Shown here: positions 1 through 64,000 of the stretch, piece after piece
Position numbering within the stretch: position 1 is the first letter of the stretch
How the letters are laid out: the number at the start of each line of letters is the position of its first letter
Virus record (IMG/VR): IMGVR_UViG_3300044878_000059
Span: 1 to 64,000 of that record
Source of the DNA: a virus
Lineage: Duplodnaviria > Heunggongvirae > Uroviricota > Caudoviricetes
DNA: 64,000 nucleotides
Strand: one strand, 5' to 3'
Program-made: the position numbers and the translations under genes
The notes under the pieces: generated by a model
Database searches by the model: none
Told to the model about the DNA's origin: nothing
What the model saw: only the letters and a program-made list of their open reading frames with translations

Positions 1-298
1 CCGGTCTGAGCGAAACGGTTCTTTGCGGTATCCCAGATGTTCCAATGCTTGATGCTGATCGCATCTTTATCGGTCGGTTCTGGAAGTTTCGGGCGTTTGT
101 CTGGAGCAACAACCGTTGCTGGCGCTCCAAACCCAACCAACCGAGCATTACCGTTCACCGGCTTCGGAGTCGCCTGTGCGAGCAACGCAGCATCCCACGC
201 CTGACGGGCATAGTCTTTTACGTTGTCGCGGATAGCGTCTTGAAAACCGAAGTTCGGGTAAATCTGATCGAACCAGACATCAAAACGATTAATATCCA
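1..298 (-). CDS. hypothetical protein, N-terminal part only; gene runs past window start
   Basis: ATG at 298 overlaps the stop of the upstream gene (ATGGATATTAA); the frame stays open to position 1 (about 99 codons); absent from the ORF track because there is no stop in the window. Confidence 0.35.
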
Positions 299-813
299 TG
301 TAACTCCATGAATACTTTCTCGCTCGCTTTAACGAACGATACGTTGAAGTCGTAGTAACCGTCACTGTCCATCAGGATTTTGCCCTGACCAACCAGATGA
401 AAGAACTGATCAGATGAACTACCACGCAACAGCATGGTATGACCCGCTGGCGTAGTGAACATAATCGCTACGTCGCTCTTGCCGTTATACAGATGTTTGA
501 ACTTGGCTTGCAGACGAACAACCGGAATATGGTCGAACAGTTCTACGTCGTGCAGACTTGGGCCGTTGTAAACGCCAACCGGAACATATTTCCGCAGGGT
601 GCTATCCCATTGGCTTTGGTACGACTGTGTACCATCCGGGGTCAGCGTGCCGTCGAGTGCAAATGCGGCTTTCGCGTCATCAATTGCTTGTTGCTGAACC
701 GCTGGGTTGCCACAATACACACGGCTGTTGGTGTAAGTGTAGATTTGACCGGTAACGGTGTTGCGACCAAGACGCCAAGCTTTACTTGGCGGGAGTTTAG
801 AAATGAACTGCAC
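289..813 (-). CDS. hypothetical protein (174 aa)
   Basis: complete ORF, non-repetitive composition, abuts neighbours. Confidence 0.45.
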   Translation of the reverse strand: MQFISKLPPSKAWRLGRNTVTGQIYTYTNSRVYCGNPAVQQQAIDDAKAAFALDGTLTPDGTQSYQSQWDSTLRKYVPVGVYNGPSLHDVELFDHIPVVRLQAKFKHLYNGKSDVAIMFTTPAGHTMLLRGSSSDQFFHLVGQGKILMDSDGYYDFNVSFVKASEKVFMELHGY

Positions 814-1260
814 TTATTTTCCTTTCAGTGTGAAACCAAAGCTGAGAACGTATCGCGTCCCACTTTCAACTTTGGAAACGGAATGTGTAGAGATATCTGG
901 ACGGAAGTACGCCAGAAACCGATTTTGGAAGATCACGTTACCGGCCCGGAACTCGCCACCAGCTTTAGCCGGTTTGATAAAGATGTTCAGGCGGTAATGA
1001 CGACGATCAGGAACGGTGTCAACGTGCGGGGCGATGTACGAACCCGGTTTGAACCGAAGCAACCACAGATCGAAGTTGATTTTCGATGAACTGATGATCG
1101 GCAGTTTGTCATAACCAGACTGTTGCCGACCGATTTCCCATTTAAACACTTTGCAGTTTCCCCATGAGTTTGTCGTGATACACAGCCGGTGATAACGTAC
1201 CCGATCCGCTCGCCCAAAATTCATAATCTGTTCGATCATGGTAGTATTGCCAATCACCAA
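814..1260 (-). CDS. 2OG-Fe(II) oxygenase-like protein; start uncertain
   Basis: HVDTVPD...H motif typical of the double-stranded beta-helix (DSBH) HxD...H iron site; every ATG start overlaps the upstream gene by at least 83 nt, so the true start may be non-ATG. Confidence 0.4.
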   Translation of the reverse strand: MVIGNTTMIEQIMNFGRADRVRYHRLCITTNSWGNCKVFKWEIGRQQSGYDKLPIISSSKINFDLWLLRFKPGSYIAPHVDTVPDRRHYRLNIFIKPAKAGGEFRAGNVIFQNRFLAYFRPDISTHSVSKVESGTRYVLSFGFTLKGK

Positions 1261-1504
1261 GAAGCTTGGTAATTTCTTGGGTTACCGGAAACCCAAGCGA
1301 TTGTTCAACCGCATTGTGAACCTTTTCATCACGCGACCCGAGATTTTCAAGAGTCATTTTGTAGTGTTCATCTTTGATCAGACAACCAACCGCACACATC
1401 TTGCCGTCGTCACCGCGATATCCACAGATACTGCCGATCATCGATCTAGCTTTCTGTTGCGTCAGGTGGTCACGAATCTTTTCCGAGATTTCGGTGAGTG
1501 TCAT
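1142..1504 (-). CDS. hypothetical protein, paralogue family A (120 aa)
   Basis: shares IRDHLTxQxAR...MCAVGCLIK.EHY motif with the adjacent 1504..1965 gene. Confidence 0.45.
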   Translation of the reverse strand: MTLTEISEKIRDHLTQQKARSMIGSICGYRGDDGKMCAVGCLIKDEHYKMTLENLGSRDEKVHNAVEQSLGFPVTQEITKLLGDWQYYHDRTDYEFWASGSGTLSPAVYHDKLMGKLQSV

Positions 1505-1965
1505 TACGGGCGAACCTCGTCGATGGTGGCCGGGTCGTTAAGCAGTTCATGGATTTTACCCGGTGAACGTGCTGGATTACCGAAGTATTCAGTTCCTTCG
1601 ATGTAGAACTGGTATTCTTCATCGTGATACGCCTGCCAGCTACTCAACAGAACATACGCCGGGTCGTCGTTACCACGCGATGGGTTGAATTGAAGACCGA
1701 CCGATTTTTCAACGGCTTCTTGAATCGGGTACGAATCGATACCCTGATGTTCGAAGTCTTCGCTGTAGTGTTCCGGTTTGATCAAACAACCAACAGCACA
1801 CATGTTGCCGTTCGGTGCTTTATACAGGCAATCGTCATCAGCGTGTGCCCGTGCGTTCTGTTTCGTCAGATGGTCACGGATGATTTCCGAAACCTCATTC
1901 AGTTTTGCGTTTTCGCTCACTGTGCTTGCCTCATTCGTTAATATGTGCCTATTAAAACACATCAA
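1504..1965 (-). CDS. hypothetical protein, paralogue family A (153 aa)
   Basis: tandem paralogue of 1142..1504 with the same MCAVGCLIK core. Confidence 0.45.
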   Translation of the reverse strand: MMCFNRHILTNEASTVSENAKLNEVSEIIRDHLTKQNARAHADDDCLYKAPNGNMCAVGCLIKPEHYSEDFEHQGIDSYPIQEAVEKSVGLQFNPSRGNDDPAYVLLSSWQAYHDEEYQFYIEGTEYFGNPARSPGKIHELLNDPATIDEVRP

Positions 1966-1969
1966 ACCG

Positions 1970-2464
1970 TCAGGCTAAACATTCCAGTGAATCAATTTTG
2001 TTTTCAAGGAACAGAACGTATTCACACAGCCGTTCAGCCTCACGATTCATACGGAATTGGTTCGAATCCCGGTTTGCCCGGTAGTCGTTCAACCACTTGT
2101 GGTTGTCCATGGTTTCGTTCAGGACGATTTCATCACGCCATTTGTTGCGCGAAGGTACGACCAGTTGCGGGTAATGCTTGACCCGGAACTTACCGTCTTT
2201 GAATTCGATTGTATCAAAGTCCTGTGCCACATCAGAACAACGTATCAAACCTCGACCGCTGTTGTAATGGACGGTCAGGAACTTGGCTTTGGTGTTCTGG
2301 ACTTTCTGACCGTAGGCGGATTCCCAGCAATACCCGAGCTTGAACAGTGTCAGTTGGATCGCAATACTGTTGGCGGGGCTGGTGCATTCGATTTGATAAT
2401 CATCTTTGATCATACAAGGCTCTGTGAGGCGTTTTAAGACGGTTTGATAGAAAACCAATACCAT
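1970..2464 (-). CDS. hypothetical protein (164 aa)
   Basis: complete ORF, dense packing with neighbours. Confidence 0.4.
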   Translation of the reverse strand: MVLVFYQTVLKRLTEPCMIKDDYQIECTSPANSIAIQLTLFKLGYCWESAYGQKVQNTKAKFLTVHYNSGRGLIRCSDVAQDFDTIEFKDGKFRVKHYPQLVVPSRNKWRDEIVLNETMDNHKWLNDYRANRDSNQFRMNREAERLCEYVLFLENKIDSLECLA

Positions 2465-2523
2465 CGCATAGGTGATAGATACAAAAACGCCCCCTGCGAG
2501 CTGCTAGGGGCGTTCTGGGTGGT

Positions 2524-2718
2524 TTAAACCAGTTTCATGATGTGACCTACCCACAGGGCAAGACCAAACACACCGATGATCATGTTCAGGATCATTTCAA
2601 CCATGTCGGCTTTGTGGTTGTACATGATGAAGGTTTTCGGTGGTCGGTGCAGCCGTTCCAAGCCGTAGGAAAACCGCATCAGGAAGATCACCGTAACGAC
2701 AGCCACGTAATAAATCAT
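2524..2718 (-). CDS. small membrane protein (2 predicted TM helices)
   Basis: two hydrophobic stretches in 64 aa. Confidence 0.4.
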   Translation of the reverse strand: MIYYVAVVTVIFLMRFSYGLERLHRPPKTFIMYNHKADMVEMILNMIIGVFGLALWVGHIMKLV

Positions 2719-2719
2719 T

Positions 2720-2926
2720 TCAATCCTTAGTTCTGTTCGATGCCTTATTGTAATTGATCACGGAACCCAAAAGCAAGCCCAAGAACACTACAAAACATGT
2801 TGACCCAATCAGAGTATGGTTTTCATGCTCGATCCAGCCCAACACGTAAAAGCTAAAGATTATCCCAATGGTACACAGGGTCACATTGATATAATAGAGC
2901 CGGGAAGTTAGTTTGTTCATATCCAT
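2720..2926 (-). CDS. small membrane protein (2 predicted TM helices)
   Basis: two hydrophobic stretches in 68 aa; promoter-like element just upstream. Confidence 0.4.
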   Translation of the reverse strand: MDMNKLTSRLYYINVTLCTIGIIFSFYVLGWIEHENHTLIGSTCFVVFLGLLLGSVINYNKASNRTKD

Positions 2927-2953
2927 TCCTCAATTGATTCATTTGAGTGAAGT

Positions 2954-2987
2954 ATATGGCATTTGGTTCAGTTTAATAAACATTCGC
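2954..2987 (-). promoter_or_regulatory. phage promoter, AATGTTTA-N19-(-10) class
   Basis: minus strand AATGTTTA, then 19 to 20 nt, then ATATAC/TATACT. Confidence 0.45.
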
Positions 2988-2990
2988 GAT

Positions 2991-3022
2991 AAAAAAAGGG
3001 CCGCAATTGGCCCTTTTGTTTT
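2991..3022. terminator. bidirectional rho-independent terminator
   Basis: AAAAAAA GGGCCGCAATTGGCCC TTTTGTTTT. Confidence 0.7.
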
Positions 3023-3293
3023 AACGCTTCGGTTTGGTGTAGTTGAATTTGTCTTTGTACTGATCGTACAACTTCGCCTTCGTCTTCACACCGGCACTGG
3101 TGGTTTCCAACTGTTCGTTGCATACCAACGTCCAACGCGGGTCGATGGTTTTACTGCCGTAACCGATACGGACAGTCTTAGGCAGAATCTGGGTAACGAT
3201 GTCGATATCAACACCGCTGCCGCTGCCGCTCCAAGTGATATAATCACCTACCACGACTTCACGACCGATTCTATCTTTCAATTCTGGTGACAT
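3021..3293 (-). CDS. small protein, MKD-GRE paralogue family (copy 1)
   Basis: N-terminus ELKDRIGREVVVGDYI resembles the three tandem paralogues at 5474..6240. Confidence 0.45.
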   Translation of the reverse strand: MSPELKDRIGREVVVGDYITWSGSGSGVDIDIVTQILPKTVRIGYGSKTIDPRWTLVCNEQLETTSAGVKTKAKLYDQYKDKFNYTKPKR

Positions 3294-3512
3294 TTAAGCC
3301 CTTTTGTTCGCTGGGTTGTTGATTTCCGCGATACGCTGGAAGTGTTTGACTGCTTTAACCTTGTCGCGCATTTCTGGTTTGGCACCGAAGAAGCACGGGT
3401 CTTTCAGTTCCATTTTGATTTTCGAATCAGACCAACCAGCCAGAGTCTTGCGACCGTGTGGGGTTTTTTGCAGTTCGGTTTTGATCAGACCAACAATAGT
3501 GTCGTAGATAGA
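3294..3512 (-). CDS. hypothetical protein (about 72 aa, internal start chosen)
   Basis: first 16 codons of the ORF overlap the upstream gene; Met17 (MSIYDTIV...) chosen as start. Confidence 0.3.
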   Translation of the reverse strand, partial: SIYDTIVGLIKTELQKTPHGRKTLAGWSDSKIKMELKDPCFFGAKPEMRDKVKAVKHFQRIAEINNPANKRA

Positions 3513-3560
3513 CATCAAACTTACCTCGAAAAGAAAATGGATTACATCAAACTGCGGCAT

Positions 3561-3890
3561 TCACTTGTGGGTGCCTGCTAAGTGACCTTTACTGGTTGCA
3601 TGCCATTGATCGCATTTTGGGCACTGATAAACCTCGTTGCACTTGTAGTTGCGTTTGAACTTCGACAACCCAAGGATCAACAAGGCATCAGCCTCAGATT
3701 TGAAAGCACGTTTGAAACAGATGAAGCTTTCTTTGACACGCCAGCCGATGACCTTTCCATCAAACCGGACTTCCTCTGCTCCAAACTTTTGATACAACGC
3801 CTTCACCTTTTCACGGCGAACGGCTGGATCACGATACTGAATGCGGGTGGCTTGAACTAGCTCCCGGCTAAAGCGGTTATTCTCAATCAC
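3561..3890 (-). CDS. hypothetical Zn-ribbon protein (109 aa)
   Basis: CPKC...C motif, basic composition. Confidence 0.4.
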   Translation of the reverse strand: MIENNRFSRELVQATRIQYRDPAVRREKVKALYQKFGAEEVRFDGKVIGWRVKESFICFKRAFKSEADALLILGLSKFKRNYKCNEVYQCPKCDQWHATSKGHLAGTHK

Positions 3891-3970
3891 GTTGCTGGCT
3901 CCGATTCTGTTCTGTTGCTTAATGACAGAATTGTAACAGCTAACTCACTCTTTCTAAACAGTTTTTCTGG

Positions 3971-4162
3971 TTATTTGAAGCAAGCCGGACGAACGGGCAT
4001 TCGCATCCAATGGGTAATCGCCGGGTCTTTGGTCAACAGTTCGATTGCTCGTTCCAGTCTACCAGTGGCCCAATACCCCAAATTCACGTTCCATAACAGA
4101 ACTTGCCCGAGTGCATCACAGTCGGCTTGCGTCGGGAGAACCCGCGCAGCGATTGCAATCAT
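3971..4162 (-). CDS. hypothetical small protein (63 aa)
   Basis: ORF only. Confidence 0.2.
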   Translation of the reverse strand: MIAIAARVLPTQADCDALGQVLLWNVNLGYWATGRLERAIELLTKDPAITHWMRMPVRPACFK

Positions 4163-4545
4163 TCGATATCATCCATGTGGTGGGCGTATTGCAGGAACCG
4201 GGCACGTTTCTTGGCCTTGAGTGCATCCCAGTCGGACGCATCAATCACACCGTTCTCAATCAATAGATCGGTCATGGCTGCGATGTCGGCAAGTTCGGAT
4301 GTCAGGTTTGTTCTGTTGGTTACCGACAAAGCGTCGGTTGGTTTGCGGGAGTCCAAGCCATGGCGAAGAATCTTGCCAATGACTTGAACGACTTCGCCGC
4401 ATTCCTCTGATGTACCGCCGATCAACTCAAGTTGCTTCGGGGTCAGGTTGTTGAAGTGTCTCAATGAAGCCAGCCTTCTTTCGATAGAATTCGACGGCAT
4501 TCGGGATCGCCAACCATTCAGTATGATGGAATCCGGCCTTGTCAT
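4159..4545 (-). CDS. MazG-like nucleotide pyrophosphohydrolase-like protein; start uncertain
   Basis: ELIGGTSEECGEVVQV...E...D acidic-helix pattern; N-terminus overlaps 4427..4894. Confidence 0.3.
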   Translation of the reverse strand: MTRPDSIILNGWRSRMPSNSIERRLASLRHFNNLTPKQLELIGGTSEECGEVVQVIGKILRHGLDSRKPTDALSVTNRTNLTSELADIAAMTDLLIENGVIDASDWDALKAKKRARFLQYAHHMDDIE

Positions 4546-4894
4546 CGACGATGATTGACATGTAGAACTTTTCAGCCACGTTACAAGTCACCGTGCCGGG
4601 TTCCATCGGATTGGAATTGAAGCCAGAAATACGAATTCCGGCATCCGCAAAGAACTTGAGGATGTGCGGCTTTTCTTCTTCCTGAACAGAACTCCAAAGG
4701 ATCAGATGGGTTTCTGGATGTTCCACCAGTCGTTGCAGGGCGGTTTTGGTGTAATCGCCAAGCCATTCGTAGGTGAATGGAACATAGGTTGACTTGAGGC
4801 ATGTACCGTGAAGATCGAGTGCCCAATACACCCGATCCCACTTACGTTCAGCAGTTTTTTGATAAGCTTGTTCAATTGCTCGGAAGATTGTCAT
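4427..4894 (-). CDS. hypothetical protein (155 aa)
   Basis: complete ORF; LDLHGT segment loosely resembles a HAD motif I. Confidence 0.35.
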   Translation of the reverse strand: MTIFRAIEQAYQKTAERKWDRVYWALDLHGTCLKSTYVPFTYEWLGDYTKTALQRLVEHPETHLILWSSVQEEEKPHILKFFADAGIRISGFNSNPMEPGTVTCNVAEKFYMSIIVDDKAGFHHTEWLAIPNAVEFYRKKAGFIETLQQPDPEAT

Positions 4895-5108
4895 TTGATT
4901 TAACGAGTTCCAGAATTTTCAACAGGCCGATTGCACGCTGACCGTCAGCGGTAATCAGTGTTGGAAGTGAACGAATGTTGTTCGCCGTGGCCGCGTCATG
5001 GTCTTTGTCGATATCGACGTATTCATACGCATAGCCGAGTGCGTCAAGTTGGGATTTTGTAGCGTTGCAATTGCCGCACCATACGGCACCAAAAATTTTG
5101 TTAGACAT
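4872..5108 (-). CDS. glutaredoxin/NrdH-like thioredoxin-fold protein
   Basis: WCGNC redox motif near the N-terminus, 78 aa. Confidence 0.5.
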   Translation of the reverse strand: MSNKIFGAVWCGNCNATKSQLDALGYAYEYVDIDKDHDAATANNIRSLPTLITADGQRAIGLLKILELVKSNDNLPSN

Positions 5109-5135
5109 CTTGTTCCTGAGTGAATTTAGCCGGGG

Positions 5136-5417
5136 TCACTCATCGCGTGGGCCAACCTCCGGCAGAAGTGAAAATGGATACCAAAGTACCCGCCGAGGCA
5201 TGTTGATGGTTTGTTTCAAGCGTACAGGGATGATCTGGATACACGGCCCGGACGAACTGTATTCGCTGGCGTATTTGTGACGATGTTCATGCACTGCGAT
5301 TTTACCGGGTGCCGGGTAACCTTCGACCCGATACAAACGGCCTTCGTCGTTTTGATCCAGTCGAATGAACCAGTCGTCGATTTCGAGATTTTTACCGTAA
5401 CGATCTACAAGCATCAA
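5136..5417 (-). CDS. hypothetical protein (93 aa)
   Basis: ORF with an upstream promoter-like element. Confidence 0.3.
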   Translation of the reverse strand: MMLVDRYGKNLEIDDWFIRLDQNDEGRLYRVEGYPAPGKIAVHEHRHKYASEYSSSGPCIQIIPVRLKQTINMPRRVLWYPFSLLPEVGPRDE

Positions 5418-5442
5418 AATGCCCCTTCTGTTTTGAAACTGA

Positions 5443-5476
5443 ATTGTATCAGATTAGAACAGAAGGTTAAACATTA
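5443..5476 (-). promoter_or_regulatory. phage promoter, AATGTTTA-N19-(-10) class
   Basis: AATGTTTA N19 TACAAT. Confidence 0.5.
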
Positions 5477-5722
5477 CGGCTTGAGTTGGTTGAGGACTTC
5501 CGATGGTGGAATCATCAAGGCACGGTCGTTGCCAGTCAGTTGCACCGAGGTTGCGAATTTTGGGTTGCCATCTTTATCAAACCCACGGAATTTCTGTGCA
5601 ACGACAACACGGTCAAACACTTCAAGGATTTCATAGAAACACATGCAAGCTGAACGGCCTTGGGTCATTGCGTAGGCGATATAGCTGCCAACTACGATTT
5701 TGCGATTGAGACAGTCTTTCAA
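5474..5722 (-). CDS. small protein, MKD-GRE paralogue family (copy 2)
   Basis: MKDCLNRKIVVGSYIAYAM N-terminus. Confidence 0.45.
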   Translation of the reverse strand: MKDCLNRKIVVGSYIAYAMTQGRSACMCFYEILEVFDRVVVAQKFRGFDKDGNPKFATSVQLTGNDRALMIPPSEVLNQLKP

Positions 5723-5965
5723 TTAAACCTCATTGATTGGTAATTGGTTTTTGTCGATGATCATCATTTTAGACGCATCGTTCAGCCCGACAGCCCTGTA
5801 CGAAAATTCATAGCCGGACGGAACGGATTTATCAAACAGGTACTTGAGTCCTGAGATACCGTCCTTGTTCACCTTGGTAACCTTGTAGAAGGCCAGCCCG
5901 TGGGTGTTCATGGCGTAGGCAATGGTTTGGTTCAGGGAGATTTCACGACCGAAGCAATCTTTCAC
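5723..5965 (-). CDS. small protein, MKD-GRE paralogue family (copy 3)
   Basis: MKDCFGREISLNQTIAYAM N-terminus. Confidence 0.45.
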   Translation of the reverse strand: MKDCFGREISLNQTIAYAMNTHGLAFYKVTKVNKDGISGLKYLFDKSVPSGYEFSYRAVGLNDASKMMIIDKNQLPINEV

Positions 5966-6240
5966 GGTACGGCCTTCGGTTCTGGTGCGTTGGCGTAGAT
6001 CGGCAACAGTTCTTTGGGAATCATGACCATGTGGCGAGCTTTCGACAGGCTGACCTTGTTATAGGTCTTGAAACCGTCCGGGGCGGTAGGATCGAAATTG
6101 CATTCCTGAGCCTGCACGCTTCGTTCACGGTTGACGGTGACTTGGTACACGGCCAGACCGGCACGACCACTTGGGTACACGATAAACGCACCCTCGAACA
6201 GTTCACGTCCAAATTTGTCTTTCATCTTTTCTCCGGGCAA
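5962..6240 (-). CDS. small protein, MKD-GRE paralogue family (copy 4)
   Basis: MKDKFGRELFEGAFIVYP N-terminus. Confidence 0.45.
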   Translation of the reverse strand: MPGEKMKDKFGRELFEGAFIVYPSGRAGLAVYQVTVNRERSVQAQECNFDPTAPDGFKTYNKVSLSKARHMVMIPKELLPIYANAPEPKAVP

Positions 6241-6268
6241 TAAAAAAGGGCCGCTAACGCGACCCTTT
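6241..6268 (-). terminator. rho-independent terminator after the lipoprotein gene
   Basis: GGGCCGCTAACGCGACCC hairpin with a T-run on the minus strand. Confidence 0.55.
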
Positions 6269-6285
6269 GAAGGTGGGGTTGTGTA

Positions 6286-6549
6286 TCAGCCTTTGTCGTC
6301 CAACAGACGATCACATGCAAGGCTACGTGCGGTTTCTTCGCACTCTTGGCGGTTCTGCTTGGTCTTCGGTGCCATCATGTAACAGGCGTTGAACTGTTGG
6401 ATTGCCAACTGTTTCTGGGCCAGCGTGTTACACGAATACATCACACGGGACGAATCGACCCGGCCTTCAACATGCAACATTTCTTCTTTACCAGCACAGC
6501 CGGTCAGACCAATTGCAGCCAAAGCCAGTGCAGCGAATTTCATTTTCAT
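6286..6549 (-). CDS. lipoprotein (signal peptide plus lipobox LTGC), Cys-rich
   Basis: MKMKFAALALAAIGLTGC N-terminus; terminator follows. Confidence 0.55.
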   Translation of the reverse strand: MKMKFAALALAAIGLTGCAGKEEMLHVEGRVDSSRVMYSCNTLAQKQLAIQQFNACYMMAPKTKQNRQECEETARSLACDRLLDDKG

Positions 6550-6562
6550 GGTTTGTAGTCCT

Positions 6563-7201
6563 TTAATAGATTGGGTCTGTAAGTACCAGTTGCATGTTTC
6601 GTTGCATCCAGTTCTTACCGTGGCAGTCGATGTTCACCTTGGAACCTTTCCCAGCCATCCAGATTACGATGTCGGCCAGATGTGTATGACTATAGCCACC
6701 AACCCAACGCAAGTCAAACCACTTTTTCAAATAAAAGCCGATTCGTTCGTGCTTTCTTTTCCGGGTCAGGTTCATAAGACCGAATACCGGTGAACGCACG
6801 GCCTGAACCACGTCAAACATACCAACACTGTGTTCAATGCAGGCATCTTCCAACAGTTCCATCCGGGCAATACACCACCCGTGGCTTTCATGCAGTTCGT
6901 AGATTTTAGGCAGCATTGGGTTCGATTGCCAATTTTCCATGGCATAACGAGCGTAAACAGACCATTTGTCGTTCGGATCATGGGTGACTTTGATTGCTTC
7001 ACCCTTCCAACGGAACACGACCGAATATGCACCAGAACCCAGAACCCGAACACCTTCACGACAGATGTTGAAGATCAAATGTTGCTTGTCAACCGGTCTG
7101 TCCTTGAAATGCTCGAACATGAACGCCGGGATGTCACCGAATCGACCGTATGTGAACAGTTTTGCTACTTCAATGTAGCGATCAATGATTACTTCTTCCA
7201 T
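6563..7201 (-). CDS. protein kinase-like fold protein (212 aa)
   Basis: Gly-rich loop LGSGAYSVVF followed by AIKV lysine, and DCHGKN catalytic-loop-like motif. Confidence 0.45.
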   Translation of the reverse strand: MEEVIIDRYIEVAKLFTYGRFGDIPAFMFEHFKDRPVDKQHLIFNICREGVRVLGSGAYSVVFRWKGEAIKVTHDPNDKWSVYARYAMENWQSNPMLPKIYELHESHGWCIARMELLEDACIEHSVGMFDVVQAVRSPVFGLMNLTRKRKHERIGFYLKKWFDLRWVGGYSHTHLADIVIWMAGKGSKVNIDCHGKNWMQRNMQLVLTDPIY

Positions 7202-8118
7202 GAAAAACTGTTCCCTTCCACCAGTTGATACGATTTCGACGTTGCAAATGGGTCATTCAGTACCGGAATACTGCCGCGAACCATGATGTTGTAATCACCC
7301 AGATCATCGGATTCGGATTTGGTCTTGATTGCAGTTGCATCAAACACCTGCGAAATCTGAATCAGAGCTTCCCGGTCGATGGCAGCCATGAGAACAAAAG
7401 TCTCATATTCCATCATTTCGGAAATGTACTCCCCGAAGTTCAGTTCGGGATGATACGATTCAGCCAAATCACGGAAGCAACCGCCATCCGGGGCCGACAG
7501 GTCGTGGTTTTCAGCCAGCGATTCAACAACCATCGCATAGTGACGACCACTTTGATACAACCCTTCGATCTTCGGTGCGAAGATGTTGCCCTGAATCTCG
7601 GTGCAGGCTTTGGCCCAATCAAAACCGCCATCGTCGCCCCAGATATAATCGTCGTCGGCAATGTTCATTTTGATAACCAAGTCGTCGCCAAGATCATACG
7701 CAACGCTGTACGAACCGCTTCCGAGTTCTGGGAAGTGGCTTTGCATCACGGTACGGATGAAATGACGGTCAAGGCCGGGGCCACGGTTCGGGCCTTCGCT
7801 GCCCACCAGACCGGTTTCATCGCCTTCGAAGTCTTCACCAAGGGTTTCTTGGCTGGCATACTGCGAAAACAATTGTATCAAAGCTTCGGGGATGTCACGC
7901 GGTTCCATAGCTTTGATCGACTCCATCGCATCGTTACAATGCTCCTGAGCTTCCACCCAGCGGTCGATTTGAACTTCGGCTGGTGCCTTGAACTCCACAG
8001 GGAATTCAATTGTATCAATTACCCGTGGTGCCAGCTTTTCCATAACCGGCTGGTACATATGGCACACGTCCAAGTCAACAAACGGACGTACTTCGGCCAA
8101 AGCTTGCTCTACAACCAT
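7189..8118 (-). CDS. protein kinase-like fold protein (309 aa), paralogue of 6563..7201
   Basis: LGSGSYSVAY...VIKM and DYNIMV motifs; acidic. Confidence 0.45.
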   Translation of the reverse strand: MVVEQALAEVRPFVDLDVCHMYQPVMEKLAPRVIDTIEFPVEFKAPAEVQIDRWVEAQEHCNDAMESIKAMEPRDIPEALIQLFSQYASQETLGEDFEGDETGLVGSEGPNRGPGLDRHFIRTVMQSHFPELGSGSYSVAYDLGDDLVIKMNIADDDYIWGDDGGFDWAKACTEIQGNIFAPKIEGLYQSGRHYAMVVESLAENHDLSAPDGGCFRDLAESYHPELNFGEYISEMMEYETFVLMAAIDREALIQISQVFDATAIKTKSESDDLGDYNIMVRGSIPVLNDPFATSKSYQLVEGNSFSWKK

Positions 8119-8183
8119 TTCCCCGAAACCCCAATGATCAAATTGTTTGGCACTGCCTTATTTTGTTCTAAGGCTTATGCGAT

Positions 8184-8663
8184 TCAGTTATTTTCCAACA
8201 GTTTCTGTGCCCGGTCAAGCTCCAAATACGAGATTTGGTACTTTTTCATGCGGCTGATGTCATTTTCTGTAACACCTTTCAACCGGGTCAGGCTGGAATT
8301 GTGTTTGATGTCGCCCTTCTTGATCTTGATCAGGCGCAAATCATTGGTAGCAATGATCCGTGCGATGAATTCACGATACGATTCGTCAGGGCGACGTGTC
8401 AGTTGATCGACCAAATGCAGCAACGAAACCTTGTTGTATTTCATTGCGATGTTGATCAGACGTTCCATGTATTCTGGTTTGTCTTCTTTCAGGTCGTGGG
8501 CGAATGCAGCGGCCAAATAGGTATCGCCACCAACGCCCATATGACGGGCATTCTCCATAACGGCAAAGCAATGCAGCACGTATGGACGACCACCTTTGTC
8601 AGTCACGTTAGCGAATGCTTCCGAAACCAACGCAATTACTTCACCAAGGAGAGTTGCCATCAC
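8184..8663 (-). CDS. HD-domain hydrolase, small alarmone hydrolase (SpoT/Mesh1)-like
   Basis: RPYVLH...AAFAHDLKED pattern matches the RelA/SpoT HD hydrolase core. Confidence 0.5.
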   Translation of the reverse strand: MMATLLGEVIALVSEAFANVTDKGGRPYVLHCFAVMENARHMGVGGDTYLAAAFAHDLKEDKPEYMERLINIAMKYNKVSLLHLVDQLTRRPDESYREFIARIIATNDLRLIKIKKGDIKHNSSLTRLKGVTENDISRMKKYQISYLELDRAQKLLENN

Positions 8664-9013
8664 TTAACCTCTTTGAATTCAACCACGTTCGGGAACCAGC
8701 TCAAGACAGGGGCGATGCGATAGCCGCTGACGCGCAGGTCGTAGGTTTTGCCGACTTTGATATCATTGTAGAAATCAGCCGAGTTCCACTTCCAGTTGAC
8801 GATAGAGTCGGTGTTCTGGAACACGCCCTTGTCGGTATAGAACATGTACTTGCAGGAATCACGCGATTTGCAGCGTTCGCCCTTCTCGCTGATGGTCACC
8901 GAACGGATGTCTTCCTTGATGAACGGCTTGGAAAGACCAGCCAGAATCACCCCGGCGAACACCAACACCAACGCACCACCCAGAACACCACCAAAAGTAA
9001 TTTTCGTTTTCAT
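8660..9013 (-). CDS. membrane-anchored protein (N-terminal TM)
   Basis: N-terminal hydrophobic helix; ATGA overlap with the upstream gene. Confidence 0.4.
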   Translation of the reverse strand: MKTKITFGGVLGGALVLVFAGVILAGLSKPFIKEDIRSVTISEKGERCKSRDSCKYMFYTDKGVFQNTDSIVNWKWNSADFYNDIKVGKTYDLRVSGYRIAPVLSWFPNVVEFKEVK

Positions 9014-9014
9014 A

Positions 9015-9329
9015 TCACCCTACGTTTTCAGTGTAATAGCCGACAATCTGCGTCAAGGAACTGATCGCTTTATTGACCGACTCGGAATCGCCACGATTGG
9101 CTTGTTGCATTGCATCAATCACGTACTCGACGTGCTTGCGTTCTTCGATAGCCATCGGAGTTTTATCAGCCAGAAACGCCAGAATCGAAATGCCAGCCAG
9201 AGCGGCAGAACGGTTCAGAGCATCACTTTGGGCCAGTTCACGAACTGCCGAAGCTTGGACTTTCAGTTTTCCATTGCCGGGAATCTTGGCGACTTCATCC
9301 AGCATCTTGTTTACGTTTTCAGTTGTCAT
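9015..9329 (-). CDS. hypothetical protein (104 aa)
   Basis: AAGGAA SD and a promoter upstream. Confidence 0.45.
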   Translation of the reverse strand: MTTENVNKMLDEVAKIPGNGKLKVQASAVRELAQSDALNRSAALAGISILAFLADKTPMAIEERKHVEYVIDAMQQANRGDSESVNKAISSLTQIVGYYTENVG

Positions 9330-9342
9330 TTGTTTCGTTCCT

Positions 9343-9390
9343 TATGAGTTCAATTCTATAGCAACACACGAACAGAATAAACATTCACTC
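9343..9390 (-). promoter_or_regulatory. phage promoter with GAACAGAA half-site
   Basis: AATGTTTA N17 TATAGA; TTCTGTTCG in the spacer. Confidence 0.5.
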
Positions 9391-9528
9391 GAAATAAACC
9401 TCTGTAAGCGTTTATATGGCGAGCGAAAGCCTACCGCGTATGTTGGGGTGCAGTTTGATATAAACCGGCCCAAAACGGATTCTGGGCGGTTCTAGAGCTA
9501 TGCAGTAAAGGTGTAGGTGATATTTGAG

Positions 9529-10134
9529 TCAGGAAAACTCAAAGAACTCTGACAGGACGCCAGAGTTTGAAGACGTGTCCATGCGATGCAGTACATCCGT
9601 AAGCCCCATACGTTCTAAGATGAACGAGAAAAATTGTTGTTGGTCTTGTTTTAACCATAGGTTAAAGGTGGGAATACCTTTCGCCCGCGCAAGATTAAAC
9701 GCAGTCGCTGTGCCACCTTTGACACTAACTCCGGCTGGTGGTGCATATGCTGCAACAACATCGGTCTTACTTTTCAAATCCAGTCCTAGGATTTGAAAGA
9801 CGTTACGGGTGTGCAACGCTTGGGCATATTCATCTAGATTTTCCCATCTAGGGTGAACTTTGCTTGCGATGTCTTCCGCGTCGAGCCATATATCACCATA
9901 GTCGCTGACGTGGCCGCAAGTAGAATCTTTTGCGATAAAACTAGAAGTTCCCTTGACAACGTAAATTTCCTTTGTATCAAAGCCCAACCACCCATTTTCC
10001 CATGCGGTGTCACATCCAATAGCCCCGCCAGACCGCAGGTTCCAGCCCTGCCGTGCCATTCGTCGGGCAATCTGATACAACATATCAAAACCGCGTTGAC
10101 TGGGATATCTGGTGCCTATCCCGGTCACGATCAT
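9529..10134 (-). CDS. SLOG-family Rossmann protein (DprA/YpsA/LOG-like)
   Basis: MIVTGIGTR...SGGAIGCDTAW...GGTATAFNLARAKGIPTF pattern typical of the DprA/SLOG Rossmann fold; internal Met chosen so the start overlaps the NADAR stop. Confidence 0.5.
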   Translation of the reverse strand: MIVTGIGTRYPSQRGFDMLYQIARRMARQGWNLRSGGAIGCDTAWENGWLGFDTKEIYVVKGTSSFIAKDSTCGHVSDYGDIWLDAEDIASKVHPRWENLDEYAQALHTRNVFQILGLDLKSKTDVVAAYAPPAGVSVKGGTATAFNLARAKGIPTFNLWLKQDQQQFFSFILERMGLTDVLHRMDTSSNSGVLSEFFEFS

Positions 10135-10586
10135 TCGGCGGTGCCTCGATCCCTGAGCCGGGTCAAAATCCCACAAAATTCGCGTTCGGTAAGCACCGTA
10201 TAACTCTGATCACGCGACCCGATAGTATGGGTCAGGGTCATACCCTTAGTTGCGTCCAGTGCTGCCCGAAATTTGACGTTCTCGTACAAGCTGCAATAAG
10301 CACGCCATAAAAGGTTCCTGTATTCCGGTGAATGTCTGCCTATAGGGCAACCCTTCCACCACAGTGTTTGAGCTTGACGCCAAGCCTTGTTTCGTGCTTT
10401 GCCTCTGAACTTCGCAGCCTTGCCGATCAACTTGCAGACTTCAACTTGAATATGGGGCTTGTCAAACTTGAAAGACTGTAGTAGCCCTTCCATTGACGCA
10501 CATTCAATTCCATCAAACGTAAACCCGTGACCAGCAAAGTTGGAAAGGGCTGAACTAGGCCAGCCGTTCCCACCTTGGATATTCAT
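10131..10586 (-). CDS. NADAR (YbiA-like) domain protein
   Basis: SNFAGHGFTFDGIECASMEGLLQSFKF matches the YbiA/NADAR core SNF...DG...SxEhxxQxxKF. Confidence 0.55.
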   Translation of the reverse strand: MNIQGGNGWPSSALSNFAGHGFTFDGIECASMEGLLQSFKFDKPHIQVEVCKLIGKAAKFRGKARNKAWRQAQTLWWKGCPIGRHSPEYRNLLWRAYCSLYENVKFRAALDATKGMTLTHTIGSRDQSYTVLTEREFCGILTRLRDRGTAE

Positions 10587-10858
10587 TGTGCGTCGATCTG
10601 CGCTTTGATTATATCAATCAGGTCATCGGGATCAGTGCAACCACCCTTCATATCATCCAACATCTGATGCAGTTTGATAGGGTTTATCAACTGAATGACC
10701 ACGTTTTCTGTTTGATCAGCGAATTGCGAACCTTTCTGACGGCAGTAGGAATATCTGGTTTTCGCATTCCGTTCTGTTGAAACGACTTCACACCACTCGG
10801 CTAACTTACCGGTTTCTTTGTTGGCGACGATGAAGGCTTGTTCTTTTATTCTGTTCAT
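10583..10858 (-). CDS. hypothetical protein (91 aa)
   Basis: ORF coupled to the NADAR gene. Confidence 0.4.
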   Translation of the reverse strand: MNRIKEQAFIVANKETGKLAEWCEVVSTERNAKTRYSYCRQKGSQFADQTENVVIQLINPIKLHQMLDDMKGGCTDPDDLIDIIKAQIDAQ

Positions 10859-10874
10859 GCTTTATCCTTGGCAA

Positions 10875-10910
10875 TAAAAAACCCGACCAGAAGGCCGGGT
10901 TTTTCGTTTT
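10875..10910. terminator. rho-independent terminator after the SPFH gene
   Basis: AAAAAA CCCGACCAGAAGGCCGGG TTTTTCGTTTT. Confidence 0.6.
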
Positions 10911-10915
10911 GTTTG

Positions 10916-12265
10916 TTACTTGGTAACGGACATGTCCAGCATCAGGTCTTTTGCAGCTTTGATACCCATCATGTTCAACATGTTGGTTACTTCGCTTTGA
11001 CGACCGCCAGCTTCACCGGCACTACCCATCACGATCTGTGGAACTTTGGCGTGTTCGATTGCGTTAGCCATAACTTTCTGGCCTTCCAACCAAGTGTTCA
11101 GCTTCTGAGTCAAAGCACCGTCCGCCATGATTACCGCTTTCTTGGCATACGCCTCGGCTTCGGCTTTCTCTTTGGTGGTCTTGGCATCGATCAGAGCCTG
11201 TTCGTAACGAACTTGAGAAGTTTGTTTCTCAATTTCCGCTTGTTCCTTCTGACGGTTGGCATTGGTTACAGCCAGACGACGTTCGGTTTCAGCGTTGGTG
11301 GTACGTTCGGCTTGGTCACGCAAAACAAACTGACGTTTGATTTCGGTTTCCATTTCACCTTTCGAGGTAGCCAGTTTCTTTTGTTCGTCGGCAGTCTGAC
11401 GACCTTGGCGAGCAATAGACAGGTCAGCTTGCGACTGTTGTACAGCTTTCATGCGCTCTTTGAACTGAGTCGAAGGATCGATGTTCACGATGTTCGCATC
11501 AGCTACGGTCACACCCAGTTTCGAGAACTGACGTTCCAGACGTACTGGCAGACCAGTTTTTGGATCAATGACCTTTTCAGTGGTCACAACGGTAGTGGTA
11601 TCACCGCCGTATTCGCCTTGGTCTTTACCGTCCTGAGCAACAGCACCAGCGGTTGCAGGGCGGGTGTTCTTCACTTGAGTTTCAACACGTTTTACAACGT
11701 ATGGGCCGTCAGTGATTTGGTCTTGGAAGCTTTGACGGAAACCAGTCGCGCCGCCGTTGTAGTAATCGTCAGCCGACATCAACTGTGCAGTCGATTGCAG
11801 CGTGGATTTCATGACGGGCATGATCGATTGCAGAACAAAGTTGTCCGGTGTACGGTAAGTACGGGCCAGTTGCAGGAAGGTTTCGCCACCCGGCAGAGCC
11901 ACACGAACGTTCGCATCAACGGTAGCAACAACACCACCGAGGAAGGTTACCGGGAAGGCTGGAATCAAACTCGAACCCAGACCGTCGAAGTCGCCTTTTG
12001 GCAGAGTCGAAACGTCTTGAACAGATTGCACAGACATTTGACGCGGCCATGGAACGTAGTTACCGAAACCGATCCATGTATAGCCGGTGGTTTCAACCAC
12101 CTTTTCACCTTGGAACGGGAACTTGGTCGTTACTTGCGTGATGTAACCGGCGTTGTTGTAGTAGAACATTTGGCTGAACATCAACCAAGAGAACAACAGT
12201 GCGATCACCGCACCAATACCAGTTACAGCCAGCTTGTTTTGTTTCAGATTGTCAATAACGGACAT
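10916..12265 (-). CDS. SPFH/band-7-like membrane protein with long coiled-coil
   Basis: N-terminal TM helix, SPFH-like core, extended charged coiled-coil (QADLSIARQGRQTADEQKKL...). Confidence 0.45.
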   Translation of the reverse strand: MSVIDNLKQNKLAVTGIGAVIALLFSWLMFSQMFYYNNAGYITQVTTKFPFQGEKVVETTGYTWIGFGNYVPWPRQMSVQSVQDVSTLPKGDFDGLGSSLIPAFPVTFLGGVVATVDANVRVALPGGETFLQLARTYRTPDNFVLQSIMPVMKSTLQSTAQLMSADDYYNGGATGFRQSFQDQITDGPYVVKRVETQVKNTRPATAGAVAQDGKDQGEYGGDTTTVVTTEKVIDPKTGLPVRLERQFSKLGVTVADANIVNIDPSTQFKERMKAVQQSQADLSIARQGRQTADEQKKLATSKGEMETEIKRQFVLRDQAERTTNAETERRLAVTNANRQKEQAEIEKQTSQVRYEQALIDAKTTKEKAEAEAYAKKAVIMADGALTQKLNTWLEGQKVMANAIEHAKVPQIVMGSAGEAGGRQSEVTNMLNMMGIKAAKDLMLDMSVTK

Positions 12266-12449
12266 CTAACTTCCTTTTCATTATATGGGGCGTTACCGCC
12301 GTCGCTTTGTTACTGAACACATCATACCGCAGATTGTGTTCGTGTTAAACAGTTTTGTTTCATTTGTTTCTGTTTCAAGCTTGTTGCCGCTTGATGTGAC
12401 GAATTCTACGGAATAGAACAGAACTCGTCAACACCTATTTTCAATCTTT

Positions 12450-12680
12450 TTACGCGACCCAGAACAGCGCACCTTCCAGCTTGACTTGCACGATGTCACG
12501 CACGTAGTCAGCAACAGAACTGGCTTCGTTTGATGCAAACAGTTTGTTGACCACGATGTTCAACACCCCGTTCATATCCCACTGGGTAGGGATCACGCCA
12601 CTTTCCCACACGTTGTACATGTGCGGGTCAACCTGAGACACAGCAAAGCGGAAAAACTCATTCTCTGATACTTCACGCAT
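12450..12680 (-). CDS. hypothetical small protein (77 aa, internal start)
   Basis: the ORF N-terminus is an out-of-frame overlap with the MPE gene; Met71 start overlaps the MPE stop. Confidence 0.35.
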   Translation of the reverse strand: MREVSENEFFRFAVSQVDPHMYNVWESGVIPTQWDMNGVLNIVVNKLFASNEASSVADYVRDIVQVKLEGALFWVA

Positions 12681-13470
12681 CGTAATAACTCCGGTCAAGG
12701 AAGGCCACATCTTCGCCTGCATAACCATACGGGTTACAGATGACGTTGGTACAGCCAATGATATAATCGCTTGGGTGATGGATATGACCATGCAGCCAAT
12801 GACTAATCTGTGGGTGCATATGAATGAAATCATCCAAATCACTGTGGTAGCCGTGGTTCCCGTCGATATCCCACGCAAACGCCGGGTCAAGGCTTTGTGC
12901 GCTTGGTGCGTGGTGGGTTACGACGATACACGGTTCATCGGAGGCTTCGACGGTTTCCGCGATGTACGAAAGGTCAGCCTTGTGTTCCATGATCCAGTGA
13001 TGCGGTTTGAACTTCTGATAGTTCTGTCTGGTTTGATGGTAATAGGTGATTGCCTTGAAATCGTTCATCACTTGACCAAGGTGGAATTCCACCAATGGAT
13101 TTTGACGATGCATGTTCGTCCAGAGCGTTGCCCCGACGAATCGAATTCCATCAATCACCACAGAGTCACGAATCAGGAAGTGAATGTTGGTCAGACCTTC
13201 CGGGTTCATGGTTTCAAACTTCTTGCGTGCAGCATCTGGATCGATTCGATAACCGTAGTATTCGTGGTTACCGGGAACGTACACAACTGCTTTGAAGCGT
13301 TTTGCCATTGCTGTTAAGGCACTGGCGGATTTCGCGGCCCGTTTGAGCATCGTGAAATCCCCGGCGATGACCAGCACACGGTTTTCATCACCACCCAGAT
13401 ACGGCAAGGTATATTGGGTTGTTTCGTGATAGAACTCGTTGTGGACATCGGATATCAATCTGAATTCCAT
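12673..13470 (-). CDS. calcineurin-like metallophosphoesterase
   Basis: DVHNEF...GDF...GNHE motifs. Confidence 0.6.
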   Translation of the reverse strand: MEFRLISDVHNEFYHETTQYTLPYLGGDENRVLVIAGDFTMLKRAAKSASALTAMAKRFKAVVYVPGNHEYYGYRIDPDAARKKFETMNPEGLTNIHFLIRDSVVIDGIRFVGATLWTNMHRQNPLVEFHLGQVMNDFKAITYYHQTRQNYQKFKPHHWIMEHKADLSYIAETVEASDEPCIVVTHHAPSAQSLDPAFAWDIDGNHGYHSDLDDFIHMHPQISHWLHGHIHHPSDYIIGCTNVICNPYGYAGEDVAFLDRSYYDA

Positions 13471-13504
13471 GTTTGTATCTTACCCTATTCTGTTTGTCCA
13501 ATAA

Positions 13505-13535
13505 ACAAAAAACCCGCCGTAGCGGGTTTTCTTTG
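13505..13535. terminator. bidirectional terminator after nadV
   Basis: AAAAAA CCCGCCGTAGCGGG TTTTCTTT. Confidence 0.65.
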
Positions 13536-13544
13536 TATCAAACG

Positions 13545-15014
13545 TTAGACAACTTTGATGTCGTCGAACGTCCATTCGGTCAGGAATTCGCCGTCTTCCC
13601 AGACGGTGTACATCTGATCAACGATCTTGTGATTGGTCAGTTGCAGTTCTTCACGATCAGAGAAGAATTTCCCGTCCTGATCTTTGAAGGTTACCACGCG
13701 ACCTTTCTTGGAACGTTTCACCGAATCGGTGTCCGGGTCTTTGAACAGATCACGCCATTCGCCGTTTACGCAGAGCGCAGACGCTTTCATAGCGAACTTG
13801 AACCAGTCACGATCACAGTGTTGCAGCAAAGCACCACCCATACCGAACACGATGTTATCGGCAGAGTATTCCAGTGCGAACATGTTGGCATAGATACCAC
13901 GAACAGAAGCTTCGTTGATACCGTCACCTTGCAGCACGCGGATGCAGCTTGGCAGAACCTTGTAACCTTTGCTGTTGACAGTGTAGCCGAAGCCTTCCAT
14001 CAGAATACCGATGATCTTCACCGGGATTTCCAGAGGATTCCCAGAGTCCGGGCGTACTACGAAAGTACCACCAGAATTCATCACGCGGGTCTTGATCGGA
14101 TCGCTGGCAACCCAACGTGCGAAACGTTCGATGCTGTAGGTATCACCCACACATGCAACGATACCGCCGTGTTTTTCCAGCAACTGAACGGCCATTTCCA
14201 GAGCGTCAGAGTCATCGCGGTTGTCGGCATCGGAGTTTGCGCAAACAACAGAGTGTTCAGTCGCACGCACCGAGTAGGCAGGCATTTGGCCTTTCTTCAA
14301 GCCGTAGTATTCTTTCAGTTCGATGATGCCCTGAATTGTATCAGTGCCCATCCAACCGGCTGCGAGGTGTGCAGCACCGCCGATACGGGCGGATTCGTTG
14401 CTCGACACGCCACGGAAGCCGAAGTCGTGCAGTTTGAAGCGACTTTCAACGCCGTCATCGACGGTCAGTTCGAAAGCTTGCTGAACCACTTTGCGGATGC
14501 TGTACGAAACAGAAGCCACGGTGGTTGGATACCAGACTTGCAGGAACAGAGGTTCGAAGTACGAAACCAGCCATGCGAAATCCGGGTGGGTGTTTTCCAC
14601 GGTCATCATGACGTTACCGGTTGGAACAATAGTTCCTTCCTTCAACGCACGAATACGCAGCGGCAGACGACCTTTGAACTTGGTGACGATGGTTTCCCAA
14701 CCTTTACGGTTGAAGACACCCGGCCCCATGTGCAGTTCGACCAGTTCTTCGGCTTCGTCCACATCCTTCATGGTCAGACGACCAGAGAAGTGACGTTTCA
14801 GAATGGCTTGCAGGCCGATGAAAACCGTTTCGGTGTAGCCTTGATTCACACCACGAACAACCCACTGATCGGAACCACGCGATTCCACGTAGGAATACAG
14901 GTAGTTGGCACCAGCCGGGAGCATTTCCCAGTGTGGGATTTTGTACGAATCCGTTTTCAGGATCATGTTGTTCGGGTTGAATTCTACTTTGTTCATATCA
15001 AACATTGCGCCCAT
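13545..15014 (-). CDS. nadV: nicotinamide phosphoribosyltransferase (NAMPT)
   Basis: 489 aa, full-length similarity to NAMPT/NadV (phage KVP40-type). Confidence 0.85.
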   Translation of the reverse strand: MGAMFDMNKVEFNPNNMILKTDSYKIPHWEMLPAGANYLYSYVESRGSDQWVVRGVNQGYTETVFIGLQAILKRHFSGRLTMKDVDEAEELVELHMGPGVFNRKGWETIVTKFKGRLPLRIRALKEGTIVPTGNVMMTVENTHPDFAWLVSYFEPLFLQVWYPTTVASVSYSIRKVVQQAFELTVDDGVESRFKLHDFGFRGVSSNESARIGGAAHLAAGWMGTDTIQGIIELKEYYGLKKGQMPAYSVRATEHSVVCANSDADNRDDSDALEMAVQLLEKHGGIVACVGDTYSIERFARWVASDPIKTRVMNSGGTFVVRPDSGNPLEIPVKIIGILMEGFGYTVNSKGYKVLPSCIRVLQGDGINEASVRGIYANMFALEYSADNIVFGMGGALLQHCDRDWFKFAMKASALCVNGEWRDLFKDPDTDSVKRSKKGRVVTFKDQDGKFFSDREELQLTNHKIVDQMYTVWEDGEFLTEWTFDDIKVV

Positions 15015-15040
15015 CTTTTTGAACTCCTCAAAAATTGAAT

Positions 15041-16105
15041 TTAGTTGCGTGCAGCGGAACGACCAATCATGGTCATAATGATACTGTGATGATCCTCGAA
15101 GAACTCAGTTGCCTTTTCAGGCTTCGTGATGTCCGCGATTGGAACCCAGAACGCTTTATCGGCGTCGTCGGAACCGTAGACCCGTGGCAAACTACCGTCG
15201 TGATTTGTATCAATCTTGAAGGTGTGTGCAAAGGTCATCAGGCGACCACGCAGGGAACGTTTTGGATTATCAAACAGTTTCATGTCGATAATCGATTTGC
15301 GAAGCACCTTTTCAGGTACATGCAGTTTTGTTTCTTCGAACAGTTCGCGGATTGCTCCATCGAATACTGTTTCATCCGTCTGGACGAACCCACCGGGGAG
15401 AGCCAGTTGCCCTTTGCCGGGGATGTTCTTACGACGGATCAACAGAATGTGGCTTTTGCACAGAACAACAGCATCGGCGGTCACATCGTTGATTGGGTAT
15501 TTCTTGCGGCGGTTTTCCGGGTACGACTTGTGAAAGCGATACTCGGCCATGATGTTACGGAACAGTTCAGTACCAATGTACTTGGTATTGATATATTCCC
15601 AAACCATGTACGGCATCATGCTTCCGGCTTCTTCAAACTTGCCATCGAACATAAGTTCGCGGATTTTGGTTGCTGCCATTTCATCGTCGCCGTGCATCTT
15701 CGCACCGGTTTCAACGAAATCCCACGTAGGGAACAGGTCGAGATAGAAACTCGATTCGTCTTTCTTGTGTCCGACGATAGCGATTTTCTTGGTGCTGCAC
15801 ATGTCGTTATGACGATCCGCAGCATTCATGACCGCCGCTGCCCACAGTTCGTTGGACGGCATGTCGTTCATGAATTCCCATGTGATGTTCTTCGGCTCTG
15901 TCAACCCGTTGGTCGCATGGTACAGCATTTGTTCGCGTTGATCGTTGGTGAACGGATTGCGTTCGTCGCGTGGTGCGTTGGCACTACCGAAAAGCACCAG
16001 AACATGGTCTGCAATGCTTGCGGCGTGTTTGATATTTTCCAAATGGGCATCGTGCAACGGTGCCATCCGACCAATGAATACAGCGAGTTGATATTTCTTT
16101 GACAC
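15041..16105 (-). CDS. natV: bifunctional NMN adenylyltransferase / Nudix ADP-ribose pyrophosphatase
   Basis: N-terminal HxxH nucleotidyltransferase (GRMAPLHDAHL) and C-terminal Nudix box (GAIRELFEETKLHV). Confidence 0.85.
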   Translation of the reverse strand: MSKKYQLAVFIGRMAPLHDAHLENIKHAASIADHVLVLFGSANAPRDERNPFTNDQREQMLYHATNGLTEPKNITWEFMNDMPSNELWAAAVMNAADRHNDMCSTKKIAIVGHKKDESSFYLDLFPTWDFVETGAKMHGDDEMAATKIRELMFDGKFEEAGSMMPYMVWEYINTKYIGTELFRNIMAEYRFHKSYPENRRKKYPINDVTADAVVLCKSHILLIRRKNIPGKGQLALPGGFVQTDETVFDGAIRELFEETKLHVPEKVLRKSIIDMKLFDNPKRSLRGRLMTFAHTFKIDTNHDGSLPRVYGSDDADKAFWVPIADITKPEKATEFFEDHHSIIMTMIGRSAARN

Positions 16106-16132
16106 CTTGAACCCCTCAAATTTGTGTCGAGT

Positions 16133-16172
16133 ATTAAAACAGAACCTCTAACAGAATGCAAGAGGTTCTGTT
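16133..16172 (-). terminator. hairpin with 10-bp stem (CAGAACCTCT/AGAGGTTCTG) after the lysozyme gene
   Basis: stem carries the GAACAGAAC-type repeat; TTTTA follows on the minus strand. Confidence 0.4.
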
Positions 16173-16176
16173 CGAT

Positions 16177-16662
16177 TTATTCTGCCGCTCGAATCAACCA
16201 GCCTCTAAGGAAGACAGCTTTCTTCGGATCGGCTGTTACCAGACCCTTATAATACTCTGCCTGAACCGCACGATAAACATTCAATAGAACATTATTGTCC
16301 AGATCGTTGATCAGCGACAGGGTTTTAGGCCCAATCACACCGTCTACAACAACGTTTTCGTCCATTTGGTTCAATGCGGTTTGCACGAACTTAAACGCAC
16401 GTTTGCTGCCGACGTTGACAGATGTATCAAACAGTTTGGTTGCGAACGCATCGTTTGCGATTTTATCAAACGGATACGGTTGCCAGAAATCAGTCAGGTA
16501 AATCTGTTTCGCCTGAGCGATGGTCAGATTCTTGATATCGACGTTCGGGTACGAACGCTTGCTGATTCCATACTTCGTTTCGCCACCCGGATCAACAGGG
16601 TTATTGACATAACCACCTTCGTGAGCCAAGACGACTTCAATTGCTTTTTCAAAATTTGACAT
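16177..16662 (-). CDS. GH108-family lysozyme-like protein
   Basis: N-terminus EVVLAHEGGYVNNPVDPGGETKYGI is the GH108 signature. Confidence 0.6.
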   Translation of the reverse strand: MSNFEKAIEVVLAHEGGYVNNPVDPGGETKYGISKRSYPNVDIKNLTIAQAKQIYLTDFWQPYPFDKIANDAFATKLFDTSVNVGSKRAFKFVQTALNQMDENVVVDGVIGPKTLSLINDLDNNVLLNVYRAVQAEYYKGLVTADPKKAVFLRGWLIRAAE

Positions 16663-16699
16663 TGGTTTGTGTCCTCCACCCCTATTTACGGGCGGAAGA

Positions 16700-16960
16700 T
16701 CACTTGCAAAACAGTTCGAACAGAGCCGGTTTGATTAAATTTTGTTCATGATGCTCGAACCAACCCATGGGCGGTTTGTCTGCATGAATCAACAAACAGA
16801 ACGGAAGGTCATCGGGTGTCCAATACATCATGGCGTAACCGTGATATCCGAAGCCAATGCCAGAGTATCTGGTTACGTCCATGAGATATTTGGTAACGAA
16901 AGACCCCCGCCGTTCCTCGACAGGGGTATAGATCATGCTGCGTCGATCAGGTTCAACCAC
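16700..16960 (-). CDS. hypothetical protein (86 aa)
   Basis: ORF. Confidence 0.35.
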   Translation of the reverse strand: MVEPDRRSMIYTPVEERRGSFVTKYLMDVTRYSGIGFGYHGYAMMYWTPDDLPFCLLIHADKPPMGWFEHHEQNLIKPALFELFCK

Positions 16961-17988
16961 TGACCACGGATGGTCAACGCGGTGTGGGCACCGACACGCT
17001 TAGCCAGCAACGACCAGTTTTCATCTTCGGTCAGCTTGTAGCCTTCGTCTTTCTCGAAGTCTTCCAGAGCATCACGGGTCAGATCACCTTGCAAACGCCC
17101 GAAGTCCTTCTGGGTGATTGTGCCGATCTTTGATACAACCGCGTTCAGACGGTTGGTGTTGATGTACGAACAGATTTTGTCCAGCTTGGCTTGGGTTTCT
17201 TCGTCCAGAGTCGCAGCCGTCTTGATCTTGACTTCCTGTTCTTTCTCGTTGAACAGCTTGTTCTTCTGTTTCAGGATCACACGTTCGCCGTTGTCGGTAC
17301 GGTAATCGTCGGTGTAACCACGGATCACAAAGCCTTCGCCGTAGTCAGCTTCGGTACGGGTATGATTTTCATCAATCCCGAAGGCCGCTGGAACCTTGGT
17401 GTAGATCAACGGATCGATTTTGATCAGTTCTTCCAGCGTGCCGATGGCGATAACCGGTGCGGTTTTCAGATGACGGTTGCTGTTCGGTTCCATGAAGTTC
17501 GCGTCTTCCAACAGTTCTTGGATGTCAGCAAACGGAATGTAGCGAGCAACGCCGGTATCGAATTCCAGACGGATATCAAACACCATGAATTCGTTATCAG
17601 GGTGGTAGTTCATGCCGGACTGAACCTGCTTGGCACCAGTGTTGGTGACGCCTTGGTAACGACCACCGAAGATTTCACCGTAGACCGTCATCAGTTTCAG
17701 GGACGGGAACGAATCTTTGACCATTTCATAAATGGTACGGATGGTTGGTTCGTAACGGCTGTAGAAGCGGGTGTGGCCGTAGAACGTTTCGAGTTCGCTG
17801 ATCAGACCAGAACGTTTTGCAACGCGGGTCTTGCTGTCATCCATCACGAACGCGAAGTTAGCACCATGGATTTTTTCCACGGCGACAAGCACGTTGTTGC
17901 CAACTGCGAACGCGCATTTGTCCAAGAACGCTTGACGGTAAGAGTTCTCGATGGAGTTGTATTTGGTAAAAACGATTTTGTCGCTCAC
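16933..17988 (-). CDS. rnlB: RNA ligase 2 (T4 RnlB-like)
   Basis: KIHGANF motif I (KxHG); colinear with T4 Rnl2. Confidence 0.8.
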   Translation of the reverse strand: MSDKIVFTKYNSIENSYRQAFLDKCAFAVGNNVLVAVEKIHGANFAFVMDDSKTRVAKRSGLISELETFYGHTRFYSRYEPTIRTIYEMVKDSFPSLKLMTVYGEIFGGRYQGVTNTGAKQVQSGMNYHPDNEFMVFDIRLEFDTGVARYIPFADIQELLEDANFMEPNSNRHLKTAPVIAIGTLEELIKIDPLIYTKVPAAFGIDENHTRTEADYGEGFVIRGYTDDYRTDNGERVILKQKNKLFNEKEQEVKIKTAATLDEETQAKLDKICSYINTNRLNAVVSKIGTITQKDFGRLQGDLTRDALEDFEKDEGYKLTEDENWSLLAKRVGAHTALTIRGQWLNLIDAA

Positions 17989-17993
17989 GAATT

Positions 17994-18362
17994 TTATTCC
18001 TCGGTTGGTTCACCGTCCGGGTTCATTCCCCGAGCGGCCTTTTTGATTGATTTCACTTTGTCTAGCAGAATCGATATTTGAAGTTTGGTTAAAGGGATTG
18101 ATCCATCACCTTGCATCAGTGTTGAATCAATCATCCCTTTCAAACGGAATTCGGCAGGTTTAGGCGCACGCTCCCCGTTCACAAACATACGAACATCAAT
18201 GAATGCGATTTCCAGTCGAGAATTCCACAACATCTTCAAGTAATCATGAATGATATCGAAGTAGACTGTGGGTTCATCTTGGTAATACCTGCTAGTTTCA
18301 GCACGGACAAATACTGAATGAACTAATCTGACCGTGCTGAAAACGCACCTGATTTCTCTCAC
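17994..18362 (-). CDS. hypothetical protein (122 aa)
   Basis: ORF. Confidence 0.4.
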   Translation of the reverse strand: MREIRCVFSTVRLVHSVFVRAETSRYYQDEPTVYFDIIHDYLKMLWNSRLEIAFIDVRMFVNGERAPKPAEFRLKGMIDSTLMQGDGSIPLTKLQISILLDKVKSIKKAARGMNPDGEPTEE

Positions 18363-18652
18363 TCGTCGATATCAGGTTCCAGCTTTTCGTACAATTCATC
18401 GTCATAAGACATCTGAACTTCGTTCTTGATTTTATCCAAGAAGAAATTAGACGCGAACATATCCATGTTCGTGATGAAGTCCGGCAAGCCGTCATCGTCG
18501 ATGGTGATAATGATGTGACGCTTGTTGTCCATGATCCGGTCAATAAGTTCGTCACGGTGTTCAATGTACTGCTCTGATACAGACGGCAGTGTTACTTTGG
18601 TGGCAAGTTTCGGCACCAAAGAAAACACATTGTTCTTTTTGTCGTCAGACAT
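18359..18652 (-). CDS. hypothetical acidic protein (97 aa)
   Basis: ORF. Confidence 0.4.
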   Translation of the reverse strand: MSDDKKNNVFSLVPKLATKVTLPSVSEQYIEHRDELIDRIMDNKRHIIITIDDDGLPDFITNMDMFASNFFLDKIKNEVQMSYDDELYEKLEPDIDE

Positions 18653-19515
18653 TAGAAGTTACCAAGTTGAACTTGGTAGCAACGCAGCCCCATTGCCCGC
18701 CACATCGCAACAACTTGGTTGCGGTCGTCGAATACACCCTTGACGTTGTAGAACGGATCGATATCGCGATGGTAGATATCGTGCTTGATGATCGAATCAC
18801 GCACTGACGATCCCGCAGGACGCATCAGAAGCTGATCAAACGGCATGTCGTACTCATCCATCCACCGTTCGGTTTCCGCACGGCATACAGCGTCACGGCC
18901 ACTTACAACGATGATATGGTTACCAGCGTCGGAAAGCGTTTGAGCCATTTCGATCACGTCGTTGTATGGAGCGTCTTTGCCGACTTTCTTCCAGTCGAAC
19001 GGCCCACGAACGCCTTCCATGTTTGCAATGGTTCCGTCGATGTCAAAGACAAAGGCCGGGGTGCCACCGTCAGCATTGGTGTTCTGCAACGGGAACTGTT
19101 CGCGGTACTCGGTATAGAACCGGGTTACAACTTTGTCGTCTACCACTTTGGACTGTTCATCACGATTACGGTTACGTTCGATCAGATCATCCAAGAGCAA
19201 ATTCGCTCCAACATGGATGACATCAACTTCCGAACCCATGGACGAACAGAAGCGAATCCATTTGTTACGAGTTTCTTCGTTGATGCAAGTGTCAGAGATA
19301 ACAATGTTTTTACCAGCAAGTAATGCTCTACGCGCACGTTCAATTTGAACTGCCGTAACTTTGTTTTCATCAATGTTGCCGCCGTACCAAACACCGTAAA
19401 GCTCCATCCGAATAAGGTCACGCTCAAGTTGAACATAACCTTTATTCACAAATTGACGGGCGAGGGTCGATTTACCAGAACCCGGTACACCCATCAAGAT
19501 TTTAGTTTTCCGCAC
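18652..19515 (-). CDS. pseT: polynucleotide 5'-kinase / 3'-phosphatase
   Basis: P-loop GVPGSGKST and HAD phosphatase motif FDIDGT; colinear with T4 Pnk. Confidence 0.8.
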   Translation of the reverse strand: MRKTKILMGVPGSGKSTLARQFVNKGYVQLERDLIRMELYGVWYGGNIDENKVTAVQIERARRALLAGKNIVISDTCINEETRNKWIRFCSSMGSEVDVIHVGANLLLDDLIERNRNRDEQSKVVDDKVVTRFYTEYREQFPLQNTNADGGTPAFVFDIDGTIANMEGVRGPFDWKKVGKDAPYNDVIEMAQTLSDAGNHIIVVSGRDAVCRAETERWMDEYDMPFDQLLMRPAGSSVRDSIIKHDIYHRDIDPFYNVKGVFDDRNQVVAMWRAMGLRCYQVQLGNF

Positions 19516-20641
19516 TATCCTTTTCGAACTCCTTCAAAATATAATCGTTGGCATGGCTGATCATCAATTGCTTGAGTTTCGCTTCCAGACCTTTCCCGTT
19601 TCGCAAAGACATCTGCACATGGAAACCCCAATGACCGCTGTAAAACTCCATGGCTTTAAGCGCATAGTGTTTTGTATCAAGGTGGTTCCAAGTGGTATGA
19701 AACAATTCTACCATTTGGACTGTCTTGTTATAAACATTCGAAATGGATACTTCGTAGGCATTGATTTTTGCCAACACCTGTTCATCACCGACGAACAGAG
19801 ATTTCAGGTCATCGACCTTTTCCATCAACACCAGCTCAATCAGAGCCTTGGAGTTTGATACAGAGTCTTTGTTGCGATGCAGACTCAGATACCAATCACC
19901 CTTGAGCTTGAACGGTACGCCGCTTTCAGTGATGGCAACCACGCCTTCACCACCGACCATGTTCTTTACCACTTCGATCAAATCGCCGTCGTATTCGAAC
20001 TGTTCGACCCAGTGCCCGAGCAAATCCCAGAGTTCCATGTCTTCAACGATATCGCTGCCGTACATGATCCCGGTTTCGTTGTCGATCACGGACAGACCAA
20101 CCAGACCCGGTTTCTCATACCCAACAACGATACGGTTCCATGGTGCAGTCCATTCCAGATTGACAGTGAAATCCCGTGCAGCCAGACGGCGCAAATCAGC
20201 CAGCAACGCCGGTTGAGTTTTAAGGAATTTCATTGCATCATTGGCCTGTTCGGAGCCGGTAGACCCCTTGGATTTCAGCCGCAGTTCGCCATTCGTATGG
20301 ATATACGTTGACATCAGTGAGCCGTCTTCCTTGACCATGCAGGAATACAGGTTGGTCAGATCAAGACCCATGGTCATTGGGTTCTCGTTCAGGTTGAAGA
20401 ATTTCTTCTGTGGACGGCAAACCAAATCCACATACGAACCATCACGACCTACCAGAAACATTGTTCCACGGCATTCCAATGCACTAGGCAACAGGAAGTC
20501 GGTATAGGACGCCAACCGATAGTTGAAAATCCGATACATTGTTGTTTGCTCGTCCGATGGGAAGTCCTTGAAAAAGAACGCATCGGATTCGCAGAGTGCC
20601 AACAGGTTTTGATACAAAACTTCTGGGGCCACGTTGTTCAT
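19502..20641 (-). CDS. rnlA: RNA ligase 1 (T4 gp63 RnlA-like)
   Basis: colinear with T4 RnlA (YRIFNYRLASYTDFLLPSALECRG, KEDGSL lysine motif). Confidence 0.8.
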   Translation of the reverse strand: MNNVAPEVLYQNLLALCESDAFFFKDFPSDEQTTMYRIFNYRLASYTDFLLPSALECRGTMFLVGRDGSYVDLVCRPQKKFFNLNENPMTMGLDLTNLYSCMVKEDGSLMSTYIHTNGELRLKSKGSTGSEQANDAMKFLKTQPALLADLRRLAARDFTVNLEWTAPWNRIVVGYEKPGLVGLSVIDNETGIMYGSDIVEDMELWDLLGHWVEQFEYDGDLIEVVKNMVGGEGVVAITESGVPFKLKGDWYLSLHRNKDSVSNSKALIELVLMEKVDDLKSLFVGDEQVLAKINAYEVSISNVYNKTVQMVELFHTTWNHLDTKHYALKAMEFYSGHWGFHVQMSLRNGKGLEAKLKQLMISHANDYILKEFEKDSAEN

Positions 20642-20985
20642 TAATGTTCCTCAAACCAAAAGTTATGCTCGCCATTTGGATCAACGAGTTTCTTCCAACC
20701 TTCCTCAGAAATGGTTGCAATCAATTCGTCCATCTGACGTGCAATGAAATACCTGACGCCTTTGTCAAACTCGACACGAACGGCGTCCACAAATTCACCC
20801 GGATACATTGGTACTTCGGCATCAACAACCAGAACGTAAGCCGACTGCGAAACATCCCAGACGCAACATACGCCCAAGGATGCGCAGTCGAACTGTGCAT
20901 TCGATTTGATCCGATACTTTTTGCTATCCGCGAAGGCAGGGCCAACCCTACCTATCAATAGACTCAGGCGGCACCAGCCAACCAA
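20641..20985 (-). CDS. hypothetical protein; start uncertain
   Basis: ORF; N-terminus overlaps the next gene. Confidence 0.25.
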   Translation of the reverse strand: MVGWCRLSLLIGRVGPAFADSKKYRIKSNAQFDCASLGVCCVWDVSQSAYVLVVDAEVPMYPGEFVDAVRVEFDKGVRYFIARQMDELIATISEEGWKKLVDPNGEHNFWFEEH

Positions 20986-21347
20986 CGCCCGATGTGGTTC
21001 ATCGACGTGGTTGTTTCTTGCAGGATGGATTGGATAGAACCCAACATCTTTTCCATCAAAGGCTCTTGAAGGGTCGGAGTCTTTTTCAGATACACGACTT
21101 CTTCACCGCGACCACGCAGGTAATCTTGAACCGTGAAATACGGTTTCTTACCTTGGTGGAATTCGTACTTGTAAACCACACCATGTTTCTGGTCTGGCTT
21201 CTCGAAGATACGAATTTTGTGACCCGGCAGAATGATCCATTGAATAATGCCTTCTTCGTCCATTTTGAATTTCGCCACTGAGGCGCATTCCAACAGATCA
21301 CGGTTTTGAATCAAACTGGTAATTAACAGAACGGCTTTATGAGTCAA
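20964..21347 (-). CDS. hypothetical protein (127 aa)
   Basis: ORF. Confidence 0.4.
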   Translation of the reverse strand: MTHKAVLLITSLIQNRDLLECASVAKFKMDEEGIIQWIILPGHKIRIFEKPDQKHGVVYKYEFHQGKKPYFTVQDYLRGRGEEVVYLKKTPTLQEPLMEKMLGSIQSILQETTTSMNHIGRWLAGAA

Positions 21348-21367
21348 TGTAAAATCCCCGTGATTGA

Positions 21368-22042
21368 TCAGATTTCTTTACTGGCGTAAAACGTGTGGTC
21401 ACCGATTTTCACAGTTCTATTAAACGCATAGACCCATGTTGGCAGTGTCTTGACCTTTGATTTGTTCAAATAATGATCAGCACCCTTGGTTGTATCTTTC
21501 AACACACCGTTGGTTGCCTTCCATGCCACGTAACCAGCCTTGTAACGCGATTCTTCGTCAGCCATAGACCGGTCTTTCAACTGGCACATGTAACTGAACT
21601 GGCAAACCCAGCCGCTTTTAGTCCATTTCTTCTGGTTCACAACACCCGAAACAGAATTCGGGTATTTCCCAGAGTTGACCCGGTTCATGACCACGTTGGC
21701 TACAGCCTTCATGCCTTCGAGGTCACCGCGATCTTCAAAGTAGATAGCTTCCGCCAGCTTGGCACATTCCTTGACCTTGAAACACTTCTTGGAATGCGAC
21801 AGAACTTCCGGGTCTTTCTGTTCTTTGATTGTATCTTTCTGTACTGCTTTTGGCGCAACATCAGGCAGGGACTGGAACATCAGGATATTGTCAACCGCAT
21901 TACGATTGATTTCTTCCGATGCTGCCAGCCGCGCAGCCTTTGTATCATTCAAACGCTCTTGCGTACTGTTCATGCTGTTGATCAGTGGTACGGTCAACAT
22001 ACCAGCGAACACCAACGCGCCTACTTCAAGATATTTGAGCAT
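21368..22042 (-). CDS. SleB/CwlJ-family cell-wall hydrolase with N-terminal TM or signal-anchor
   Basis: Hydrolase_2-like core (VANVVMNRV...WVCQFS) after a hydrophobic N-terminus. Confidence 0.55.
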   Translation of the reverse strand: MLKYLEVGALVFAGMLTVPLINSMNSTQERLNDTKAARLAASEEINRNAVDNILMFQSLPDVAPKAVQKDTIKEQKDPEVLSHSKKCFKVKECAKLAEAIYFEDRGDLEGMKAVANVVMNRVNSGKYPNSVSGVVNQKKWTKSGWVCQFSYMCQLKDRSMADEESRYKAGYVAWKATNGVLKDTTKGADHYLNKSKVKTLPTWVYAFNRTVKIGDHTFYASKEI

Positions 22043-22053
22043 TGTTCTTAACC

Positions 22054-22341
22054 TTAGAAGGGTAACAAAACCGCCACTGGTTCATGCTGAATTTCAGAAA
22101 TGAAATCTCTGATCATTTTTTGATCAGCTCGATCCATCATCTGACGATATGACATGTACGTGTACGGTTTCCCATAGCTGCTACGGAAGCCATATTCGTT
22201 CAGGACTTCCACCAGCACTTTGATATTTTCAATGATGTGTTCAAGGCCAAGCTTGATCAGAACCTGTTGAAAAACAACGATTTCTTTGATGCGCGATTCG
22301 GTTTGAGCTTTCTTACCGACGATGATTTCTTTGCCCGACAT
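22054..22341 (-). CDS. hypothetical protein (95 aa)
   Basis: ORF preceded by the TTGTGAGAAT motif. Confidence 0.45.
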   Translation of the reverse strand: MSGKEIIVGKKAQTESRIKEIVVFQQVLIKLGLEHIIENIKVLVEVLNEYGFRSSYGKPYTYMSYRQMMDRADQKMIRDFISEIQHEPVAVLLPF

Positions 22342-22376
22342 TAAATTCTCACAAGATTGATTTACTACGAACAGAA

Positions 22377-23675
22377 CTAAATCTGTTTCAAATCCGATTG
22401 GAACTGATCCGCTGGGGTAGCATCCTTCCAGAATTTCCGTTGCTGGTCAAGCTCTTTCGCTACGGTAATCTGTTTCGTGATTTCATCAGTCGTCAACGAA
22501 TAGAAGTCCATCCCAAGCAAGCTTGGAATCAGTTCTGTTTCAAACGAAACAGAAAGCTCACTGGTCAGCTCGGATTTGGATTTTCCTTTGAAAACCAGTG
22601 TGTTGTCAAGAACAGAACGAATGAATTTGATCTTCGCCACAGCAACCCGCAGCTTCCATTCTGTTTCGGCCAGACGCTTGGCAATCCGCTCGGCATAATA
22701 AGGCAGCCGGAAATCACAGAATTCCTTGATCAGAGCCTGTGGGGTATCGAATTTGCGCAGTTTCTTGTCGGCATCCAGCACCGTCAGGTTCACCGGGAAC
22801 GACGAACGCAGCTTGAACAGTTTGATTAAATCCTCGTTGGTCTTTGTATCAAACCCACGTTTCAGATCAACCTTGAACCGGAAGCCTTGTTCACCGCAGT
22901 CTTCGTCGTACCTGAGAATGGTTCCTTTCTCTTTCAGTTCTTCCAGAACCTCAATGTACTTTACCCGGTCGTATTTGAACGGAACTTCGCTGATGATCGC
23001 GGTTGTCTTGCCTTTCAGCTCGACGATACCAACCTGATCGTATCCACCCTTGGCGTTACGTTCGATCTTGCCCTTGAAACCGTACAGGGTCGGAGACATT
23101 TCAATTGTATCAATGTCCTTGCCCTGAATGTACTTCAAGCACATGTTCTTGACATCAGCCAACGCATACGGTGGGATGTCGGTTGCATAGCCGGTCGCGA
23201 TCCCAGAGATACCGTTTACCAGAACCATTGGAATGATCGGCAGATAGAATTTCGGTGGGATGTGTTCCGGGTCGTCGTGTGCTGGGCAAAGGTCGTTGTC
23301 TTTGAAAATCTTTTCCATCAAAGGGTGAACCTGTGCAAACACATAACGTGGGCTTGCCGCTTCCTTAACCAACCGATCACCGAAGTTACCGTCACCCAGA
23401 AGGCACGGTTGGTTGTTACACCAATCCGCAGCCATCAGGCTAGCCGCTTCTTGTGCTGCCGCGTCACCGTGGTGGTAACCGTATTCAGCGATTGCCGCCA
23501 GTGACGAAACCTTCAACCAACGATTATGGGCATTCTTGAACGCAGAATACATGATGAATCGTTGGGATGGTTTGAAACCGTCCACCATCGACGGAATAGC
23601 CCGGTTCTCAATCGTGTAAATCGAGAACTCACGCCATGGGCCGTCCGCGAACTGGTTCAATGTAATTTCTGTCAT
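22377..23675 (-). CDS. 52: DNA topoisomerase II medium subunit
   Basis: GyrA-like N-terminal region colinear with T4 gp52. Confidence 0.85.
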   Translation of the reverse strand: MTEITLNQFADGPWREFSIYTIENRAIPSMVDGFKPSQRFIMYSAFKNAHNRWLKVSSLAAIAEYGYHHGDAAAQEAASLMAADWCNNQPCLLGDGNFGDRLVKEAASPRYVFAQVHPLMEKIFKDNDLCPAHDDPEHIPPKFYLPIIPMVLVNGISGIATGYATDIPPYALADVKNMCLKYIQGKDIDTIEMSPTLYGFKGKIERNAKGGYDQVGIVELKGKTTAIISEVPFKYDRVKYIEVLEELKEKGTILRYDEDCGEQGFRFKVDLKRGFDTKTNEDLIKLFKLRSSFPVNLTVLDADKKLRKFDTPQALIKEFCDFRLPYYAERIAKRLAETEWKLRVAVAKIKFIRSVLDNTLVFKGKSKSELTSELSVSFETELIPSLLGMDFYSLTTDEITKQITVAKELDQQRKFWKDATPADQFQSDLKQI

Positions 23676-25498
23676 ACGTCACCAATCAGTTTCTTACGTG
23701 CATCACCGAATTTGGTGTATGCGCCATACATTGAATCAAACAGAGCCGGGTCGTCGATCTTGACCGTCACCATGACTGGATTAGCCAGAATATCCTTGTA
23801 CTCGGCTTTACGCAGAGAACCCAGACCTTTGATATATCGAATCTCATAGCCCTTGAGCTTCCCAGAGGCTTTGTCGAACTCGCTTTTGTCGTAGTAATAC
23901 TTCCGGTCGTCTTTCTTCGTAGCGACGTACAGCGGCGTCCTGACGATCTTTACGCGGCCTAATTGGTACAACTCAGGCCACAGCCAGAAGAAATTCAGCA
24001 ACAGACCCTGAATCGAGAATCCATCGATATCTTGGTCGGTCATGATCGCAATCGTTCCGTAGTTCGGATTGACTACTTTTTGACCAATCTTCAACCCGAG
24101 GATGTTGATCAGGTCACCGAGTTCTTTTGTTCCAAGGATATCAGCGGTTTTCAGGTCGGTGATGTTTGGAATCTTGCCTCGCAGTGGATACCCGCCGTAA
24201 ATCTTCTTTGTTTCCTCAGTCCGTGCAGAAACGAATGGGCCAATAGCCGAGTCGCCTTCTGCGATGAACAGAGTCTTTTCATTCGAATAACGGCCAGTCG
24301 CCGGGATGTGTTTCGCTACGACCTTCGCAGCTACAGCTTTTTCAGCCAGAGTCGCGGCCCGTGCATCAGCGGCCATCTGTTTCGCAAGCTGGGCTTGGAT
24401 GATTGGCATGATCAGGGCGTCGTTTTTCAGGATCGAAGCCGACAGCTTGTCGAAATTCACGGTTTCAAAATACCCGGAAATTTCACCACGCGGGTTTGTG
24501 ATTCGTTCCTTTGTCTGGGAATCGAATTTCATGTTCTTCATGCCACGGATCACCGACACCAATTGAAGGTGCGATTTGATTTGACCCGGTGTCACTTCGA
24601 GCTTGTGTTTCTTTTTGATGCCTTCACGCAGCACGTCACACAACTGACCCATGATGTAATCAATGTGCGAACCACCGTTGATGATACTCAGGCCGTTGAC
24701 CAGAGACAAGCAACGGAATTCTTCTGCCGGACTATTCATGATCCCAATGACAACAGAATCGTCACTGTGCAGAACGTGTTCGGCTGCAAACTTGGTCATC
24801 CACGCTTTCGGGGTTCCCAGCTTGACTGGTTCATCATTGAACTTGAATGTAATCGCCGGATAACAAACAGCGAGGTTATTCAGTCGATTGAGGATCAACC
24901 CTTTAAGGGTGTCGTCGATACATTCAACTCCAAAGCGTTTAAACTCTGGCTCAATGTAAACCTCTGTGAATTTCTTTGTGCTTTTCTTGACATCAACATT
25001 GCGGATAGTTGCGTTGTCGTCGCATTCCACAACCAACTTAAACTTACCATCCGATGTTGTACCGATGAATTTGGAACTGAAAATGTTAGCCAGTGCCGAA
25101 CCCACGCCGTTCATACCGATGGTGTCACGATCCGTATCCGAACCGAAGTTGGAACCTGCCTTGGTTTTACACCATGCAGCTACTGGCAAGTAAATGTCTT
25201 CACCGTCAAGGTCTTTGGTCAAAGTTACCGGGATACCACGGCCATTGTCTTTGATCCAAAACGATTTGTCGGTTACTTTGATATCGATCTGATTGGCATG
25301 TTGACCACCGGTACGAATGAATTCGTCGATAGAGTTATCAATCAGCTCGTTGATGATTTTGAACAACCCCGGCACGTATTCAAACGATTGCCACTGGTAA
25401 TTCAGGAATTGGTGGTGAATCTCGCTGGTTACTGATCCGCAGTACATACCGGGACGTAACAGGATGTGGGCTTTATCATCCAGAATTTGGAACGACAT
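23672..25498 (-). CDS. 39: DNA topoisomerase II large subunit (gp39 with gp60 portion fused)
   Basis: 608 aa GyrB-like ATPase plus TOPRIM in one continuous ORF. Confidence 0.85.
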   Translation of the reverse strand: MSFQILDDKAHILLRPGMYCGSVTSEIHHQFLNYQWQSFEYVPGLFKIINELIDNSIDEFIRTGGQHANQIDIKVTDKSFWIKDNGRGIPVTLTKDLDGEDIYLPVAAWCKTKAGSNFGSDTDRDTIGMNGVGSALANIFSSKFIGTTSDGKFKLVVECDDNATIRNVDVKKSTKKFTEVYIEPEFKRFGVECIDDTLKGLILNRLNNLAVCYPAITFKFNDEPVKLGTPKAWMTKFAAEHVLHSDDSVVIGIMNSPAEEFRCLSLVNGLSIINGGSHIDYIMGQLCDVLREGIKKKHKLEVTPGQIKSHLQLVSVIRGMKNMKFDSQTKERITNPRGEISGYFETVNFDKLSASILKNDALIMPIIQAQLAKQMAADARAATLAEKAVAAKVVAKHIPATGRYSNEKTLFIAEGDSAIGPFVSARTEETKKIYGGYPLRGKIPNITDLKTADILGTKELGDLINILGLKIGQKVVNPNYGTIAIMTDQDIDGFSIQGLLLNFFWLWPELYQLGRVKIVRTPLYVATKKDDRKYYYDKSEFDKASGKLKGYEIRYIKGLGSLRKAEYKDILANPVMVTVKIDDPALFDSMYGAYTKFGDARKKLIGDV

Positions 25499-25522
25499 TG
25501 AATCTCCTAAAACAGAAAAGGG

Positions 25523-25556
25523 ACTATATCACAAGTCCCTTCCCGGTTAAACATTA
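25523..25556 (-). promoter_or_regulatory. phage promoter upstream of topoisomerase gene 39
   Basis: AATGTTTA N19 TATAGT. Confidence 0.55.
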
Positions 25557-26198
25557 CAGGTCTTCGGTCGTAATCTCGCCGGTAACCAGTCGAACCACGT
25601 TCTGCATTTCAACGACAGCTTTTGCAATGTCGTGTCGCGCATCGTGGATACGGAAGCCCGGAATAGTTTTGTATTCGCGGTCATCCTTGTAGATGGTGGT
25701 CATGGTGAAATCCAGCGTAGCCGCAGCAATGAAGGTACGGATATCACGGGAGTTCCAGAACGCACCCGGAAGGCTTTCACCCACGGATTCCATCAAACTA
25801 CCAAGGATCGGGATATCGAAATCTTGTCCACGGCAGAAACGAATGGTGTTCTTTTCCACGTTCTTATCGATGCCCTTGGATGCAAGGTACTCTTTGATAA
25901 GTTTTGTACCTTCGGCCATGGTCACATCTTTGTCAGATGGCATCAGCTCTTTACGAACTACATCGTCTTGTTTCTTCCACCAAGCCAAAGTATCCGGGTC
26001 GATCTTACGACCGGCTTTCTTTTGTTCGGCAATACTGAACTTCACGTAAAACGCATCATTCACGTATTCTTCAAAGGTTTTGCGTTCGTTGAAGTCGAAC
26101 ACCAAGAATGCAGCCGATACAACTACCGCATCAGACTTAGTTCCAAGGGTTTCAATATCCAACCCGTAGAACTTAGTCCCTTTACGCATTGCCAGCAT
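25554..26198 (-). CDS. dexA: DnaQ-like 3'-5' exonuclease (DexA-like)
   Basis: YGLDIETLG Exo I motif. Confidence 0.65.
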   Translation of the reverse strand: MLAMRKGTKFYGLDIETLGTKSDAVVVSAAFLVFDFNERKTFEEYVNDAFYVKFSIAEQKKAGRKIDPDTLAWWKKQDDVVRKELMPSDKDVTMAEGTKLIKEYLASKGIDKNVEKNTIRFCRGQDFDIPILGSLMESVGESLPGAFWNSRDIRTFIAAATLDFTMTTIYKDDREYKTIPGFRIHDARHDIAKAVVEMQNVVRLVTGEITTEDL

Positions 26199-26752
26199 TA
26201 AGACGCGATACCGTAGTTGGCAAGGTCAGCTTCTTTCACGAACACGCCGTCGATCATACGGCCCTTACGGTCTTTGATGACATCGTAGGCCATTGCGAAG
26301 ACTTGTTCGGTGGTATGGTCGTAGCGATAGGTAATCGCTTCCAGAACGCGGTATACGCCGCCGATGCCGGTTTGAACCTTGGTCATGTCTTTCTTGGAAA
26401 TACCGGTAGCGAAACGACCCAGCGAGTTCATCAGTTTGAACATCAGTTGTTCAACGCTTTGCGATTTTTCCAACAGACCGCCGAACTGATTTGCTGCGTC
26501 AAGTTCATCGTCCAGCGTAGCGATACAGGTTTCGATGTCAGTACCCAGTTGTGCAGCCAGTACAGTCAGAACAACAACCGAGTCACCCAGACCGTCGAGA
26601 ACTTCGGCAAAGTTGAAATCGGTGTGACCTTGGGTGTATTCACTGATTTCTTCAACCAGTTTAACGAATTGGGCTTGTGGAGTTGCACCGGCAATCAGAT
26701 TGCGGGCTTCTGCCCATTCACGAACCAGTTGAAAAGTAGAAGTATTGCTCAT
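26198..26752 (-). CDS. MazG-like NTP pyrophosphohydrolase (positional analogue of T4 gp56 dCTPase)
   Basis: FVKLVEEISE...LGDSVVVLTVLAAQLG four-helix MazG pattern. Confidence 0.5.
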   Translation of the reverse strand: MSNTSTFQLVREWAEARNLIAGATPQAQFVKLVEEISEYTQGHTDFNFAEVLDGLGDSVVVLTVLAAQLGTDIETCIATLDDELDAANQFGGLLEKSQSVEQLMFKLMNSLGRFATGISKKDMTKVQTGIGGVYRVLEAITYRYDHTTEQVFAMAYDVIKDRKGRMIDGVFVKEADLANYGIAS

Positions 26753-27795
26753 AGAGGAATTTTACACCATCGATCAAATTGAAGTTGTGCGGCTAAACCG
26801 CTCACAGTATTACGTTCAAAGTATTGTTGAATCTCTTGTGGACTGACACCGTTCTGAACGCAAAGGTTGATGTCCTTCCACTTGTACTTCCAATTAAGCC
26901 ACGATACGAACTTCGCACCACGCCTAATCAAAGTTTGATACCGACGACAAACTGATTGGTTCCTTGGTTCATTATCCAAGACAAACACCCAGTCGAAATC
27001 AGGATCAAGTAAATCGGGATTAGCCGAACCGCCGAGAATAGCGGCTGTGTTGTCGAGGAACATTGCATCGAATGCACCTTCAAGTAAGAACACCGGCTTA
27101 GTGTCTTTTACTTGGTTCATACCCCAAATCTTGAGTTCGTCTTTAACCAGTACGGTCAAATACTTCTTTTCATCACAATCTGGGTCTAAACTTCGACCCT
27201 GAAAACAAATCAGTTCACCCGCTTTGTTATAAGCCGGGATTACAATACGGGGTTCATCTTTAAAGATTTTCTCGTATGTCTGTTCGAACTGATTGGTCAA
27301 CAGTTTCCATTTATCCGTGAAGTAAATCTTGTTCCACAGATGAATAGGGATTTGCCGTTCGGCAATGTACTTGCGTGCGATATGATCCGCAGGTAATGAC
27401 GTGATGGTTGGCAGTTCATGGAGAAATGCAGGGTCACCAGCTTTCTTTGCCGGGGCTTCATCAATGTCATCGAAAACAGAAGTTGTCGTAGTTACAGGTC
27501 GCTTATTGTTGGCCTGACCATATTCTTTGAACTTGTCCAGTCGATATTCACCCGCAAGGGATTTATCAACACGGAACAGGAAGTAAGAAAGATTCGACCC
27601 ACAAGTTTCGTCGTTGAAGCAATGAAACTTGGCTTCACCGTCTTTATCAAACAACCAACCACGGGCTTTGTTTTTATCTTTGGCCGAGTCGCCACAAATA
27701 GGACATCTAAAGTTGAATCTACCGCGTTGCTTTTCCCTGAACTTATCAAGTCGGATGGAAACGCGGTTGATATACGCTGCATCAATCCAATCCAT
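26749..27795 (-). CDS. 61: DNA primase
   Basis: N-terminal Zn ribbon (FRCPICGD) and TOPRIM; T4 gp61-like. Confidence 0.8.
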   Translation of the reverse strand: MDWIDAAYINRVSIRLDKFREKQRGRFNFRCPICGDSAKDKNKARGWLFDKDGEAKFHCFNDETCGSNLSYFLFRVDKSLAGEYRLDKFKEYGQANNKRPVTTTTSVFDDIDEAPAKKAGDPAFLHELPTITSLPADHIARKYIAERQIPIHLWNKIYFTDKWKLLTNQFEQTYEKIFKDEPRIVIPAYNKAGELICFQGRSLDPDCDEKKYLTVLVKDELKIWGMNQVKDTKPVFLLEGAFDAMFLDNTAAILGGSANPDLLDPDFDWVFVLDNEPRNQSVCRRYQTLIRRGAKFVSWLNWKYKWKDINLCVQNGVSPQEIQQYFERNTVSGLAAQLQFDRWCKIPL

Positions 27796-27822
27796 CTAAT
27801 CACCAATCAAAAATGTATCATA

Positions 27823-28209
27823 TCACAGTTTGATGTAATCATTAAACTTTGGAATGATATATTCCTCAGTCACGAAATTCATCGAGTCGATCCACGTAGT
27901 TGTATCAAACCCTTCGAACAGAGCTTGGTCGTCGGTATCCTCTTTGTACAGAGCATACGCAGCAACGAGCTTGCCGATCTTGGATTTTCCACCGGGGATG
28001 ACTTCTATCAAACGCTTGAGATTTGCTGCAAGCCTGTGAAAGTAAGTCCACGCAGTTGTTTCTTTCGGTGTCACAGCTTCTTTCAACTGTTTACCGGTTC
28101 TATCAATTATGCCGAGCTTGTAAGCATCCCACTGCGACCATTCAAGGTACAGCAAGGCAGCCATGCGAGCGGCATAAATGTTGTCTATCAGTTTGGGCAT
28201 ATAACTCAT
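27823..28209 (-). CDS. hypothetical protein (128 aa)
   Basis: ORF. Confidence 0.4.
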   Translation of the reverse strand: MSYMPKLIDNIYAARMAALLYLEWSQWDAYKLGIIDRTGKQLKEAVTPKETTAWTYFHRLAANLKRLIEVIPGGKSKIGKLVAAYALYKEDTDDQALFEGFDTTTWIDSMNFVTEEYIIPKFNDYIKL

Positions 28210-28472
28210 ACGTCAAAGAAGGGATTGGCTAATTCTATCAAAACGTCACCGTGACAGGCGAGCGGCTTGCAGAAACAGACCAAGTGACACCCTTGAAGTT
28301 CATGGATGTCATTGATCAGGCCGGAAGTGAACAGGTAGTCCCTGTACTTTTGGATTACAACAGAACGAGTACCGTCTACACCGGCCTTGAATGGGTTACC
28401 CCATTTTGTTGGTCTTCCGATGTAGACGGCATCATGCGGAAACGGTTGATTCCGGTTCCAGATGTCAGGCAT
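28206..28472 (-). CDS. hypothetical protein (88 aa)
   Basis: ORF. Confidence 0.4.
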   Translation of the reverse strand: MPDIWNRNQPFPHDAVYIGRPTKWGNPFKAGVDGTRSVVIQKYRDYLFTSGLINDIHELQGCHLVCFCKPLACHGDVLIELANPFFDV

Positions 28473-28848
28473 TCTTCATTTCAACGAACTCAACCTCAGT
28501 TCGGATGTAACGAGACTTGCCATTGAACCGGGTAGCCAATTCGACAGTTTTTGGTGTAACATCGCTGATCGTTACTTCGGTCAATGATGCAGCACCCGGC
28601 AGTTTCACAAACCACGTCTGATGCACTTGCGGAACGAACAGATCGATTGGAGTCCGTTCAACCACATGGTCTTGCCACTGTTGGTTTGGCAGTTCCGGCA
28701 GTTCGGTAATTACCGTGGTCAGCGATGGCTTTTTCTGATTCTGATCCAGTTCTTTGAAGTGCCGGGACAGCATAGACCCCATTGAATCTGGATACGGTTC
28801 TGGTTTGAAATCACTCGACAGCACGCCGCCGATTTTTTCGCCGGACAC
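28465..28848 (-). CDS. hypothetical protein (127 aa)
   Basis: ORF. Confidence 0.4.
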   Translation of the reverse strand: MSGEKIGGVLSSDFKPEPYPDSMGSMLSRHFKELDQNQKKPSLTTVITELPELPNQQWQDHVVERTPIDLFVPQVHQTWFVKLPGAASLTEVTISDVTPKTVELATRFNGKSRYIRTEVEFVEMKNA

Positions 28849-28851
28849 CGA

Positions 28852-29145
28852 TTAAACCTTTGGGGTAATCAGGGCGGTGATGTTGTCGATTGCGGCTTGT
28901 GCGCCGACGATTTCTGCACCAGCGGCTTCGTGTTTGGCTTGCAGTGCTTTGATTTCAGCATCATGCGCGGCCTGTTGTTCCGTGTGATGGGTGACGGCAG
29001 TTTTCAGCTCATCAACAATCGAATGGAACGTACCGAGGATTTCACTGACAGCACGAACGCCTTTGTTTTTGCCGCCGAAAAGGTTCGACAGAAAGCCTTG
29101 CGATTCATTGGAGTTACCTACGGCTGGTTCGATACGAGTAGTCAT
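28852..29145 (-). CDS. hypothetical coiled-coil protein (about 98 aa, internal start)
   Basis: ORF N-terminus overlaps the promoter element; Met29 chosen. Confidence 0.35.
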   Translation of the reverse strand: MTTRIEPAVGNSNESQGFLSNLFGGKNKGVRAVSEILGTFHSIVDELKTAVTHHTEQQAAHDAEIKALQAKHEAAGAEIVGAQAAIDNITALITPKV

Positions 29146-29185
29146 TTTGTTGCCCTGTGTTGGGGTTGTTCTTGAATGTGTGGCT

Positions 29186-29220
29186 ATCTTACGACAGGTT
29201 CTGTTCGAAATAAACATTGG
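29186..29220 (-). promoter_or_regulatory. phage promoter with GAACAGAAC operator-like half-site
   Basis: AATGTTTA TTTCGAACAGAACCTGTCG TAAGAT. Confidence 0.5.
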
Positions 29221-29258
29221 ACGCAACAAAATCGCTTCTGAGGCGTCCGAACGTTATA

Positions 29259-30677
29259 TCAATCCCATTCAACGCCTTCGCCGTTAGCGATGGTTGCAGT
29301 GGGGCTAGAGCCAGCCGTAGCGGCCTTCACGGTCACTGGTGGTGGCATGGTCTGGTCGTCTGGGAACGTGTTGTTCTCAAGCTGTGACCAGCGTTGAAGT
29401 CCCTTGTCTACAGCAAGGAAGAAACGACTCCACTTGGATTTGTCACCGTAACGCGATTTCACTTGTTTGAACATTTGCTGGCCTTGCTGGGCCAACTGTT
29501 CTGTTTCGACGATACCCAGAATAAAGTCGGCTGTGTGTACCAGACCGGCAGATTCAGCGGTGTCGCCCATGTCAATGTCGGATTTCTCCCACGAACCACG
29601 GGTTGTTTGTGCCGCAGTCCAAACGCAGGTATTTGTCTCAATCGCCAGACCACGGATTTCTTCCGCGATGGCTTTGACGTAACCGTAAGAGTTTTCACCA
29701 CCGTAACCGATACGCTGGCTCGCACAGATACCAAGGTAGTCGATAATGATGATTTGTGGTACGAAATTCTGTTTCGTTCTGAGTTCTTGCAGCAAGGTAC
29801 GGAAATGCCCAACGTGAGCGGCACCGGTAGGGAACTGTTTGAAGAACAGGTTGCCCACGACCTTTTCACGCAGCTTGGCGATTTTCTTACCGAACATGGC
29901 TTTCGGGATCGACTCAAGGTCATCCATGGTCACGTTCAGAAGGTTTGCATCAATCCGTTTACCAATGGATTCTTCCGACATTTCCATCGAAATGTACAGA
30001 ACGTTCATACCTTGGTTCAGATAGCCTGCCGCCAAATGACACAGACCCAGAGACTTACCGGCGTTCGAGCCAGCAAGCAAAATGTTCAGGGTCTTGTACT
30101 CGGCACCGCCCTTGGTTACCCGATTCAGAATATCAATGTCAAACGGAATTTTGGCCGCTTTGTCATGATACGAATCATACCGGGTTTCCCAGTTCGCCAA
30201 ATAGTTGTGGCCGACAGATGTATCAAAGCATACGCCGAGTGCATCCCGCATCATTTCGGGGATCGACCCCACGTCGAGAAGCTTCTTGTTGCGTTTCTCT
30301 GGTGGCAGATCAGCGTTTGATTTGATTTCCAACGCCTTAGCCAAGGCATTGTACAGAGCCTGTTGCTTACAGAACCCTTCCGTTTCTTCCATCATGAAGG
30401 CAGTTTGATCCAAATCAGGACGTTTCTTGTCCAGTAGATCAATCTGAGCTTCCAACGCAACGTGGGTACTATCGTTCAGGTTGTTGTCTTTTTCAAGCAG
30501 AATTTTTAAAACAGATGCGTCAGGACGCTTGTTGTATTTGTCACCAAAGAATTTGATGTAATTGAACAAACGTTCGTCAGCCGAATCAATGAAGTATTCG
30601 CGTTTAAGATGTGGCAGAACCGAGCGAAAGTATTCCTCGTTGTGCATCAAGTTTAGAAAAATACCTTCTACGATCAT
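29259..30677 (-). CDS. 41: replicative DNA helicase (DnaB family)
   Basis: Walker A GSNAGKS; 472 aa, colinear with T4 gp41. Confidence 0.85.
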   Translation of the reverse strand: MIVEGIFLNLMHNEEYFRSVLPHLKREYFIDSADERLFNYIKFFGDKYNKRPDASVLKILLEKDNNLNDSTHVALEAQIDLLDKKRPDLDQTAFMMEETEGFCKQQALYNALAKALEIKSNADLPPEKRNKKLLDVGSIPEMMRDALGVCFDTSVGHNYLANWETRYDSYHDKAAKIPFDIDILNRVTKGGAEYKTLNILLAGSNAGKSLGLCHLAAGYLNQGMNVLYISMEMSEESIGKRIDANLLNVTMDDLESIPKAMFGKKIAKLREKVVGNLFFKQFPTGAAHVGHFRTLLQELRTKQNFVPQIIIIDYLGICASQRIGYGGENSYGYVKAIAEEIRGLAIETNTCVWTAAQTTRGSWEKSDIDMGDTAESAGLVHTADFILGIVETEQLAQQGQQMFKQVKSRYGDKSKWSRFFLAVDKGLQRWSQLENNTFPDDQTMPPPVTVKAATAGSSPTATIANGEGVEWD

Positions 30678-30995
30678 TTACCAAAGCTCTTTTAATTTAG
30701 TGATTAGGGTTCGCCACAGCGGCTTGTTAAGGTCGGGTTCTGGTTCTGGAACTTCTGGTTCGTCATCCTCGAAAGGATTCTTTTCAATGTTCTCAAACAG
30801 GAACTTGAAAGCCTGTGCCAACATTGCATCGGTTTGTTCGTCCGACCATAAACGCTTACCGAGTATCACCCATTCAGTTCTAAGTTTACCGTTTGGGTCA
30901 ATTTCAAAGTTGGTTACCGCTACGTTCTGTCCGCTCAAGTCGAACAGAACGTATTGGCTTGGTGCTGCTACTGGATCAGTCATCTTTCGCATCAA
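30678..30995 (-). CDS. hypothetical protein (positional equivalent of T4 gene 40)
   Basis: sits between uvsX and 41 as in T4; no sequence call. Confidence 0.35.
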   Translation of the reverse strand: MMRKMTDPVAAPSQYVLFDLSGQNVAVTNFEIDPNGKLRTEWVILGKRLWSDEQTDAMLAQAFKFLFENIEKNPFEDDEPEVPEPEPDLNKPLWRTLITKLKELW

Positions 30996-32061
30996 TGAAA
31001 TCGTCGAACTCTTTCTGGTGGTTAGAGTCGATTTCAGTTGCTTTCAACATGTATGTATCTTCGATATGATCGCGGAACGATTTACGGCGAAGAACATCCA
31101 TCAGATACTGATTGGTTGCTTCAATCTCGGCACGGCGGAATTTCTTGCCTTCAAACAACAGCTCGCCGGTATCCTTATCAACGAATTGATAGAACCCTTT
31201 GGTTGGGCTGATGATGTCGCCGGATTCCAACGCCAGTTCAAAGATACCCGACAGCGGCTGAACACCACCCTCGAAACTAACGTGAATTGGGAACTTGGAT
31301 TTCTCTTTCACGAAACGCGATTTCTCGACGATCAGTGTAAATTTGAAACCTTGCAGTTCTGTACCGTCCTTGTCTTGCGACTTGGAAATGAACAGTACGG
31401 TGTTAGACGACAGCATACCGCCCTGACCGCCACCCATGATTTGCTTAGGGAACATACCGATTTCGTTGTACGTGTGGTTAATCACGATACAAGGAATGTT
31501 CTTACCTTGGAAATGTGGGGTGATGATACGGAACATCGACTTCAATGCACGGGCACGGGTCATGTCGGCTGCGCTGTTTTCGTTCTCGGCGTTTTCAACT
31601 TCTTTCTTCGAAGCCAAGTTACCAACCGAGTCAACCAAGAATACAACCTTTTCGTTACGCTTGATTTCTTTGAGTTGTGCTGCGAACTCGAAGGTCAATT
31701 GTTCGATGTTGTAAATCGGGATGTGAATAACACGCGAAGGGTCGATACCGAACGACTTCAAGTATTCCGGTGTGATACCGAATTCCGAGTCCATCAGAAC
31801 GCATACAGCGTCCTTGTGCTTACGCAGATATGCCGCAACCAACAGCAACGCGAAGTTGGTTTTAAAGTGCTTCGACTCTGCCGCAAGGGACAGAATACCG
31901 GATGGAAGACCACCCTTAACCCGACCACTCAATGCGACGTTCAAAATCGGCACGGAAGTTGGGGCAAAATCTTTCTCGTTAAACAGTGCTGATTGATCCA
32001 ACGCCGCAACATCGTCACGGGTTGTCGCTTTCAACAGTCTTTGCATCAAAGCTGAACTCAT
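30976..32061 (-). CDS. uvsX: RecA-like recombinase UvsX
   Basis: colinear with T4 UvsX (DSEFGITPEYL, VVFLVDSVGNLASKKE). Confidence 0.9.
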   Translation of the reverse strand: MSSALMQRLLKATTRDDVAALDQSALFNEKDFAPTSVPILNVALSGRVKGGLPSGILSLAAESKHFKTNFALLLVAAYLRKHKDAVCVLMDSEFGITPEYLKSFGIDPSRVIHIPIYNIEQLTFEFAAQLKEIKRNEKVVFLVDSVGNLASKKEVENAENENSAADMTRARALKSMFRIITPHFQGKNIPCIVINHTYNEIGMFPKQIMGGGQGGMLSSNTVLFISKSQDKDGTELQGFKFTLIVEKSRFVKEKSKFPIHVSFEGGVQPLSGIFELALESGDIISPTKGFYQFVDKDTGELLFEGKKFRRAEIEATNQYLMDVLRRKSFRDHIEDTYMLKATEIDSNHQKEFDDFIDAKDD

Positions 32062-32079
32062 CTTTTTCTCTTTTCTCTC

Positions 32080-34608
32080 TTACATAAAATCTTCAAGTGA
32101 AATTTCGTCTTTGTACTTCCATCCGATTGCATCACAGATAGTTGCCAAAGGCTTGATGAATGATTTGTCATACATCAATTCACGATCCATAAACCGAAGC
32201 ACGTTGTCAGGGTTCAGTTCAGCCGGAATTTTCATACCAGACTTAAACGCAAACCGTTCACAACCGAAACTGTTCGGTACTCTCAACATGATCGAAGCGA
32301 TTTTCTCGCCTTCTTTGATCATATCCACACTATCAAACTTGCGTGCTGCACGGTTGAACGCCAGAACGCCTTTAATGTGTCCGGGGCATTTGAAGCCCGG
32401 TTGCATGTCGCCGGTCGTGTACTTAGCGAGGTTGTTTGCCGATGACACACCAGCAATCTCCCGATAGTCCACAGTCTGATACTGCGAATGCACTTTGCTA
32501 ACCAAATCCATCAACTGTGTTTTCTTACCATCCAGAATCAAATCAATTGCTTCTTTCAGGCCGTCACGGGCCAGTTGTGGTGTACTTGCTCGCTGGGTTT
32601 CAATACCAGCAATCTTGATGTCCGGTGCGTCTTTATAACGGTAACCTTCCATATCCCACACAGCCAGTGCGTAACGTTTCTTCGCAACAAAGAACCCGGT
32701 AGACGAAATGGCTTCACGCTTCATGTACATCACAGACGAATAGTGATTCATGTACTTTGCAAGTTCGGCGTACCATTTGTTCAACAACGGTTGAACTTTT
32801 TCTTCTGCGAAACGATCCAGCATGGTTACTGTTTGATCGGTTGTTTTACCGGCGTAGAACTTATCAACCAAGTCTTCAAACGACACGTAGCAAGAGTCAG
32901 TGTCGATTGCAATTACGCGATCTTTCGGTTTACCACCAACCAACTGATTCAACATACCGTTGAAGTGGTTTGCAGCCCATTTGATGATTACACGGCCAGT
33001 TGCTGTAACAGCTTCGGCGTTTCGAACATCGTAGTAACGGAAATATGCGTTACCCAATGCGCCATAGCATGAGTTGATCGCGATCTTTGCCGCTTTCTGC
33101 AACAGGTCGTACTTACGAACATCAGCGTCGTTACCAGCCTTCTTGGCGTCCTTCATCATGTTCTTGAAGGTCTTACGTTGGTTGAATACATGTTCAACTA
33201 CCGTAGGAATAACTCCCCGAATATCACGACGGTAGCGAGTACCGTTTGCGCACACCGAATACTGTTCACCGGCAAGGTTTACCCGGCCTGCAACGTAGTC
33301 TTCAACGTCCGCGTTGTATTTCACATCAACGATGGTGTCAGGGCTGATGTTGCCTTGACGGATAATACCCGGATACAGCGATTCCAAGTCGAAAGACATA
33401 ATCCAGCGGAAGTATCCAACCAATGGGTCTTTTACGAATCCACCTTCAAAGTGTACAGCCGATGCGTTGCGTTTCATTGGAACTACGATCTTTTCTTTAC
33501 GCAAGTGGTTAAAGATGATCGAATCCCATTGCTTGATTGGTGAGAACCCATCCTCGAACGTCATTCCTGCGTCGTAGGTCATGTACATCATCAAATCAAT
33601 CAGCAACAACTTTTCATTGATTCGTTTTACCAGATCAACGTCATAGATGTTGTAGTCCACATATCGTTGCGGGTCTTGAATCGCCAGATCAACCAACGAA
33701 CCTTCAAAGTCCAGTTTGTCGTCTTCGATTTCAACCTTTGCTATATAACCCAGTCGGAAGTTAGACCGAGGTTCCAATACAAACTTCTTGTACAACTCGA
33801 TGTAGTCAAGTTGCGCAATACCCACGAACTTAATGAACTGGCGTTGCCCGTTCTGGTTATCCTGCATGGTCTTGATGTCGGTACGGCCATATGGACTCAG
33901 AGAGTCTGCCGCCGCTTCACCCAGAACCAAACTAATACGTTTGTGGATATACGGGATGTCGAAACTGTTCGAGTACCAACCAGTTACGATATCAGGGAAA
34001 CATTCTCGCCAATCCTGAATGAAGGCAATCAACATTTCCTTTTCTGTTGCGAAGAACTTGTATTTCACTTTCTTCAACAGTTCCGCTTTCAACGTCGATT
34101 CAGCTTTCGACCATCTACGGGTTGAATACACGGTGTATTCGTCGTCAATGTTATCGTACAGCGTCATGGAGTCGATTTCCCATCGGGCGATTTCCGGTTC
34201 AGGGAAGCCGTCAGGTCTTGCGGTGCTTGGGTCGTTTGGGTCGGTGTAAGTAGCGGAATGAACTTCGATGTCGATGTTCTTGATCCTGACCAACTTGGTG
34301 TTCGGAACCTGTTTACCAAACATGTCGGCAATGAATGCCAAGTTGAAGTTGTCCATCCCATTCACAACCCCGTTTGAAACGGTCTTGGTGTCGCGTAGGA
34401 ACGTCGTTGCTTCGTACATGTTAGGGAAGTTCATCGGAAGCTGGAAAACGCCGTGGATGTCCTTGTAGCCCGTTTCTTTGTTGGTTGGAACGAATAGCGT
34501 GGGAGAATACTGGTGTTTCTCCATAAATGGCTGTCCGTATTCGTCGTACCCACGGACAAGCATGTGCTGACCAAGGCGGTCAACAGCGGTGAAAAATTTC
34601 GTAGACAA
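32080..34608 (-). CDS. 43: family B DNA polymerase (gp43); putative TTG start
   Basis: colinear with T4 gp43 (exonuclease and polymerase motifs YGDTDS etc.); the T4-homologous start region has no ATG; TTG at 34608 has AGGAAA SD; first in-frame ATG is at 34563. Confidence 0.85.
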   Translation of the reverse strand: MSTKFFTAVDRLGQHMLVRGYDEYGQPFMEKHQYSPTLFVPTNKETGYKDIHGVFQLPMNFPNMYEATTFLRDTKTVSNGVVNGMDNFNLAFIADMFGKQVPNTKLVRIKNIDIEVHSATYTDPNDPSTARPDGFPEPEIARWEIDSMTLYDNIDDEYTVYSTRRWSKAESTLKAELLKKVKYKFFATEKEMLIAFIQDWRECFPDIVTGWYSNSFDIPYIHKRISLVLGEAAADSLSPYGRTDIKTMQDNQNGQRQFIKFVGIAQLDYIELYKKFVLEPRSNFRLGYIAKVEIEDDKLDFEGSLVDLAIQDPQRYVDYNIYDVDLVKRINEKLLLIDLMMYMTYDAGMTFEDGFSPIKQWDSIIFNHLRKEKIVVPMKRNASAVHFEGGFVKDPLVGYFRWIMSFDLESLYPGIIRQGNISPDTIVDVKYNADVEDYVAGRVNLAGEQYSVCANGTRYRRDIRGVIPTVVEHVFNQRKTFKNMMKDAKKAGNDADVRKYDLLQKAAKIAINSCYGALGNAYFRYYDVRNAEAVTATGRVIIKWAANHFNGMLNQLVGGKPKDRVIAIDTDSCYVSFEDLVDKFYAGKTTDQTVTMLDRFAEEKVQPLLNKWYAELAKYMNHYSSVMYMKREAISSTGFFVAKKRYALAVWDMEGYRYKDAPDIKIAGIETQRASTPQLARDGLKEAIDLILDGKKTQLMDLVSKVHSQYQTVDYREIAGVSSANNLAKYTTGDMQPGFKCPGHIKGVLAFNRAARKFDSVDMIKEGEKIASIMLRVPNSFGCERFAFKSGMKIPAELNPDNVLRFMDRELMYDKSFIKPLATICDAIGWKYKDEISLEDFM

Positions 34609-34645
34609 TGATTTTCCTATGCAAGCATTGAGGCGATGCAGACCT

Positions 34646-34679
34646 AATTGTAAATGAAAAGGGTCGTGAACTAAACATT
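34646..34679 (-). promoter_or_regulatory. gene 43 promoter inside the regA terminator
   Basis: AATGTTTA N19 TACAAT, about 25 nt upstream of the putative TTG start. Confidence 0.5.
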
Positions 34680-34690
34680 CGACGACCCTT
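34657..34690 (-). terminator. regA terminator hairpin overlapping the gene 43 promoter
   Basis: minus strand AAAGGGTCGT-CGAATGTTTAGTTC-ACGACCCTTTT; the loop holds the AATGTTTA element. Confidence 0.55.
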
Positions 34691-34696
34691 TGTGTG

Positions 34697-35071
34697 TTAC
34701 TTTTGCCCGATGTTGTACTTGTAGACTTTCTGCCATCCGCCGCTATTGGCTTCGGCAAACGAAATGATCCTGAACAGGTTGCGTCTTTCGGACACAGCCT
34801 GACCCGGACTAACGATGGTGCAAAGGTTCCAGTCTTGCAGAAGCTTGGCAATGTCGTTGCGTCTTTCGGTATCTTCATCAGTCATTTTTGCTTCGCGCCC
34901 ATCAAGCTCTAACAGCTCTTTGAAATGCACGATGTAAACTTTGCCACGCTTGTTCAAAATGTGGCAAGACTGGTAAATGGTTTTGGTCTTGTTATTAGCA
35001 ATACCAACTCTTGTCAGCGTTTCCCGAATTTTTGGAAAACTATCTTGGCTGGTTAATTCAATTTCAATCAT
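34697..35071 (-). CDS. regA: translational repressor RegA
   Basis: 124 aa, clear match to T4 RegA (LTRVGIANNK, YQSCHIL). Confidence 0.85.
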   Translation of the reverse strand: MIEIELTSQDSFPKIRETLTRVGIANNKTKTIYQSCHILNKRGKVYIVHFKELLELDGREAKMTDEDTERRNDIAKLLQDWNLCTIVSPGQAVSERRNLFRIISFAEANSGGWQKVYKYNIGQK

Positions 35072-35087
35072 CAGTGAAATACTCCTA

Positions 35088-35492
35088 TCACGGTGTATTT
35101 ACTGACGGTTTAATGCCGCCAAAATTGTTCATCTTCGCTCGAAGGGATTTCAATTGTTCTTCGGTCAGTCGATCAATCATGCCAATGGCTTTCTGTTGAC
35201 TGACTTCAAAGTATTTCATCACATCTTCAAGGTATTCGTGCTTCTCAAGTTTGTTCCATTTACCAAAGCGTTTCATTTTACGCAACCCATGATACAGGTA
35301 GTCGTATTGCATCCTGTGTGGTAACTGAGGATGTTGATTCAAGAAATGAACATACGGTACGGCATCGATAAAGTTACTTAAAGCCCGGTTAATGACGAAC
35401 GGGACATAAGCCCGTTCAGCCTCCGGCCCGAAGGGCACATACTTCTTGTCATTAATTGATCCGATCAGATCGAACGGACTCAATTTGCTCAT
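35088..35492 (-). CDS. 62: clamp-loader small subunit
   Basis: YGKWNKL motif as in T4 gp62; internal Met chosen to abut the 44 stop. Confidence 0.6.
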   Translation of the reverse strand: MSKLSPFDLIGSINDKKYVPFGPEAERAYVPFVINRALSNFIDAVPYVHFLNQHPQLPHRMQYDYLYHGLRKMKRFGKWNKLEKHEYLEDVMKYFEVSQQKAIGMIDRLTEEQLKSLRAKMNNFGGIKPSVNTP

Positions 35493-36445
35493 TACTTGAA
35501 GTCCATGTTCATCATCAGTTGAACACACAGATATTCCATGTGAATTTCGATGTCAGGGACGCTGTTGTAATACTTCTGGTTTTCACCGATGTATTCGATC
35601 ATTGCCGGGATGTGGCTTGGCTTCACCGCCGAGAACATCGCGTTGTACAATGCACGAATGAACGTCGAGTAGTCAGACGCATATTTCGGGATCAGTGCGC
35701 GGATTTCCTTGAACTGTTTAGCTTTCAAGTGACCCACCAACACTTCAACATCAGACCCGGAAGTTACTTGTCCCAGAATACCTTCGTCGATCACACCTTT
35801 CATCGCATAGGATTGCAGGTCAACCAACATCGAACGGTTATCGGGGAAGTGCTTCTTGACCAGCTCCATGATCACTTGCTTGTTTTCAACTTGAACGTTT
35901 TCAACCTTCAAGATATCCAACAGACGCATAACCTGTTGCTTGATCATTTGGTTCTTATCTTCTGCCGGGATTGTGAATTCCTTCACGCTCATACGGCTAC
36001 GGATCGGTTCAATGATCCGGTTAACGTAGTTACATGTCAGAATGAATCGGCAGTTGCACGAAAATTCTTCGATGATTCCACGGAATGCTTTTTGAGCCGG
36101 TTCCGACAGGTTGTCTGCTTCGTCGAGGATCACGACTTTACCGTTACCCATCATGGATACAGTAGAAGCAAACTTGGTGATGTCGGTACGGAATACGTCG
36201 ATACCGGCCTCGGACGATGCGTTGATGAACAGCAAATCCATGTCCATTTCTTCAACCATCGCACGGGCCAAGGTAGTCTTACCTGTACCCGGATTGCTCG
36301 AACACAAAATCATGTTCTGCAACTCGCCAGCCGCTACCAATTGCTTGAAGTAATCGGCAAGTTCGGCGGGCAAAATACTTTCGTCGATTGACTTTGGGCG
36401 ATACTTCAATTCCCAAAGCCATTCATTAGGCGTTACACTAATCAT
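35492..36445 (-). CDS. 44: clamp-loader large subunit (AAA+)
   Basis: GTGKTT Walker A, 317 aa. Confidence 0.85.
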   Translation of the reverse strand: MISVTPNEWLWELKYRPKSIDESILPAELADYFKQLVAAGELQNMILCSSNPGTGKTTLARAMVEEMDMDLLFINASSEAGIDVFRTDITKFASTVSMMGNGKVVILDEADNLSEPAQKAFRGIIEEFSCNCRFILTCNYVNRIIEPIRSRMSVKEFTIPAEDKNQMIKQQVMRLLDILKVENVQVENKQVIMELVKKHFPDNRSMLVDLQSYAMKGVIDEGILGQVTSGSDVEVLVGHLKAKQFKEIRALIPKYASDYSTFIRALYNAMFSAVKPSHIPAMIEYIGENQKYYNSVPDIEIHMEYLCVQLMMNMDFK

Positions 36446-36455
36446 TGATCACCGA

Positions 36456-37142
36456 TTAAGTTGGAGTTTCGATTTTTGTTCCGCTGAACTCACTGGACTT
36501 TTCAGCCGCAACAAAGTATTCAATGTCCGGTGCAGAGAAACGGCACAGGCATTTCCACGAAATGGAAACTTTGTAATCAGCGCGAACCATCTTCAACAGA
36601 TCGGTTTGGATCATGAAGTTGTACTGGTTCGTCGAAAGGTCTTGACCGACAACCACGCTGAATGCGTTAGCGTTCGGGTTCTTCGGATCAACTGCTTTCA
36701 GAACGATGTTGTTCTTGGCATCTTTGGTAACGGCCAACATTGGCAGGGCCAGTGTCGAACTCGCTTTCATGATGCGGTCGAATGTATCTTTCGGCAGATC
36801 GAATTCCACTTCACCGCCCGGAAACTTAACCCGGTTCTTCGGTGAAACAATTACTTGTTCTTCGGCATAACCATAAGAACATTTGGACGCACCGCCCGTG
36901 ATGGTCATGAAGTTTGTATCAAACTCCACTTCGGCATCTTCGAACAGGTTGACCGTAGCGATAAAGTTGTTCAGGTCGTAGATACCGAACTGTACCGGGA
37001 AGTCTTCGGGAACAGTCGCAAACGCTACTACAGTTTTGGCGATGTTCACGGTGCAGATTTCGTTACCCGGCTTAACGATGATCGAAGTGTTGATACCGCT
37101 AAAGTTCTTCAACAGGTCGAGCGTGGATTTGCTGATTTTCAT
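36456..37142 (-). CDS. 45: sliding clamp
   Basis: 228 aa, same length and order as T4 gp45. Confidence 0.8.
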   Translation of the reverse strand: MKISKSTLDLLKNFSGINTSIIVKPGNEICTVNIAKTVVAFATVPEDFPVQFGIYDLNNFIATVNLFEDAEVEFDTNFMTITGGASKCSYGYAEEQVIVSPKNRVKFPGGEVEFDLPKDTFDRIMKASSTLALPMLAVTKDAKNNIVLKAVDPKNPNANAFSVVVGQDLSTNQYNFMIQTDLLKMVRADYKVSISWKCLCRFSAPDIEYFVAAEKSSEFSGTKIETPT

Positions 37143-37150
37143 TTGTTCTA

Positions 37151-37465
37151 TTAGTTACTCACAATAAGGCCGGTTTCAGACAGAACGTCGTGTGCAACGC
37201 CCGCAAGTACCATGTCCAGAGGTTGTTGGTTTTTGGATTGACGCAGTGGGCCAAAACCTTTCAGTTGAACAACCACAAGGTCTTTGTTCAGGTCACGCAG
37301 GGTTTCAAGGTAACGATCTTTGATTTTGGCATCGATCGATTGATAAAATTCGGTGCGAGCCGGTTGCATCATTGCCTTCATTTTGGCGGCATCGGCTGCG
37401 CTGATCAGGGGAACCCAAGCATTACGCACGTTTACATCGTGTTCACACATTTCGCTACGATTCAT
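37151..37465 (-). CDS. hypothetical protein (positional equivalent of T4 rpbA)
   Basis: between 45 and 46. Confidence 0.35.
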   Translation of the reverse strand: MNRSEMCEHDVNVRNAWVPLISAADAAKMKAMMQPARTEFYQSIDAKIKDRYLETLRDLNKDLVVVQLKGFGPLRQSKNQQPLDMVLAGVAHDVLSETGLIVSN

Positions 37466-37503
37466 TACTATATTCTCACAAGTGGCAGGGGTTTGATGGA
37501 TTC

Positions 37504-37537
37504 AATATACCAGCTAAACCCCTGTTTCTAAACATTA
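37504..37537 (-). promoter_or_regulatory. phage promoter
   Basis: AATGTTTA N19 TATATT. Confidence 0.5.
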
Positions 37538-39244
37538 AACAGAAATTTTGATTTCGGAAAATTTGCCGTTCATCTGAACGTCGATGGTTCGATTGAATTC
37601 CATCGCTTCGATTTTCTCGCTATGACTGATCACAAAGATAGAATCGTCGATACGATCCAGAATCTCCACCAAGGCATCGATCCCGTCCGTGTCGCTTGAG
37701 CCGTCCATGACTTCATCCAGCACCAGCACGTTTACCCGGCTGCCTGAAATCAGACGCACCAGATCACGCCAAGCGAACAGAATAGAAATGTCAATCCTGT
37801 ACTTCTGGCCTTCCGAGAAGCTGTTGTAGACGAAATTTTCCATACCACGGGTCTTGACAGTCTCGTTGAACTCTGAATCAAGCTCGAACGTGTACATGGC
37901 ACCCATTTTGGTAAGGTAGTCGTTGATCAGTTTGTTCATGACTGGAATGTACTGCCCGATGATCACGGATTTGACACCGGAATCTTTCAGGATCGCATTG
38001 ATAGCCGCGTAGCAGTATTTGTCGTTCATCAGTTCCAAACGGTGTTCGCTGACCTTGTTGATCATCTGTTCCAGCTTGATCAGTTGCTGGCTCATATCTT
38101 TGAACTCTTTCGACTCAAGGGTTTTGATAAAATCCTTGGACGACTGGATAGCTGTTTCGATATGGCGAACGCTGGATTCATCCCCGGCCTTTTGGCTTTG
38201 GACTTCCTGAATCTTGGCTTTGATTTTCTGATCGCGAACCCGATCTACTTCCTTGGCATTGATCCCAGCGACCTTTTCATCCAACCGCAGACCGATTTCA
38301 TCAATGGTCATGTCCAGTTCGAAGACCTTCTTTTCTTTGAAGGTTGTATCAATCTTCTGGGTACACACAGGGCAGTTATCGTTGCTGTTCAGGAAGTGCA
38401 GCATCTTTTGATGCTCGGCAATCTTCGCTTGCAGTGTTCCACGTTCGGCGTAAAGCCCCGGTAACGCTTCCTGATACGATCCGTCGCTTAACATAGGCCC
38501 AAGCTTAGCCAGAACCATTGTATGCGTCAGAACGTCTGTCAGGGCCGTTTCCAGCTTGTGTTCCAGTGCAACCAACTTGGTCTTTTCGGCCTGAATCAAT
38601 TCGTCGGCCTTAACCTTGTCGTCGGCTTGCTGTTTTTGCAGCATGCTTTGTTTCTGGGTCAGAAGTTGCAGGTTGTGTTCGGCCTGAACGATGTCACTCT
38701 GAACAATAGAAATCCGTTCCTTGTTCTTCGCAGCCATGATCGACAGCAACTGAATATCCAACAGGTCTTCAATCACTTCACGGCGTTTCGGTGTGGTCAG
38801 TTGCATGAACGGGACATAACCAGCCGTACCCAGAACAACAATCTGCTTGAACGCTTTCAGGGTCATTTGCAGAATGTTGTCTTCAAGGAACGTTTGGTAA
38901 TCGCCGGTACTTGCATCTTCCTCGATGATCACACCGTCTTTCTTGATTTCAAATACCTTTGGGCCAATACCGCGACGAACTTCGTATTCAGCACCGTCAA
39001 CCTCGAATTCAAGTTTGACTTCCATACCTTTCTTGTTGAAGGTGTTAACCAGCAACGGCATGTTGATGTTTCGATATGGTTTACCGAACAGAGCGTAAGT
39101 CAAGGCTTCAATCAGGATGGTAGATTTACCTGTTCCGTTCTTGCCGGTAATCAGGGTTTTCTTGTACGTGTCAAGATCAATGATGATCGGTGAATTACCG
39201 ACACTCATTAGATTCTTGATCGTAATCCTTTTCATGTTGATCAA
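37535..39244 (-). CDS. 46: recombination endonuclease subunit (SbcC/Rad50-like ATPase)
   Basis: Walker A GKNGTGKST, long coiled-coil, ABC signature. Confidence 0.85.
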   Translation of the reverse strand: MINMKRITIKNLMSVGNSPIIIDLDTYKKTLITGKNGTGKSTILIEALTYALFGKPYRNINMPLLVNTFNKKGMEVKLEFEVDGAEYEVRRGIGPKVFEIKKDGVIIEEDASTGDYQTFLEDNILQMTLKAFKQIVVLGTAGYVPFMQLTTPKRREVIEDLLDIQLLSIMAAKNKERISIVQSDIVQAEHNLQLLTQKQSMLQKQQADDKVKADELIQAEKTKLVALEHKLETALTDVLTHTMVLAKLGPMLSDGSYQEALPGLYAERGTLQAKIAEHQKMLHFLNSNDNCPVCTQKIDTTFKEKKVFELDMTIDEIGLRLDEKVAGINAKEVDRVRDQKIKAKIQEVQSQKAGDESSVRHIETAIQSSKDFIKTLESKEFKDMSQQLIKLEQMINKVSEHRLELMNDKYCYAAINAILKDSGVKSVIIGQYIPVMNKLINDYLTKMGAMYTFELDSEFNETVKTRGMENFVYNSFSEGQKYRIDISILFAWRDLVRLISGSRVNVLVLDEVMDGSSDTDGIDALVEILDRIDDSIFVISHSEKIEAMEFNRTIDVQMNGKFSEIKISV

Positions 39245-40278
39245 TGTGATTCTGCCTCGCGGTATAAGTCCATCATAAAGCGTTTGATTTTGGTTCGATC
39301 TTCCTCGGTTTCTTCCAGAGTATCGATATACTGATCAATGACTTCGGCTGTAGTCAGAAGGTTGTTCAGTGTTGGAGCCGACGACGTTCCGCCGTTTGAA
39401 TCCAATACGTCTTTGACCTTGACTTCACGCGCAATCGTAATCAGCTTGTCGATCAATTTATCAAACTTCTTGGTATCACCACGCGACTTGACTTGAATGT
39501 TCAAGTACATGTCTTTGTAGCGTTCCAAGTTCTTTTCATCAAATGTTGAATGATCGAAGTAGATACGCGAAAATCGCGGCATGTTGTTATTATGAAACTC
39601 GAAAGTTCCATCGTCGGTGTCGTACACCCAAACCCCACGTTCATCATCCGCATCACCGAAGGTCAATTGGTATGGAGTACCAACGTACAGGATGTGGTTC
39701 GCTTTGGAGATTGTATGGAAGTGACCCGACCAAACTTGGCTGTAGTTCGCCAAGAAGTGTGCATCTTCACCCTGAGAAGCCATGCCCCGGTAATACTGGA
39801 ACCCAGCCAACTCGAAGTGACCAACCGCAATGTTGTTGCTACTGTTCGCGATGAAATCCAGAACCTGTTTACGGTTGTCTCGACAAATCCAAGGGATCAT
39901 GTCGATTTTGATTCCATCAACTTCCAGCACACCCGGTTCGTTGTAGATCGTGAAGTTTTCGTACCCTGCCAGCAACTCATTACAAGAGTTCGGGAAGATC
40001 GATTCTTTCAAGTGCATGTCGTGGTTACCGACCAGCACATGCCATTCTTGACCCTTGGTCTTGGGGATCAGTTTTTCCCGTACAAGTTCCATAGTGTCAT
40101 GTCGAATAGCTTTCCGGGCATCAAAGAAGTCACCGGTTTGAATAACGTGTTTGATTCCGAGTTTGAGCATCAACGGGAAAATGAATTCATCAAAGACCCG
40201 TATTTGATATTCGGCGGTTTCTCGGTCGCCACTACGATGACCCAAATGTTGGTCACCGATCACCATCAGTTTTGCCAT
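39241..40278 (-). CDS. 47: recombination endonuclease subunit (SbcD/Mre11-like)
   Basis: VIGDQHLG phosphoesterase motifs. Confidence 0.85.
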   Translation of the reverse strand: MAKLMVIGDQHLGHRSGDRETAEYQIRVFDEFIFPLMLKLGIKHVIQTGDFFDARKAIRHDTMELVREKLIPKTKGQEWHVLVGNHDMHLKESIFPNSCNELLAGYENFTIYNEPGVLEVDGIKIDMIPWICRDNRKQVLDFIANSSNNIAVGHFELAGFQYYRGMASQGEDAHFLANYSQVWSGHFHTISKANHILYVGTPYQLTFGDADDERGVWVYDTDDGTFEFHNNNMPRFSRIYFDHSTFDEKNLERYKDMYLNIQVKSRGDTKKFDKLIDKLITIAREVKVKDVLDSNGGTSSAPTLNNLLTTAEVIDQYIDTLEETEEDRTKIKRFMMDLYREAESH

Positions 40279-40775
40279 TAATCAATAAATTCCGCTAACC
40301 CACCTTCCTCGATTGATTCGAGTGGAACAATTTTCTTACCGGGAGCTTCTTTCAGTTTCTCCCCGATGTCTTTGAAGAACGAGTAGTCAATCTGAATTGG
40401 ATTGCCATCGTCATCAAATTCTTCAAGGTCTGGAATAGCTTGCAGGTAGTATTTGTATTTGATGCGGGTTTGTTTGTTTTCTTTCTTCAAACGATTGACA
40501 CAAGCTCGCTCACAGATACGGGTAATGTATGCGTGTACGTTCTTGTATTGGGTGTTGTACTTGTGCAGGTATCGAACGCAAACTTCAATTGCATCCAACG
40601 CCATTTCATCACGCCATGTGTAGTTCTGGAAGTTCCAGCGTTTCACAAGGTTGTTCGCAATCAGAATTACGGAACGGCATGTATAATCGCCCATCTTTGC
40701 GACGGGGTTTGTTTCACGGCGTTTCTGCCAGTCTACAATATCCTCATACAGTAAATTGTTATCAACGTACATCAT
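40278..40775 (-). CDS. 55: late-transcription sigma factor
   Basis: similarity to T4 gp55 (NVHAYITRICERACVNRLKKE). Confidence 0.7.
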   Translation of the reverse strand: MMYVDNNLLYEDIVDWQKRRETNPVAKMGDYTCRSVILIANNLVKRWNFQNYTWRDEMALDAIEVCVRYLHKYNTQYKNVHAYITRICERACVNRLKKENKQTRIKYKYYLQAIPDLEEFDDDGNPIQIDYSFFKDIGEKLKEAPGKKIVPLESIEEGGLAEFID

Positions 40776-40796
40776 TTCTCCTACTGGACAGATTCA

Positions 40797-40830
40797 ATCA
40801 TACCAGCGTTTGTATCAAATATAAACATTC
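40797..40830 (-). promoter_or_regulatory. phage promoter upstream of gene 55
   Basis: AATGTTTA N19 TATGAT. Confidence 0.55.
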
Positions 40831-40892
40831 ACATAGAATGCAAAAAGGCCACTCGTCGGTTAAAACGAATGGCCTTCTGTTCCCGAAGCACG

Positions 40893-41174
40893 CTAGCGGG
40901 GTATCTTTTTGTAAATCTCAAAGTTCTTGAAGAACTCGTCGATGGTCATATCAAGCGTTCCGAAATACTTGTTGGTATCCTTGACGTATGCCCGGACGCG
41001 AACGTTCTGGGTTTCGAAAGAAATGGTCAAGACTTGAGCAAGCAGTCGCTCGGTTGATACGGGTACGTGTGTCCACGTTCGATCTGGGTTTATATCATAC
41101 CTGTAGGTGGTTCTATCAAACTCGAACCAATACGGTGATGCAATCCGCTGAACAGTTTTCCGTTTAGCCATCAC
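40893..41174 (-). CDS. hypothetical protein (93 aa)
   Basis: ORF. Confidence 0.4.
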   Translation of the reverse strand: MMAKRKTVQRIASPYWFEFDRTTYRYDINPDRTWTHVPVSTERLLAQVLTISFETQNVRVRAYVKDTNKYFGTLDMTIDEFFKNFEIYKKIPR

Positions 41175-41614
41175 GCCTCATACAGCGATACGATTTTACC
41201 GGCCCTGATATCGACTCGACCTTCACCAACCACCATCATTTGATAGCGTCCGTCAGGTCGTTCCCTCAGTTCTTTCCAACACGAACCCCAAGGCCCGGTG
41301 ATAAGCAGAGTACGGCAACCGTCACTTTTGGTGATACGGTGGTACTCATTCTTCGGAATGTATATCAGTCGGCTTCTGTTTCGATTCGGCCGGATCACCT
41401 TACCACCGTCTTTCACGATTTCTTCGACGTAGTTGCCTTTCAGCAACAAACTGATCGCCCCAAATGCATGGGTATGGTATCGGTCTTGATTGCCCGTGGA
41501 CTTGTGGAAGTGGAACAGTTTGATACTGAACAGCTTCTTCCATTCCAACAGGGTGATTTCGGTAATCGGTTGATCGCCTTGGACGATTAATTTCTTCTTA
41601 TAGAATACTATCAT
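41171..41614 (-). CDS. hypothetical cupin-like protein (147 aa, start moved off tRNA)
   Basis: the ORF N-terminus is tRNA sequence; Met35 chosen. Confidence 0.35.
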   Translation of the reverse strand: MIVFYKKKLIVQGDQPITEITLLEWKKLFSIKLFHFHKSTGNQDRYHTHAFGAISLLLKGNYVEEIVKDGGKVIRPNRNRSRLIYIPKNEYHRITKSDGCRTLLITGPWGSCWKELRERPDGRYQMMVVGEGRVDIRAGKIVSLYEA

Positions 41615-41634
41615 TCTGTACCAAGCATTGAATT

Positions 41635-41720
41635 TGGTGCCGATGGTGGGATTCGAACCCACGATCCCTTCCGGGCGGCAGTTTTTGAAACTGCTGTGTA
41701 TGCCACTCCACCACATCGGC
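41635..41720 (-). tRNA. tRNA-Leu (anticodon CAA), type II
   Basis: hand fold: GCCGATG acceptor, anticodon loop TTCAAAA, long variable arm, T-loop TTCGAAT, encoded CCA. Confidence 0.65.
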
Positions 41721-41767
41721 TAGAAGGCCCGAACGTAACACCGCATAGAGTCAGTGCCAGTGGATCG

Positions 41768-41845
41768 GGCGCGTTTTTGGAAGGACGGGTCGGATTTGAA
41801 CCGACGGTTTTACGGATTTGCAATCCGGTGCATTGGGCCTCTCTG
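41768..41845 (-). tRNA. tRNA, probably Cys (GCA)
   Basis: T-arm GTCGG/TTCAAAT/CCGAC, loop TTGCAAA; imperfect anticodon stem. Confidence 0.45.
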
Positions 41846-41863
41846 CCACCGCCCCTTTGATAT

Positions 41864-42241
41864 TTAGATCAGGATTTTCAGCACTTCGCGTGCTTCGCTG
41901 ATCGCACCCAGACGAATCAAACGAATTGCAGTGTTCTTCAACACATCGTTTGGTTTTGGGGCAGCCTTAACCGGCTTCGTCGGTACATCATACCGGCTGA
42001 TCAGGTTGGCACCGCCGAGCGCGACCACGGTGTTACGTTCAAGATGACTGAATTGAGGTTCCAGTTCGGAATCGATGATCACGAACGATGCACGACCCAG
42101 CATATGCATGGTCAGCCAATCGGCAACGTCTTTTGCTTCTTTCAGGCCGCAGCCGGTTTGTTCGCGGAACTCTTTGATCCACCAGACTTTCTTGTCACCA
42201 ACAAAGCCATTTGTGCAAAACGCAGAAACCTTAAAACGCAT
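41864..42241 (-). CDS. protein with ribosomal L7/L12 C-terminal-domain-like segment
   Basis: IKEFREQTGCGLKEAKDVADWL resembles bL12 CTD (VKEVRxxTGLGLKEAKDLVE). Confidence 0.35.
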   Translation of the reverse strand: MRFKVSAFCTNGFVGDKKVWWIKEFREQTGCGLKEAKDVADWLTMHMLGRASFVIIDSELEPQFSHLERNTVVALGGANLISRYDVPTKPVKAAPKPNDVLKNTAIRLIRLGAISEAREVLKILI

Positions 42242-42248
42242 CTAATAC

Positions 42249-42641
42249 TCACTTATTCGTTAGAATCGCATAAGCTCGCACCACACCAAACAGCACGTAT
42301 TTGATGATAGGGTTCACGTTGGAAACACCCATCGCCTCAAGAAAGATATAATCACCTTCCTTACGTGTGCAAGTTCTGGTCGAACCATTTTTCAATGTAA
42401 TGGTCTTGAAATCGCATAGGTAGTCATGAACCACGCAAGCCTTACCGTATGTGCCCATGGCTGGTAGCAACCATTTGAACCATTTGGTAGTTGCGAAGTC
42501 AGTAACAAATCCCTTCGGTACAACGACTTTTTCATTTCCGTCTAGATCACCGATCACGTATGTGAATGGTGTTTTTAGAATCCAGAGGGTCATTTTATCA
42601 TTGAACGGCGATACATCAAGTTCATCGGTATAGCTGCTCAT
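42249..42641 (-). CDS. hypothetical protein
   Basis: ORF; internal start chosen to avoid overlap. Confidence 0.3.
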   Translation of the reverse strand: MSSYTDELDVSPFNDKMTLWILKTPFTYVIGDLDGNEKVVVPKGFVTDFATTKWFKWLLPAMGTYGKACVVHDYLCDFKTITLKNGSTRTCTRKEGDYIFLEAMGVSNVNPIIKYVLFGVVRAYAILTNK

Positions 42642-42651
42642 CTTCTTATCC

Positions 42652-42942
42652 TTATAGACGTTCGAGGAAAATTTCTTCCTGATGTCTATGCAGACCATCC
42701 GTGTATAAATCGGCAAGTTCCTTTCTCAAGGCAACCCGCAGCACAATATCTTTCGACGTGCCAACGATTGCATATGCAGCCCGAGACTTTTGATCGCCGG
42801 TCAGCTTATCACCACGAACGAATTGCATTTTGATACATTCCATATACGGAAAGTATTTCTTCACGATCCATTCCATCAAACTGCGACTGAACGAAACGCG
42901 ATGCAATTTATTGGTCTGAGGGTCGTAAACCCCATAAACCAA
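42652..42942 (-). CDS. hypothetical protein (96 aa)
   Basis: ORF. Confidence 0.4.
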   Translation of the reverse strand: MVYGVYDPQTNKLHRVSFSRSLMEWIVKKYFPYMECIKMQFVRGDKLTGDQKSRAAYAIVGTSKDIVLRVALRKELADLYTDGLHRHQEEIFLERL

Positions 42943-43002
42943 ATCAGAGGACTTGCAGTTACAACTAATGTTCTACACTTTCATCGGTACTATCCTATTT
43001 AG

Positions 43003-43260
43003 TTACCAGCGGCTGAATGCCAACTGGGCTGTAAAATACTTGTTTGATACATATTGGTTTCGGATCAACCGGCACAGTTCGTCCTTGCTGAACACGAATG
43101 GAACGATGTTGTTCGACAACCGCGATGGGTTGAAGAACCAAATTTCCACATCTTCCGGGCCAACCGCAGACCATGCGATTTGCCGCTGTAAACCATTGAT
43201 TTCGATGGCACCACACGAACGGGTCTGTAGTAGCTCCATCAATTCGGCGGTGCTAATCAT
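43003..43260 (-). CDS. hypothetical protein (start moved off tRNA)
   Basis: ORF N-terminus is tRNA sequence. Confidence 0.3.
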   Translation of the reverse strand: MISTAELMELLQTRSCGAIEINGLQRQIAWSAVGPEDVEIWFFNPSRLSNNIVPFVFSKDELCRLIRNQYVSNKYFTAQLAFSRW

Positions 43261-43275
43261 ATCAATCCTAAAATT

Positions 43276-43351
43276 TGGTGCGTCTGACGGGACTCGAACC
43301 CGTGGCACAGGAATTTAGAGTTCCCTGCTCTGCCAACTGAGCTACAGACGC
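43276..43351 (-). tRNA. tRNA with anticodon CUA (putative amber suppressor)
   Basis: clean cloverleaf: acceptor GCGTCTG/CAGACGC, D GCTC/GAGC, anticodon stem GGGAA/TTCCT, loop CTCTAAA (U33, A37), T ACGGG/TTCGAGT/CCCGT, A73, CCA. Confidence 0.6.
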
Positions 43352-43507
43352 TTTGGCTGGATACCGCCCCGATTCAGGCCGGGGAATTGAGGTCGCTGTC
43401 CTACCACTAGACGAACACCCCGCAGTATTGGGGTGTGCCGGAATCGAACCGACGTTAGCGACTGGAGGCTGAGTTGTATGCTGTCAGTATCCGGGTAGCT
43501 TTAAATT

Positions 43508-43581
43508 TGGGGTGAGCCGGGGATTCGAACCCACATCACAGAGGTCACAACTCTGTATTCTAACCATTGAACTAAGCCCAC
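43508..43581 (-). tRNA. tRNA-His-like (GUG), atypical T-stem
   Basis: anticodon arm CAGAG/TTGTGAC/CTCTG, C73, acceptor GTGGGCT/GGCTCAC with two G-U pairs. Confidence 0.4.
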
Positions 43582-43630
43582 GATCACGTTTTGTTCTGTT
43601 TCATGTCGCGGTCGCCGTTGACATGAAACA

Positions 43631-43666
43631 AATATACCACCAGTTCTGTTCCGAATAAACATTCAG
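43631..43666 (-). promoter_or_regulatory. phage promoter upstream of the first tRNA cluster
   Basis: AATGTTTA TTCGGAACAGAACTGGTGG TATATT; an 11-bp inverted repeat follows. Confidence 0.5.
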
Positions 43667-43760
43667 TCCAGCAAATCGCAAAATAATTCCAGCAACCCTT
43701 CCAGAAGGACGAACGGCCAGAATCCATCGGATGGTTTCCGCTTCGGTTTTGTTTTGTCTG

Positions 43761-44267
43761 TCATTTGCCTGTCCACGATGGGTCGATGTCGTCGCCGTAT
43801 TCCTCGATGATGACGATTTTCCTGTCTGATATAAAGGACGTTGGCCCAAGCTCGATCTTCATATCCCCGATGTCATACGACAGGGTGATGTGTGGAATGA
43901 AGCTAGGATGATCCCACGTACCGCCGTGTTCCTTCATCAGTTCCGAGTGACGATTTGATAGAAAGGTACTGGCATAGGCTAGCACCAAGGCATTCTTACC
44001 GGAAGCGGTTTTGAACACCTTCAAATCGAATTCATTCGTATCTGAGGTTGGATTCACTGGGTACACACCGAATGGAACATAATTCGGCAGGGGTTTACGG
44101 CTGTACAGCAATGTGCTATGGAATTTTTCTGGATCAAGACGATTCGGCAAATTCAACATATCTTGCATGATCATTAAATCACGCACGGTTAATGGATCAA
44201 AACGCACCCCGGCGTATGTTCCATGAATCCCTTCGGTTAGGAAGGGAAGCATTTCTCTAAAATTCAT
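43761..44267 (-). CDS. 2H phosphoesterase (LigT/CPDase/Acb1-like)
   Basis: two HxT/S motifs (HSTLLY and HITLSY). Confidence 0.55.
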   Translation of the reverse strand: MNFREMLPFLTEGIHGTYAGVRFDPLTVRDLMIMQDMLNLPNRLDPEKFHSTLLYSRKPLPNYVPFGVYPVNPTSDTNEFDLKVFKTASGKNALVLAYASTFLSNRHSELMKEHGGTWDHPSFIPHITLSYDIGDMKIELGPTSFISDRKIVIIEEYGDDIDPSWTGK

Positions 44268-44278
44268 TAGTGGCCCTG

Positions 44279-44554
44279 TTAATAGGGTTTGAGATTATCA
44301 AACCCCATCTGTTTATCGACCATCTTCCCAGTCGGGAATATTTCATCCTGACTGGTTTTGACGGGGTACGTTCGGTTGTTGCCGACTCTGAAAAATACAC
44401 GTTGGCATTCCAGTTCAGATACCTTGACCGCTTCACCACCCTTATTTACAACTGTTCGGACGATGGCAACGAAAGGCATCTGTTGGAAGAACGGATTCGA
44501 TTGATCAAATGTTGACGACATCAATTTTTCTCCAAGTGTTGGTTCTGATTGCAC
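44279..44554 (-). CDS. hypothetical protein (91 aa)
   Basis: ORF, overlaps the next gene by 50 nt. Confidence 0.35.
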   Translation of the reverse strand: MQSEPTLGEKLMSSTFDQSNPFFQQMPFVAIVRTVVNKGGEAVKVSELECQRVFFRVGNNRTYPVKTSQDEIFPTGKMVDKQMGFDNLKPY

Positions 44555-47500
44555 CAGTAGCGTTCAGATACGGTCTGTTATCCAATGGAACATCCAGATT
44601 GATTTCAGACAGCCAAGGAATCCAACCCAATTGCAAGGTTTTGTTGAAAACCTCAGTTCGGATTGCATCACCGCTTGAGTTGTTTGGTGCATAGTTCAAG
44701 CACACAACATCAAACACATGTTCCTTGCGCAGTTCTTTCATCATTTCTGCAATGTTGTTGTTCCAATCGATTGCACCCGGATCGGTAATCAACTGGTAAG
44801 TTCCGGTATCGAAGTTGTAATCAGAGAACACAGATTCAGCCATTGAGTATGTAATACTCTTGACAATCTGGTCGTAGATACTGAAACCACGGTTCGCACA
44901 AAACATCTTGTCCGAATACTGAGTTTTCAGATCGTTGATAATTCCAGCCATACCGGCCTGATAATCAGCTCTGTTATACACGTCTACGGTGTCTACGGTG
45001 TCCATGAAGACCCCATCAGACTCCAACCCCATCTTGGTATAGGCTAATGAAACTGCTACGCCTGCAAGAGCTTGTGGAACGTCTACGTCGCTCGGATCGG
45101 TGGTGAATACAATCGCACCAGTCTTGAAATCGATTGTGTAGTGTTTGTTGATCGTGTAAACGAACCCGGTTGATGTATGACTAACCGTAATTGGCTCGCC
45201 GGAATCAATCGGATAGAAACTTGCACGAACACCAATCACACTACCGGTTGTAGTCGTATGCGAAGCCAACAGAACCCCGGTTTCAGTTTTCGGACTACCA
45301 ACACCAAATACCAAAGGCATGTAATGCTGTTGCAGTCGTTCCATCCAGCTACCGGCACCACGTTTCACCGCATCAATGTAATACGATCCCCAAATACCGT
45401 TGGCATCTGGTTTGTTCGAACCTACAGAGAAATCCTGACCCCAAGAGTTTTCAGCTTGTTGGTACTGTGGACATTTGGTGTTTGTCGGTGTGTATTTCGG
45501 ACATGCACTGTTTGTACAGGCCGATGTTGCGTTTCGTTGCCAGTTGTTTGCACTGGTGTATCCACCCGCACATGCACCGCCAGCCGATTGAGCGATATAA
45601 CCATCACGACTATCTTTCGTACATGCCGTACCGCAACGACCAGTTCCCGCTAGGTAATGGGCGTTTGACAATGCACAGGTCTTTTGACCAAACAGTCTTT
45701 GGTTATCGTTCTGACATTCGTTGACTTCACCGAAGTTGTAACCCTGCGACATGTAATAGGACGCATAACCACCCGGCCCCTGACCGTTACCGATTTGTGG
45801 GCTTTTGGTGCTTGAGTAATCCCAGATGTTCGCCGGTTCACCATCTTCTTCACCAAACGAAATGTAGTTGATTACTTTGATACCAAGGTCTTGAAGTTCC
45901 TTTACCTGCTTGCGGTTCAGTGCCAGTGGATCGGTAATCACAATGTCGTACTGTTTGAACTTCTCAAGGAAGCCAGCCGCGTAGCAACAAATGAACGTCG
46001 GGAATCGATATTCAACTTCGACTTGAGTTCCACCACGGTTATCATGGGGACTGGTCTTGTCTAGATTGAATGCGTTCTTATCTGGTGCATCAAATACAAC
46101 TTTACCATTCTGCAATCGAACATTTTTCACTGGGAACGGTGGAACCTGTTTCAGATCGTACTTAACCTGCAAAACCTCATCAACTTGCGTATAGTTCGCA
46201 GCCTCTGTGTAGTTCAGTGTGGTGAACAACGCACCAGAGTTAGCCACGATACGCACGATAACGCTGTTGGAACCAGCACCCAGACCGGTAGCCGTCATCA
46301 GAGAGAACTTCTGAATCAAGGTTGGATCGGATGTCGATACAGTCAGTGTTGTAACAAAGTTACCGAATGCGGCCTGACGGTTTGTGTTCGTCGCAGATGC
46401 GTTAGCACTCATTGTGATTGCAGTACCGTTGATTGCGGTAATGGTGGTTGGAACCGTGGCAAAACCGTTCATGACGATTTCCATACCGACCGTCAAGCCA
46501 GCATTCGATGGAACCGTTACTATCGGGCTACCGCTTGTAATCTTACAGCCGTTCAAGCTGATACCGTTTTTCATTACACGATATGCAGACAACCCGGAAT
46601 CTCGCCATACACGCATACTGAACGAATCACCGTAGTTGGTGAACTGCATCCATGAATACTTGTTAGCAGAACCCCAGCTTGTTTCAGGGAACGTTGCATC
46701 AGCCGCTTGTTCGTACCAAGACCCGTAATAGGTAATTGCACTTGAGTTGTAAGGTGCAGCAATGCTGTTACTGATTGGAACTGTACCGGCAGCATCTTTG
46801 ATGTAAGAACGTAGGTTCAAATCATAAGTCTTCAAGCCAGCAACTTCATTACCAATCAACTTCGGCAATAGGTTTAGTTCGAACGTACTGTTAGGCGACA
46901 AGTTACCAACAGATACAGTACCGATTGCAGTACCATTCGGATACGTTAGACCAGCATCTACGGTAATAGTTGTGTTGACAATACTATCAGCACCGATGTT
47001 CTTTAGTGTGAACTTCTTACCTTGCGGCATATCGGCGGATGGTGCAACCCAACCATTCGAACTTACAGACTTGTTGTTATACGAAAACGCTTTGATTCGA
47101 TGCATAATGAAGAATGCAGTCGATGTGTTATCGATACAGAACAGTTCTACGGTGTGAACACCATCAGACAAACCATCGGCAATTACGATATCGCGAATTT
47201 CCTGACCCAACGATGCCGGAACAATAGTCGTTGCGTTACATGTGATGACATCCACGGCAGTAGTCAACCCAGCGATCAGGGAAGGCTTTACACCGTCGAT
47301 TAGCACATAAGCCTTACCCATGCCGGGGTCAAGACCAATACGCACCGCTACGGCACTCCCAGACACGCTTACAGAGGCTTTACCTTTGATAGTGAATGCT
47401 CGGCTCTCCATAGTTCCAGTTGGATAACCCAAGTCGCCTTGGTCACGAACCCAATCCCCACCAGAATAGTTGGTAGAGTTGTAGGTGAATGAATTACTGA

Positions 47501-47612
47501 GAGTCAGTTGATCCAAGGAATATACGGTTGCCCGTACATCCTTGAAATCGTGACCTTCAATAACATCATCGGTAATTGCATGCAAATATGATTTTGTTAC
47601 GTTGAAGTTCAT
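44505..47612 (-). CDS. large tail fibre/spike-like protein with C-terminal TIM-barrel glycoside hydrolase (GH114-like) domain
   Basis: 1035 aa, beta-rich N-terminal two thirds, then a segment (FICCYAAGFLEKFKQYDIVITDP...VINYISFGEED) that reads like a GH114/endo-alpha-1,4-polygalactosaminidase-like hydrolase core, followed by a C-terminal Cys-rich region. Confidence 0.5.
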   Translation of the reverse strand: MNFNVTKSYLHAITDDVIEGHDFKDVRATVYSLDQLTLSNSFTYNSTNYSGGDWVRDQGDLGYPTGTMESRAFTIKGKASVSVSGSAVAVRIGLDPGMGKAYVLIDGVKPSLIAGLTTAVDVITCNATTIVPASLGQEIRDIVIADGLSDGVHTVELFCIDNTSTAFFIMHRIKAFSYNNKSVSSNGWVAPSADMPQGKKFTLKNIGADSIVNTTITVDAGLTYPNGTAIGTVSVGNLSPNSTFELNLLPKLIGNEVAGLKTYDLNLRSYIKDAAGTVPISNSIAAPYNSSAITYYGSWYEQAADATFPETSWGSANKYSWMQFTNYGDSFSMRVWRDSGLSAYRVMKNGISLNGCKITSGSPIVTVPSNAGLTVGMEIVMNGFATVPTTITAINGTAITMSANASATNTNRQAAFGNFVTTLTVSTSDPTLIQKFSLMTATGLGAGSNSVIVRIVANSGALFTTLNYTEAANYTQVDEVLQVKYDLKQVPPFPVKNVRLQNGKVVFDAPDKNAFNLDKTSPHDNRGGTQVEVEYRFPTFICCYAAGFLEKFKQYDIVITDPLALNRKQVKELQDLGIKVINYISFGEEDGEPANIWDYSSTKSPQIGNGQGPGGYASYYMSQGYNFGEVNECQNDNQRLFGQKTCALSNAHYLAGTGRCGTACTKDSRDGYIAQSAGGACAGGYTSANNWQRNATSACTNSACPKYTPTNTKCPQYQQAENSWGQDFSVGSNKPDANGIWGSYYIDAVKRGAGSWMERLQQHYMPLVFGVGSPKTETGVLLASHTTTTGSVIGVRASFYPIDSGEPITVSHTSTGFVYTINKHYTIDFKTGAIVFTTDPSDVDVPQALAGVAVSLAYTKMGLESDGVFMDTVDTVDVYNRADYQAGMAGIINDLKTQYSDKMFCANRGFSIYDQIVKSITYSMAESVFSDYNFDTGTYQLITDPGAIDWNNNIAEMMKELRKEHVFDVVCLNYAPNNSSGDAIRTEVFNKTLQLGWIPWLSEINLDVPLDNRPYLNATGAIRTNTWRKIDVVNI

Positions 47613-47613
47613 G

Positions 47614-49074
47614 TTATGCCAACTTTAAGTAAGTGAACTTGGAAGTTGCAGTTAATGCAGATGCTCCATTGTTCGTAATTTTCATAGACAGTGCTGGACT
47701 TCCGGCTTGTACATAGTACGAGAATCTGTCATTGAAGTTACCGGTAATCAACTGTGCTTTGTACAGAAGTGTCCCTGTTGCATCAATGCTGTTGTAGAAT
47801 TCAATGGTATAAGAACCAGCGGAAACCACATCAACTTCCAGTACCAAGTTGTTCGCTACCAATGCACCATTCAAGTTAACAATCGAAGACGCACCAACCG
47901 CCAAAGCAGTAGTTGTGTTAGTTGCAACTATAGGGGCTTGCATTGTACCGGTTGGGCCTGTGGCCCCGGCAGCACCAACTAGACTTGCAAGGAACACCGA
48001 AATAGAACCAGTGTTTCCGGCATCTAGCCAGATTTGATATGCAGACTTACCGTCAGCACCGTTACTACCATTTGTTCCGTTTGTACCAGCGGTTCCGGGT
48101 GTACCAATCAAACTGGTTAGGAACGCAGACAAAGAACCAGAGTTCCCGGCATCCAACCACAGTTGATAGGCGGATTTACCGTCTGCACCGTTGCTACCAT
48201 TGGTTCCATTAGTACCAGCCGTACCGGCAGCACCAATCAAACTTGCTAGGAACTGTTCTACGGTGCCAATATGACCCGCCGCAATCCATAGTTCGTATGC
48301 CGATTTACCGTCTGCGCCGTTACTACCATTGGTTCCATTAGTACCAGCCGTACCGGCAGCACCAATCAAACTGGTCAAAAATTGACCAACGGTTCCAGAG
48401 TTACCAGCATCTAGCCACAACTGGTATGCGGATTTACCGTCAGTACCATTTGTACCGGCTGGCCCCGGCCCGCCATCGAAGCCCGGATCACCTTTCAAAC
48501 CACGCGCACCGATCAGGCTTGCTAGGAACTGGTTGACAGTCCCGACGTTTCCTGCATCGATCCAGATTTGATAGGCCGATTTACCGGTTGCACCGATCAA
48601 TGATAAAATGAAATCCTGAATGGTTCCGGTGTGTCCAGCATCTAGCCAGATGTCATACGCGGATTTCCCGGTAGCACCTTTCAATGAGGCTAGGAACGCA
48701 GTTAGATCGCCCGAGTTACCGGCTTCAACCCATAGTTGATAGGCCGATTTACCGTTGGCACCGGCAGCACCGTTCGTACCATTTGTTCCGTTAGTCCCGT
48801 TGCGACCAATTAGACTGGTCAGGAAGTCGGTAATAGTTCCGAGGTTCCCGGCTTCAATCCAGATTTGATATGCGGACTTGCCGTCAATACCGGCAGCACC
48901 TTTCAAAGACGCCAAGTAATCGAATACAGTTCCGGTATGTCCAGCTTCAATCCAAACCTGATAGGCGGATTTCCCATCTGGCCCGCGTGGGCCGGGAATT
49001 CCACCATCATTTGGATATGTAATTGTGTTGCCGGATTCATCAACGAATACACCCGGCGAGCTTTGTTGTGTCAT
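47614..49074 (-). CDS. collagen-like repeat fibre protein
   Basis: about ten repeats of GKSAYQ[IL]W[IL]DAGN.G...FL.SLIG separated by G-X-Y (GTNGTNGSNGADG) triplets. Confidence 0.6.
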   Translation of the reverse strand: MTQQSSPGVFVDESGNTITYPNDGGIPGPRGPDGKSAYQVWIEAGHTGTVFDYLASLKGAAGIDGKSAYQIWIEAGNLGTITDFLTSLIGRNGTNGTNGTNGAAGANGKSAYQLWVEAGNSGDLTAFLASLKGATGKSAYDIWLDAGHTGTIQDFILSLIGATGKSAYQIWIDAGNVGTVNQFLASLIGARGLKGDPGFDGGPGPAGTNGTDGKSAYQLWLDAGNSGTVGQFLTSLIGAAGTAGTNGTNGSNGADGKSAYELWIAAGHIGTVEQFLASLIGAAGTAGTNGTNGSNGADGKSAYQLWLDAGNSGSLSAFLTSLIGTPGTAGTNGTNGSNGADGKSAYQIWLDAGNTGSISVFLASLVGAAGATGPTGTMQAPIVATNTTTALAVGASSIVNLNGALVANNLVLEVDVVSAGSYTIEFYNSIDATGTLLYKAQLITGNFNDRFSYYVQAGSPALSMKITNNGASALTATSKFTYLKLA

Positions 49075-49075
49075 T

Positions 49076-49954
49076 TCAACCCTTCATTTTGCGACCAACC
49101 CAGCGACCCTTTGAATCCATGATAAGTGGTTCAAGTACAGGCATCGAATCGATGATCAATGCAGTACCGATGATCGGGCGTTTGATGTTGACGTTGTTGT
49201 AATTGAATGCCAATGCTTCATCATTGATCAGGCATCCGCACTGTAAGCCCCAATACAGGCCGGTTGGGTTACCCCAGTAGTTGACCTTAAAGGTTTCGTG
49301 ATAATGTCCCTGAACAGCGTTCATGCCCATCTGTTGGCTAAGTTGGGTCACGTCGCTAGTCTTACCGTGATGGAAGTAGCAAAGCTGGCCGTTTGGCAGT
49401 TTGATAGTAAGTTCAAACGACCATTTCCAGTTCGGGCCTACACCCAGAACCTCGTTGTACGATTTGATATAATGCTTCGGAATCCCGTTGGATTTAGCCT
49501 TACGCCAGACCAAAGAACCATGGTTTGATTCAATGATATCCATCTTCGGAAACATTTGATACAACTGTGCGATCACGGCTTGGCTCTGACGCAATTCATC
49601 CCCGGCACTTGGCAAATCTGGGTCGTGGTCATGGAAGCTCAAGGCGTGTTTGTCCAGTTCATCACCGGTACAAATTACGCGGGTTGGGCGGTATTTCTTT
49701 TTCAGGTATGCAAGGAATTCCAGAGCGTCGGGGTGATGATACGGAATGTGCATATCACTGATGACCAGAATTCTATCATTGTTCTCGCTTGCAGCATCCA
49801 GCTTGCGCACGGTTGCTTTTTCAACTGGCTTACCGAACTCTTTGCGTAGGAAGTCTGATACTGTTGACTTTGGTTGCCCGACAGTTTCCGAAATACTGCG
49901 CCACGATAAGTTCTGTTTGGCTAATTCAACAGCCTTAGATTTCCATTCTTGCAT
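49076..49954 (-). CDS. HTH plus calcineurin-like metallophosphatase
   Basis: ILVISDMHIPYHH...GDELD...SNHG. Confidence 0.5.
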   Translation of the reverse strand: MQEWKSKAVELAKQNLSWRSISETVGQPKSTVSDFLRKEFGKPVEKATVRKLDAASENNDRILVISDMHIPYHHPDALEFLAYLKKKYRPTRVICTGDELDKHALSFHDHDPDLPSAGDELRQSQAVIAQLYQMFPKMDIIESNHGSLVWRKAKSNGIPKHYIKSYNEVLGVGPNWKWSFELTIKLPNGQLCYFHHGKTSDVTQLSQQMGMNAVQGHYHETFKVNYWGNPTGLYWGLQCGCLINDEALAFNYNNVNIKRPIIGTALIIDSMPVLEPLIMDSKGRWVGRKMKG

Positions 49955-50005
49955 TAGTTATCTCTGTTAGAGTTGGCCCGGTGGGCATCACACTTATTTA
50001 CGGGC

Positions 50006-50037
50006 ATAAAAAAAGGGCCAATAAATGGCCCTTTTAG
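50006..50037. terminator. bidirectional terminator
   Basis: AAAAAAA GGGCCAATAAATGGCCC TTTT. Confidence 0.7.
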
Positions 50038-50047
50038 AAACTTTGTA

Positions 50048-50443
50048 TCAACTACGTGCGATGCTTGAAGCCAGTGATTTATCAAACTGACCCGCGTAGT
50101 TGGCATTGAGGTATTGCATCACCGCAGGAACACCAGCCAAACCGTTAGTCGCGATCAGTTCACGAATCTGGGGTTCGGTAAGTTGTTTCGGCAACAGTGC
50201 GTTCAGCACTTGGTTTTCGGTGTCAAGCTTTGGATTGGCACGATGTTTCAAACTTTCATCGTTGGACTTGATCAGTTTCTTGATCGCATCAACAACTTGT
50301 GCGTCTGTATAAACTTTGCCGGTACGCTTTTCAACGGTTTCGATTTCACCAATCAACAGATTGAGAATCGCAACTTCAATTGCACGGTCGGCAGATTTAC
50401 GGGCTTCGGTCTTTTGGACGCGAATTGTATCAATCAAGCTCAT
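50048..50443 (-). CDS. GatB/YqeY-domain protein
   Basis: length and helix pattern like YqeY (LPKQLTEPQIRELI). Confidence 0.45.
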   Translation of the reverse strand: MSLIDTIRVQKTEARKSADRAIEVAILNLLIGEIETVEKRTGKVYTDAQVVDAIKKLIKSNDESLKHRANPKLDTENQVLNALLPKQLTEPQIRELIATNGLAGVPAVMQYLNANYAGQFDKSLASSIARS

Positions 50444-50466
50444 TATGTAATACTCACAGAATTAAT

Positions 50467-50543
50467 TGGTGCCAGCGCTGGGCATCGAACCCAAGTCTCG
50501 TCCTTACCAAAGACGCATTCTAACCAATCTGAACTACCCCGGC
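50467..50543 (-). tRNA. tRNA-Thr (GGU)
   Basis: loop TTGGTAA, T-loop TTCGATG. Confidence 0.65.
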
Positions 50544-50650
50544 TTGTGTGCCCACTCAAGGGCTTTGCTGTATGCGGTATTAGCCGCGTCGCGAAGGGAC
50601 GGTACAGCTCCGACCACTCCACCGGCACATGGCAACCCATGGCACTAGTT

Positions 50651-50726
50651 TGGAACCCACTATCGGTTTCGATCCGATTACCTTCTGCGTGTAAAGCAGA
50701 CGCTCTCCCAATTGAGCTAAGCGGGC
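50651..50726 (-). tRNA. tRNA-Val (UAC)
   Basis: loop TTTACAC; D GCTC/GAGC. Confidence 0.6.
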
Positions 50727-50803
50727 ATTAACAGGTTACAATCTTTGGTTTCTTTAGCTTAGAAGTTTGAGGATTGCTGTTTGTAACCTAAATTGGCAGG
50801 CGT

Positions 50804-50878
50804 GTTAGGACTCGAACCTAAGATACCGGTGTCAAAGACCGGTGTGATAACCACTTCACTACACACCAACTGAATGTC
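50804..50878 (-). tRNA. tRNA-Gln (UUG)
   Basis: anticodon arm CCGGT/CTTTGAC/ACCGG; G73. Confidence 0.6.
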
Positions 50879-51231
50879 TCTTAGTCACATGAACTAGGAG
50901 AACTTGAATCACACGAACTATTGTCGTTGCCTGAATAGTCGGTGTAATCATAAACTGGACTTGGGGAATACCCCGATCCAGAACCACCACTACCTTGACG
51001 GCGGCGACGGGCTTCTTCTTCGCGTTTCTGTTGCTGTTTTTGTGTCAGAGACATTGAACACCATAGAGTTATTGAAGAAATGATCAGCCGCTGCCTGATC
51101 CGATACTACTTGTTCTTTACGAACTGGCCGTATCTGCGCTACGCGGGTCTGTTACCGTCATATTTCAACGGCTTAGTGTTTAACGTGCTTGAGACTCATA
51201 CTCACACGATGCTTACGCATTTGGCGGATAC

Positions 51232-51321
51232 AGTAGGTATCGAACCCAAATCGAATTAACGATCCAACTGATTAGCAATCAGCGCTGAACTACCTGTTCA
51301 GGTCAGTATCCAAATCTTCTA
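51232..51321 (-). tRNA. tRNA-Ser (GCU), type II
   Basis: loop TTGCTAA, long variable arm, acceptor GGATACT/TGTATCC. Confidence 0.55.
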
Positions 51322-51538
51322 CAACAGTACGGGCTTCGAGGTAATCAATGTTTCGCTGATTACACACAAGTTCAATCCCGTGCTTTTTCAATTCTTCGCC
51401 AGCGGCAATGGCCTTCCGTAAGGACTCCATTCGCTTTGCATGATCTTCTGCCCGTTGCTCCGGTGTCCTGCTTGCGTGATACGCTGCAACGATACTAGAG
51501 CAAAGATGCAAATCCGATCTACCGCATTGACAGGTCAA
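51290..51538 (-). CDS. hypothetical small protein; 3' end overlaps tRNA-Ser
   Basis: ORF. Confidence 0.25.
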   Translation of the reverse strand: MTCQCGRSDLHLCSSIVAAYHASRTPEQRAEDHAKRMESLRKAIAAGEELKKHGIELVCNQRNIDYLEARTVVEDLDTDLNR

Positions 51539-51750
51539 CTGGCAACGCTCGGTGCAATTACAGATTCGATGTACAGCTTGCCGTCTGCCGCAATACCAGC
51601 GACTTGGTGACCTTCAACGATGATACCGATACGGCGCATGTCGAATTCTTCGGACGTGTTCCCGAACTTGGAATAGTCAGGAATGTAACCGGCAGCTTCA
51701 ACACCCAGATCAACTTCAACAGGCAGGTCTTTCAGGCACAAAATGTTCAT
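51535..51750 (-). CDS. hypothetical small protein (start moved off tRNA)
   Basis: TTGTGAGTAT motif before the ATG; directly after the tRNA 3' end. Confidence 0.3.
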   Translation of the reverse strand: MNILCLKDLPVEVDLGVEAAGYIPDYSKFGNTSEEFDMRRIGIIVEGHQVAGIAADGKLYIESVIAPSVAS

Positions 51751-51777
51751 CAAATACTCACAATAATTAAAGATGTT

Positions 51778-51867
51778 TGGCAGCGCTGAGAGGTATCGAT
51801 CCCCAGCAGGCGGAACCCGCTGCACTGCTTTCCAAGCAGCCCCTAGCACCCGCTAGGTTTCAACGCT
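51778..51867 (-). tRNA. tRNA-Ser (GGA), type II
   Basis: loop TTGGAAA, long variable arm. Confidence 0.5.
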
Positions 51868-51868
51868 A

Positions 51869-52074
51869 TTAAATCGTTTCGACTACAGCTTCATTCAACA
51901 GATAAAACGATTCGGACTTTTTGAACTGAGGGTCATTCAACAGTTTGGTAACGATTTTCATCATTTCCTTTTCGGTAGACCACTGCGAAGCAAGTTGACC
52001 GGCAGTAACGCCAACGAACTTGAATTCATGTCCGATCACCAGTCGCCCGGTGGGATGTTTCATTCCATAACGAC
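51869..52074 (-). CDS. hypothetical small protein (start moved off tRNA)
   Basis: CTTGTGAGAATTATATG initiation region. Confidence 0.3.
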
Positions 52075-52097
52075 TCATATAATTCTCACAAGATGTT

Positions 52098-52174
52098 TGG
52101 TGCGGGTGACAGGATTCGAACCTGCGTCCCTCGGATGGCAACCGAGGATAATAACCTAGCTATACTACACACGC
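52098..52174 (-). tRNA. tRNA-Gly (GCC)
   Basis: arm CTCGG/TTGCCAT/CCGAG; T-loop TTCGAAT. Confidence 0.7.
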
Positions 52175-52288
52175 TTAAAATTAGATTTGCTGAAACTGAA
52201 TTAACCCGCATTCCAGTAGGTGACAATGATCCATATGTTCATGGACAGCGGCCCTCGTTACATTGACCAACCTGCGAATCTAAAAATT

Positions 52289-52365
52289 TGGTGCTCTTAG
52301 CGGGAATCGAACCCGCTTTTCCAGATTGAAAGTCTGGCGTCCTATACCGTGTAGACGATAAGAGC
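52289..52365 (-). tRNA. tRNA-Glu (UUC)
   Basis: arm CCAGA/CTTTCAA/TCTGG; acceptor GCTCTTA/TAAGAGC. Confidence 0.7.
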
Positions 52366-52612
52366 ATAACTGGCTGCATTAACTGTAGTGCCACCACCGA
52401 AGTTAGGATTCTTCGTCAGGGAGTCGAACCCTGATATTTTTCGTCAAAGGGAAAGTTTAGTTAATATGGGTTGCTGTTAGCAGCCGTTCCTGTTTTTGGT
52501 TTGACACATCCTTAGTTGCACTTCCTGAGAAGGAATTTACGCAATTGCAGCAACTTCATGGATTCGATCAGTTGTCTCGTTTACTCTGATCTTGTATCAA
52601 ATTCTTTATGTT

Positions 52613-52690
52613 TGGTGCCCCCGGAGGGATTCGAACCCACACTGTTCACGTTCTAAGCGTGCTGTCTCCTACCAGTTGGACTACAGGGGC
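52613..52690 (-). tRNA. tRNA with anticodon UAG but short variable arm (atypical Leu-like)
   Basis: loop CTTAGAA, 5-nt variable region, acceptor GCCCCTG/CGGGGGC. Confidence 0.45.
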
Positions 52691-52778
52691 AAGCTAGATG
52701 CAGTTCTTTATGTGCGAAGTATCAGTTCGAATTTAAGAAGTTTGCTGTTCGCATCTAAAATCGTTTGTTCTTTGTTGC

Positions 52779-52818
52779 TTATGTGTCTATTGTATATCAA
52801 ACAGAACTCATAATAAAC
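52779..52818 (-). promoter_or_regulatory. phage promoter inside the tRNA array
   Basis: AATGTTTA N17 TATACA with GTTCTGTT in the spacer. Confidence 0.4.
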
Positions 52819-52824
52819 ATTCGA

Positions 52825-52902
52825 ACGTTTTATTTGGTGGAGAATATCGGATTCGAACCGATCTGTGTTCTGCGTGCAAGGCAGATGTCCACCCCAAGCA
52901 GA
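52825..52902 (-). tRNA. tRNA-Ala (UGC)
   Basis: loop CTTGCAC and G3-U70 pair. Confidence 0.7.
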
Positions 52903-52921
52903 CCCATTCCCCATGTTGTAT

Positions 52922-53134
52922 TTAGTCAGCTCGAATACCGTTGATGTACAACGACACTCGCTTGTAAGGCTTAGCCCATTGTGCAGCGGCTTGAATCGCC
53001 TCACGGTATGATATAAACGGGCCAGAGCATGAACCCTGTCCTCGACCGTCACCAATCCAATAACCATCGGAGAGCTTACAGACGCCACACAAACCGCGTG
53101 CAGCACGTTGTTTCAAGACTCGAAGTCGATTCAT
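52922..53134 (-). CDS. Cys-rich small protein (70 aa)
   Basis: CGVC...CSGP; CGTGAGAAT motif upstream. Confidence 0.4.
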   Translation of the reverse strand: MNRLRVLKQRAARGLCGVCKLSDGYWIGDGRGQGSCSGPFISYREAIQAAAQWAKPYKRVSLYINGIRAD

Positions 53135-53230
53135 ATCATTCTCACGAATTGGAGGTTCTGACCGGGTACGATCCGGTGATTTGTCCTTATGAGGGACTTG
53201 GTTTACCGACTAGCCTACAGAACCGGCGTT

Positions 53231-53309
53231 TGGTTGCGGGTGCTGGATTCGAACCAGCGATTTCTAGCTTATGAGGCTAGTGAGATAGGCCAGACTTCTC
53301 CAACCCGCA
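53231..53309 (-). tRNA. tRNA-Met or Ile2 (CAU)
   Basis: loop CTCATAA; acceptor TGCGGGT/ACCCGCA. Confidence 0.65.
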
Positions 53310-53315
53310 ATTGTT

Positions 53316-53391
53316 TGGTGCTATGGACAGGGTTCGAACCTGTGACCCCTCGATTATCGGTCGAGCGCTCTACCAACTGAGCTACCATAGC
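53316..53391 (-). tRNA. tRNA-Ile (GAU)
   Basis: loop CCGATAA; D GCTC/GAGC. Confidence 0.6.
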
Positions 53392-53403
53392 ATTTGTATC
53401 AAA

Positions 53404-53480
53404 TTGGTCACCCCGAACAGATTTGAACTGTTTCTCCATCGTCCCAAACGATGTGTGCTGCCGTTGAACACTACGGGGAG
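53404..53480 (-). tRNA. tRNA-Pro (UGG) copy 1
   Basis: arm CATCG/TTTGGGA/CGATG. Confidence 0.65.
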
Positions 53481-53482
53481 AT

Positions 53483-53565
53483 TGGCGCGGCTATGGTGGA
53501 ATCGAACCACCGACCTATATCCATCGTCGTGTACAAAACGATGGTATGAGCCAGCCATGAACCGC
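53483..53565 (-). tRNA. tRNA-like, 83 nt (possibly Thr UGU)
   Basis: good T-arm GGTGG/TTCGATT/CCACC and acceptor; middle part does not fold canonically. Confidence 0.35.
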
Positions 53566-53573
53566 ATTAAAAT

Positions 53574-53648
53574 TGGTCACGCGGGGGAATGTCGAAATCC
53601 CGGCCCCTCAGTTCCAAACCGAGCGCTCTGCCTCTGAGCTACCGCGAG
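53574..53648 (-). tRNA. tRNA-Pro (UGG) copy 2
   Basis: arm CTCGG/TTTGGAA/CTGAG; same U2-U71 acceptor oddity as copy 1. Confidence 0.5.
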
Positions 53649-54005
53649 TAAAATAAACAGGATGGCACCTTTTAGTTATCGGCTTGGAGGATTATTTCCC
53701 GCACCACACATCGTCATGAACCCACGATTCGGCTGTCACAATTCCCCGTGACCGGTATCTAGGAACCTCCTAGCAGGTGTAGGTTTCTCGTCGCTTGATT
53801 GCGAGTCAACAAATTGCCCACTCTCTCGTCAGTATTTTAGATTTGAGTGTTTGCTGTATTCCATCCTAATGGTTCCGTTATTTAGACACTTACGGAAGTG
53901 TGAATGGATGCCAACCAAACATGTGACCGTCCAACCGAAGTTGAATGGCGGCTATTGTGTAGGGTTAGATAGTCCCTACGACACGCGCTGGGGAGCGACA
54001 GTGTT

Positions 54006-54284
54006 CTATTTGTGCAGTTCAGCCAACAAGTATTCCAGTTCGGCGTCAGCGGCATCATAGGCGGCTTCACGACGTTTCTGTAACGACTCTGGTGTAACTA
54101 CATCAACTCCGATCACATCAAACTTGATTCGAAGTTTTGAATTCTTTACGATGGTTCCGTCAGGACGCATCACACGTTTACCGCGCAGATACTGACCACC
54201 ATCATGTTCTACAACCTTGAACCACCCGCGACGATCACCATAACCACTATTGGCGAAAATCAACTTTCCTTCCAGTGAGTTCAT
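54006..54284 (-). CDS. hypothetical protein (about 93 aa)
   Basis: ORF; internal start. Confidence 0.35.
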   Translation of the reverse strand: MNSLEGKLIFANSGYGDRRGWFKVVEHDGGQYLRGKRVMRPDGTIVKNSKLRIKFDVIGVDVVTPESLQKRREAAYDAADAELEYLLAELHK

Positions 54285-54288
54285 GTAT

Positions 54289-54624
54289 TTAGCGACCCCG
54301 ATTTGCGAGCAAGTGGTTACGAACTGCATCGGCATGTGCGATAGCATTTTCATGCTGTTTGTTCACATACTCGACACTGAGCTTGGTCACCCATGCAACT
54401 TCAAGTGGTTTGCCCGGTTTAGGATTACTGGTAATCCAATCGTTGTCATCAACCAGACGTTTTGCCTTTACATGCAAAATGCCATTGATTTCCAACACTT
54501 CGGATACAACACCGATACCGTTACGACCTTTGTTCCCAACACTGATTCGGATCAAATCACCGAACTGAATGTCTTTCGCAAGATCGTCTTGCATACGCTT
54601 TTGCAGGTGCGTCAATTGATTCAA
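54289..54624 (-). CDS. hypothetical protein (111 aa, TTG start)
   Basis: ORF; TTGTGAGTAAC motif upstream. Confidence 0.35.
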   Translation of the reverse strand: MNQLTHLQKRMQDDLAKDIQFGDLIRISVGNKGRNGIGVVSEVLEINGILHVKAKRLVDDNDWITSNPKPGKPLEVAWVTKLSVEYVNKQHENAIAHADAVRNHLLANRGR

Positions 54625-54989
54625 TATAAGTTACTCACAAGTTATTGGATTTGAATCACCGGGTCAGTCACGCAACACCCTTACGGGCACCCAATCTTTC
54701 AGGGCTTTACCGGCTAGCTGATTTTAGGGCTTTCGCCTTCGATTCAAATTAGTTTTGAACACCGGTACTGATTTCCGGCTTTGTGTGATGCGACAGAAAA
54801 CCCACACATCTACAGGGCTTCTACTGTCTTCACCCTTGCGGCATATCAGTCTATGCATTGTTCAAATTGGATTTGACGATTTCGGCTAGTTAGCGAAGGG
54901 CGTGTCTTTTCCTACTAGCAAAGACCCTGTACTTTCAACAGAGTAGTTCCCGAACGGGTTCCCCCTACAACCTTTTCCATCGTCAAATT

Positions 54990-55065
54990 TGGTGCCGGAA
55001 ACAGGACTCGAACCCGCAACATCCTGATTACAAAACAGGCGCTCTACCATTGGAGCTATTCCGGC
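54990..55065 (-). tRNA. tRNA-Thr (UGU)
   Basis: loop TTTGTAA; acceptor GCCGGAA/TTCCGGC. Confidence 0.6.
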
Positions 55066-55071
55066 GATTTA

Positions 55072-55509
55072 TTAACCGCGTTTCTCAACCAGTGACTTCG
55101 CAAAATTACATGGCGAACACATGGTTGTTGTGTTACTTAAATGATCTTTGCCACCAGCCGAACGGGCCAGCGTGTGGTCATGAGTAAACAGCACTTCATC
55201 ACCGTTTGTATCAATGCCCCAGAGGTTCAAATGATATGGATGACCATCGTTCATTTGGACTGGACGTTCAACCGCGTAGAACTGAGCTTCAAGGCCACAA
55301 GCCGAGCATTTGGTTCCGTGCGTGTAGAAGGTCTTCAACCGCATGCCATCACTGAACAGTTTTACCTGTCTACCGAACAATTCGGTCTTTGGTGGCTTTT
55401 CGCGACTGCGAGGATCAAGGGTTGCTGTGTTCTTGGACTGTGCTTCGCGAATTTCTTCGATGGACACTGTACCAATCCGAGCATAAACTTGACGCTTCAT
55501 TTGTATCAA
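55072..55509 (-). CDS. HNH homing endonuclease
   Basis: HLNLWGIDTNGDEVLFTHDH...N...H HNH motif; sits inside the tRNA array. Confidence 0.7.
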   Translation of the reverse strand: MIQMKRQVYARIGTVSIEEIREAQSKNTATLDPRSREKPPKTELFGRQVKLFSDGMRLKTFYTHGTKCSACGLEAQFYAVERPVQMNDGHPYHLNLWGIDTNGDEVLFTHDHTLARSAGGKDHLSNTTTMCSPCNFAKSLVEKRG

Positions 55510-55531
55510 TCTCTGGCTGGGTTATGAATCT

Positions 55532-55578
55532 ATCATAGCACAACCGACCTACAGGATAAACATTGAAACAGAATTTGG
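55532..55578 (-). promoter_or_regulatory. phage promoter upstream of the HNH endonuclease
   Basis: ATTCTGTTTC AATGTTTA N19 TATGAT. Confidence 0.5.
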
Positions 55579-55762
55579 TCGTGGGGGCCGGACTCGAACC
55601 AACGACCTTCACCTTAGATGGTGATGCTCTTAAAAACCGGTACATCGCTACATTGCGGTCGGGCAATTACCCCCTTCCACGATCCAGCCACATACAGGCG
55701 TCTAGCGTTTACTCCCCGGTGCGCTCTCCGGCTTTCGACATTCGAAATTTAATCCAACTGAG
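55565..55762 (-). ncRNA. 198-nt tRNA-like RNA with insertions (intron-containing tRNA or Y-RNA-like)
   Basis: perfect acceptor CGTGGGG/CCCCACG, canonical 5' TAGCTCAGTTGG and 3' T-arm GTTGG/TTCGAGT/CCGGC plus CCA, but about 120 nt extra between them. Confidence 0.35.
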
Positions 55763-55831
55763 CTACCCCACGTTAAATCCGGGTTTTATCAGACCCCGGA
55801 ACTGAAATCTTGCCTTGCGGCTACATTTGCA

Positions 55832-57448
55832 TCAAACGAAACTGTCTTCGTCCTGCTTCATGTCATGCTCTAATTCGCTGACCATTTTACTGACCATTTC
55901 GTCAAACTGTTTGTTGACAACTGCCAATTCCTCACGCGGGATGTGCAGTCGTTCCAGAATGTCGCGAACTGTTTTGTTCGTTACCAACAGCTTACGTGCC
56001 CGAGTCACAGCCACATACAACAGGTTACGTTCTGCTTCATGCAGGCCGCACCATTCACCTTTGTTGTTGTAGACACCGGGGAAGTCGCTCGCCAGAAGAA
56101 CTACATCAAACTCACGACCCTTTGATTTGTGGGCTGTGGTCAGGATGATATCTGGATGATCAACGTTCTTTTGGGTCTTCAACATGCCGACGACTTTAAA
56201 GAAGTCACCGTCAGTGATGATCGTATGAACCCGTGCAAGCTCCGAACCTTTACCTGCTACTTCCTCGCTGAAATCAAACCAGCTTGTATACGGCAGCAAT
56301 TCGTCGTGCTTGACACCCGGCATATTGCCGTTTTTCAGTTCCATTGCTGATTCCAGCAACTTCACAAAGTCTTTTACATCAATCTCAAGATTGACACGCT
56401 TACCTTTCGACAGGTAATGCACTGCATCAAGCACCAACGCCATGTTGGTACGGTACAGGACGGTATAGGTGAACTTCGCATCGTCTTCTTTGAACATGTC
56501 AACGACTTTGCTGTTTACCTTATCCCAGCCACGCAGATTGGTTGAAATCGAACCATCATGAGACAGAACCGCGTTTGCTACATCGGCAATTGCCTGACCG
56601 AACCGGAACGATTGGGTCAATGCACTTTCCTTGAAAGGCAGGTTCTGCATTGCGTTGACCGAACCACGGAACTGATAGATTTGCTGGAATTGATCACCAA
56701 CAACTACGATCTTCGGTTTGGTTTGACGCAAGATGATATCGAGAACACATTCGTTTGTGTCTTGGCCTTCATCCAGATACAGGATTTCGTAACCCGACAA
56801 ATCAGGTTTCGAAAGCTGATACAGTTTCAAATATGTATCGTGTGTTGCGAGGATATTCGAATTCACATTGATTCGAAGTTTCCACAAACGCTTGGCCGTT
56901 TCAAGAACTACCTTGCGATACTCATTAAGCATCGTCGGGTTTACATCGTCCTTGTCTTTAACCGCCGAATGAGAAATATGCTTGAAAGCAAGTTCATCAT
57001 CTGCCGAATACTCGAAAGCATTCACGGTTTCACGAATCGCACGACCAATACCGGCAGATGTCACGATGGTTTTATTCATCCCACCAATCTTGACGGTAAG
57101 TGCAGGAACTCGGAAGTACCGGGCAATCTCTGAACCAGTGCCGCAAACGTTCTCATAAGCCCCTGACGGGCGTTTAAGCTTGTCCACCAATGCACGACCA
57201 TGGACGCCGAATGCAAGCGCGTGTGTGGTCTTTACGGTAACCCACGACGGGAATTTGTTCTTCGCTTCATCGGCCATGGCCTTGTTGTAAGCGAGGTACA
57301 AACTAGGTACGCAAAGTTCTTCTGCCACCATCGTTAAGGTTGTTGTTTTGGAACATCCGGCAAATGCGTTCAGCTTCGTGAATTGATTGTCAATCACGAC
57401 ACCGATAGCAACCTTTTGTTCGTCGGTTGGAACCAGAATCATCAACAC
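55832..57448 (-). CDS. SF1 DNA helicase (UvrD/Dda-like)
   Basis: Walker A AGCSKTT, motif II LYLDEGQD, VVGDQFQQIY. Confidence 0.65.
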   Translation of the reverse strand: MLMILVPTDEQKVAIGVVIDNQFTKLNAFAGCSKTTTLTMVAEELCVPSLYLAYNKAMADEAKNKFPSWVTVKTTHALAFGVHGRALVDKLKRPSGAYENVCGTGSEIARYFRVPALTVKIGGMNKTIVTSAGIGRAIRETVNAFEYSADDELAFKHISHSAVKDKDDVNPTMLNEYRKVVLETAKRLWKLRINVNSNILATHDTYLKLYQLSKPDLSGYEILYLDEGQDTNECVLDIILRQTKPKIVVVGDQFQQIYQFRGSVNAMQNLPFKESALTQSFRFGQAIADVANAVLSHDGSISTNLRGWDKVNSKVVDMFKEDDAKFTYTVLYRTNMALVLDAVHYLSKGKRVNLEIDVKDFVKLLESAMELKNGNMPGVKHDELLPYTSWFDFSEEVAGKGSELARVHTIITDGDFFKVVGMLKTQKNVDHPDIILTTAHKSKGREFDVVLLASDFPGVYNNKGEWCGLHEAERNLLYVAVTRARKLLVTNKTVRDILERLHIPREELAVVNKQFDEMVSKMVSELEHDMKQDEDSFV

Positions 57449-57477
57449 ACCTATGTAAGTACAACATCACAAAAATT

Positions 57478-57553
57478 TGGCTGGCAAGGTAGGACTCGAA
57501 CCTACGACCAACGCATTAACAGTGCGCCGCTCTACCAACTGAGCTACATGCCA
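57478..57553 (-). tRNA. tRNA-Asn (GUU)
   Basis: arm GCGCA/CTGTTAA/TGCGT. Confidence 0.65.
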
Positions 57554-57694
57554 ATTGTCACCCGATTCTTTCACTTCGGGTCTAGCGAGTGTTCGGTTCC
57601 TTAGATAGCGGGGAATCGAATTCGATTGAACATTTTCCAGTCGGGCCGACTTGTCCGTATTCTTTCAACGGTGAGCCGATAGCTGTGTTCAATT

Positions 57695-57772
57695 TGGCTG
57701 ATAGTATTGGACTCGAACCAATCTTCATCTTGATTAACAGTCAAGTGCCCTCGCCCGGATGGCTCACTACCA
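57695..57772 (-). tRNA. tRNA-Asn-like (GUU) copy 2, enlarged D-loop
   Basis: arm CTTGA/CTGTTAA/TCAAG; T ATTGG/TTCGAGT/CCAAT. Confidence 0.45.
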
Positions 57773-57787
57773 ATGAAACTATAAATT

Positions 57788-57866
57788 TGGTGGGGTTTGA
57801 TGGATTTGCACCACCACCTTCCAGACTCGATGTCCGTCCGCACTCCTAATTGTGCTAAAACCCCAG
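57788..57866 (-). tRNA. tRNA-like, anticodon unresolved
   Basis: acceptor GGGGTTT/AAACCCC, D GCAC/GTGC, unusual T-loop TGCAAAT. Confidence 0.3.
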
Positions 57867-58013
57867 TACCGGGAAGTCAGCCTTTAACCGGTGTAAGGCT
57901 TAATTCCCTGCTCTGTTTCCGATATCTCATTCTCATTGCATCACCATTCCAGCGATGGAGGGATTGCACCCCAGATAAAGTAACAGCATTCGTTTTGATC
58001 CGAAGATCGAATT

Positions 58014-58096
58014 TGGTGGGGAGTGATGGATTTGAACCACCGACCTCATACCGCATTGCTGCGGGCTATTGCTCTACCAGACTGAGCTAACTCCCC
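58014..58096 (-). tRNA. tRNA, 83 nt, anticodon unresolved
   Basis: acceptor GGGGAGT/ACTCCCC, D GCTC/GAGC, T GGTGG/TTCAAAT/CCATC. Confidence 0.4.
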
Positions 58097-58336
58097 ATTG
58101 GGCACTCTTTTTAACCGCTAGTGCGTTGCGGTACATACTGTCACTGGTTGTTGCTACACCAGTTAGACCTATTGTTCCGAGAAGCCGCTAAACTTCAAAG
58201 GTGGAACCGTCATCCGTGGCCTTACTCCGGCTAATTAGCACTACAGCATGTTTGGTTTGAATGTCCGTTGCACTTACCGCATCCGTGATACGCTTGTATA
58301 GGCAGGGCTACAACAGAGCAAGCACACGGAACATAA

Positions 58337-58420
58337 GCTCGCTTGTCATTCAAATTTGGTGGGGCTGGATGGATTCGAACCAACATAGCCAGCGGCACGG
58401 ATTTACAGTCCGGTGAGTTA
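58337..58420 (-). tRNA. tRNA-Tyr (GUA), type II
   Basis: loop CTGTAAA; long variable arm. Confidence 0.6.
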
Positions 58421-58484
58421 ACCAATTACTCTACAACCCCAGTGAAACTATTTAGATCGGAGCAACGCTCGACAATCTGAAATT

Positions 58485-58559
58485 TGGTGGGAACAGATGG
58501 AATTTAACCATCATTTCTGGCGCGAAGCCCCGGTGTCCTAGACGTTAGACGACATTCCC
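58485..58559 (-). tRNA. tRNA-like, anticodon unresolved
   Basis: acceptor and T-arm GATGG/TTAAATT/CCATC fold; anticodon stem poor. Confidence 0.35.
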
Positions 58560-58848
58560 AAATTGGCACCCGGTAAAGGGCTTGTGTAACGGTGTTGCGC
58601 ACCAAAACACTAACTTGCCATTGTCAGACACTTTGTCAGTCAAACCGGATTCTTTCACGACTTCCCCAGTTATATCTCGGTTGGTTGCTTCAAGTCCCAC
58701 CAACAAAACTCCTACCGATTAACGTCCGGTTGTATCCCGACATGGTTAGGATGTTAACCAGCAAACACCGACTTCTTAACGCAGAGTAGGAACCCGCGTA
58801 TGCAGTTTACCCAGTGCATAATGGGATGTGCCGTTTACCCGGCAAATT

Positions 58849-58923
58849 TGGTGGGGGATGGATGAATTGCACATCCGTCTACCGGATAAACACCGGATGC
58901 TCTACTAACTGAGCTAATCCCCC
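58849..58923 (-). tRNA. tRNA with loop TGTTTAT (UUU-like), T-loop TGCAATT
   Basis: perfect acceptor GGGGGAT/ATCCCCC and D-arm. Confidence 0.4.
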
Positions 58924-59231
58924 ATTTGACTACTATGTTCTATTGGTGGTAGTCATCCCGCAAAACCCCTGAACACTTGGGGGTCAACGCTTATCCCCTT
59001 GGGCATTGACAGAAACCGCCGTACTCGAAGTACCTAGCGGGGGAGTTTCCATTCTGTTAACGAACTTTATCAAAGTCCGTCTGATAACCGCGAAGCCGTG
59101 CAATTTCCCGTAACAGGGCACGAATAACGCGCATCATCGATAGTGGCCCGGAACCAACCGGTCTATAACTTTCATACCAACTCAACAAATCTTGTTCGTT
59201 TTGTGGAACTTCCATTTCACTACCTTTATGT

Positions 59232-59310
59232 TTGGTGGGCCGCCCGAGACTCGAACTCGGAACCCCCGGATTAAAAGTCCGGTGCTACTAACCAATTGAG
59301 CTAGCGACCC
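59232..59310 (-). tRNA. tRNA-Lys (UUU)
   Basis: arm CCGGA/CTTTTAA/TCCGG. Confidence 0.7.
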
Positions 59311-59312
59311 TT

Positions 59313-59388
59313 TGGCGACTCTAGGGGAATTCGAATCCCCCCTTCCTGATAGACAGTCAAGCGTGCTTTCCGCTAACACTATAGAGCC
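59313..59388 (-). tRNA. tRNA-Asp (GUC)
   Basis: loop CTGTCTA; T GGGGA/TTCGAAT/TCCCC. Confidence 0.7.
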
Positions 59389-59468
59389 ATTTTTAACTGG
59401 ATACCCTTTTATCTTTCAAGATTAAATGGTTTGAAATATAGTTTGGGTTTGCTGTTGGTATCCAAAAC

Positions 59469-59541
59469 TGGTGCAGTGGTTGGTTTTGATACCAACATCC
59501 ACTGACTTCAAACGTCAGTTGACTTCTTTCATCCACACTGC
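59469..59541 (-). tRNA. pseudo-tRNA (UUG-like), 8-nt T-loop, no discriminator
   Basis: arm CTGAC/GTTTGAA/GTCAG; acceptor TGCAGTG/CACTGCA. Confidence 0.3.
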
Positions 59542-59599
59542 AAATTGGGGCTGGCATCCGCCATCAAGAACCCCGATAAAACTGTTTGCTTATACGATC

Positions 59600-59640
59600 T
59601 ATTGTATCATACAATCATGACCGGATAAACATTGAAACTT
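59600..59640 (-). promoter_or_regulatory. phage promoter inside the tRNA array
   Basis: AATGTTTA N19 TACAAT; the -10 lies in a 15-nt palindrome ATTGTATCATACAAT. Confidence 0.45.
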
Positions 59641-59705
59641 AACTAGTTGCGCTTTTGCTTTCAAGCCAATATGAAATTTTAAGGTTTGCTGTTGGCAACT
59701 AAAAC

Positions 59706-59782
59706 TGGTACACCTAGCAGGATTCGAACCTGCTTAAAGTCGCTTAGAAGGCGAATGCCTAATCCCGTCGAGCCATAGGTGC
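59706..59782 (-). tRNA. tRNA-Arg (UCU)
   Basis: loop CTTCTAA; T GCAGG/TTCGAAT/CCTGC. Confidence 0.6.
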
Positions 59783-59842
59783 ATTTGATGTAATCAATAT
59801 ATCATACCGATCACACATTTTAAACATTCAAATCAAATTATT

Positions 59843-59935
59843 TGGCGGGCCACTGAGGTGTCGATCCCCAAACGGTTACTAGCCGTTCCACTTGTTTTCA
59901 AGACAAGGTTTACCAGCCGGGTAAAATAATGACCC
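59843..59935 (-). tRNA. tRNA-Ser (UGA), type II
   Basis: arm CTTGT/CTTGAAA/ACAAG; long variable arm. Confidence 0.55.
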
Positions 59936-59936
59936 A

Positions 59937-60128
59937 TTAAATCGGTTTGAACACTGGGATTGCATCGGTGTGCATGCGGACGAACTTGCGTCCAGCGAGC
60001 TTCAACGTTGTTCCAATGTCATAGGCGACACGTTCTGTGAACAGGCCACCATCTTGTTCGATCAGGAACAAGAGCATGATGTAATCGCCCTTGAAGCCTT
60101 CAAGTTGTTTCTCGAAATGCTGTTCCAT
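59937..60128 (-). CDS. hypothetical small protein
   Basis: ORF coupled to the upstream ORF by TGAATG. Confidence 0.25.
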   Translation of the reverse strand: MEQHFEKQLEGFKGDYIMLLFLIEQDGGLFTERVAYDIGTTLKLAGRKFVRMHTDAIPVFKPI

Positions 60129-60341
60129 TCAACGCCCCATTACACTGACCAACAGGCCATGTTCTTGGATCATCTGATAGTTACGACCGGCGTAGAAGAA
60201 CTGGGTAATGAGACTACCGAAGGCTTCTATGCTTGGTTGGAACTGAATTTCGTTTGGGCGTTCATTCAACGCGCCGATCACCGAATGAAACTCAGACGGG
60301 TTCAGCGTGGTTTGAACGCTTTTCAAATCTTTTGGAATCAT
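60129..60341 (-). CDS. hypothetical small protein
   Basis: ORF; ATGA overlap with the upstream ORF. Confidence 0.25.
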   Translation of the reverse strand: MIPKDLKSVQTTLNPSEFHSVIGALNERPNEIQFQPSIEAFGSLITQFFYAGRNYQMIQEHGLLVSVMGR

Positions 60342-60508
60342 GCCGGTTCCTTTGGAATCATAAAGGCAGGTGTCGGGGTGAATCGTTTCGGATTCCGTTC
60401 AGACCCTACAATGGTCAACACCGGCTTCTGACGCTTTGGTCTATCGGCTGGTTGTGTTCCTAATGTCCAGAAGCTGTTCAAGCCCCAGAAGTAGCCACGT
60501 TCTTTCAT
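60338..60508 (-). CDS. hypothetical small protein (start moved off tRNA)
   Basis: CGTGAGAATTTCATAATG initiation region immediately after tRNA-Gly. Confidence 0.25.
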   Translation of the reverse strand: MKERGYFWGLNSFWTLGTQPADRPKRQKPVLTIVGSERNPKRFTPTPAFMIPKEPA

Positions 60509-60530
60509 TATGAAATTCTCACGATTAATT

Positions 60531-60606
60531 TGGTGCGGGTAGCGAGGCTCGAACTCGCAACTTCCTGCTTGGAAGGCAGGCACTCTACCAATTGAGCTAT
60601 ACACGC
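60531..60606 (-). tRNA. tRNA-Gly (UCC)
   Basis: arm CCTGC/CTTCCAA/GCAGG. Confidence 0.7.
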
Positions 60607-60700
60607 AAAACAGAAATCATGTCTCCCGACATTATCGCTGTCCGAATACCCAAGGCGTTTAGGTATTTGGTCGTCCGGGTTGCCCCTGACTTGTGAATCT

Positions 60701-60740
60701 ACTATATCATTGTTCCGTTCGATTCTAAACATTGGAACAA
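60701..60740 (-). promoter_or_regulatory. phage promoter with flanking dyad
   Basis: TTGTTCC AATGTTTA GAATCGAACGGAACAATGA TATAGT. Confidence 0.45.
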
Positions 60741-60747
60741 AAGTATT

Positions 60748-60823
60748 TGGTGCGTCCAAACGGTAACGATCCGTTCTCTATGGCTTTTCAGACCATCGCT
60801 TTCACCATGTAAGCTACAGACGC
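60748..60823 (-). tRNA. tRNA-Phe (GAA)
   Basis: loop CTGAAAA; acceptor GCGTCTG identical to the CUA tRNA. Confidence 0.7.
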
Positions 60824-60845
60824 ATAACAGAATGCATTTTTTTAA

Positions 60846-60915
60846 TAAGACGGACTCGAACCGAAACCTCCCAACGATCAAGTCGGGCGCTCTAACCAAT
60901 TAAGCTATATTCCTT
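60846..60915 (-). tRNA. tRNA remnant or pseudo-tRNA
   Basis: good D-arm TAGCTTAATTGGTTAGAGC, weak T-stem, no matching acceptor 3' strand. Confidence 0.25.
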
Positions 60916-60959
60916 GGATTGGTAGGAAAGATTATTATTTGCTGTGAGCATTCTAAAAT

Positions 60960-61043
60960 TGGTGGATCAGGTAGGGATCGAACCTACTTCGCCAGCGGCA
61001 TGGGGTTACAGCCCACTAGGACTACCTGTGTCCCGTCTGATCC
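60960..61043 (-). tRNA. tRNA-Tyr (GUA) copy 2, type II
   Basis: loop CTGTAAC; acceptor GGATCAG/CTGATCC. Confidence 0.5.
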
Positions 61044-61058
61044 ATTGAAACTAAAATT

Positions 61059-61134
61059 TGGTACGCACTGCGGGAGTCGAACCCACCACCTCACGGTTCG
61101 TAGCCGTGTGTTCTTCCAGATGAACTAAGCGCGC
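61059..61134 (-). tRNA. tRNA-Arg (ACG)
   Basis: arm CACGG/CTACGAA/CCGTG. Confidence 0.7.
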
Positions 61135-61163
61135 AATAAAAAAGGGAGCCATTGGCTCCCTTT
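61134..61163 (-). terminator. terminator just upstream of the tRNA array
   Basis: GGGAGCCATTGGCTCCC hairpin with TTTTTT on the minus strand. Confidence 0.65.
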
Positions 61164-61399
61164 GAGAAATCGATAACAGCCGGAAATCAAATGTCCGGGC
61201 GTTCGTCTTCTTGGGAACCAATTGTAACTGTCTTGCCGAAATCAAAGGCAAAGCGATCCTGTACCGGATATCCAGCATTATTCAGGCGACGATTTGAAAT
61301 AGTCAGTGACGACATGGTTTTGATTCCAAGTGAAAAACAGTTGATGTACATGTATTTAGCGTTGTGTTTTTGAAAAATCGTCGAAAAACGAAAAATAAT

Positions 61400-61675
61400 T
61401 CAAAAATATTTGTAGCCAGTGGATTGATACCGATTCCAGTCGTCAAGCATGTAATCCAACCGGTCACGTTTTGACCAACAGAACCCATACTCGGCAAAGT
61501 CGCCTTCATCCTTCCACATAGCCATATCTTCCGTGAGCCTTGCCCGTTCAGCCACTACAGCCGCAACGTCGCTCATACCGGCTTTCAGACGGCCTACAAC
61601 GTATTCTTGAAGCCATGCTTCACCCTTGGAACCGTAGTGGTTCGCATAGGCTTGTACAAACTCAGAAAACGTCAT
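61400..61675 (-). CDS. hypothetical protein (91 aa)
   Basis: ORF. Confidence 0.4.
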   Translation of the reverse strand: MTFSEFVQAYANHYGSKGEAWLQEYVVGRLKAGMSDVAAVVAERARLTEDMAMWKDEGDFAEYGFCWSKRDRLDYMLDDWNRYQSTGYKYF

Positions 61676-61689
61676 AGGCCCACCCGTAA

Positions 61690-63093
61690 TTATTGCCAGT
61701 CGTAACGTGGAACTTGCAGGGTTTCCAACATCATGGACAGAGGGGTTACCTCTGGGACTTCGGTTTGAGCCAAAATCGACTTCATGATTGCTGGGCTGAA
61801 ACCCGTTACCATTGCGGTTCCGCCGACGCCGAAGCTGACAGGCAGGTTACCGAACGCAGAGTTCATGTTCCAGAAGATGATGTCAGGACGTTTGTAGCCA
61901 GCGGCTTCGTACATCCGATCAATCATCGTAAACGCAGAATCGTTGTTGAAACGACCATCCACTTGGTTGAACTGCATATCCGACCAAAGAATGATCTTGG
62001 TTGGCATGTCAGCTACCGGAACCTTGTGTTTCACCGCCGCTTGCAGGATCAGTTCAAACGACTTTTGCAGGTTGGTAGAACCACCCCACGGTGCGGATTG
62101 TGTCTTGTAAACACGATCACGCAGAGTCTTACAATCCGACAGATCAACCCAAGTAGGGTTGTTGTGGAACGTAATGAATTGATCTTTGAAGATGCCCTTG
62201 GAACGCTCTGCAACGTACATACCCAGCGATACCGCCACGTCCATACAGGTCAGACCTTTGGAGGCGTAGTAGCTGCTCATAGAGCCGGACACGTCCACGA
62301 TGCCAAGCAGGTTCTCTTTCGAGTCTGCGAGGTAATCCGGCAGTGCCTTCCACTGTGCATCAGCAACACCTTCTACGCCGCCGTTCAAACTGCGAAGAAC
62401 GTCGTAAGGGAAGATCGCACCGGCATTGACTTTGGTTTTACCCGTAGCCAGACCGTCGATCCACTCTTGGTACGCTTCTGGAGCATTACGCTTGAACGCA
62501 CGTTGGTAGTTCTTCGAAGCAACCGATGGGAGCTTGCTGAAATCGATTTGATTCCATTGCTGCGCGCACATCTTCTGTTCCACGGTTTTGGACAGCGGAA
62601 CGATCAGCTTGCGGTAACCACGCGGGGTCAACTCAAACTGGTTCATGAAGAACCGGGAATACTTCTTGCCTTCACGCGGCATCCACTTGGCACACAGACC
62701 GTTACCGTCAAGCAGAGCTTGTGCAACAATCTCAGTGATGATGAAGTCCAGCGTTTCGGACAGACCGATCAGTTGCCACAGGTCATCCCAACGACCCACT
62801 TCTGGGATTTTGGCGACGATACGACCGGCAACGTTGATGTCGGTTTCACGAACAACTTGGTTCATGAGAGAACGGAACGTTTGACGTTCGCCAGCACCAC
62901 CGCGAATATCGCGAACCCACAACAGTTGACGAACTGCCAAATCGGCATCTTCGTTGTACGCTTTGCGGAACTGAGCCGACAGGTCAAGCCCACGGGCCGA
63001 ACCGATCTTGGCGAACAGATCGACGTTTGCATTGAAGCTGGATTTCTGCGCTGCCATACCATTGGTGGTACGGGTCAAATTGGTTTTGCTCAT
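61690..63093 (-). CDS. vWA-domain protein with N-terminal helical domain (Ro60/TROVE-like architecture)
   Basis: MIDAS motif VDVSGSMSS in the C-terminal half; 250-aa helical N-terminal domain. Confidence 0.5.
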   Translation of the reverse strand: MSKTNLTRTTNGMAAQKSSFNANVDLFAKIGSARGLDLSAQFRKAYNEDADLAVRQLLWVRDIRGGAGERQTFRSLMNQVVRETDINVAGRIVAKIPEVGRWDDLWQLIGLSETLDFIITEIVAQALLDGNGLCAKWMPREGKKYSRFFMNQFELTPRGYRKLIVPLSKTVEQKMCAQQWNQIDFSKLPSVASKNYQRAFKRNAPEAYQEWIDGLATGKTKVNAGAIFPYDVLRSLNGGVEGVADAQWKALPDYLADSKENLLGIVDVSGSMSSYYASKGLTCMDVAVSLGMYVAERSKGIFKDQFITFHNNPTWVDLSDCKTLRDRVYKTQSAPWGGSTNLQKSFELILQAAVKHKVPVADMPTKIILWSDMQFNQVDGRFNNDSAFTMIDRMYEAAGYKRPDIIFWNMNSAFGNLPVSFGVGGTAMVTGFSPAIMKSILAQTEVPEVTPLSMMLETLQVPRYDWQ

Positions 63094-63125
63094 TATATTC
63101 TCTCACAAGTTCTTTTGATATGTGC

Positions 63126-63169
63126 ATATCCTAGCACGGTTCTGTTCGATGGTAAACATTGGAACAGAA
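63126..63169 (-). promoter_or_regulatory. phage promoter with GTTCTGTTC / GAACAGAAC dyad, upstream of the vWA gene
   Basis: ATTCTGTTCC AATGTTTA CCATCGAACAGAACCGTGC TAGGAT. Confidence 0.5.
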
Positions 63170-63195
63170 TTATTTGCACAAATGTTCAGGCGTAA

Positions 63196-63222
63196 AAAAG
63201 CCCCGGTAAACCGAGGCTTTAG
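63196..63222. terminator. terminator after tRNA-Trp
   Basis: AAAAAAGCCCCGGTAAACCGAGGCTTT. Confidence 0.5.
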
Positions 63223-63226
63223 AATG

Positions 63227-63301
63227 TGGCAGGCTACTACGGACTCGAACCGCAAATGAGGGATTTGGAATCCCTAGTGTTGCCAATTACACCAGTAACC
63301 C
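63227..63301 (-). tRNA. tRNA-Trp (CCA)
   Basis: arm AGGGA/TTCCAAA/TCCCT; T TGCGG/TTCGAGT/CCGTA. Confidence 0.65.
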
Positions 63302-63403
63302 ATAAACCGGCCCATTGGATTGCATCAAAGGTAAGTGAACATACCGGGCCGGGGTCGAAGCTGGGGGAACCTTTCGGTAACATTTCCTGCTTCTGTACTT
63401 CTA

Positions 63404-63437
63404 TTTATACACTATGATCTTGAAAATCTAAACATTT
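63404..63437 (-). promoter_or_regulatory. phage promoter upstream of tRNA-Trp
   Basis: AATGTTTA GATTTTCAAGATCATAGTG TATAAATA. Confidence 0.5.
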
Positions 63438-63449
63438 TCAAAATTATTT

Positions 63450-63824
63450 TTACCACCAATCCCACAGACGCTTTGCTTGGTTGACGTGTGGTTCCAATAC
63501 GATATCGAAATCACCGGAACGCAAGGATTTGCTCAAAGCGGCTTTGTGCTGACGTTTCTGGCGAAGCGTATCAACACGATACCAATCACCCGGACATTTG
63601 CTACGCGGTCTGAAATCCATGTGGTAACGACGGATTCTCAGCCCTGCATATTCTTCGTAGGTGGTTGTATCATTCTCGTTGTCCTTCCAGTACAGGTAAG
63701 CTACTGGTGGTTTCCAACGCCAACGAGAACCATGGAACATTTTGTTCTGGTGGCAGATTGTACCGATGTTGATGTACTTGACGTAATCACGGCTTGGTTT
63801 GCCACGGCGAATTGTTCTTGACAT
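63450..63824 (-). CDS. hypothetical basic protein (124 aa)
   Basis: ORF. Confidence 0.4.
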   Translation of the reverse strand: MSRTIRRGKPSRDYVKYINIGTICHQNKMFHGSRWRWKPPVAYLYWKDNENDTTTYEEYAGLRIRRYHMDFRPRSKCPGDWYRVDTLRQKRQHKAALSKSLRSGDFDIVLEPHVNQAKRLWDWW

Positions 63825-63893
63825 TTTCTTCCCTCATAGAGAAGCCCGGTATTGAGCTTCACATACGTGAAGATTTGTCCCAAATGTATTTGA

Positions 63894-64000
63894 TCATTGA
63901 TGTGTTTTCCCACAGCGTAAGCAGTGATTGAAATAGTGAGTCACGGTGTACCCGGTAACCACCCCGTAGTGTTTTTCTACATAGATGTATTTGCAGCCGA
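63894..64000 (-). CDS. C-terminal fragment of a Cys-rich protein (gene starts beyond window end)
   Basis: frame reads ...CKYIYVEKHYGVVTGYTVTHYFNHCLRCGKTHQ then stop. Confidence 0.3.
   Translation of the reverse strand, partial: GCKYIYVEKHYGVVTGYTVTHYFNHCLRCGKTHQ

Follow-up and report, generated by a model that had tools for sequence, protein, structure and literature searches.

A fixed box-spacer-hexamer promoter class in a T4-like phage and its probable early function

Introduction

The early promoters of phage T4 carry a -35 region reading GTTTAC at -36 to -31 (Nolan 2006, PMC1524935) and have been described as UP/-35/TGn/-10 promoters (PMC2988021). Promoters of this type are also predicted in RB69, RB49, RB43, 44RR, Aeh1 and KVP40, and their location 5' of tRNA genes and novel ORFs is typical of T4-like phages (PMC1524935). 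The MotA/AsiA-dependent middle promoters of T4 possess instead a MotA box, (a/t)(a/t)(a/t)TGCTTtA, whose centre is at -30 and whose distance from the -10 is 12 +/- 1 bp (Hinton 2010, PMC2988021). KVP40, NT1, Aeh1 and phage 65 have asiA and no detectable motA, and RB49 and RB43 are phages without a middle mode; in such T4-type phages a MotA-box class is missing and replication genes are on early-type promoters.

Here we analyze a stretch of 64,000 nt (the window) from a T4-like phage. It belongs with Astolliot/Milchi-like Pseudomonas phages and an unclassified relative, a lineage different from that of the KVP40- and RB49-type phages. While T4 infects an enteric bacterium, the host of the window phage is probably Pseudomonas or a relative of it.

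Results

All 19 exact copies of the box AATGTTTA are located on the minus (coding) strand of the window, where 2.9 would be expected on both strands together; none of 100 shuffles of the window contained more than 8 matches. Seventeen of these boxes lie outside genes or on the last codons or the stop codon of the upstream gene (binomial P = 4e-11, with non-genic sequence making up 18% of the window), an enrichment outside genes. The remaining two are found deep in genes, at 19738 (RNA ligase 1) and 16281 (a GH108 lysozyme-like gene). An earlier note on this DNA had reported 15 intergenic sites between 2954 and 63437; the pattern is real and stronger than described there, but there are 19 exact boxes, 17 of them intergenic or at gene ends, and its range misses the box at 1983-1976.

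A -10-like hexamer follows the box at exactly 19 nt in 17 of the 19 sites and at 20 nt in the other two (19738 and 2984). The fixed 19-nt distance given in the earlier note thus stands, while the 17-nt spacing it listed for two cases occurs at no site, with 20 nt found in two instead. Each of the hexamers that it named (TACAAT, TATGAT, TATAGT, TATATT and TATAAA) is present, and our data support its view of a single promoter class with fixed architecture. On the minus strand of the window, 18 copies of the composite TGTTTA-N19-TAnnnT were found and on the plus strand none, with 0.2 expected by resampling (0.55 in the comparison with T4). Relative to a -10 hexamer at -12 to -7, the box covers positions -39 to -32. 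An extended -10 TG at -15/-14 accompanies 12 of the 19 sites (P = 1e-9), and the 11 nt directly upstream of the box are 71% A/T compared to 55% across non-genic sequence, a modest UP-like enrichment. At intergenic sites that precede a coding gene, 23-55 nt separate the end of the -10 from the start codon. A generic TTGACA/TATAAT scan of the window revealed no enrichment (18 vs 24.7 in shuffles); at those sites of the class that it flagged, a generic sigma-70 scanner independently read TTTAnn, 17 nt and a -10 with TG.

Unless stated otherwise, the sites described below are on the minus strand and carry the exact box with a 19-nt spacer. The genes that had been noted downstream of them (gp43 DNA polymerase, a gp39-type topoisomerase subunit, gp55, an HNH protein, tRNAs and small ORFs) were confirmed, as was the gene called vWA there, whose product is a DUF2828/DUF7788 protein. 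This 467-aa gene (63093..61690) begins 34 nt downstream of the promoter at 63128..63160 (TGc-TAGGAT), and a 142-aa HNH-type gene (55500..55072) begins 31 nt downstream of the one at 55532..55564 (TGc-TATGAT). The site at 40797..40829 (TGg-TATGAT) is positioned 24 nt upstream of the gene for the gp55 late-sigma homologue (40772..40278; 38% identity to T4 gp55, E = 4e-31), after which gp47 and gp46 follow. On the gp46 stop codon lies the box of the next promoter, 37504..37536 (TGg-TATATT), with rpbA (37465..37151) 38 nt downstream and gp45, gp44, gp62 and regA behind it. DNA polymerase gp43, with a probable TTG start codon at 34608, is preceded at a distance of 38 nt by the promoter at 34647..34679 (TACAAT). 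The promoter at 25523..25555 (TGa-TATAGT), whose box lies on the upstream stop codon, is positioned 24 nt upstream of the gene for the large subunit of a gp39-type topoisomerase; gp52 and asiA come next.

A further set of sites is associated with tRNA genes and small ORFs. The promoter at 63404..63436 (box 63436-63429; TATAAA at 63409-63404) is found 102 nt upstream of tRNA-Trp; its -10 has the sequence TATAAATA, identical to the consensus of T4 late promoters. The sites at 60701..60733 (TGa-TATAGT) and 52789..52821 (TACAAT) are flanked by tRNA-Phe and tRNA-Gly and by tRNA-Ala and tRNA-Leu(TAG), respectively, and tRNA-Arg(TCT) begins 13 nt downstream of 59796..59828 (TGa-TATATT). Downstream of 59601..59633 (TGa-TACAAT) are a 54-aa ORF, tRNA-Asp and tRNA-Lys; tRNA-His follows 49 nt after 43631..43663 (TGg-TATATT). 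ORFs of 97, 104 and 92 aa lie 40, 23 and 28 nt downstream of 29186..29218 (TAAGAT), 9353..9385 (TAGAAT) and 5443..5475 (TGa-TACAAT; box on the upstream stop codon), respectively. A 68-aa ORF follows 24 nt after 2951..2984 (20-nt spacer; TATACT), and a 138-aa ORF follows 30 nt after 1951..1983 (TGt-TTTAAT). The sequence GAACAGAAC occurs in the spacers of the sites at 63128..63160, 43631..43663 and 29186..29218, and a terminator-like hairpin with a T-run precedes the box at 2951..2984.

The two boxes located deep in genes also form promoter candidates. In the RNA ligase 1 gene, 19705..19738 has a 20-nt spacer and TGg-TAGAAT, 189 nt upstream of the start of the polynucleotide kinase gene; in the GH108/PG_binding_3 gene, 16249..16281 has TATTAT, 143 nt upstream of an NMN adenylyltransferase/NUDIX gene. 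At least four variant sites, likewise on the minus strand, share the core and the spacing. Two of them carry ACTGTTTA and a 19-nt spacer: 12321..12353 (TATGAT), 55 nt upstream of an SPFH/Band-7 gene, and 3930..3962 (TGt-TACAAT), which a 109-aa ORF follows after 39 nt. At 13477..13509, upstream of a metallophosphoesterase gene, a terminator-like hairpin and a T-run are followed by TTTGTTTA, 19 nt and TAAGAT, an arrangement like that of Astolliot-type sites. The fourth, 27817..27850, has AAAGTTTA, 20 nt and TGa-TATGAT and lies upstream of a primase gene named by its synteny with Astolliot.

Several sites have their box or -10 inside a stable hairpin with a U-run, and the box might accordingly be read as an RNA-level element that belongs to a hairpin for termination or RNA processing between transcription units. 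The gp43 promoter box lies in the loop of the terminator-like hairpin that follows regA (34700-34635; -19.6 kcal/mol, z = -4.9), and a second terminator-like hairpin with a U-run (25560-25500; -18.3 kcal/mol, z = -2.8) holds the -10 of the gp39-type promoter. Astolliot has a hairpin of this kind too, although the sequence of its stem differs. Such hairpins are present at a minority of sites only, however. The bases of the loop and box and of the -10 are conserved whereas the stems are not; since the stems vary by site and by phage while the box stays fixed, the pattern fits terminators that overlap promoters rather than a box acting as an RNA signal, and we regard the RNA-level explanation as very unlikely.

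The promoter class is maintained in related phages. In an 82%-identical metagenomic phage (L007), the exact box was present at all three orthologous sites checked; box and spacer are nearly invariant, and the -10 drifts within TAnnnT (TATGAT to TAGAAT, TATATT to TATAGT). L007 keeps the promoters of gp55, rpbA and gp43, and Pseudomonas phage Astolliot keeps those of gp55, rpbA and the gp39-type topoisomerase (Astolliot 41753). The Astolliot box reads aAGTGTTTAAc as compared to AATGTTTA in the window. TGTTTA-N19-TAnnnT occurs 26 times on the minus and twice on the plus strand of Astolliot, with about 1.8 expected. The 26 minus-strand composites are all confined to 19-82 kb and 129-152 kb; the structural block (82-129 kb) holds none of them.

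Conserved strand-specific motifs need not be promoters: in some Pseudomonas phages they mark single-strand nicks (bioRxiv 10.1101/2024.10.22.619576), and the box could in principle mark a site of nicking, modification or methylation, or serve as a signal in replication or packaging. The nick motif given there, [AT]ACT[AG]TGAC, is a different sequence from an unrelated phage, and the part of the preprint drawn on here does not tie Milchi to any modification or nick motif. Nor would a DNA-level signal apart from initiation account for the fixed 19-nt coupling to TAnnnT and TGn, the 23-55 nt that separate the sites from start codons, their confinement to early regions, or the -10 variants of the relatives, which keep to the consensus. 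We consider this possibility extremely unlikely.

Compared with T4, GTTTA at -36 to -32 of the window's sites is in the same register as the early GTTTAC, and both systems have an 18-nt gap between the six-base -35 region and TAnnnT. The coding strand of two T4 segments carries 13 and 6 copies of GTTTAC-N18-TAnnnT and the other strand none (0.23 and 0.15 expected). Most of these copies precede, at a distance of 25-44 nt, the starts of srd, modB, mrh.2, sp, imm.1, motB, rIIA.1 and other genes. This comparison rests on the strict composite pattern and not on a PWM derived from the window, which on AT-rich T4 gave a non-significant 7 matches vs 4.5 in resamples. In both phages, TGn is frequent, the upstream sequence is A/T-rich, conservation extends beyond the classical hexamers, and the sites, all of them on the coding strand, precede early genes, small novel ORFs and tRNA genes by 25-55 nt and are missing from late-gene blocks. 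They differ in that the invariant part is shifted upstream in the window (AATGTTTA, with no conserved C at -31), whereas T4 has (g/a)(t/c)TGTTTAC. At -31 and -30, where the -35 hexamers of T4 and E. coli have C and A, the window's sites are not conserved, while AATG at -39 to -36 is invariant. When set against the canonical sigma-70 promoter (TTGACA, 17 nt, TATAAT), the -10, the TGn and the 17-bp frame agree; TTTAnn has three positions (T, T and A) in common with TTGACA, with G3 replaced by T and positions 5-6 free, and the window adds four invariant bases upstream of the -35. These sigma-70 comparisons cover the T4 and E. coli consensus; the relatives infect Pseudomonas.

The window encodes a 95-aa AsiA homologue (22054..22341, minus strand; Pfam PF09010, E = 7e-15) directly after the gp52-type topoisomerase subunit, and the nearest promoter of the class upstream of asiA is that at 25555. 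MotA was detected neither in the window nor in the complete Astolliot genome, and a search for a MotA/AsiA pair, as proposed in the earlier note, thus had a split outcome, with AsiA in the window but no MotA. TGCTT-type composites are not enriched in the window (one on the minus and five on the plus strand, 1.3 expected), whereas they are in T4 (20 vs 6.3 expected).

These data bear on the proposal that the sites form a middle-type class in which AATGTTTA is bound by a phage activator analogous to MotA, acting with the AsiA homologue on remodelled sigma-70 through sigma appropriation with a shifted box. An AsiA gene is present in the window, and the literature leaves open a functional MotA analogue in the AsiA-containing, MotA-less phages KVP40 and Aeh1 (PMC2988021), to which the window can be likened in having asiA, no detectable motA and no MotA-box class. 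T4 middle promoters and the window's sites also have in common a sigma-70-type -10 (often with TGn), a T/G-rich box ending in TTtA, and an AsiA homologue. Invariant AATG at -39 to -36 together with unconserved -31/-30 is unlike a plain sigma-70 -35 hexamer, and the class precedes genes that T4 reads from middle promoters (43, 39 and the 45 region). Against this, the core is TGTTTA rather than TGCTT, and 19 nt instead of 12 +/- 1 separate the box from the -10, its position coinciding with the T4 early -35 register; the activator-free early promoters of T4 show the same extended TGTTTAC conservation; no MotA domain was detected in the window or the whole Astolliot genome; and the class also drives tRNAs and small ORFs typical of early units. 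Furthermore, a promoter of the class precedes asiA itself and is the only recognisable one upstream of that gene. The first alternative of the earlier note, a middle-promoter analogue, is thus unsupported, as the box lies 7 bp further upstream than a MotA box, and a middle-type class appears unlikely to us. Being in the T4 early -35 register and 7 bp off that of the MotA box, the sites have their nearest T4 counterpart in the early promoter.

Discussion

We consider it very probable that these sites are the T4-type early promoters of this phage, read by unmodified host sigma-70 polymerase right after infection. The sequences directly show the box-hexamer layout, its bias in strand and position, its retention in relatives and its T4 early register; recognition by sigma-70, the form of the polymerase, the early timing and the transcription start sites are predicted from them. 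With GTTTA in the T4 early -35 register, the second alternative offered in the earlier note, a host-sigma70 extended -35 variant, was essentially right. Promoters of the class stand upstream of asiA and of gene 55, which encodes the late sigma; we infer from this that the class has to be active before the two proteins are made.

In the early-promoter reading, TGTTTA would constitute the -35 region, its TTTA falling on the first four positions of a sigma-70 -35 hexamer that keeps the canonical 17-bp distance to the -10. AATG would be a lineage-specific extension upstream of it; these invariant bases are outside the classical region-4.2 hexamer and are not explained by sigma-70 recognition alone. 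The TGn at -15/-14 of about two thirds of the sites may function as an extended -10 element, and the moderately A/T-rich stretch just upstream of the box may be UP-element-like. With transcription predicted to start about 7 nt past the hexamer, the 5' leaders would be about 17-48 nt long.

Strong multi-element promoters of this kind would capture host RNA polymerase directly after infection, and they are predicted to drive the tRNAs, many small ORFs, gp43 and the rpbA-45-44-62-regA, 55-47-46 and 39-52-asiA groups; the replication genes would then be on early-type promoters, as in the T4-type phages that lack MotA or a middle mode. The AATGTTTA class is an expected feature of a T4-like phage, not a new kind of control element.

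Gene Content and Closest Relatives

The window represents the early and replication region of a T4-like phage absent from the phage collection. When 20 kb of it was compared with this collection by megablast, the best matches were the Pseudomonas phages Astolliot and Milchi (about 74% nucleotide identity, in replication genes only). Genes were named through Pfam searches and comparison with T4, and the primase was assigned by synteny with Astolliot. The replication and recombination genes comprise those for gp43, gp45, gp44, gp62, gp46, gp47, UvsX, gp41, and the primase; the regulatory genes are those for RegA, RpbA, AsiA, and gp55, the last of which is 38% identical to T4 gp55 (E = 4e-31). 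Also encoded are topoisomerase subunits of the gp39 and gp52 types, RNA ligases 1 and 2, polynucleotide kinase, NAD-salvage enzymes, an HNH protein, a UvrD-like helicase, and a DUF2828/DUF7788 protein.

Several further genes deserve mention. One of the 30 tRNA genes clustered at 41.6-63.3 kb (43276-43351, minus strand) carries the anticodon CTA and was labeled 'tRNA-Pyl' by ARAGORN; as a reader of the amber codon, it resembles a suppressor. A 137-aa protein (43761-44174, minus strand) matches the anti-CBASS nuclease Acb1 (PF23474, E = 9e-27), and a homologue of this Acb1-like protein in Milchi has been mentioned (bioRxiv 10.1101/2024.10.22.619576). At 44505-49074 (minus strand), within the early region, lies the gene for a 486-aa protein with about 10 tandem 30-residue repeats of the pattern GKSAYQ[IL]W[LI][DE]AGN.G....FL.SL.G and collagen-like G-T-N-G linkers, and it adjoins that of a 1035-aa protein without any Pfam match. 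The two look like fibre or adhesin proteins, for which a placement in the early region is unusual.

A Box Coupled to a -10 Hexamer on the Coding Strand

The earlier note had described a box recurring at a fixed distance from a -10 hexamer, and our counts bear this out. The 64-kb window contains 19 copies of the box, AATGTTTA, all of them on the minus strand; 2.9 copies are expected over both strands, and shuffled versions of the window never contained more than eight. All predicted genes and all 30 tRNA genes of the window likewise lie on the minus strand. The number of sites given before, 15, was too low, since there are 19 exact boxes, one of which (at 1983) lies beyond the range then covered. 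A 17-nt spacing, also reported, was seen at none of them; the gap between box and hexamer measures 19 nt at 17 sites and 20 nt at the remaining two (19738 and 2984).

With the hexamer numbered -12 to -7, the box occupies -39 to -32. GTTTA stands at -36 to -32 in all 19 sites, while C at -31 is not conserved; among these exact boxes AATG at -39 to -36 is invariant and positions -31/-30 are without conservation. Alignment of the sites on the hexamer gave the first T in 19/19, the A in 18/19, and the final T in 18/19, i.e., a sigma-70-type TAnnnT at -12 to -7, and an extended -10 TG precedes it in 12 of the 19 sites (background TG frequency, 0.078; P = 1e-9). The composite TGTTTA-N19-TAnnnT, which joins box core, spacer, and hexamer, was found 18 times on the minus strand and not once on the plus strand, with 0.2 expected. 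The 11 nt 5' of the box are 71% A/T, compared with 55% in non-genic sequence, a modest rise without an A-tract consensus. An unbiased comparison of 7-mers between non-coding and coding sequence placed GTTTATT, TGTTTAT, and ATGTTTA among the top words not derived from tRNAs. Boxes differing by one or two bases, with the same spacing, are present on the minus strand as ACTGTTTA (12353 and 3962), TTTGTTTA (13509), and AAAGTTTA (27850). A generic sigma-70 scan of the window revealed no overall enrichment (18 found vs. 24.7 expected) and was useful only for the frame: the boxes that it flagged were read as TTTAnn, 17 nt, and a -10 with TG, so that their 3' half falls into the canonical -35 frame.

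A DNA-level nick or modification motif, as another explanation of the repeated box, finds no support: it leaves the coupling of the box to the -10 hexamer unexplained, and the nick motif that has been reported in Pseudomonas phages is a different sequence from an unrelated phage (bioRxiv 10.1101/2024.10.22.619576).

Transcription Units Downstream of the Boxes

The motif is not as frequent in coding sequence as outside it: 17 of the 19 boxes are intergenic or touch only the last codons of the preceding gene in a window that is 82% genic (P = 4e-11). The boxes at 19738 and 16281 lie deep within genes, yet each has a correctly spaced -10. The units that follow the boxes are gp43, rpbA-45-44-62-regA, 55-47-46, 39-52-asiA, the HNH gene, the DUF2828 gene, six tRNAs or tRNA groups, and several small ORFs. 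Where an intergenic site precedes a coding gene, 23-55 nt separate the end of the -10 from the start codon; together with the Pfam assignments and the comparison with T4, this upholds the downstream genes as they had been named from the sequence.

Several tRNA genes in the cluster at 41.6-63.3 kb (minus strand) have promoters of their own and do not form one long operon. Several encode their own 3' CCA, followed by an A/T-rich stretch and the next promoter box, so that the 'CCAAAT...' seen 5' of many boxes represents a tRNA 3' end plus an UP-like tract. The longest reading frame of the DNA polymerase gene begins with an ATG at 34878 (minus strand) and would overlap regA and the promoter; where the promoter lies, the presence of an AGGAAA ribosome-binding site, and the conservation seen in L007, a metagenomic relative from IMG/VR, lead us to favour the TTG at 34608 as its start.

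The Boxes as Probable T4-Type Early Promoters

In T4 and in each of five T4-like phages that were compared with it, the early promoters have a GTTTAC-like -35 region at -36 to -31; an A-rich region at -40 to -44 and early promoters 5' of novel ORFs and tRNA genes have been described as well (Nolan et al., 2006, PMC1524935). The early promoters of T4 have been characterized as 'uber' UP/-35/TGn/-10 promoters with extra conserved positions (Hinton, 2010, PMC2988021). The window has the GTTTAC-like element of T4 18 nt before the hexamer, its GTTTA at -36 to -32 being in the T4 -35 register, and the sites occupy the coding strand 5' of orthologues of early genes, tRNA genes, and small ORFs. In T4 itself, we counted 13 copies of GTTTAC-N18-TAnnnT at 1-50 kb (0.23 expected) and 6 at 150-169 kb (0.15 expected), without exception on the coding strand. 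Most of the sites tabulated in the 1-50 kb segment lie 25-44 nt 5' of gene starts, a geometry equal to that of the window; the genes that follow T4 composites are srd, modB, mrh.2, sp, imm.1, 55.6, motB, motB.2, rIIA.1, pin, and a gene starting at 20553. Since many of the T4 sites read TGTTTAC, the core shared by T4 and the window is TGTTTA.

For this comparison, strict composite patterns with controls were used in place of a count of matches to a weight matrix built from the window sites. The matrix scan was dropped as a statistic, as it returned 7 hits in T4 against a mean of 4.5 in Markov resamples, a count not raised above the resamples because T4 is AT-rich; its hits of at least 14 bits included sites 5' of known early genes, e.g., motA. 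Our literature search on AATGTTTA, TGTTTAC, or Astolliot promoters found nothing relevant beyond reviews of T4. The box class most probably represents the T4-type early promoters of an undescribed T4-like phage, with polymerase use and timing that we infer; the pattern in the earlier note was a correct and careful observation of an expected feature.

AsiA Without MotA

The sites had also been proposed to be analogues of T4 middle promoters, a proposal that our data speak against. The MotA box, (a/t)(a/t)(a/t)TGCTTtA, is positioned 12 +/- 1 bp from the -10 and centred at -30 (Hinton, 2010, PMC2988021). The box of the window ends 19 nt from the -10, which is the early register and 7 bp too far upstream, and this rules it out as a MotA box. 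TGCTT-N13-15-TAnnnT is not enriched in the window (one minus-strand and five plus-strand copies, 1.3 expected), while the T4 coding strand contains 20 copies vs. 6.3 expected.

A check for a MotA/AsiA pair, suggested at the same time, yielded only one of the partners. An asiA homologue is encoded at 22341..22054 (minus strand; PF09010, E = 7e-15, 55 bits against a cut-off of 25), T4 AsiA matches the window by phmmer with E = 5e-5, and phmmer detected AsiA in the six-frame translations of both the window and Astolliot. The gene directly follows that of the gp52-type subunit with nothing between, whereas T4 carries motA between gene 52 and asiA. The MotA domains MotA_activ and MotCF had no Pfam match in the whole predicted proteome of the window, which was submitted as concatenated chunks. 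With T4 MotA as the query, sensitive six-frame phmmer searches (--max) gave no match, the best E-values being 5 for the window and 1.4 for the complete genome of Astolliot. A tblastn search with T4 MotA against all phage records returned 1143 records, with no Pseudomonas among the ten organism names listed. The same constellation, AsiA without detectable MotA, is already known from KVP40, NT1, Aeh1, and phage 65 (PMC2988021); RB49 and RB43, which are without MotA-type promoters (PMC1524935), are similar cases.

An activator-dependent 'middle' class that works with AsiA would fit the invariant AATG at -39 to -36 and the missing conservation at -31/-30. We nevertheless hold it to be improbable, given that the box stands in the early-promoter register, that T4 early promoters provide a precedent, and that asiA itself lies 3' of such a promoter. 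T4 late promoters, which are served by gp55, have TATAAATA at -13 to -6, lack a -35 element, and precede late genes; a late identity was likewise rejected for the box class, as TATAAATA occurs once in the window. This copy (63404-63411, minus strand) forms the -10 of the site at 63436, 5' of tRNA-Trp, which may be a dual early/late promoter.

Conservation in Relatives

L007 is a 182.9-kb IMG/VR contig (IMGVR_UViG_3300042013_000056) whose DNA is about 82% identical to that of the window (gp45, 92%). It has an exact AATGTTTA at all three orthologous positions covered, 5' of gp55, rpbA, and gp43. Box and spacer are almost invariant between the two phages in the midst of diverged coding sequence; of the three -10 hexamers, two differ (TATGAT to TAGAAT, TATATT to TATAGT) but still conform to TAnnnT and remain at the same position. 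The complete Astolliot genome has 26 minus-strand and two plus-strand copies of TGTTTA-N19-TAnnnT (about 1.8 expected). All 26 minus-strand copies lie in 19-82 kb or 129-152 kb, where early genes run on the minus strand, and none falls in the structural block at 82-129 kb. The Astolliot consensus is aAGTGTTTAAc...TGnTAnaaT, and the positions of the sites 5' of rpbA, gp55, and the topoisomerase gene are conserved between this phage and the window. The findings from both relatives indicate that the clade has conserved the class, its TGTTTA core being fixed and its flanks specific to each lineage. The box reads AATGTTTA in the window, AGTGTTTAAC in Astolliot, and TGTTTAC in T4.

Hairpins and Other Short Motifs

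Some boxes or -10 hexamers are located within stable hairpins followed by U-runs on the minus strand, so the box might be regarded as part of a terminator. One of them (34635-34700; -19.6 kcal/mol, z = -4.9) has the -35 box of the gp43 promoter in its loop, another (25500-25560; -18.3 kcal/mol, z = -2.8) contains the -10 of the topoisomerase promoter, and a further terminator-like hairpin with a U-run overlaps a promoter at 37470-37550. The orthologous Astolliot topoisomerase site (41700-41760, minus strand) has an equivalent hairpin with a different stem sequence. We take these hairpins to be terminators that end one unit and overlap the promoter of the next, and we do not see in them the function of the box; the arrangement suggests that transcription running on from the upstream unit is halted exactly at the start of the following promoter.

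GAACAGAAC is present in four promoter spacers, 12-13 nt after the box start (63147, 60720 with one mismatch, 43651, and 29206; minus strand), and its complement sometimes lies 5' of the box, creating an inverted repeat that flanks it. Exact minus-strand copies number five for GAACAGAAC and six for the complement GTTCTGTTC, coding sequence included. As the motif marks a subfamily of only four promoters and is found within coding sequence as well, it was rejected as a general promoter element; it could be a mark of the subfamily or an operator.

TTGTGAG, often as CTTGTGAGAAT, has seven copies, each of which lies on the coding strand, 7-22 nt 5' of a start codon (22348-22354, 37158-37164, 37475-37481, 51757-51763, 52085-52091, 54634-54640, and 63102-63108; minus strand). 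Its overall count is not above chance (7 vs. 11 expected), but its positions are striking, with asiA, rpbA, and gp45 among the downstream starts. It could be a Shine-Dalgarno variant, with GTGA pairing to the 16S 3' end, or a translational operator. In T4, rpbA and gene 45 are RegA targets, and the RegA gene of the window lies at 35071..34697 (minus strand).

A Model for Early Transcription and Its Implications

Unmodified host sigma-70 holoenzyme would read the box promoters, with sigma region 4 contacting the TGTTTA -35 region, region 3 the TGn, and region 2 the TAnnnT hexamer, while the alpha C-terminal domains may touch the moderately A/T-rich (71%) upstream DNA. Transcription would be expected to initiate about 7 nt after the hexamer. 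Since asiA and the late-sigma gene 55 lie 3' of such promoters, the class should be active before AsiA and gp55 exist, which fits early timing. Without a MotA-type class, the box promoters would also serve those replication genes that T4 drives from middle promoters. AsiA may inhibit host promoters together with phage promoters that depend on a -35 element. It strikes us as very improbable that, with conservation lost at -31/-30, the invariant AATG at -39 to -36 serves for the docking of a factor, as yet unrecognised and either phage-encoded or delivered with the virion, which keeps the promoters active or re-activates them after AsiA removes sigma-70 region 4 from -35 DNA; if true, this would constitute a second, independently evolved form of sigma appropriation and would explain what AsiA is for in phages without MotA, a question of long standing.

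The upstream-shifted invariant box and the presence of AsiA in the absence of MotA are mildly unusual, and current understanding is not overturned by these findings. They add one more lineage of T4-type phages with AsiA and without detectable MotA or MotA-box promoters. The sites are probably compact, strong, and portable promoters, and the 19 exact and four variant sites in 64 kb, with their units, provide a predicted map, ready for use, of transcription in the early half of this undescribed T4-like phage. A distant lineage, the known relatives of which are phages of Pseudomonas, has thus kept the design of T4 early promoters in exact register, and drift is confined to the flanking bases.

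Follow-up and report, generated by a model that had tools for sequence, protein, structure and literature searches.

In the genome of an uncultured tailed phage, a gene for a NADAR-family protein runs directly into a gene for a protein of the SLOG superfamily, and the question that this locus raises is whether the two constitute a dedicated two-protein system or are neighbours of a looser kind. The genes lie in a window of 64,000 nucleotides (the whole stretch of DNA that was analysed, positions 1 to 64,000 of IMG/VR record IMGVR_UViG_3300044878_000059). An earlier note, made from the sequence alone, had read them as a translationally coupled pair that could reverse DNA ADP-ribosylation by DarT-like toxins or process cyclic ADPR signals. 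The two ORFs are indeed present where that note had placed them, and both are on the minus strand, the strand being a detail that it had not given. The NADAR ORF (10586..10131, minus strand, 151 aa) begins with an ATG and ends with a TGA at 10133..10131, and the SLOG ORF (minus strand, 201 aa, N-terminus MIVTGIGTR) extends from an ATG at 10134 to a stop at 9531..9529. Between them, the plus strand at 10131-10134 reads tcat, i.e. ATGA on the coding strand, which agrees with the overlap of about 2 nt originally described, in that the TGA and ATG codons share 2 nt and the coding sequences overlap by 4 nt. A SLOG start at TTG 10176, present in the ORF list as an alternative, was rejected, and the ATG at 10134 is the likely start, because the N-termini of homologues begin flush at MI(V/I)TG. 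Judging from homologue counts (631 for NADAR and 49 for SLOG in a word-indexed database search), the 6183 SLOG cluster representatives considered below and the strongly conserved motifs, both ORFs are clearly real genes. Rfam and tRNA scans returned no match in or beside the gene pair, whose features are the following.

10131..10586, minus strand: gp30.3/AdfN-type NADAR gene, 151 aa, predicted guanine-ADP-ribose DNA glycohydrolase (Pfam, PHROG, identity to T4, structural model)
9529..10134, minus strand: stand-alone DprA-like SLOG domain gene, 201 aa (phrog_768, motifs, fold)
9529..9609, minus strand: SLOG C-terminal tail, a poorly modelled linker and then the clade-specific VLSEFFEFS (model, clade alignment)
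10131..10134, minus strand: ATGA overlap of NADAR stop and SLOG start (sequence; 2 nt shared by the codons, 4 nt by the coding sequences including the stop)
10144..10147, minus strand: GAGG, a putative Shine-Dalgarno-like element 9 nt 5' of the SLOG ATG and within the 3' end of NADAR

The NADAR protein belongs, as proposed, to the NADAR family, and within it to the gp30.3/AdfN subfamily (PF08010, phrog_652). Its match to Pfam PF08010 (Phage_30_3) has an E-value of 7.7e-53 and a score of 178.5 bits (cutoff 36), and spans profile positions 1-138 of 138; phrog_652 is matched at E 1.6e-41, and T4 gp30.3/AdfN at 40% identity over its full length (E 3e-30). Residues E33 and K40 align with E36 and K43 of the T4 protein, and across 36-38 homologues no variation occurs at E33 or H120 and little or none at K40. 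The AF2 model (pLDDT 92.2) places H120 in the last strand, the phage-type position; a last-strand His marks phage NADARs, YbiA having Glu there and BC4488 having Asp (PMC11125620). With Foldseek, the top PDB matches of the model were YbiA 2b3w (E 3.7e-4, TM 0.66) and the Phytophthora PnNADAR-ADPr structure 8bau (probability 0.90), beyond which this search of the PDB gave no other meaningful match. A NADAR profile search likewise reaches YbiA 2b3w (E 0.016); direct phmmer searches of PDB sequences with either NADAR or SLOG gave chance matches only, and profiles were needed. Every feature of membership that was tested in sequence and fold was found, namely PF08010, the YbiA/NADAR alpha+beta fold and the Glu/Lys/His set.

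The T4 homologue has been studied experimentally. Its guanine-ADP-ribose hydrolase activity has been demonstrated in vitro (Toxins 2024, PMC11125620), and gp30.3 has since been renamed AdfN, for anti-DarT factor NADAR (Nat Commun 2025, PMC11825919), after it proved both necessary and sufficient for the resistance of T-even phages to DarTG1; its catalytic residues are E36 and K43 (PMC11825919). The reversal of DNA ADP-ribosylation of the DarT type, raised at first from the sequence, is then the demonstrated role of AdfN (PMC11825919, PMC11125620), and the catalytic residues are kept here. By extension from T4, the window NADAR, which is of the AdfN type, would hydrolyse ADP-ribose off the guanines that DarT1-type toxins modify on phage DNA and would so restore replication. 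The two proteins share PF08010, phrog_652, the catalytic Glu and Lys and the last-strand His, are nearly equal in size (151 aa in the window, 152 aa in T4), and are both encoded among the early/accessory genes of a T4-like phage. They differ in that the host of the window phage is probably Pseudomonas-like rather than E. coli, and in the downstream neighbour, which is the SLOG gene in the window and the unrelated gp30.2 (phrog_420) in T4. The notion that gp30.2 might itself be a SLOG, which would make the pair ancestral, was rejected, gp30.2 belonging to phrog_420 and showing no similarity.

For the second protein, assignment as a DprA-like SLOG likewise held, and profile searches placed neither protein in an unrelated family, the outcome that the earlier note had named as counting against it. 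The SLOG protein matches phrog_768 ('DprA-like') at E 7.9e-51. Its Pfam match, PF02481, reaches 27.1 bits, under the cutoff of 29.6, and covers residues 6-59 only; TIGR00732 is matched at 26.1, under a cutoff of 191. A Rossmannoid fold in which strands 1 and 2 are each followed by a Gly-rich loop, together with a GGT-type loop, places the protein in the SLOG superfamily, within which DprA is its best fold and profile match. Invariant across the family are G7 and R9; S35, G36, A38, G40 and D42; H108, R110, N111, Q114 and G117; G140, G141, T142, T144 and A145; and N158. DprA domains that bind ssDNA carry the signatures G-S/T/A-R and F/L/Y-x-x-R-N/D, which have been contrasted with the PGGxGTxxE motif of LOG proteins (Wang et al., PMC3950713). 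The first of these signatures is represented by G7-T8-R9, in which G and R are invariant and which aligns to the GTR of HpDprA (motif G50-R52). The pattern of the second is matched by L107-H108-T109-R110-N111 (F140-N144, in helix alpha6, of HpDprA), with H, R and N invariant; this segment lies within helix 102-116 and corresponds to FPRRN of E. coli Smf by its order along the chain, not by residue-level superposition. The motifs as a whole are collinear with GSR...FPRRN...SGSLVTA of Smf. Because hhalign and hmmsearch, run with the SLOG profile against E. coli Smf, align the N-terminal ~46 residues only, the equivalence of the second motif is drawn from collinearity and fold. The LOG motif PGGxGTxxE with its catalytic Glu was not found, the corresponding segment being KGGTATAFN, which has no acidic residue in 35 of 35 family members.

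It is concluded that the window protein is a SLOG superfamily member that is most like DprA, and is neither a canonical DprA nor a LOG-type hydrolase. Bacterial DprA/Smf proteins (e.g. HpDprA 4ljk and RpDprA 3maj) share with it the Rossmann-like SLOG fold, the first pocket motif and, by pattern and collinearity, apparently the second, and its SGGAxGxD loop and GGT..TA motif stand in the same order along the chain as their counterparts in E. coli Smf. However, the 201 aa comprise a core domain, a helical insert and a tail, with neither the SAM nor the winged-helix domains of DprA/Smf, and further differences lie in the sub-cutoff Pfam score, the helical insertion, the additional invariant His and Gln, and an acidic-aromatic C-terminal tail specific to the clade. 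It is because of the score below cutoff, the single domain and the helical insert with its extra invariant His and Gln that the protein is not considered a canonical DprA. The idea that the SLOG processes cyclic ADPR found no support; it is a published speculation, and the conserved G-T-R and L-x-x-R-N are DprA-like rather than LOG-hydrolase-like. Literature searches found no experimental report on a phage SLOG of this kind.

How tightly the two genes are linked was assessed by concatenating NADAR and SLOG as a pair query against 50,697 phage records, adjacent genes being joined as one place. The concatenated query matched 2355 records, with both halves together in only two, the Pseudomonas phages Milchi and Astolliot. 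As single queries, NADAR was found in 1510 and SLOG in 1483 of the 50,697 records, the latter family also accounting for 6183 clusters at 50% identity (full HMMER scan with the SLOG profile), and ~550-640 phage genomes have the two genes at separate places. In IMG/VR, NADAR was absent within 4 kb at all 80 SLOG loci, and SLOG was nearby at one of 80 NADAR loci, that of a close relative (L092) with 87% NADAR identity and a 15-nt spacer between the genes. The pair is retained, usually with a 4-nt overlap, in relatives of 47-91% SLOG identity; that overlap is seen in Milchi and in relatives from metagenomes whose SLOG identity is 47-56%. In three syntenic loci (L004-L006), the order is metallophosphoesterase, SPFH, small ORF, SLOG, small ORF, secreted protein, HD and kinase-like, and NADAR is absent; in such NADAR-less relatives SLOG opens with a TTG that shares bases with the stop codon of the small ORF before it (as TTGA in L004). 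When neighbours were counted at 54 non-redundant SLOG loci, each neighbour family occurred in three loci at most. NADAR is a facultative cassette at this site, present in some relatives and missing from others, and SLOG is a mobile stand-alone gene. Since adjacency is rare and NADAR is missing from syntenic relatives, the association of the two is loose and facultative, and the claim of a coupled pair, taken as a conserved operon, is not borne out by the neighbourhood analysis, which confines adjacency to one small phage clade. Overall, the coupled-pair reading has partial support.

The closest cultured relatives of the window phage are Milchi (PQ464597) and Astolliot (OM982621), which have the same gene block as the window (metallophosphoesterase, SPFH, small ORF, NADAR, SLOG, small ORF, secreted protein and HD) but differ in showing 52-58% protein identity in NADAR and SLOG and no match at the nucleotide level. 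Because a megablast of the region against the 50,697 phage records gave no match, these cultured relatives included, the window comes from a distinct uncultured lineage. An identical NADAR occurs on a 140-kb JGI contig.

The overlap itself is open to an ordinary explanation. By a crude greedy ORF call, 4-nt overlaps of the NTGA type occur at 13 of 90 consecutive minus-strand junctions in the window, and the neighbouring junctions upstream (10583-10586) and downstream (8660-8663) are also of this type. NADAR is missing from syntenic relatives, and in a close relative 15 nt separate the two genes, so that the ATGA overlap amounts to operon packing of an ordinary kind rather than the sign of a dedicated two-protein system; it may still confer some translational coupling of NADAR and SLOG. 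The surrounding features are these.

8184..8663, minus strand: HD-domain metal-dependent phosphohydrolase gene, downstream (phrog_990, E 6.6e-36)
9468..9487, minus strand: terminator-like hairpin 3' of the SLOG stop (consensus scan; weak T-tail)
10583..10858, minus strand: 91-aa gene, overlapping the NADAR start by 4 nt and lying directly before SLOG in NADAR-less relatives
10916..12265, minus strand: SPFH/Band-7 gene, first of the presumed transcription unit (PF01145, E 5.7e-10; phrog_11908, E 1.8e-60)
12431-12403 and 12348-12321, minus strand: promoter-like sites (consensus scan)
12673..13470, minus strand: calcineurin-like metallophosphoesterase gene (PF00149, E 1.3e-10; phrog_1649, E 1.4e-50)
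13532-13507, minus strand: terminator-like hairpin after NadV (consensus scan)
13545-15014, minus strand: NadV/NAMPT gene (Pfam NAMPT_N and NAPRTase)
15041-16105, minus strand: NadM-Nudix gene (Pfam CTP_transf_like and NUDIX)

Pattern matches suggest a transcription unit that would start from the promoter-like sites at ~12.4 kb, take in SPFH, the small ORF, NADAR and SLOG, and end at the hairpin at 9487-9468. The 91-aa upstream gene has no Pfam or PHROG match, and the HD phosphohydrolase is syntenic in Milchi and in L004-L006. NadM-Nudix and NadV (13545..16105; phrog_395, phrog_1198 and phrog_448) form an NAD+ salvage pair of the NARP2 type.

Fusions of NADAR to Rossmann-type domains, which the earlier note had invoked, have been published (PMC9503650), and they were recovered here for the window's own SLOG family. 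They were sought among the best 150 of the 6183 cluster representatives from the SLOG profile HMMER scan. Among these 150, two proteins (P0257 and P0265) are NADAR(PF08719)-SLOG fusions with the same N-to-C order as the genes of the window, two (P0170 and P0171) are polyvalent proteins of ~1480 aa that combine several SLOG-type domains with a NADAR at the C-terminus, and four (P0279, P0284, P0227 and P0246) are DUF4326-SLOG fusions. The SLOG of P0265 is 36% identical to that of the window (E 3e-28). The NADARs of the fusions are of a different subfamily (PF08719), and BLAST finds no similarity between them and the window NADAR. That the locus holds a programmed frameshift, or a fusion gene that was split recently, was rejected because the fusions found elsewhere carry that other NADAR subfamily and because relatives have a spacer or lack NADAR. 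These fusions of the window's SLOG family are real domain-level evidence of a functional association between NADAR and SLOG. Associations among viral NADAR, SLOG, Macro and DUF4326 domains, and of NADAR with nearby NadV and NadM, have been described by Iyer, Burroughs, Anantharaman and Aravind (2022, PMC9503650). The window resembles that picture in the adjoining NADAR and SLOG, in the fusion of its SLOG family to NADAR and DUF4326, and in the NadM-Nudix and NadV genes a few kb upstream on the same strand. In contrast to the placement there of most viral SLOGs in a YpsA-like clade with predicted action on cADPR-like signals, the closest solved relatives and the motifs of the window SLOG are those of DprA, and adjacency is limited to one small clade.

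Taken together, the preferred reading, given a probability of about 0.7, is that the locus holds an AdfN-type NADAR and a DprA-like SLOG binding module that are co-directional, probably co-transcribed and loosely associated, and that do not form an obligate two-component system. Both lie in the accessory part of the genome of a T4-like phage to which Milchi and Astolliot are related. The SLOG appears to retain the nucleotide-base pocket motifs of DprA (G-T-R and L-H-T-R-N), lacks the catalytic glutamate of LOG and, for these two reasons, is read as a binding module rather than a hydrolase, with ssDNA or an ADP-ribose-type nucleotide as its probable ligand. It would work in one NAD/ADP-ribose counter-defence guild with NADAR and with NadV and NadM-Nudix close by.

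The C-terminal tail bears on where such a module might act. SLOG residues 181-191 have pLDDT <50, and the tail that follows this linker is kept in clade members (P0001-P0021), in the form SLDDFFEFE in Astolliot. It resembles ASLDFLFG of T4 gp43, PSLDFLYEAND of T4 gp55 and the tail of the window phage's own polymerase, EISLEDFM; the T4 gp43 and gp55 tails are the gp45-clamp-binding peptides. A loose regular expression for the motif matched 32 of 247 SLOGs and five of 316 neighbouring ORFs, most matches coming from one clade. A more novel but unlikely reading is that the SLOG of this clade is a replication-fork factor, in which the DprA pocket would bind ssDNA or a flipped, possibly ADP-ribosylated base, the tail would dock on a gp45-type clamp, and the protein would cooperate with the AdfN NADAR in locating or tolerating DarT lesions.

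Several other explanations were weighed. It is rather unlikely that NADAR and SLOG form an obligate two-protein system, a split version of the fusions acting in complex or sequentially on one substrate, with the DprA-like domain binding ssDNA or an ADP-ribosylated base and so targeting NADAR to DarT lesions. The shared N-to-C order of the fusions, the persistence of the pair, mostly with its 4-nt overlap, at 47-91% SLOG identity, and the fact that ssDNA is both the DarT substrate and the partner whose bases DprA motifs bind would all accord with it, but syntenic relatives have SLOG without NADAR, ~550-640 phage genomes hold the two genes apart, T4 AdfN functions beside a gene 30.2 that is no SLOG, and the NADARs of the fusions (PF08719) are of another subfamily. 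Also unlikely is a minimal DprA recombination mediator that loads UvsX/RecA on ssDNA, the adjacency with NADAR being accidental. Both ssDNA-binding motifs (the second by pattern and collinearity), the ranking of DprA as top fold and profile match, the rarity of the adjacency among phages and the likeness of the tail to the clamp-binding peptides of T4 replication proteins speak for a mediator; nevertheless, the SAM and C-terminal domains of DprA are absent, UvsY already serves as mediator in T4-like phages, and the recurrent NADAR and DUF4326 fusions indicate ADP-ribose chemistry over general recombination.

Roles in countering specific defences have their own difficulties. That the SLOG is an enzyme or sponge against ADP-ribose-derived immune signals, such as the gcADPR of Thoeris, follows a proposal for viral SLOGs (Iyer et al. 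2022) and is improbable here, as ThsA ranks below DprA, Moco carrier and LOG proteins in both fold searches, the LOG-type catalytic acid is missing, the conserved residues fit the DprA motifs, and the literature searches yielded no experiment on a phage SLOG of this kind. An orphan antitoxin mimic of the DprA-like antitoxins ShosA and PsyrA, neutralizing the PRTase toxins ShosT and PsyrT and so paralleling AdfN as an orphan DarG1-like antitoxin, is very unlikely. The window SLOG has in common with ShosA (8zva) and PsyrA the DprA-like SLOG fold, the setting of phage-bacterium conflict and a weak PADLOC match, but that match to ShosA (E 9e-8) covers residues 3-44 only, which is the generic SLOG N-terminal motif, and ShosA is no nearer than ordinary DprA in fold searches. 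Moreover, ShosA is larger than the 201-aa protein (a PADLOC model of 303 positions and a PDB chain, 8zva, of 308 residues) and requires dimerization and RecA contact through regions that are missing here. The ORF list, Pfam and PHROG revealed no adjacent PRTase toxin gene, the neighbours of SLOG being NADAR and small ORFs. Highly improbable, too, is a role against Avs in the manner of phage ORF83, which is annotated as DprA/Smf and is reported to block Salmonella Avs3. The window SLOG does have R110, N111, T142 and T144, and its family also includes DUF4326 fusions; on the other side, going by the description of ORF83, its best match is LOG whereas that of the window SLOG is DprA, and the acidic residue D114 is Thr in the window SLOG.

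Both kinds of gene and their co-occurrence are already in the literature, and the locus is a new example, not a new system. Its NADAR adds a fairly divergent AdfN-type anti-DarT enzyme from a non-enterobacterial T4-like lineage, which is useful but expected, and its overlap carries a caution that, in phage genomes, a 4-nt overlap alone does not prove a dedicated gene pair. The main value of the locus lies in its DprA-like SLOG, whose family is very common in large phages. The locus, Milchi and Astolliot, the variants with and without NADAR, and the fusions to NADAR and DUF4326 together offer a handle for testing whether these proteins bind ssDNA, ADP-ribose-derived ligands or both. The tail, if real, would put SLOG at replication forks, which is where the substrates of DarT arise, and a role as a fork factor, if true, would give a family present in ~3% of the phage genomes sequenced its first function and would account for the recurrence of NADAR-SLOG fusions.

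At the site corresponding to the NADAR/SLOG junction, three syntenic relative loci, L004 (3867-4561), L005 and L006, have no NADAR gene, and their SLOG genes begin with a TTG codon that overlaps the stop codon of a small upstream ORF (cttTGA). These loci and the pair described here are natural variants, without and with NADAR, respectively. In a close relative whose NADAR is 87 % identical (L092, a 183-kb contig), the overlap between the two genes is replaced by a 15-nt spacer (4448-4468). The two domains also occur within single polypeptides. Two proteins from metagenomic contigs of 95-139 kb, P0170 and P0171, which were matched by profile search with the SLOG family of the window, are giant polyvalent proteins of ~1480 aa that contain two or three copies of that family, along with YAcAr and LDcluster4 SLOG domains, and have NADAR at the C-terminus.

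The surroundings of the pair include the following features.

10916-12265, minus strand: SPFH/Band-7 protein, 449 aa, first gene of the presumed transcription unit holding the pair
9529-9609, minus strand: C-terminal tail of SLOG (residues ~176-201), with VLSEFFEFS after a low-confidence linker
9330-9528: non-coding gap of 199 nt, 3' of the SLOG stop
9487-9468: terminator-like hairpin inside this gap
7189-8118, minus strand: 309-aa protein, weakly matching the T7-type protein kinase PHROG (E 0.0026)

The SPFH/Band-7 protein is highly conserved in relatives (identity up to 81 %), more so than either NADAR or SLOG. The VLSEFFEFS tail is clade-specific, and it resembles both the clamp-binding tails of T4 gp43 and gp55 and the polymerase tail of the same phage (EISLEDFM, 32083-32106). 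The gap is unusually long for so tightly packed a region, and a search of it against Rfam gave no match. Further along, the gene for the 309-aa protein lies downstream of an HD phosphohydrolase gene and is kept in Pseudomonas phage Milchi as well as in L004-L006.

About 30 tRNA genes form a block elsewhere in the window.

41635-63301, minus strand: tRNA gene block
43276-43351: tRNA with anticodon CTA, labelled 'Pyl' by ARAGORN (Rfam tRNA, 69 bits)

The latter would be a phage-encoded tRNA of the amber-suppressor type.

Genes for NAD+ metabolism and RNA ligation are found upstream of the pair.

19502-20641, minus strand: RNA ligase, Rnl1/gp63-type
16933-17988, minus strand: RNA ligase, T4 Rnl2-type
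15041-16105, minus strand: NadM-type NMN adenylyltransferase fused to Nudix
13545-15014, minus strand: NadV/NAMPT
13532-13507: strong terminator-like hairpin after the NadM-Nudix/NadV genes

Both RNA ligase genes are near the NAD-salvage genes, and RNA ligase 2 adjoins the DprA-like SLOG gene in several Klebsiella T4-like phages. Together, NadM-Nudix and NadV/NAMPT (13545-16105, minus strand) constitute an NAD+ salvage pair; such pairs are a means by which phages rebuild NAD+ in the face of NAD-depleting defences.

Follow-up and report, generated by a model that had tools for sequence, protein, structure and literature searches.

A conserved tRNA gene with a CUA anticodon, predicted to be an amber suppressor, in T4-like phages that appear to use the standard genetic code

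The DNA analyzed here, a stretch of 64,000 nucleotides from a tailed phage in IMG/VR (called the window in this paper), carries a tRNA gene with the anticodon CUA, complementary to the amber stop codon UAG. The gene is real and is a predicted amber suppressor, and on sequence grounds it is probably functional. It lies on the minus strand, which the first-pass annotation of this DNA had left unstated. We consider it moderately probable that the gene encodes a functional tRNA that decodes UAG in a T4-like phage otherwise using the standard code. The positions of the gene, its parts, its orthologues and several other features are listed in Table 1.

ARAGORN placed the anticodon cta at tRNA position 34 of the 76-nt gene. 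The Rfam tRNA model RF00005 matched 43279..43351 on the minus strand over its full length (model positions 1–71) with a score of 69.1 bits (E 5.7e-13), compared with a gathering score of 29, ranking the gene third by bits among the 31 RF00005 matches in the window. Read on the minus strand, the sequence is GCGTCTG-TA-GCTC-AGTTGGCA-GAGC-A-GGGAA-CTCTAAA-TTCCT-GTGCC-ACGGG-TTCGAGT-CCCGT-CAGACGC-A-CCA. It comprises an acceptor stem (GCGTCTG/CAGACGC) followed by U8 and A9, a D stem (GCTC/GAGC) closed by the 8-nt loop AGTTGGCA that includes G18 G19, a 5-bp anticodon stem (GGGAA/TTCCT), an anticodon loop (CTCTAAA) with U33, C34 U35 A36 and A37 A38, a 5-nt variable loop (GTGCC) and a T arm (ACGGG-TTCGAGT-CCCGT). 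U8, A14, G18G19, U33, T54-T55-C56 and A58 are all present in the sequence. ARAGORN and Infernal agreed on the CUA register of the 7-nt loop, in which U33 precedes the anticodon and a purine follows it at position 37, and there was no sign of a pseudogene. Each element of the clean cloverleaf described in the first-pass annotation was thereby found in the sequence. The Rfam E-value, together with the covariation among homologues described below, places the gene far beyond chance.

ARAGORN gave this gene the label "tRNA-Pyl", which it derives from the anticodon alone. The CUA anticodon is also all that favors a pyrrolysine tRNA. In tRNA-Pyl, the anticodon stem is 6 bp long, the variable loop 3 nt and the D loop small, and both G18G19 and T-psi-C are missing. 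The gene described here, by contrast, has G18 G19 and T54 T55 C56, and its anticodon stem measures 5 bp, its variable loop 5 nt and its D loop 8 nt. Furthermore, no PylS or PylBCD is annotated in the related phage Milchi. The structure refutes this identity, and we give it practically no probability.

Table 1. Positions of the CUA tRNA gene, its parts and orthologues, and other features of the window.
Feature	Position	Strand	Remarks
CUA tRNA gene	43276..43351	minus	76 nt, class I cloverleaf, encoded CCA; ARAGORN and RF00005
Anticodon loop CUCUAAA and closing A31-U39 pair	43312..43322	minus	loop (tRNA positions 32–38) at 43314..43320
Anticodon C34 U35 A36	43316..43318	minus	from the sequence
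Discriminator A73 and genome-encoded CCA	43276..43279	minus	CCA itself at 43276..43278
85-aa ORF	43003..43260	minus	starts 15 nt downstream of the tRNA 3' end; AGGA, then ATG
Topoisomerase II subunit, 432 aa	22377..23675	minus	TAG-terminated; one of just two in the window
Hypothetical protein, 93 aa	40893..41174	minus	TAG-terminated; second of two in the window
Milchi orthologue (cta)	L001 19321..19396; PQ464597 59324..59396		annotated "tRNA-OTHER, suppressor tRNA"
Astolliot orthologue (cta)	L002 19156..19231; OM982621 59155..59232		annotated "tRNA-Leu"
L003 orthologue (cta)	L003 6783..6858

The window comes from a T4-like myovirus, of which it represents the region with the replication and tRNA genes. 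PHROG matches included a family-B DNA polymerase, topoisomerase II, a DnaB-like helicase, an SbcC-like gp46 homologue, a Dda-type helicase and NAMPT. The GC content is 47%, and all of the long genes are on the minus strand, as are all 30 tRNA genes called by ARAGORN. The CUA tRNA is phage-encoded, as the first-pass annotation had it, and lies inside a large tRNA array. A near-identity DNA search with the 3 kb around the CUA tRNA gave no match among deposited phages, and relatives were reached solely through a protein search with the DNA polymerase. By this measure, the nearest deposited genomes were those of the Pseudomonas phages Astolliot (76.7% identity) and Milchi (72.9%), with all others at 44% or less. 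Both phages are cultured and grow on Pseudomonas. A 183-kb IMG/VR contig, L003, is closer, with a gp55 that is 94% identical and flanking DNA that is 76–88% identical.

The CUA tRNA sits in a string of genes on the same strand, directly downstream of other RNA genes. The 85-aa ORF that follows it had no Pfam match; in Milchi, a syntenic 85-aa CDS comes directly after the suppressor tRNA. Scans for promoters, terminators and T4 late promoters gave results at or below chance. Just upstream of the pair formed by tRNA-His and the CUA tRNA is a homologue of the anti-CBASS protein Acb1 (43761..44267, minus strand; Pfam, 110.8 bits), the Milchi orthologue of which carries the depositors' label "RNA ligase". 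A gene for a 125-aa protein (41864..42241, minus strand) separates tRNA-Cys from the CUA tRNA; its product narrowly missed the cutoff for the C-terminal domain of ribosomal L7/L12 (25.8 bits, cutoff 25.9), with only 28 residues aligned.

A tRNA with a CUA anticodon was found at the same position and in the same gene order in Milchi, Astolliot and L003, scoring 64.9–66.5 bits against RF00005. As in the window, the Milchi and Astolliot copies follow tRNA-Leu(caa), tRNA-Cys and small ORFs, adjoin the Acb1 gene on the same strand, and have CUA, A73, CCA and the pairs G1-C72/C2-G71; A73 and CCA are kept in all four clade orthologues. These two copies differ from that of the window in overall sequence (72–78% identity) and in the D arm, which is GCCA/AGGC with an A13-A22 mismatch rather than GCTC/GAGC; unlike these two phages, the window has an upstream tRNA-His and a 156-nt tRNA-like element. 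Compared with its three orthologues, the window gene is 72–79% identical, within the 55–99% range of the other orthologous tRNAs. Against L003, its identity is 79%, similar to that of the flanks (76–88%) and of the other tRNAs (72–99%). One gene type has thus been variously labeled "tRNA-Pyl", "tRNA-Leu" and "tRNA-OTHER"; the "tRNA-Leu" label in Astolliot and the "tRNA-Pyl" label on a CUA tRNA of the Rhizobium phage RHph_I1_18 are annotation artefacts.

In an alignment of the four clade orthologues, 96.4% of the cloverleaf cells were paired and 7 of the 21 pairs had changed on both sides, including the acceptor pairs 3-70, 4-69, 6-67 and 7-66. None of 500 shuffles matched this result, and slid alignments paired only 29–50%. 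When ten CUA tRNAs were aligned, 97.1% of the cells were paired and 15 of the 21 pairs had changed on both sides. U33, CUA, A37, A38 and A31-U39 were invariant in all 20 aligned CUA tRNAs, a set that was partly retrieved with a pattern that fixes this arm, and the loop consensus was YUCUAAA. The compensatory stem changes and the fixed anticodon loop indicate that, across the clade, purifying selection has preserved the gene as a tRNA bearing a CUA anticodon.

These observations bear on the possibility that the gene is a neutral passenger, borne by the array without effect since it is either uncharged or beaten by RF1 at UAG. No target or phenotype is known for the tRNA, and phage tRNA arrays turn over fast; for example, the tRNA-Ser genes of L003 are missing from the window. 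On the other hand, one slot has been kept across phages with DNA polymerases just 73–77% identical, the stems show compensatory changes around an invariant anticodon loop, and the CUA tRNA is among the best-scoring tRNAs of each array by RF00005. We consider a neutral passenger unlikely.

A search with a degenerate anticodon-arm pattern found this type of CUA tRNA in at least 17 IMG/VR contigs of 46–388 kb, among which the acceptor stems, and even the discriminator bases, vary. One 62-kb contig (L008) has two CUA tRNAs about 1.3 kb apart (1291..1368 and 2644..2718), one of the window's type and the other with an unrelated body. Together with the already annotated Milchi copy and the published cases of XacN1 and Summit, these contigs indicate that the first-pass annotation overstated the rarity of suppressor tRNAs in phages.

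The first-pass annotation had also suggested that the tRNA could imply stop-codon recoding, and had proposed comparing TAG with TAA and TGA use and looking for in-frame TAG in late genes. Genes were called with a simple codon-usage scorer, which was then rerun with TAG as a sense codon. With code 11, 79 genes were called in the window, covering 81% of it; the stop codon was TAA in 39, TGA in 38 and TAG in 2. For Milchi, the complete genome of which has 174,859 bp, 249 genes were called, with TAA in 149, TGA in 94 and TAG in 6, and coding coverage was 81–86% over the two sequences. TAG is therefore rare as a stop codon in both, at 2 of 79 and 6 of 249 genes. The long genes of the window, like those of the whole Milchi genome, had no internal in-frame TAG, and the Milchi portal, capsid, sheath, baseplate and lysis genes were intact in the standard code. 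Calling with TAG as sense added just spurious 5' extensions and 3' tails of at most 16 codons in either sequence. No release factor (including RF2) or aminoacyl-tRNA synthetase was found in the Milchi annotation or among the window proteins that were scanned. Two other lines of inquiry were discarded. Totals of stop-to-stop ORFs under alternative codes were uninformative, being dominated by antisense noise. In L004, another contig with the same tRNA type, frames of 560–620 codons that are open only with TAG as sense turned out to be antisense shadows of minus-strand genes, and they consequently give no clue to the inserted amino acid.

Recoding of TAG to an amino acid (code 15), typically in late genes as in crAss-like and Lak phages, was worth considering because a Sup-CTA tRNA is carried by 52% of predicted code-15 phages, and because recoding is often confined to late genes, which could fall outside the window. 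However, the complete genome of Milchi, which has an orthologous tRNA, lacks internal TAG in its long genes, late genes included, just as the long genes of the window do, and neither RF2 nor a synthetase is annotated in it. Recoding is largely refuted for the clade by these sequence comparisons, and for this phage we regard it as highly improbable. As far as the gene calls indicate, TAG is not recoded and the phage uses the standard code, which for its late genes is inferred from Milchi.

Alternatively, the tRNA could serve programmed readthrough and lengthen the protein at its C-terminus for some specific phage gene or genes ending in TAG, of which there are two in the window and six in Milchi. 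However, the readthrough tails of these genes are only 2–16 codons, and none has a coding score above zero. Tails after TAA or TGA reach the same lengths, and no backup-stop signal was evident. Readthrough would add about four residues to the topoisomerase II subunit (TAG, three codons, TAG and a further stop), and the tail of the 93-aa hypothetical protein is 10 codons with no coding signal. Nor are the TAG stops shared between orthologues: the topoisomerase subunit is the one TAG-ending window gene that has an orthologue in Milchi, where its stop is TAA, and, conversely, an HNH gene that ends in TAG in Milchi ends in TAA in the window. The published searches in XacN1 and Summit were likewise negative. 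We consider programmed readthrough very improbable. Taken together, the lack of internal TAG, the unshared TAG stops and the lack of release factor and synthetase genes in the Milchi annotation leave both recoding and programmed readthrough unsupported.

TAG ends 2.4–2.5% of genes in the window and Milchi, corresponding to 0.19–0.27 of what out-of-frame trinucleotides inside the genes would predict. For comparison, T4 lacks a CUA tRNA, and in its syntenic 50 kb TAG ends 7 of 80 genes (8.8%), or 0.58 of expectation; the difference between T4 and the window and Milchi combined gave p=0.014 by Fisher's test. In a 50-kb piece of Astolliot, 4 of 59 stops were TAG. The clade has a GC content of 45–47%, so that low GC fails to explain the depletion. 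The depletion is modest: T4 also under-uses TAG, the extra reduction is about 3-fold, and the counts are small. Such depletion would be expected if the CUA tRNA really does suppress UAG, and it fits this reading, short of proof.

The first-pass annotation had proposed that the gene arose by duplication and anticodon change from the tRNA-Phe(gaa) gene at 60748..60823 (minus strand), the acceptor stem of which it described as identical. The two genes do share the 5' acceptor strand GCGTCTG, but the 3' strands differ at two positions (TGGACGC in tRNA-Phe and CAGACGC in the CUA tRNA). The shared strand is moreover lost in the orthologues, which have GCAGCCA (L003), GCGTTCA (Milchi) and GCGTCTA (Astolliot), with acceptor stems that differ at four pairs. 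Over its whole length, the CUA tRNA is 68% identical to tRNA-Phe, less than to the tRNA-Ile (71%) and tRNA-Glu (70%) of the same genome. Recent duplication of the resident tRNA-Phe is thus not borne out, and the CUA tRNA is not close to any other tRNA of its own genome. In RHph_I1_18, a CUA tRNA (L013 3994..4071) shares the D arm and the exact anticodon arm of the window gene. It is unlike the Lys(CUU) and Gln(CUG) tRNAs beside it in that phage, and neither of these is close to the window CUA tRNA, leaving them rejected as parents as well.

For amino acid identity, we compared the tRNA, with the anticodon masked, to 20 E. coli isoacceptors. The best core match was E. coli pheV (0.76 vs 0.71). 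Full-length similarity gave a near tie between Asn (0.75), Phe (0.73) and Lys (0.73). As a control, the method recovered the right isotype for just 8 of the 27 ordinary window tRNAs. BLAST searches with the CUA tRNA matched mostly tRNA-Lys among phages and tRNA-Asn in E. coli. The identity set of E. coli PheRS consists of G10, A26, G27-C43, G28-C42, G44, U45, U20, U59, U60, A73 and G34 A35 A36. The CUA tRNA has G10, A26, G28-C42, G44, U45, U60, A73 and A36, and departs from the set in G27-U43, C20 and G59 and in having neither G34 nor A35. These comparisons are a weak hint that the anticodon stem and variable loop may be of the bacterial tRNA-Phe type. Phe, Lys and Gln are plausible candidate amino acids by E. 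coli identity rules.

Further genes of the window concern RNA or tRNA. An Rnl2-type RNA ligase (16933..17988) and a polynucleotide kinase-phosphatase (PNKP; 18652..19515), both on the minus strand, make up a T4-style tRNA repair pair that counters anticodon nucleases. Amid the tRNA genes lies a gene for a 131-aa YqeY-like protein (50048..50443, minus strand) of the GatB/YqeY tRNA-binding domain family (33 bits), annotated as "tRNA amidotransferase" in Milchi.

A non-decoding role for the CUA tRNA was also considered, in which it would act as a decoy or antidote against a tRNA-targeting defence (anticodon nucleases or PARIS-type systems) or as a processing signal. Phage tRNAs are known to counter tRNA-cleaving defences (PMC11464382), and the window also encodes the ligase, PNKP and Acb1. 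Against this, a CUA tRNA is unable to replace any depleted sense tRNA, and it is the anticodon loop that is most invariant, with the sequence one would predict for efficient decoding of UAG. We consider a non-decoding role quite improbable.

The 156 nt between tRNA-His and the CUA tRNA (43352..43507, minus strand) fold as a permuted tRNA-like module. The order of the parts is the 3' strand of an anticodon stem, a variable region, a T arm (GTCGG-TTCGATT-CCGGC), a closed 7-bp acceptor hairpin (ACACCCC/GGGGTGT), a D arm and the 5' strand of the anticodon stem; a terminal stem encloses all of the modules, and the minimum free energy is -50.3 kcal/mol (z -1.66). This order is that of YrlA (Y RNA-like) RNAs. 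However, the element had only a sub-threshold Rfam match and no GNCGAA motif, and no copy was found in the relatives or in IMG/VR. The sole candidate protein partner is a 467-aa protein (61690..63093, minus strand; PHROG 850, "RNA-binding protein"; Pfam DUF2828 and DUF7788), kept next to tRNA-Trp in Milchi and Astolliot. Its match to the Ro60 vWA domain was sub-threshold (19.9 bits), and it showed no sequence relation to solved Ro60 structures. The Y RNA idea was therefore rejected, and the element could just as well be what is left of a decayed tRNA dimer.

Several features of the surrounding array were noted in passing. About 4.8 kb (44268..49094), inserted in the early-gene and tRNA region, is missing from L003 and encodes a 1035-aa protein (PHROG 37372, function unknown) and a 486-aa tail-fibre protein with collagen-like repeats. 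Three Rfam tRNA matches on the minus strand, at 57791..57864, 58488..58559 and 60843..60911 (40.8, 34.8 and 29.9 bits), had no ARAGORN call, and a "tRNA-Ala(cgc)" at 58014..58096 (minus strand) has the odd length of 83 nt; these four may be degenerate or unusual tRNAs. No tRNA-Ser was found in the window; in L003, Milchi and Astolliot, tRNA-Ser lies between tRNA-Gly(gcc) and tRNA-Gln.

Efficient amber suppressors of E. coli, supF among them, have the context formed by the CUCUAAA loop and A31-U39, as do tRNAs modified by MiaA, and A36-A37-A38 is the determinant for i6A37 modification. supF, an E. coli tRNA-Tyr with a CUA anticodon, has the same loop and closing pair as the window CUA tRNA. In T4, the phage's tRNA cluster can carry suppressor alleles such as psu1+, a tRNA-Ser with a CUA anticodon. 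The anticodon stem and variable loop of the window tRNA also show some resemblance to those of E. coli tRNA-Phe (76% in the core), and an engineered tRNA-Phe(CUA) is another laboratory amber suppressor. However, supF, tRNA-Phe(CUA) and psu1+ are single-step mutants of sense tRNAs, while the window gene is natural, old and independently evolving, and it is of class I, unlike tRNA-Tyr and tRNA-Ser.

CUA tRNAs in phages with the standard code were already known. The Xanthomonas jumbo phage XacN1, in which 18 of 592 genes end in amber, and the Stenotrophomonas siphophage Summit both use the standard code and carry a CUA tRNA within a tRNA set, as does the window phage; no readthrough targets were found in either, and the function of their CUA tRNAs was stated as unknown. 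They belong to unrelated lineages, and the covariation within a clade and the T4 control for TAG use are added here. The paper describing Milchi does not discuss its suppressor tRNA. The code-15 crAss-like, Lak and related gut phages also encode a CUA tRNA, but they have in-frame TAG in late genes and some have RF2, neither of which is found in the Milchi clade. According to Borges et al., recoding probably starts from a state seen in some standard-code relatives, in which a stop codon has become depleted and a suppressor has been acquired, and the window phage matches this configuration in having the standard code, a depleted stop codon and the matching suppressor. What is new here is the selection across a clade, the T4-controlled TAG depletion at mid GC and the availability of testable cultured relatives.

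If the tRNA decodes UAG as we propose, it would be transcribed with its neighboring genes within long minus-strand early or middle transcripts. Host RNase P and 3' processing would release it, a host synthetase would charge it, and at UAG it would be a competitor of RF1. Because the TAG stops of the phage are few and followed by short tails resembling non-coding sequence, the cost of readthrough would fall mainly on UAG-terminated mRNAs of the host or of competitors, and the phage would gain tolerance of amber mutations. Both readthrough of host mRNAs and rescue of amber mutations are ideas already in the literature. The other role named in the first-pass annotation, manipulation of host translation, is a possible one.

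The published cases of phages that use the standard code and keep suppressor tRNAs end with "purpose unknown". To this, the present analysis adds purifying selection on such a gene across a clade, indicated by its pattern of substitutions, and TAG terminators about 3.5-fold rarer than in T4. Tentatively, and with more doubt than confidence, we suggest that the clade may represent a natural, stable "pre-recoding" state at mid GC, in which selection imposed by an efficient resident suppressor, rather than low GC, would have driven the purge of TAG to about 2% of terminators and the suppressor would act as a weapon on the UAG-ended mRNAs of host, defence or competitor genes, with the phage's own proteome insulated. 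The two cultured relatives, Milchi and Astolliot, make the role of the suppressor testable.
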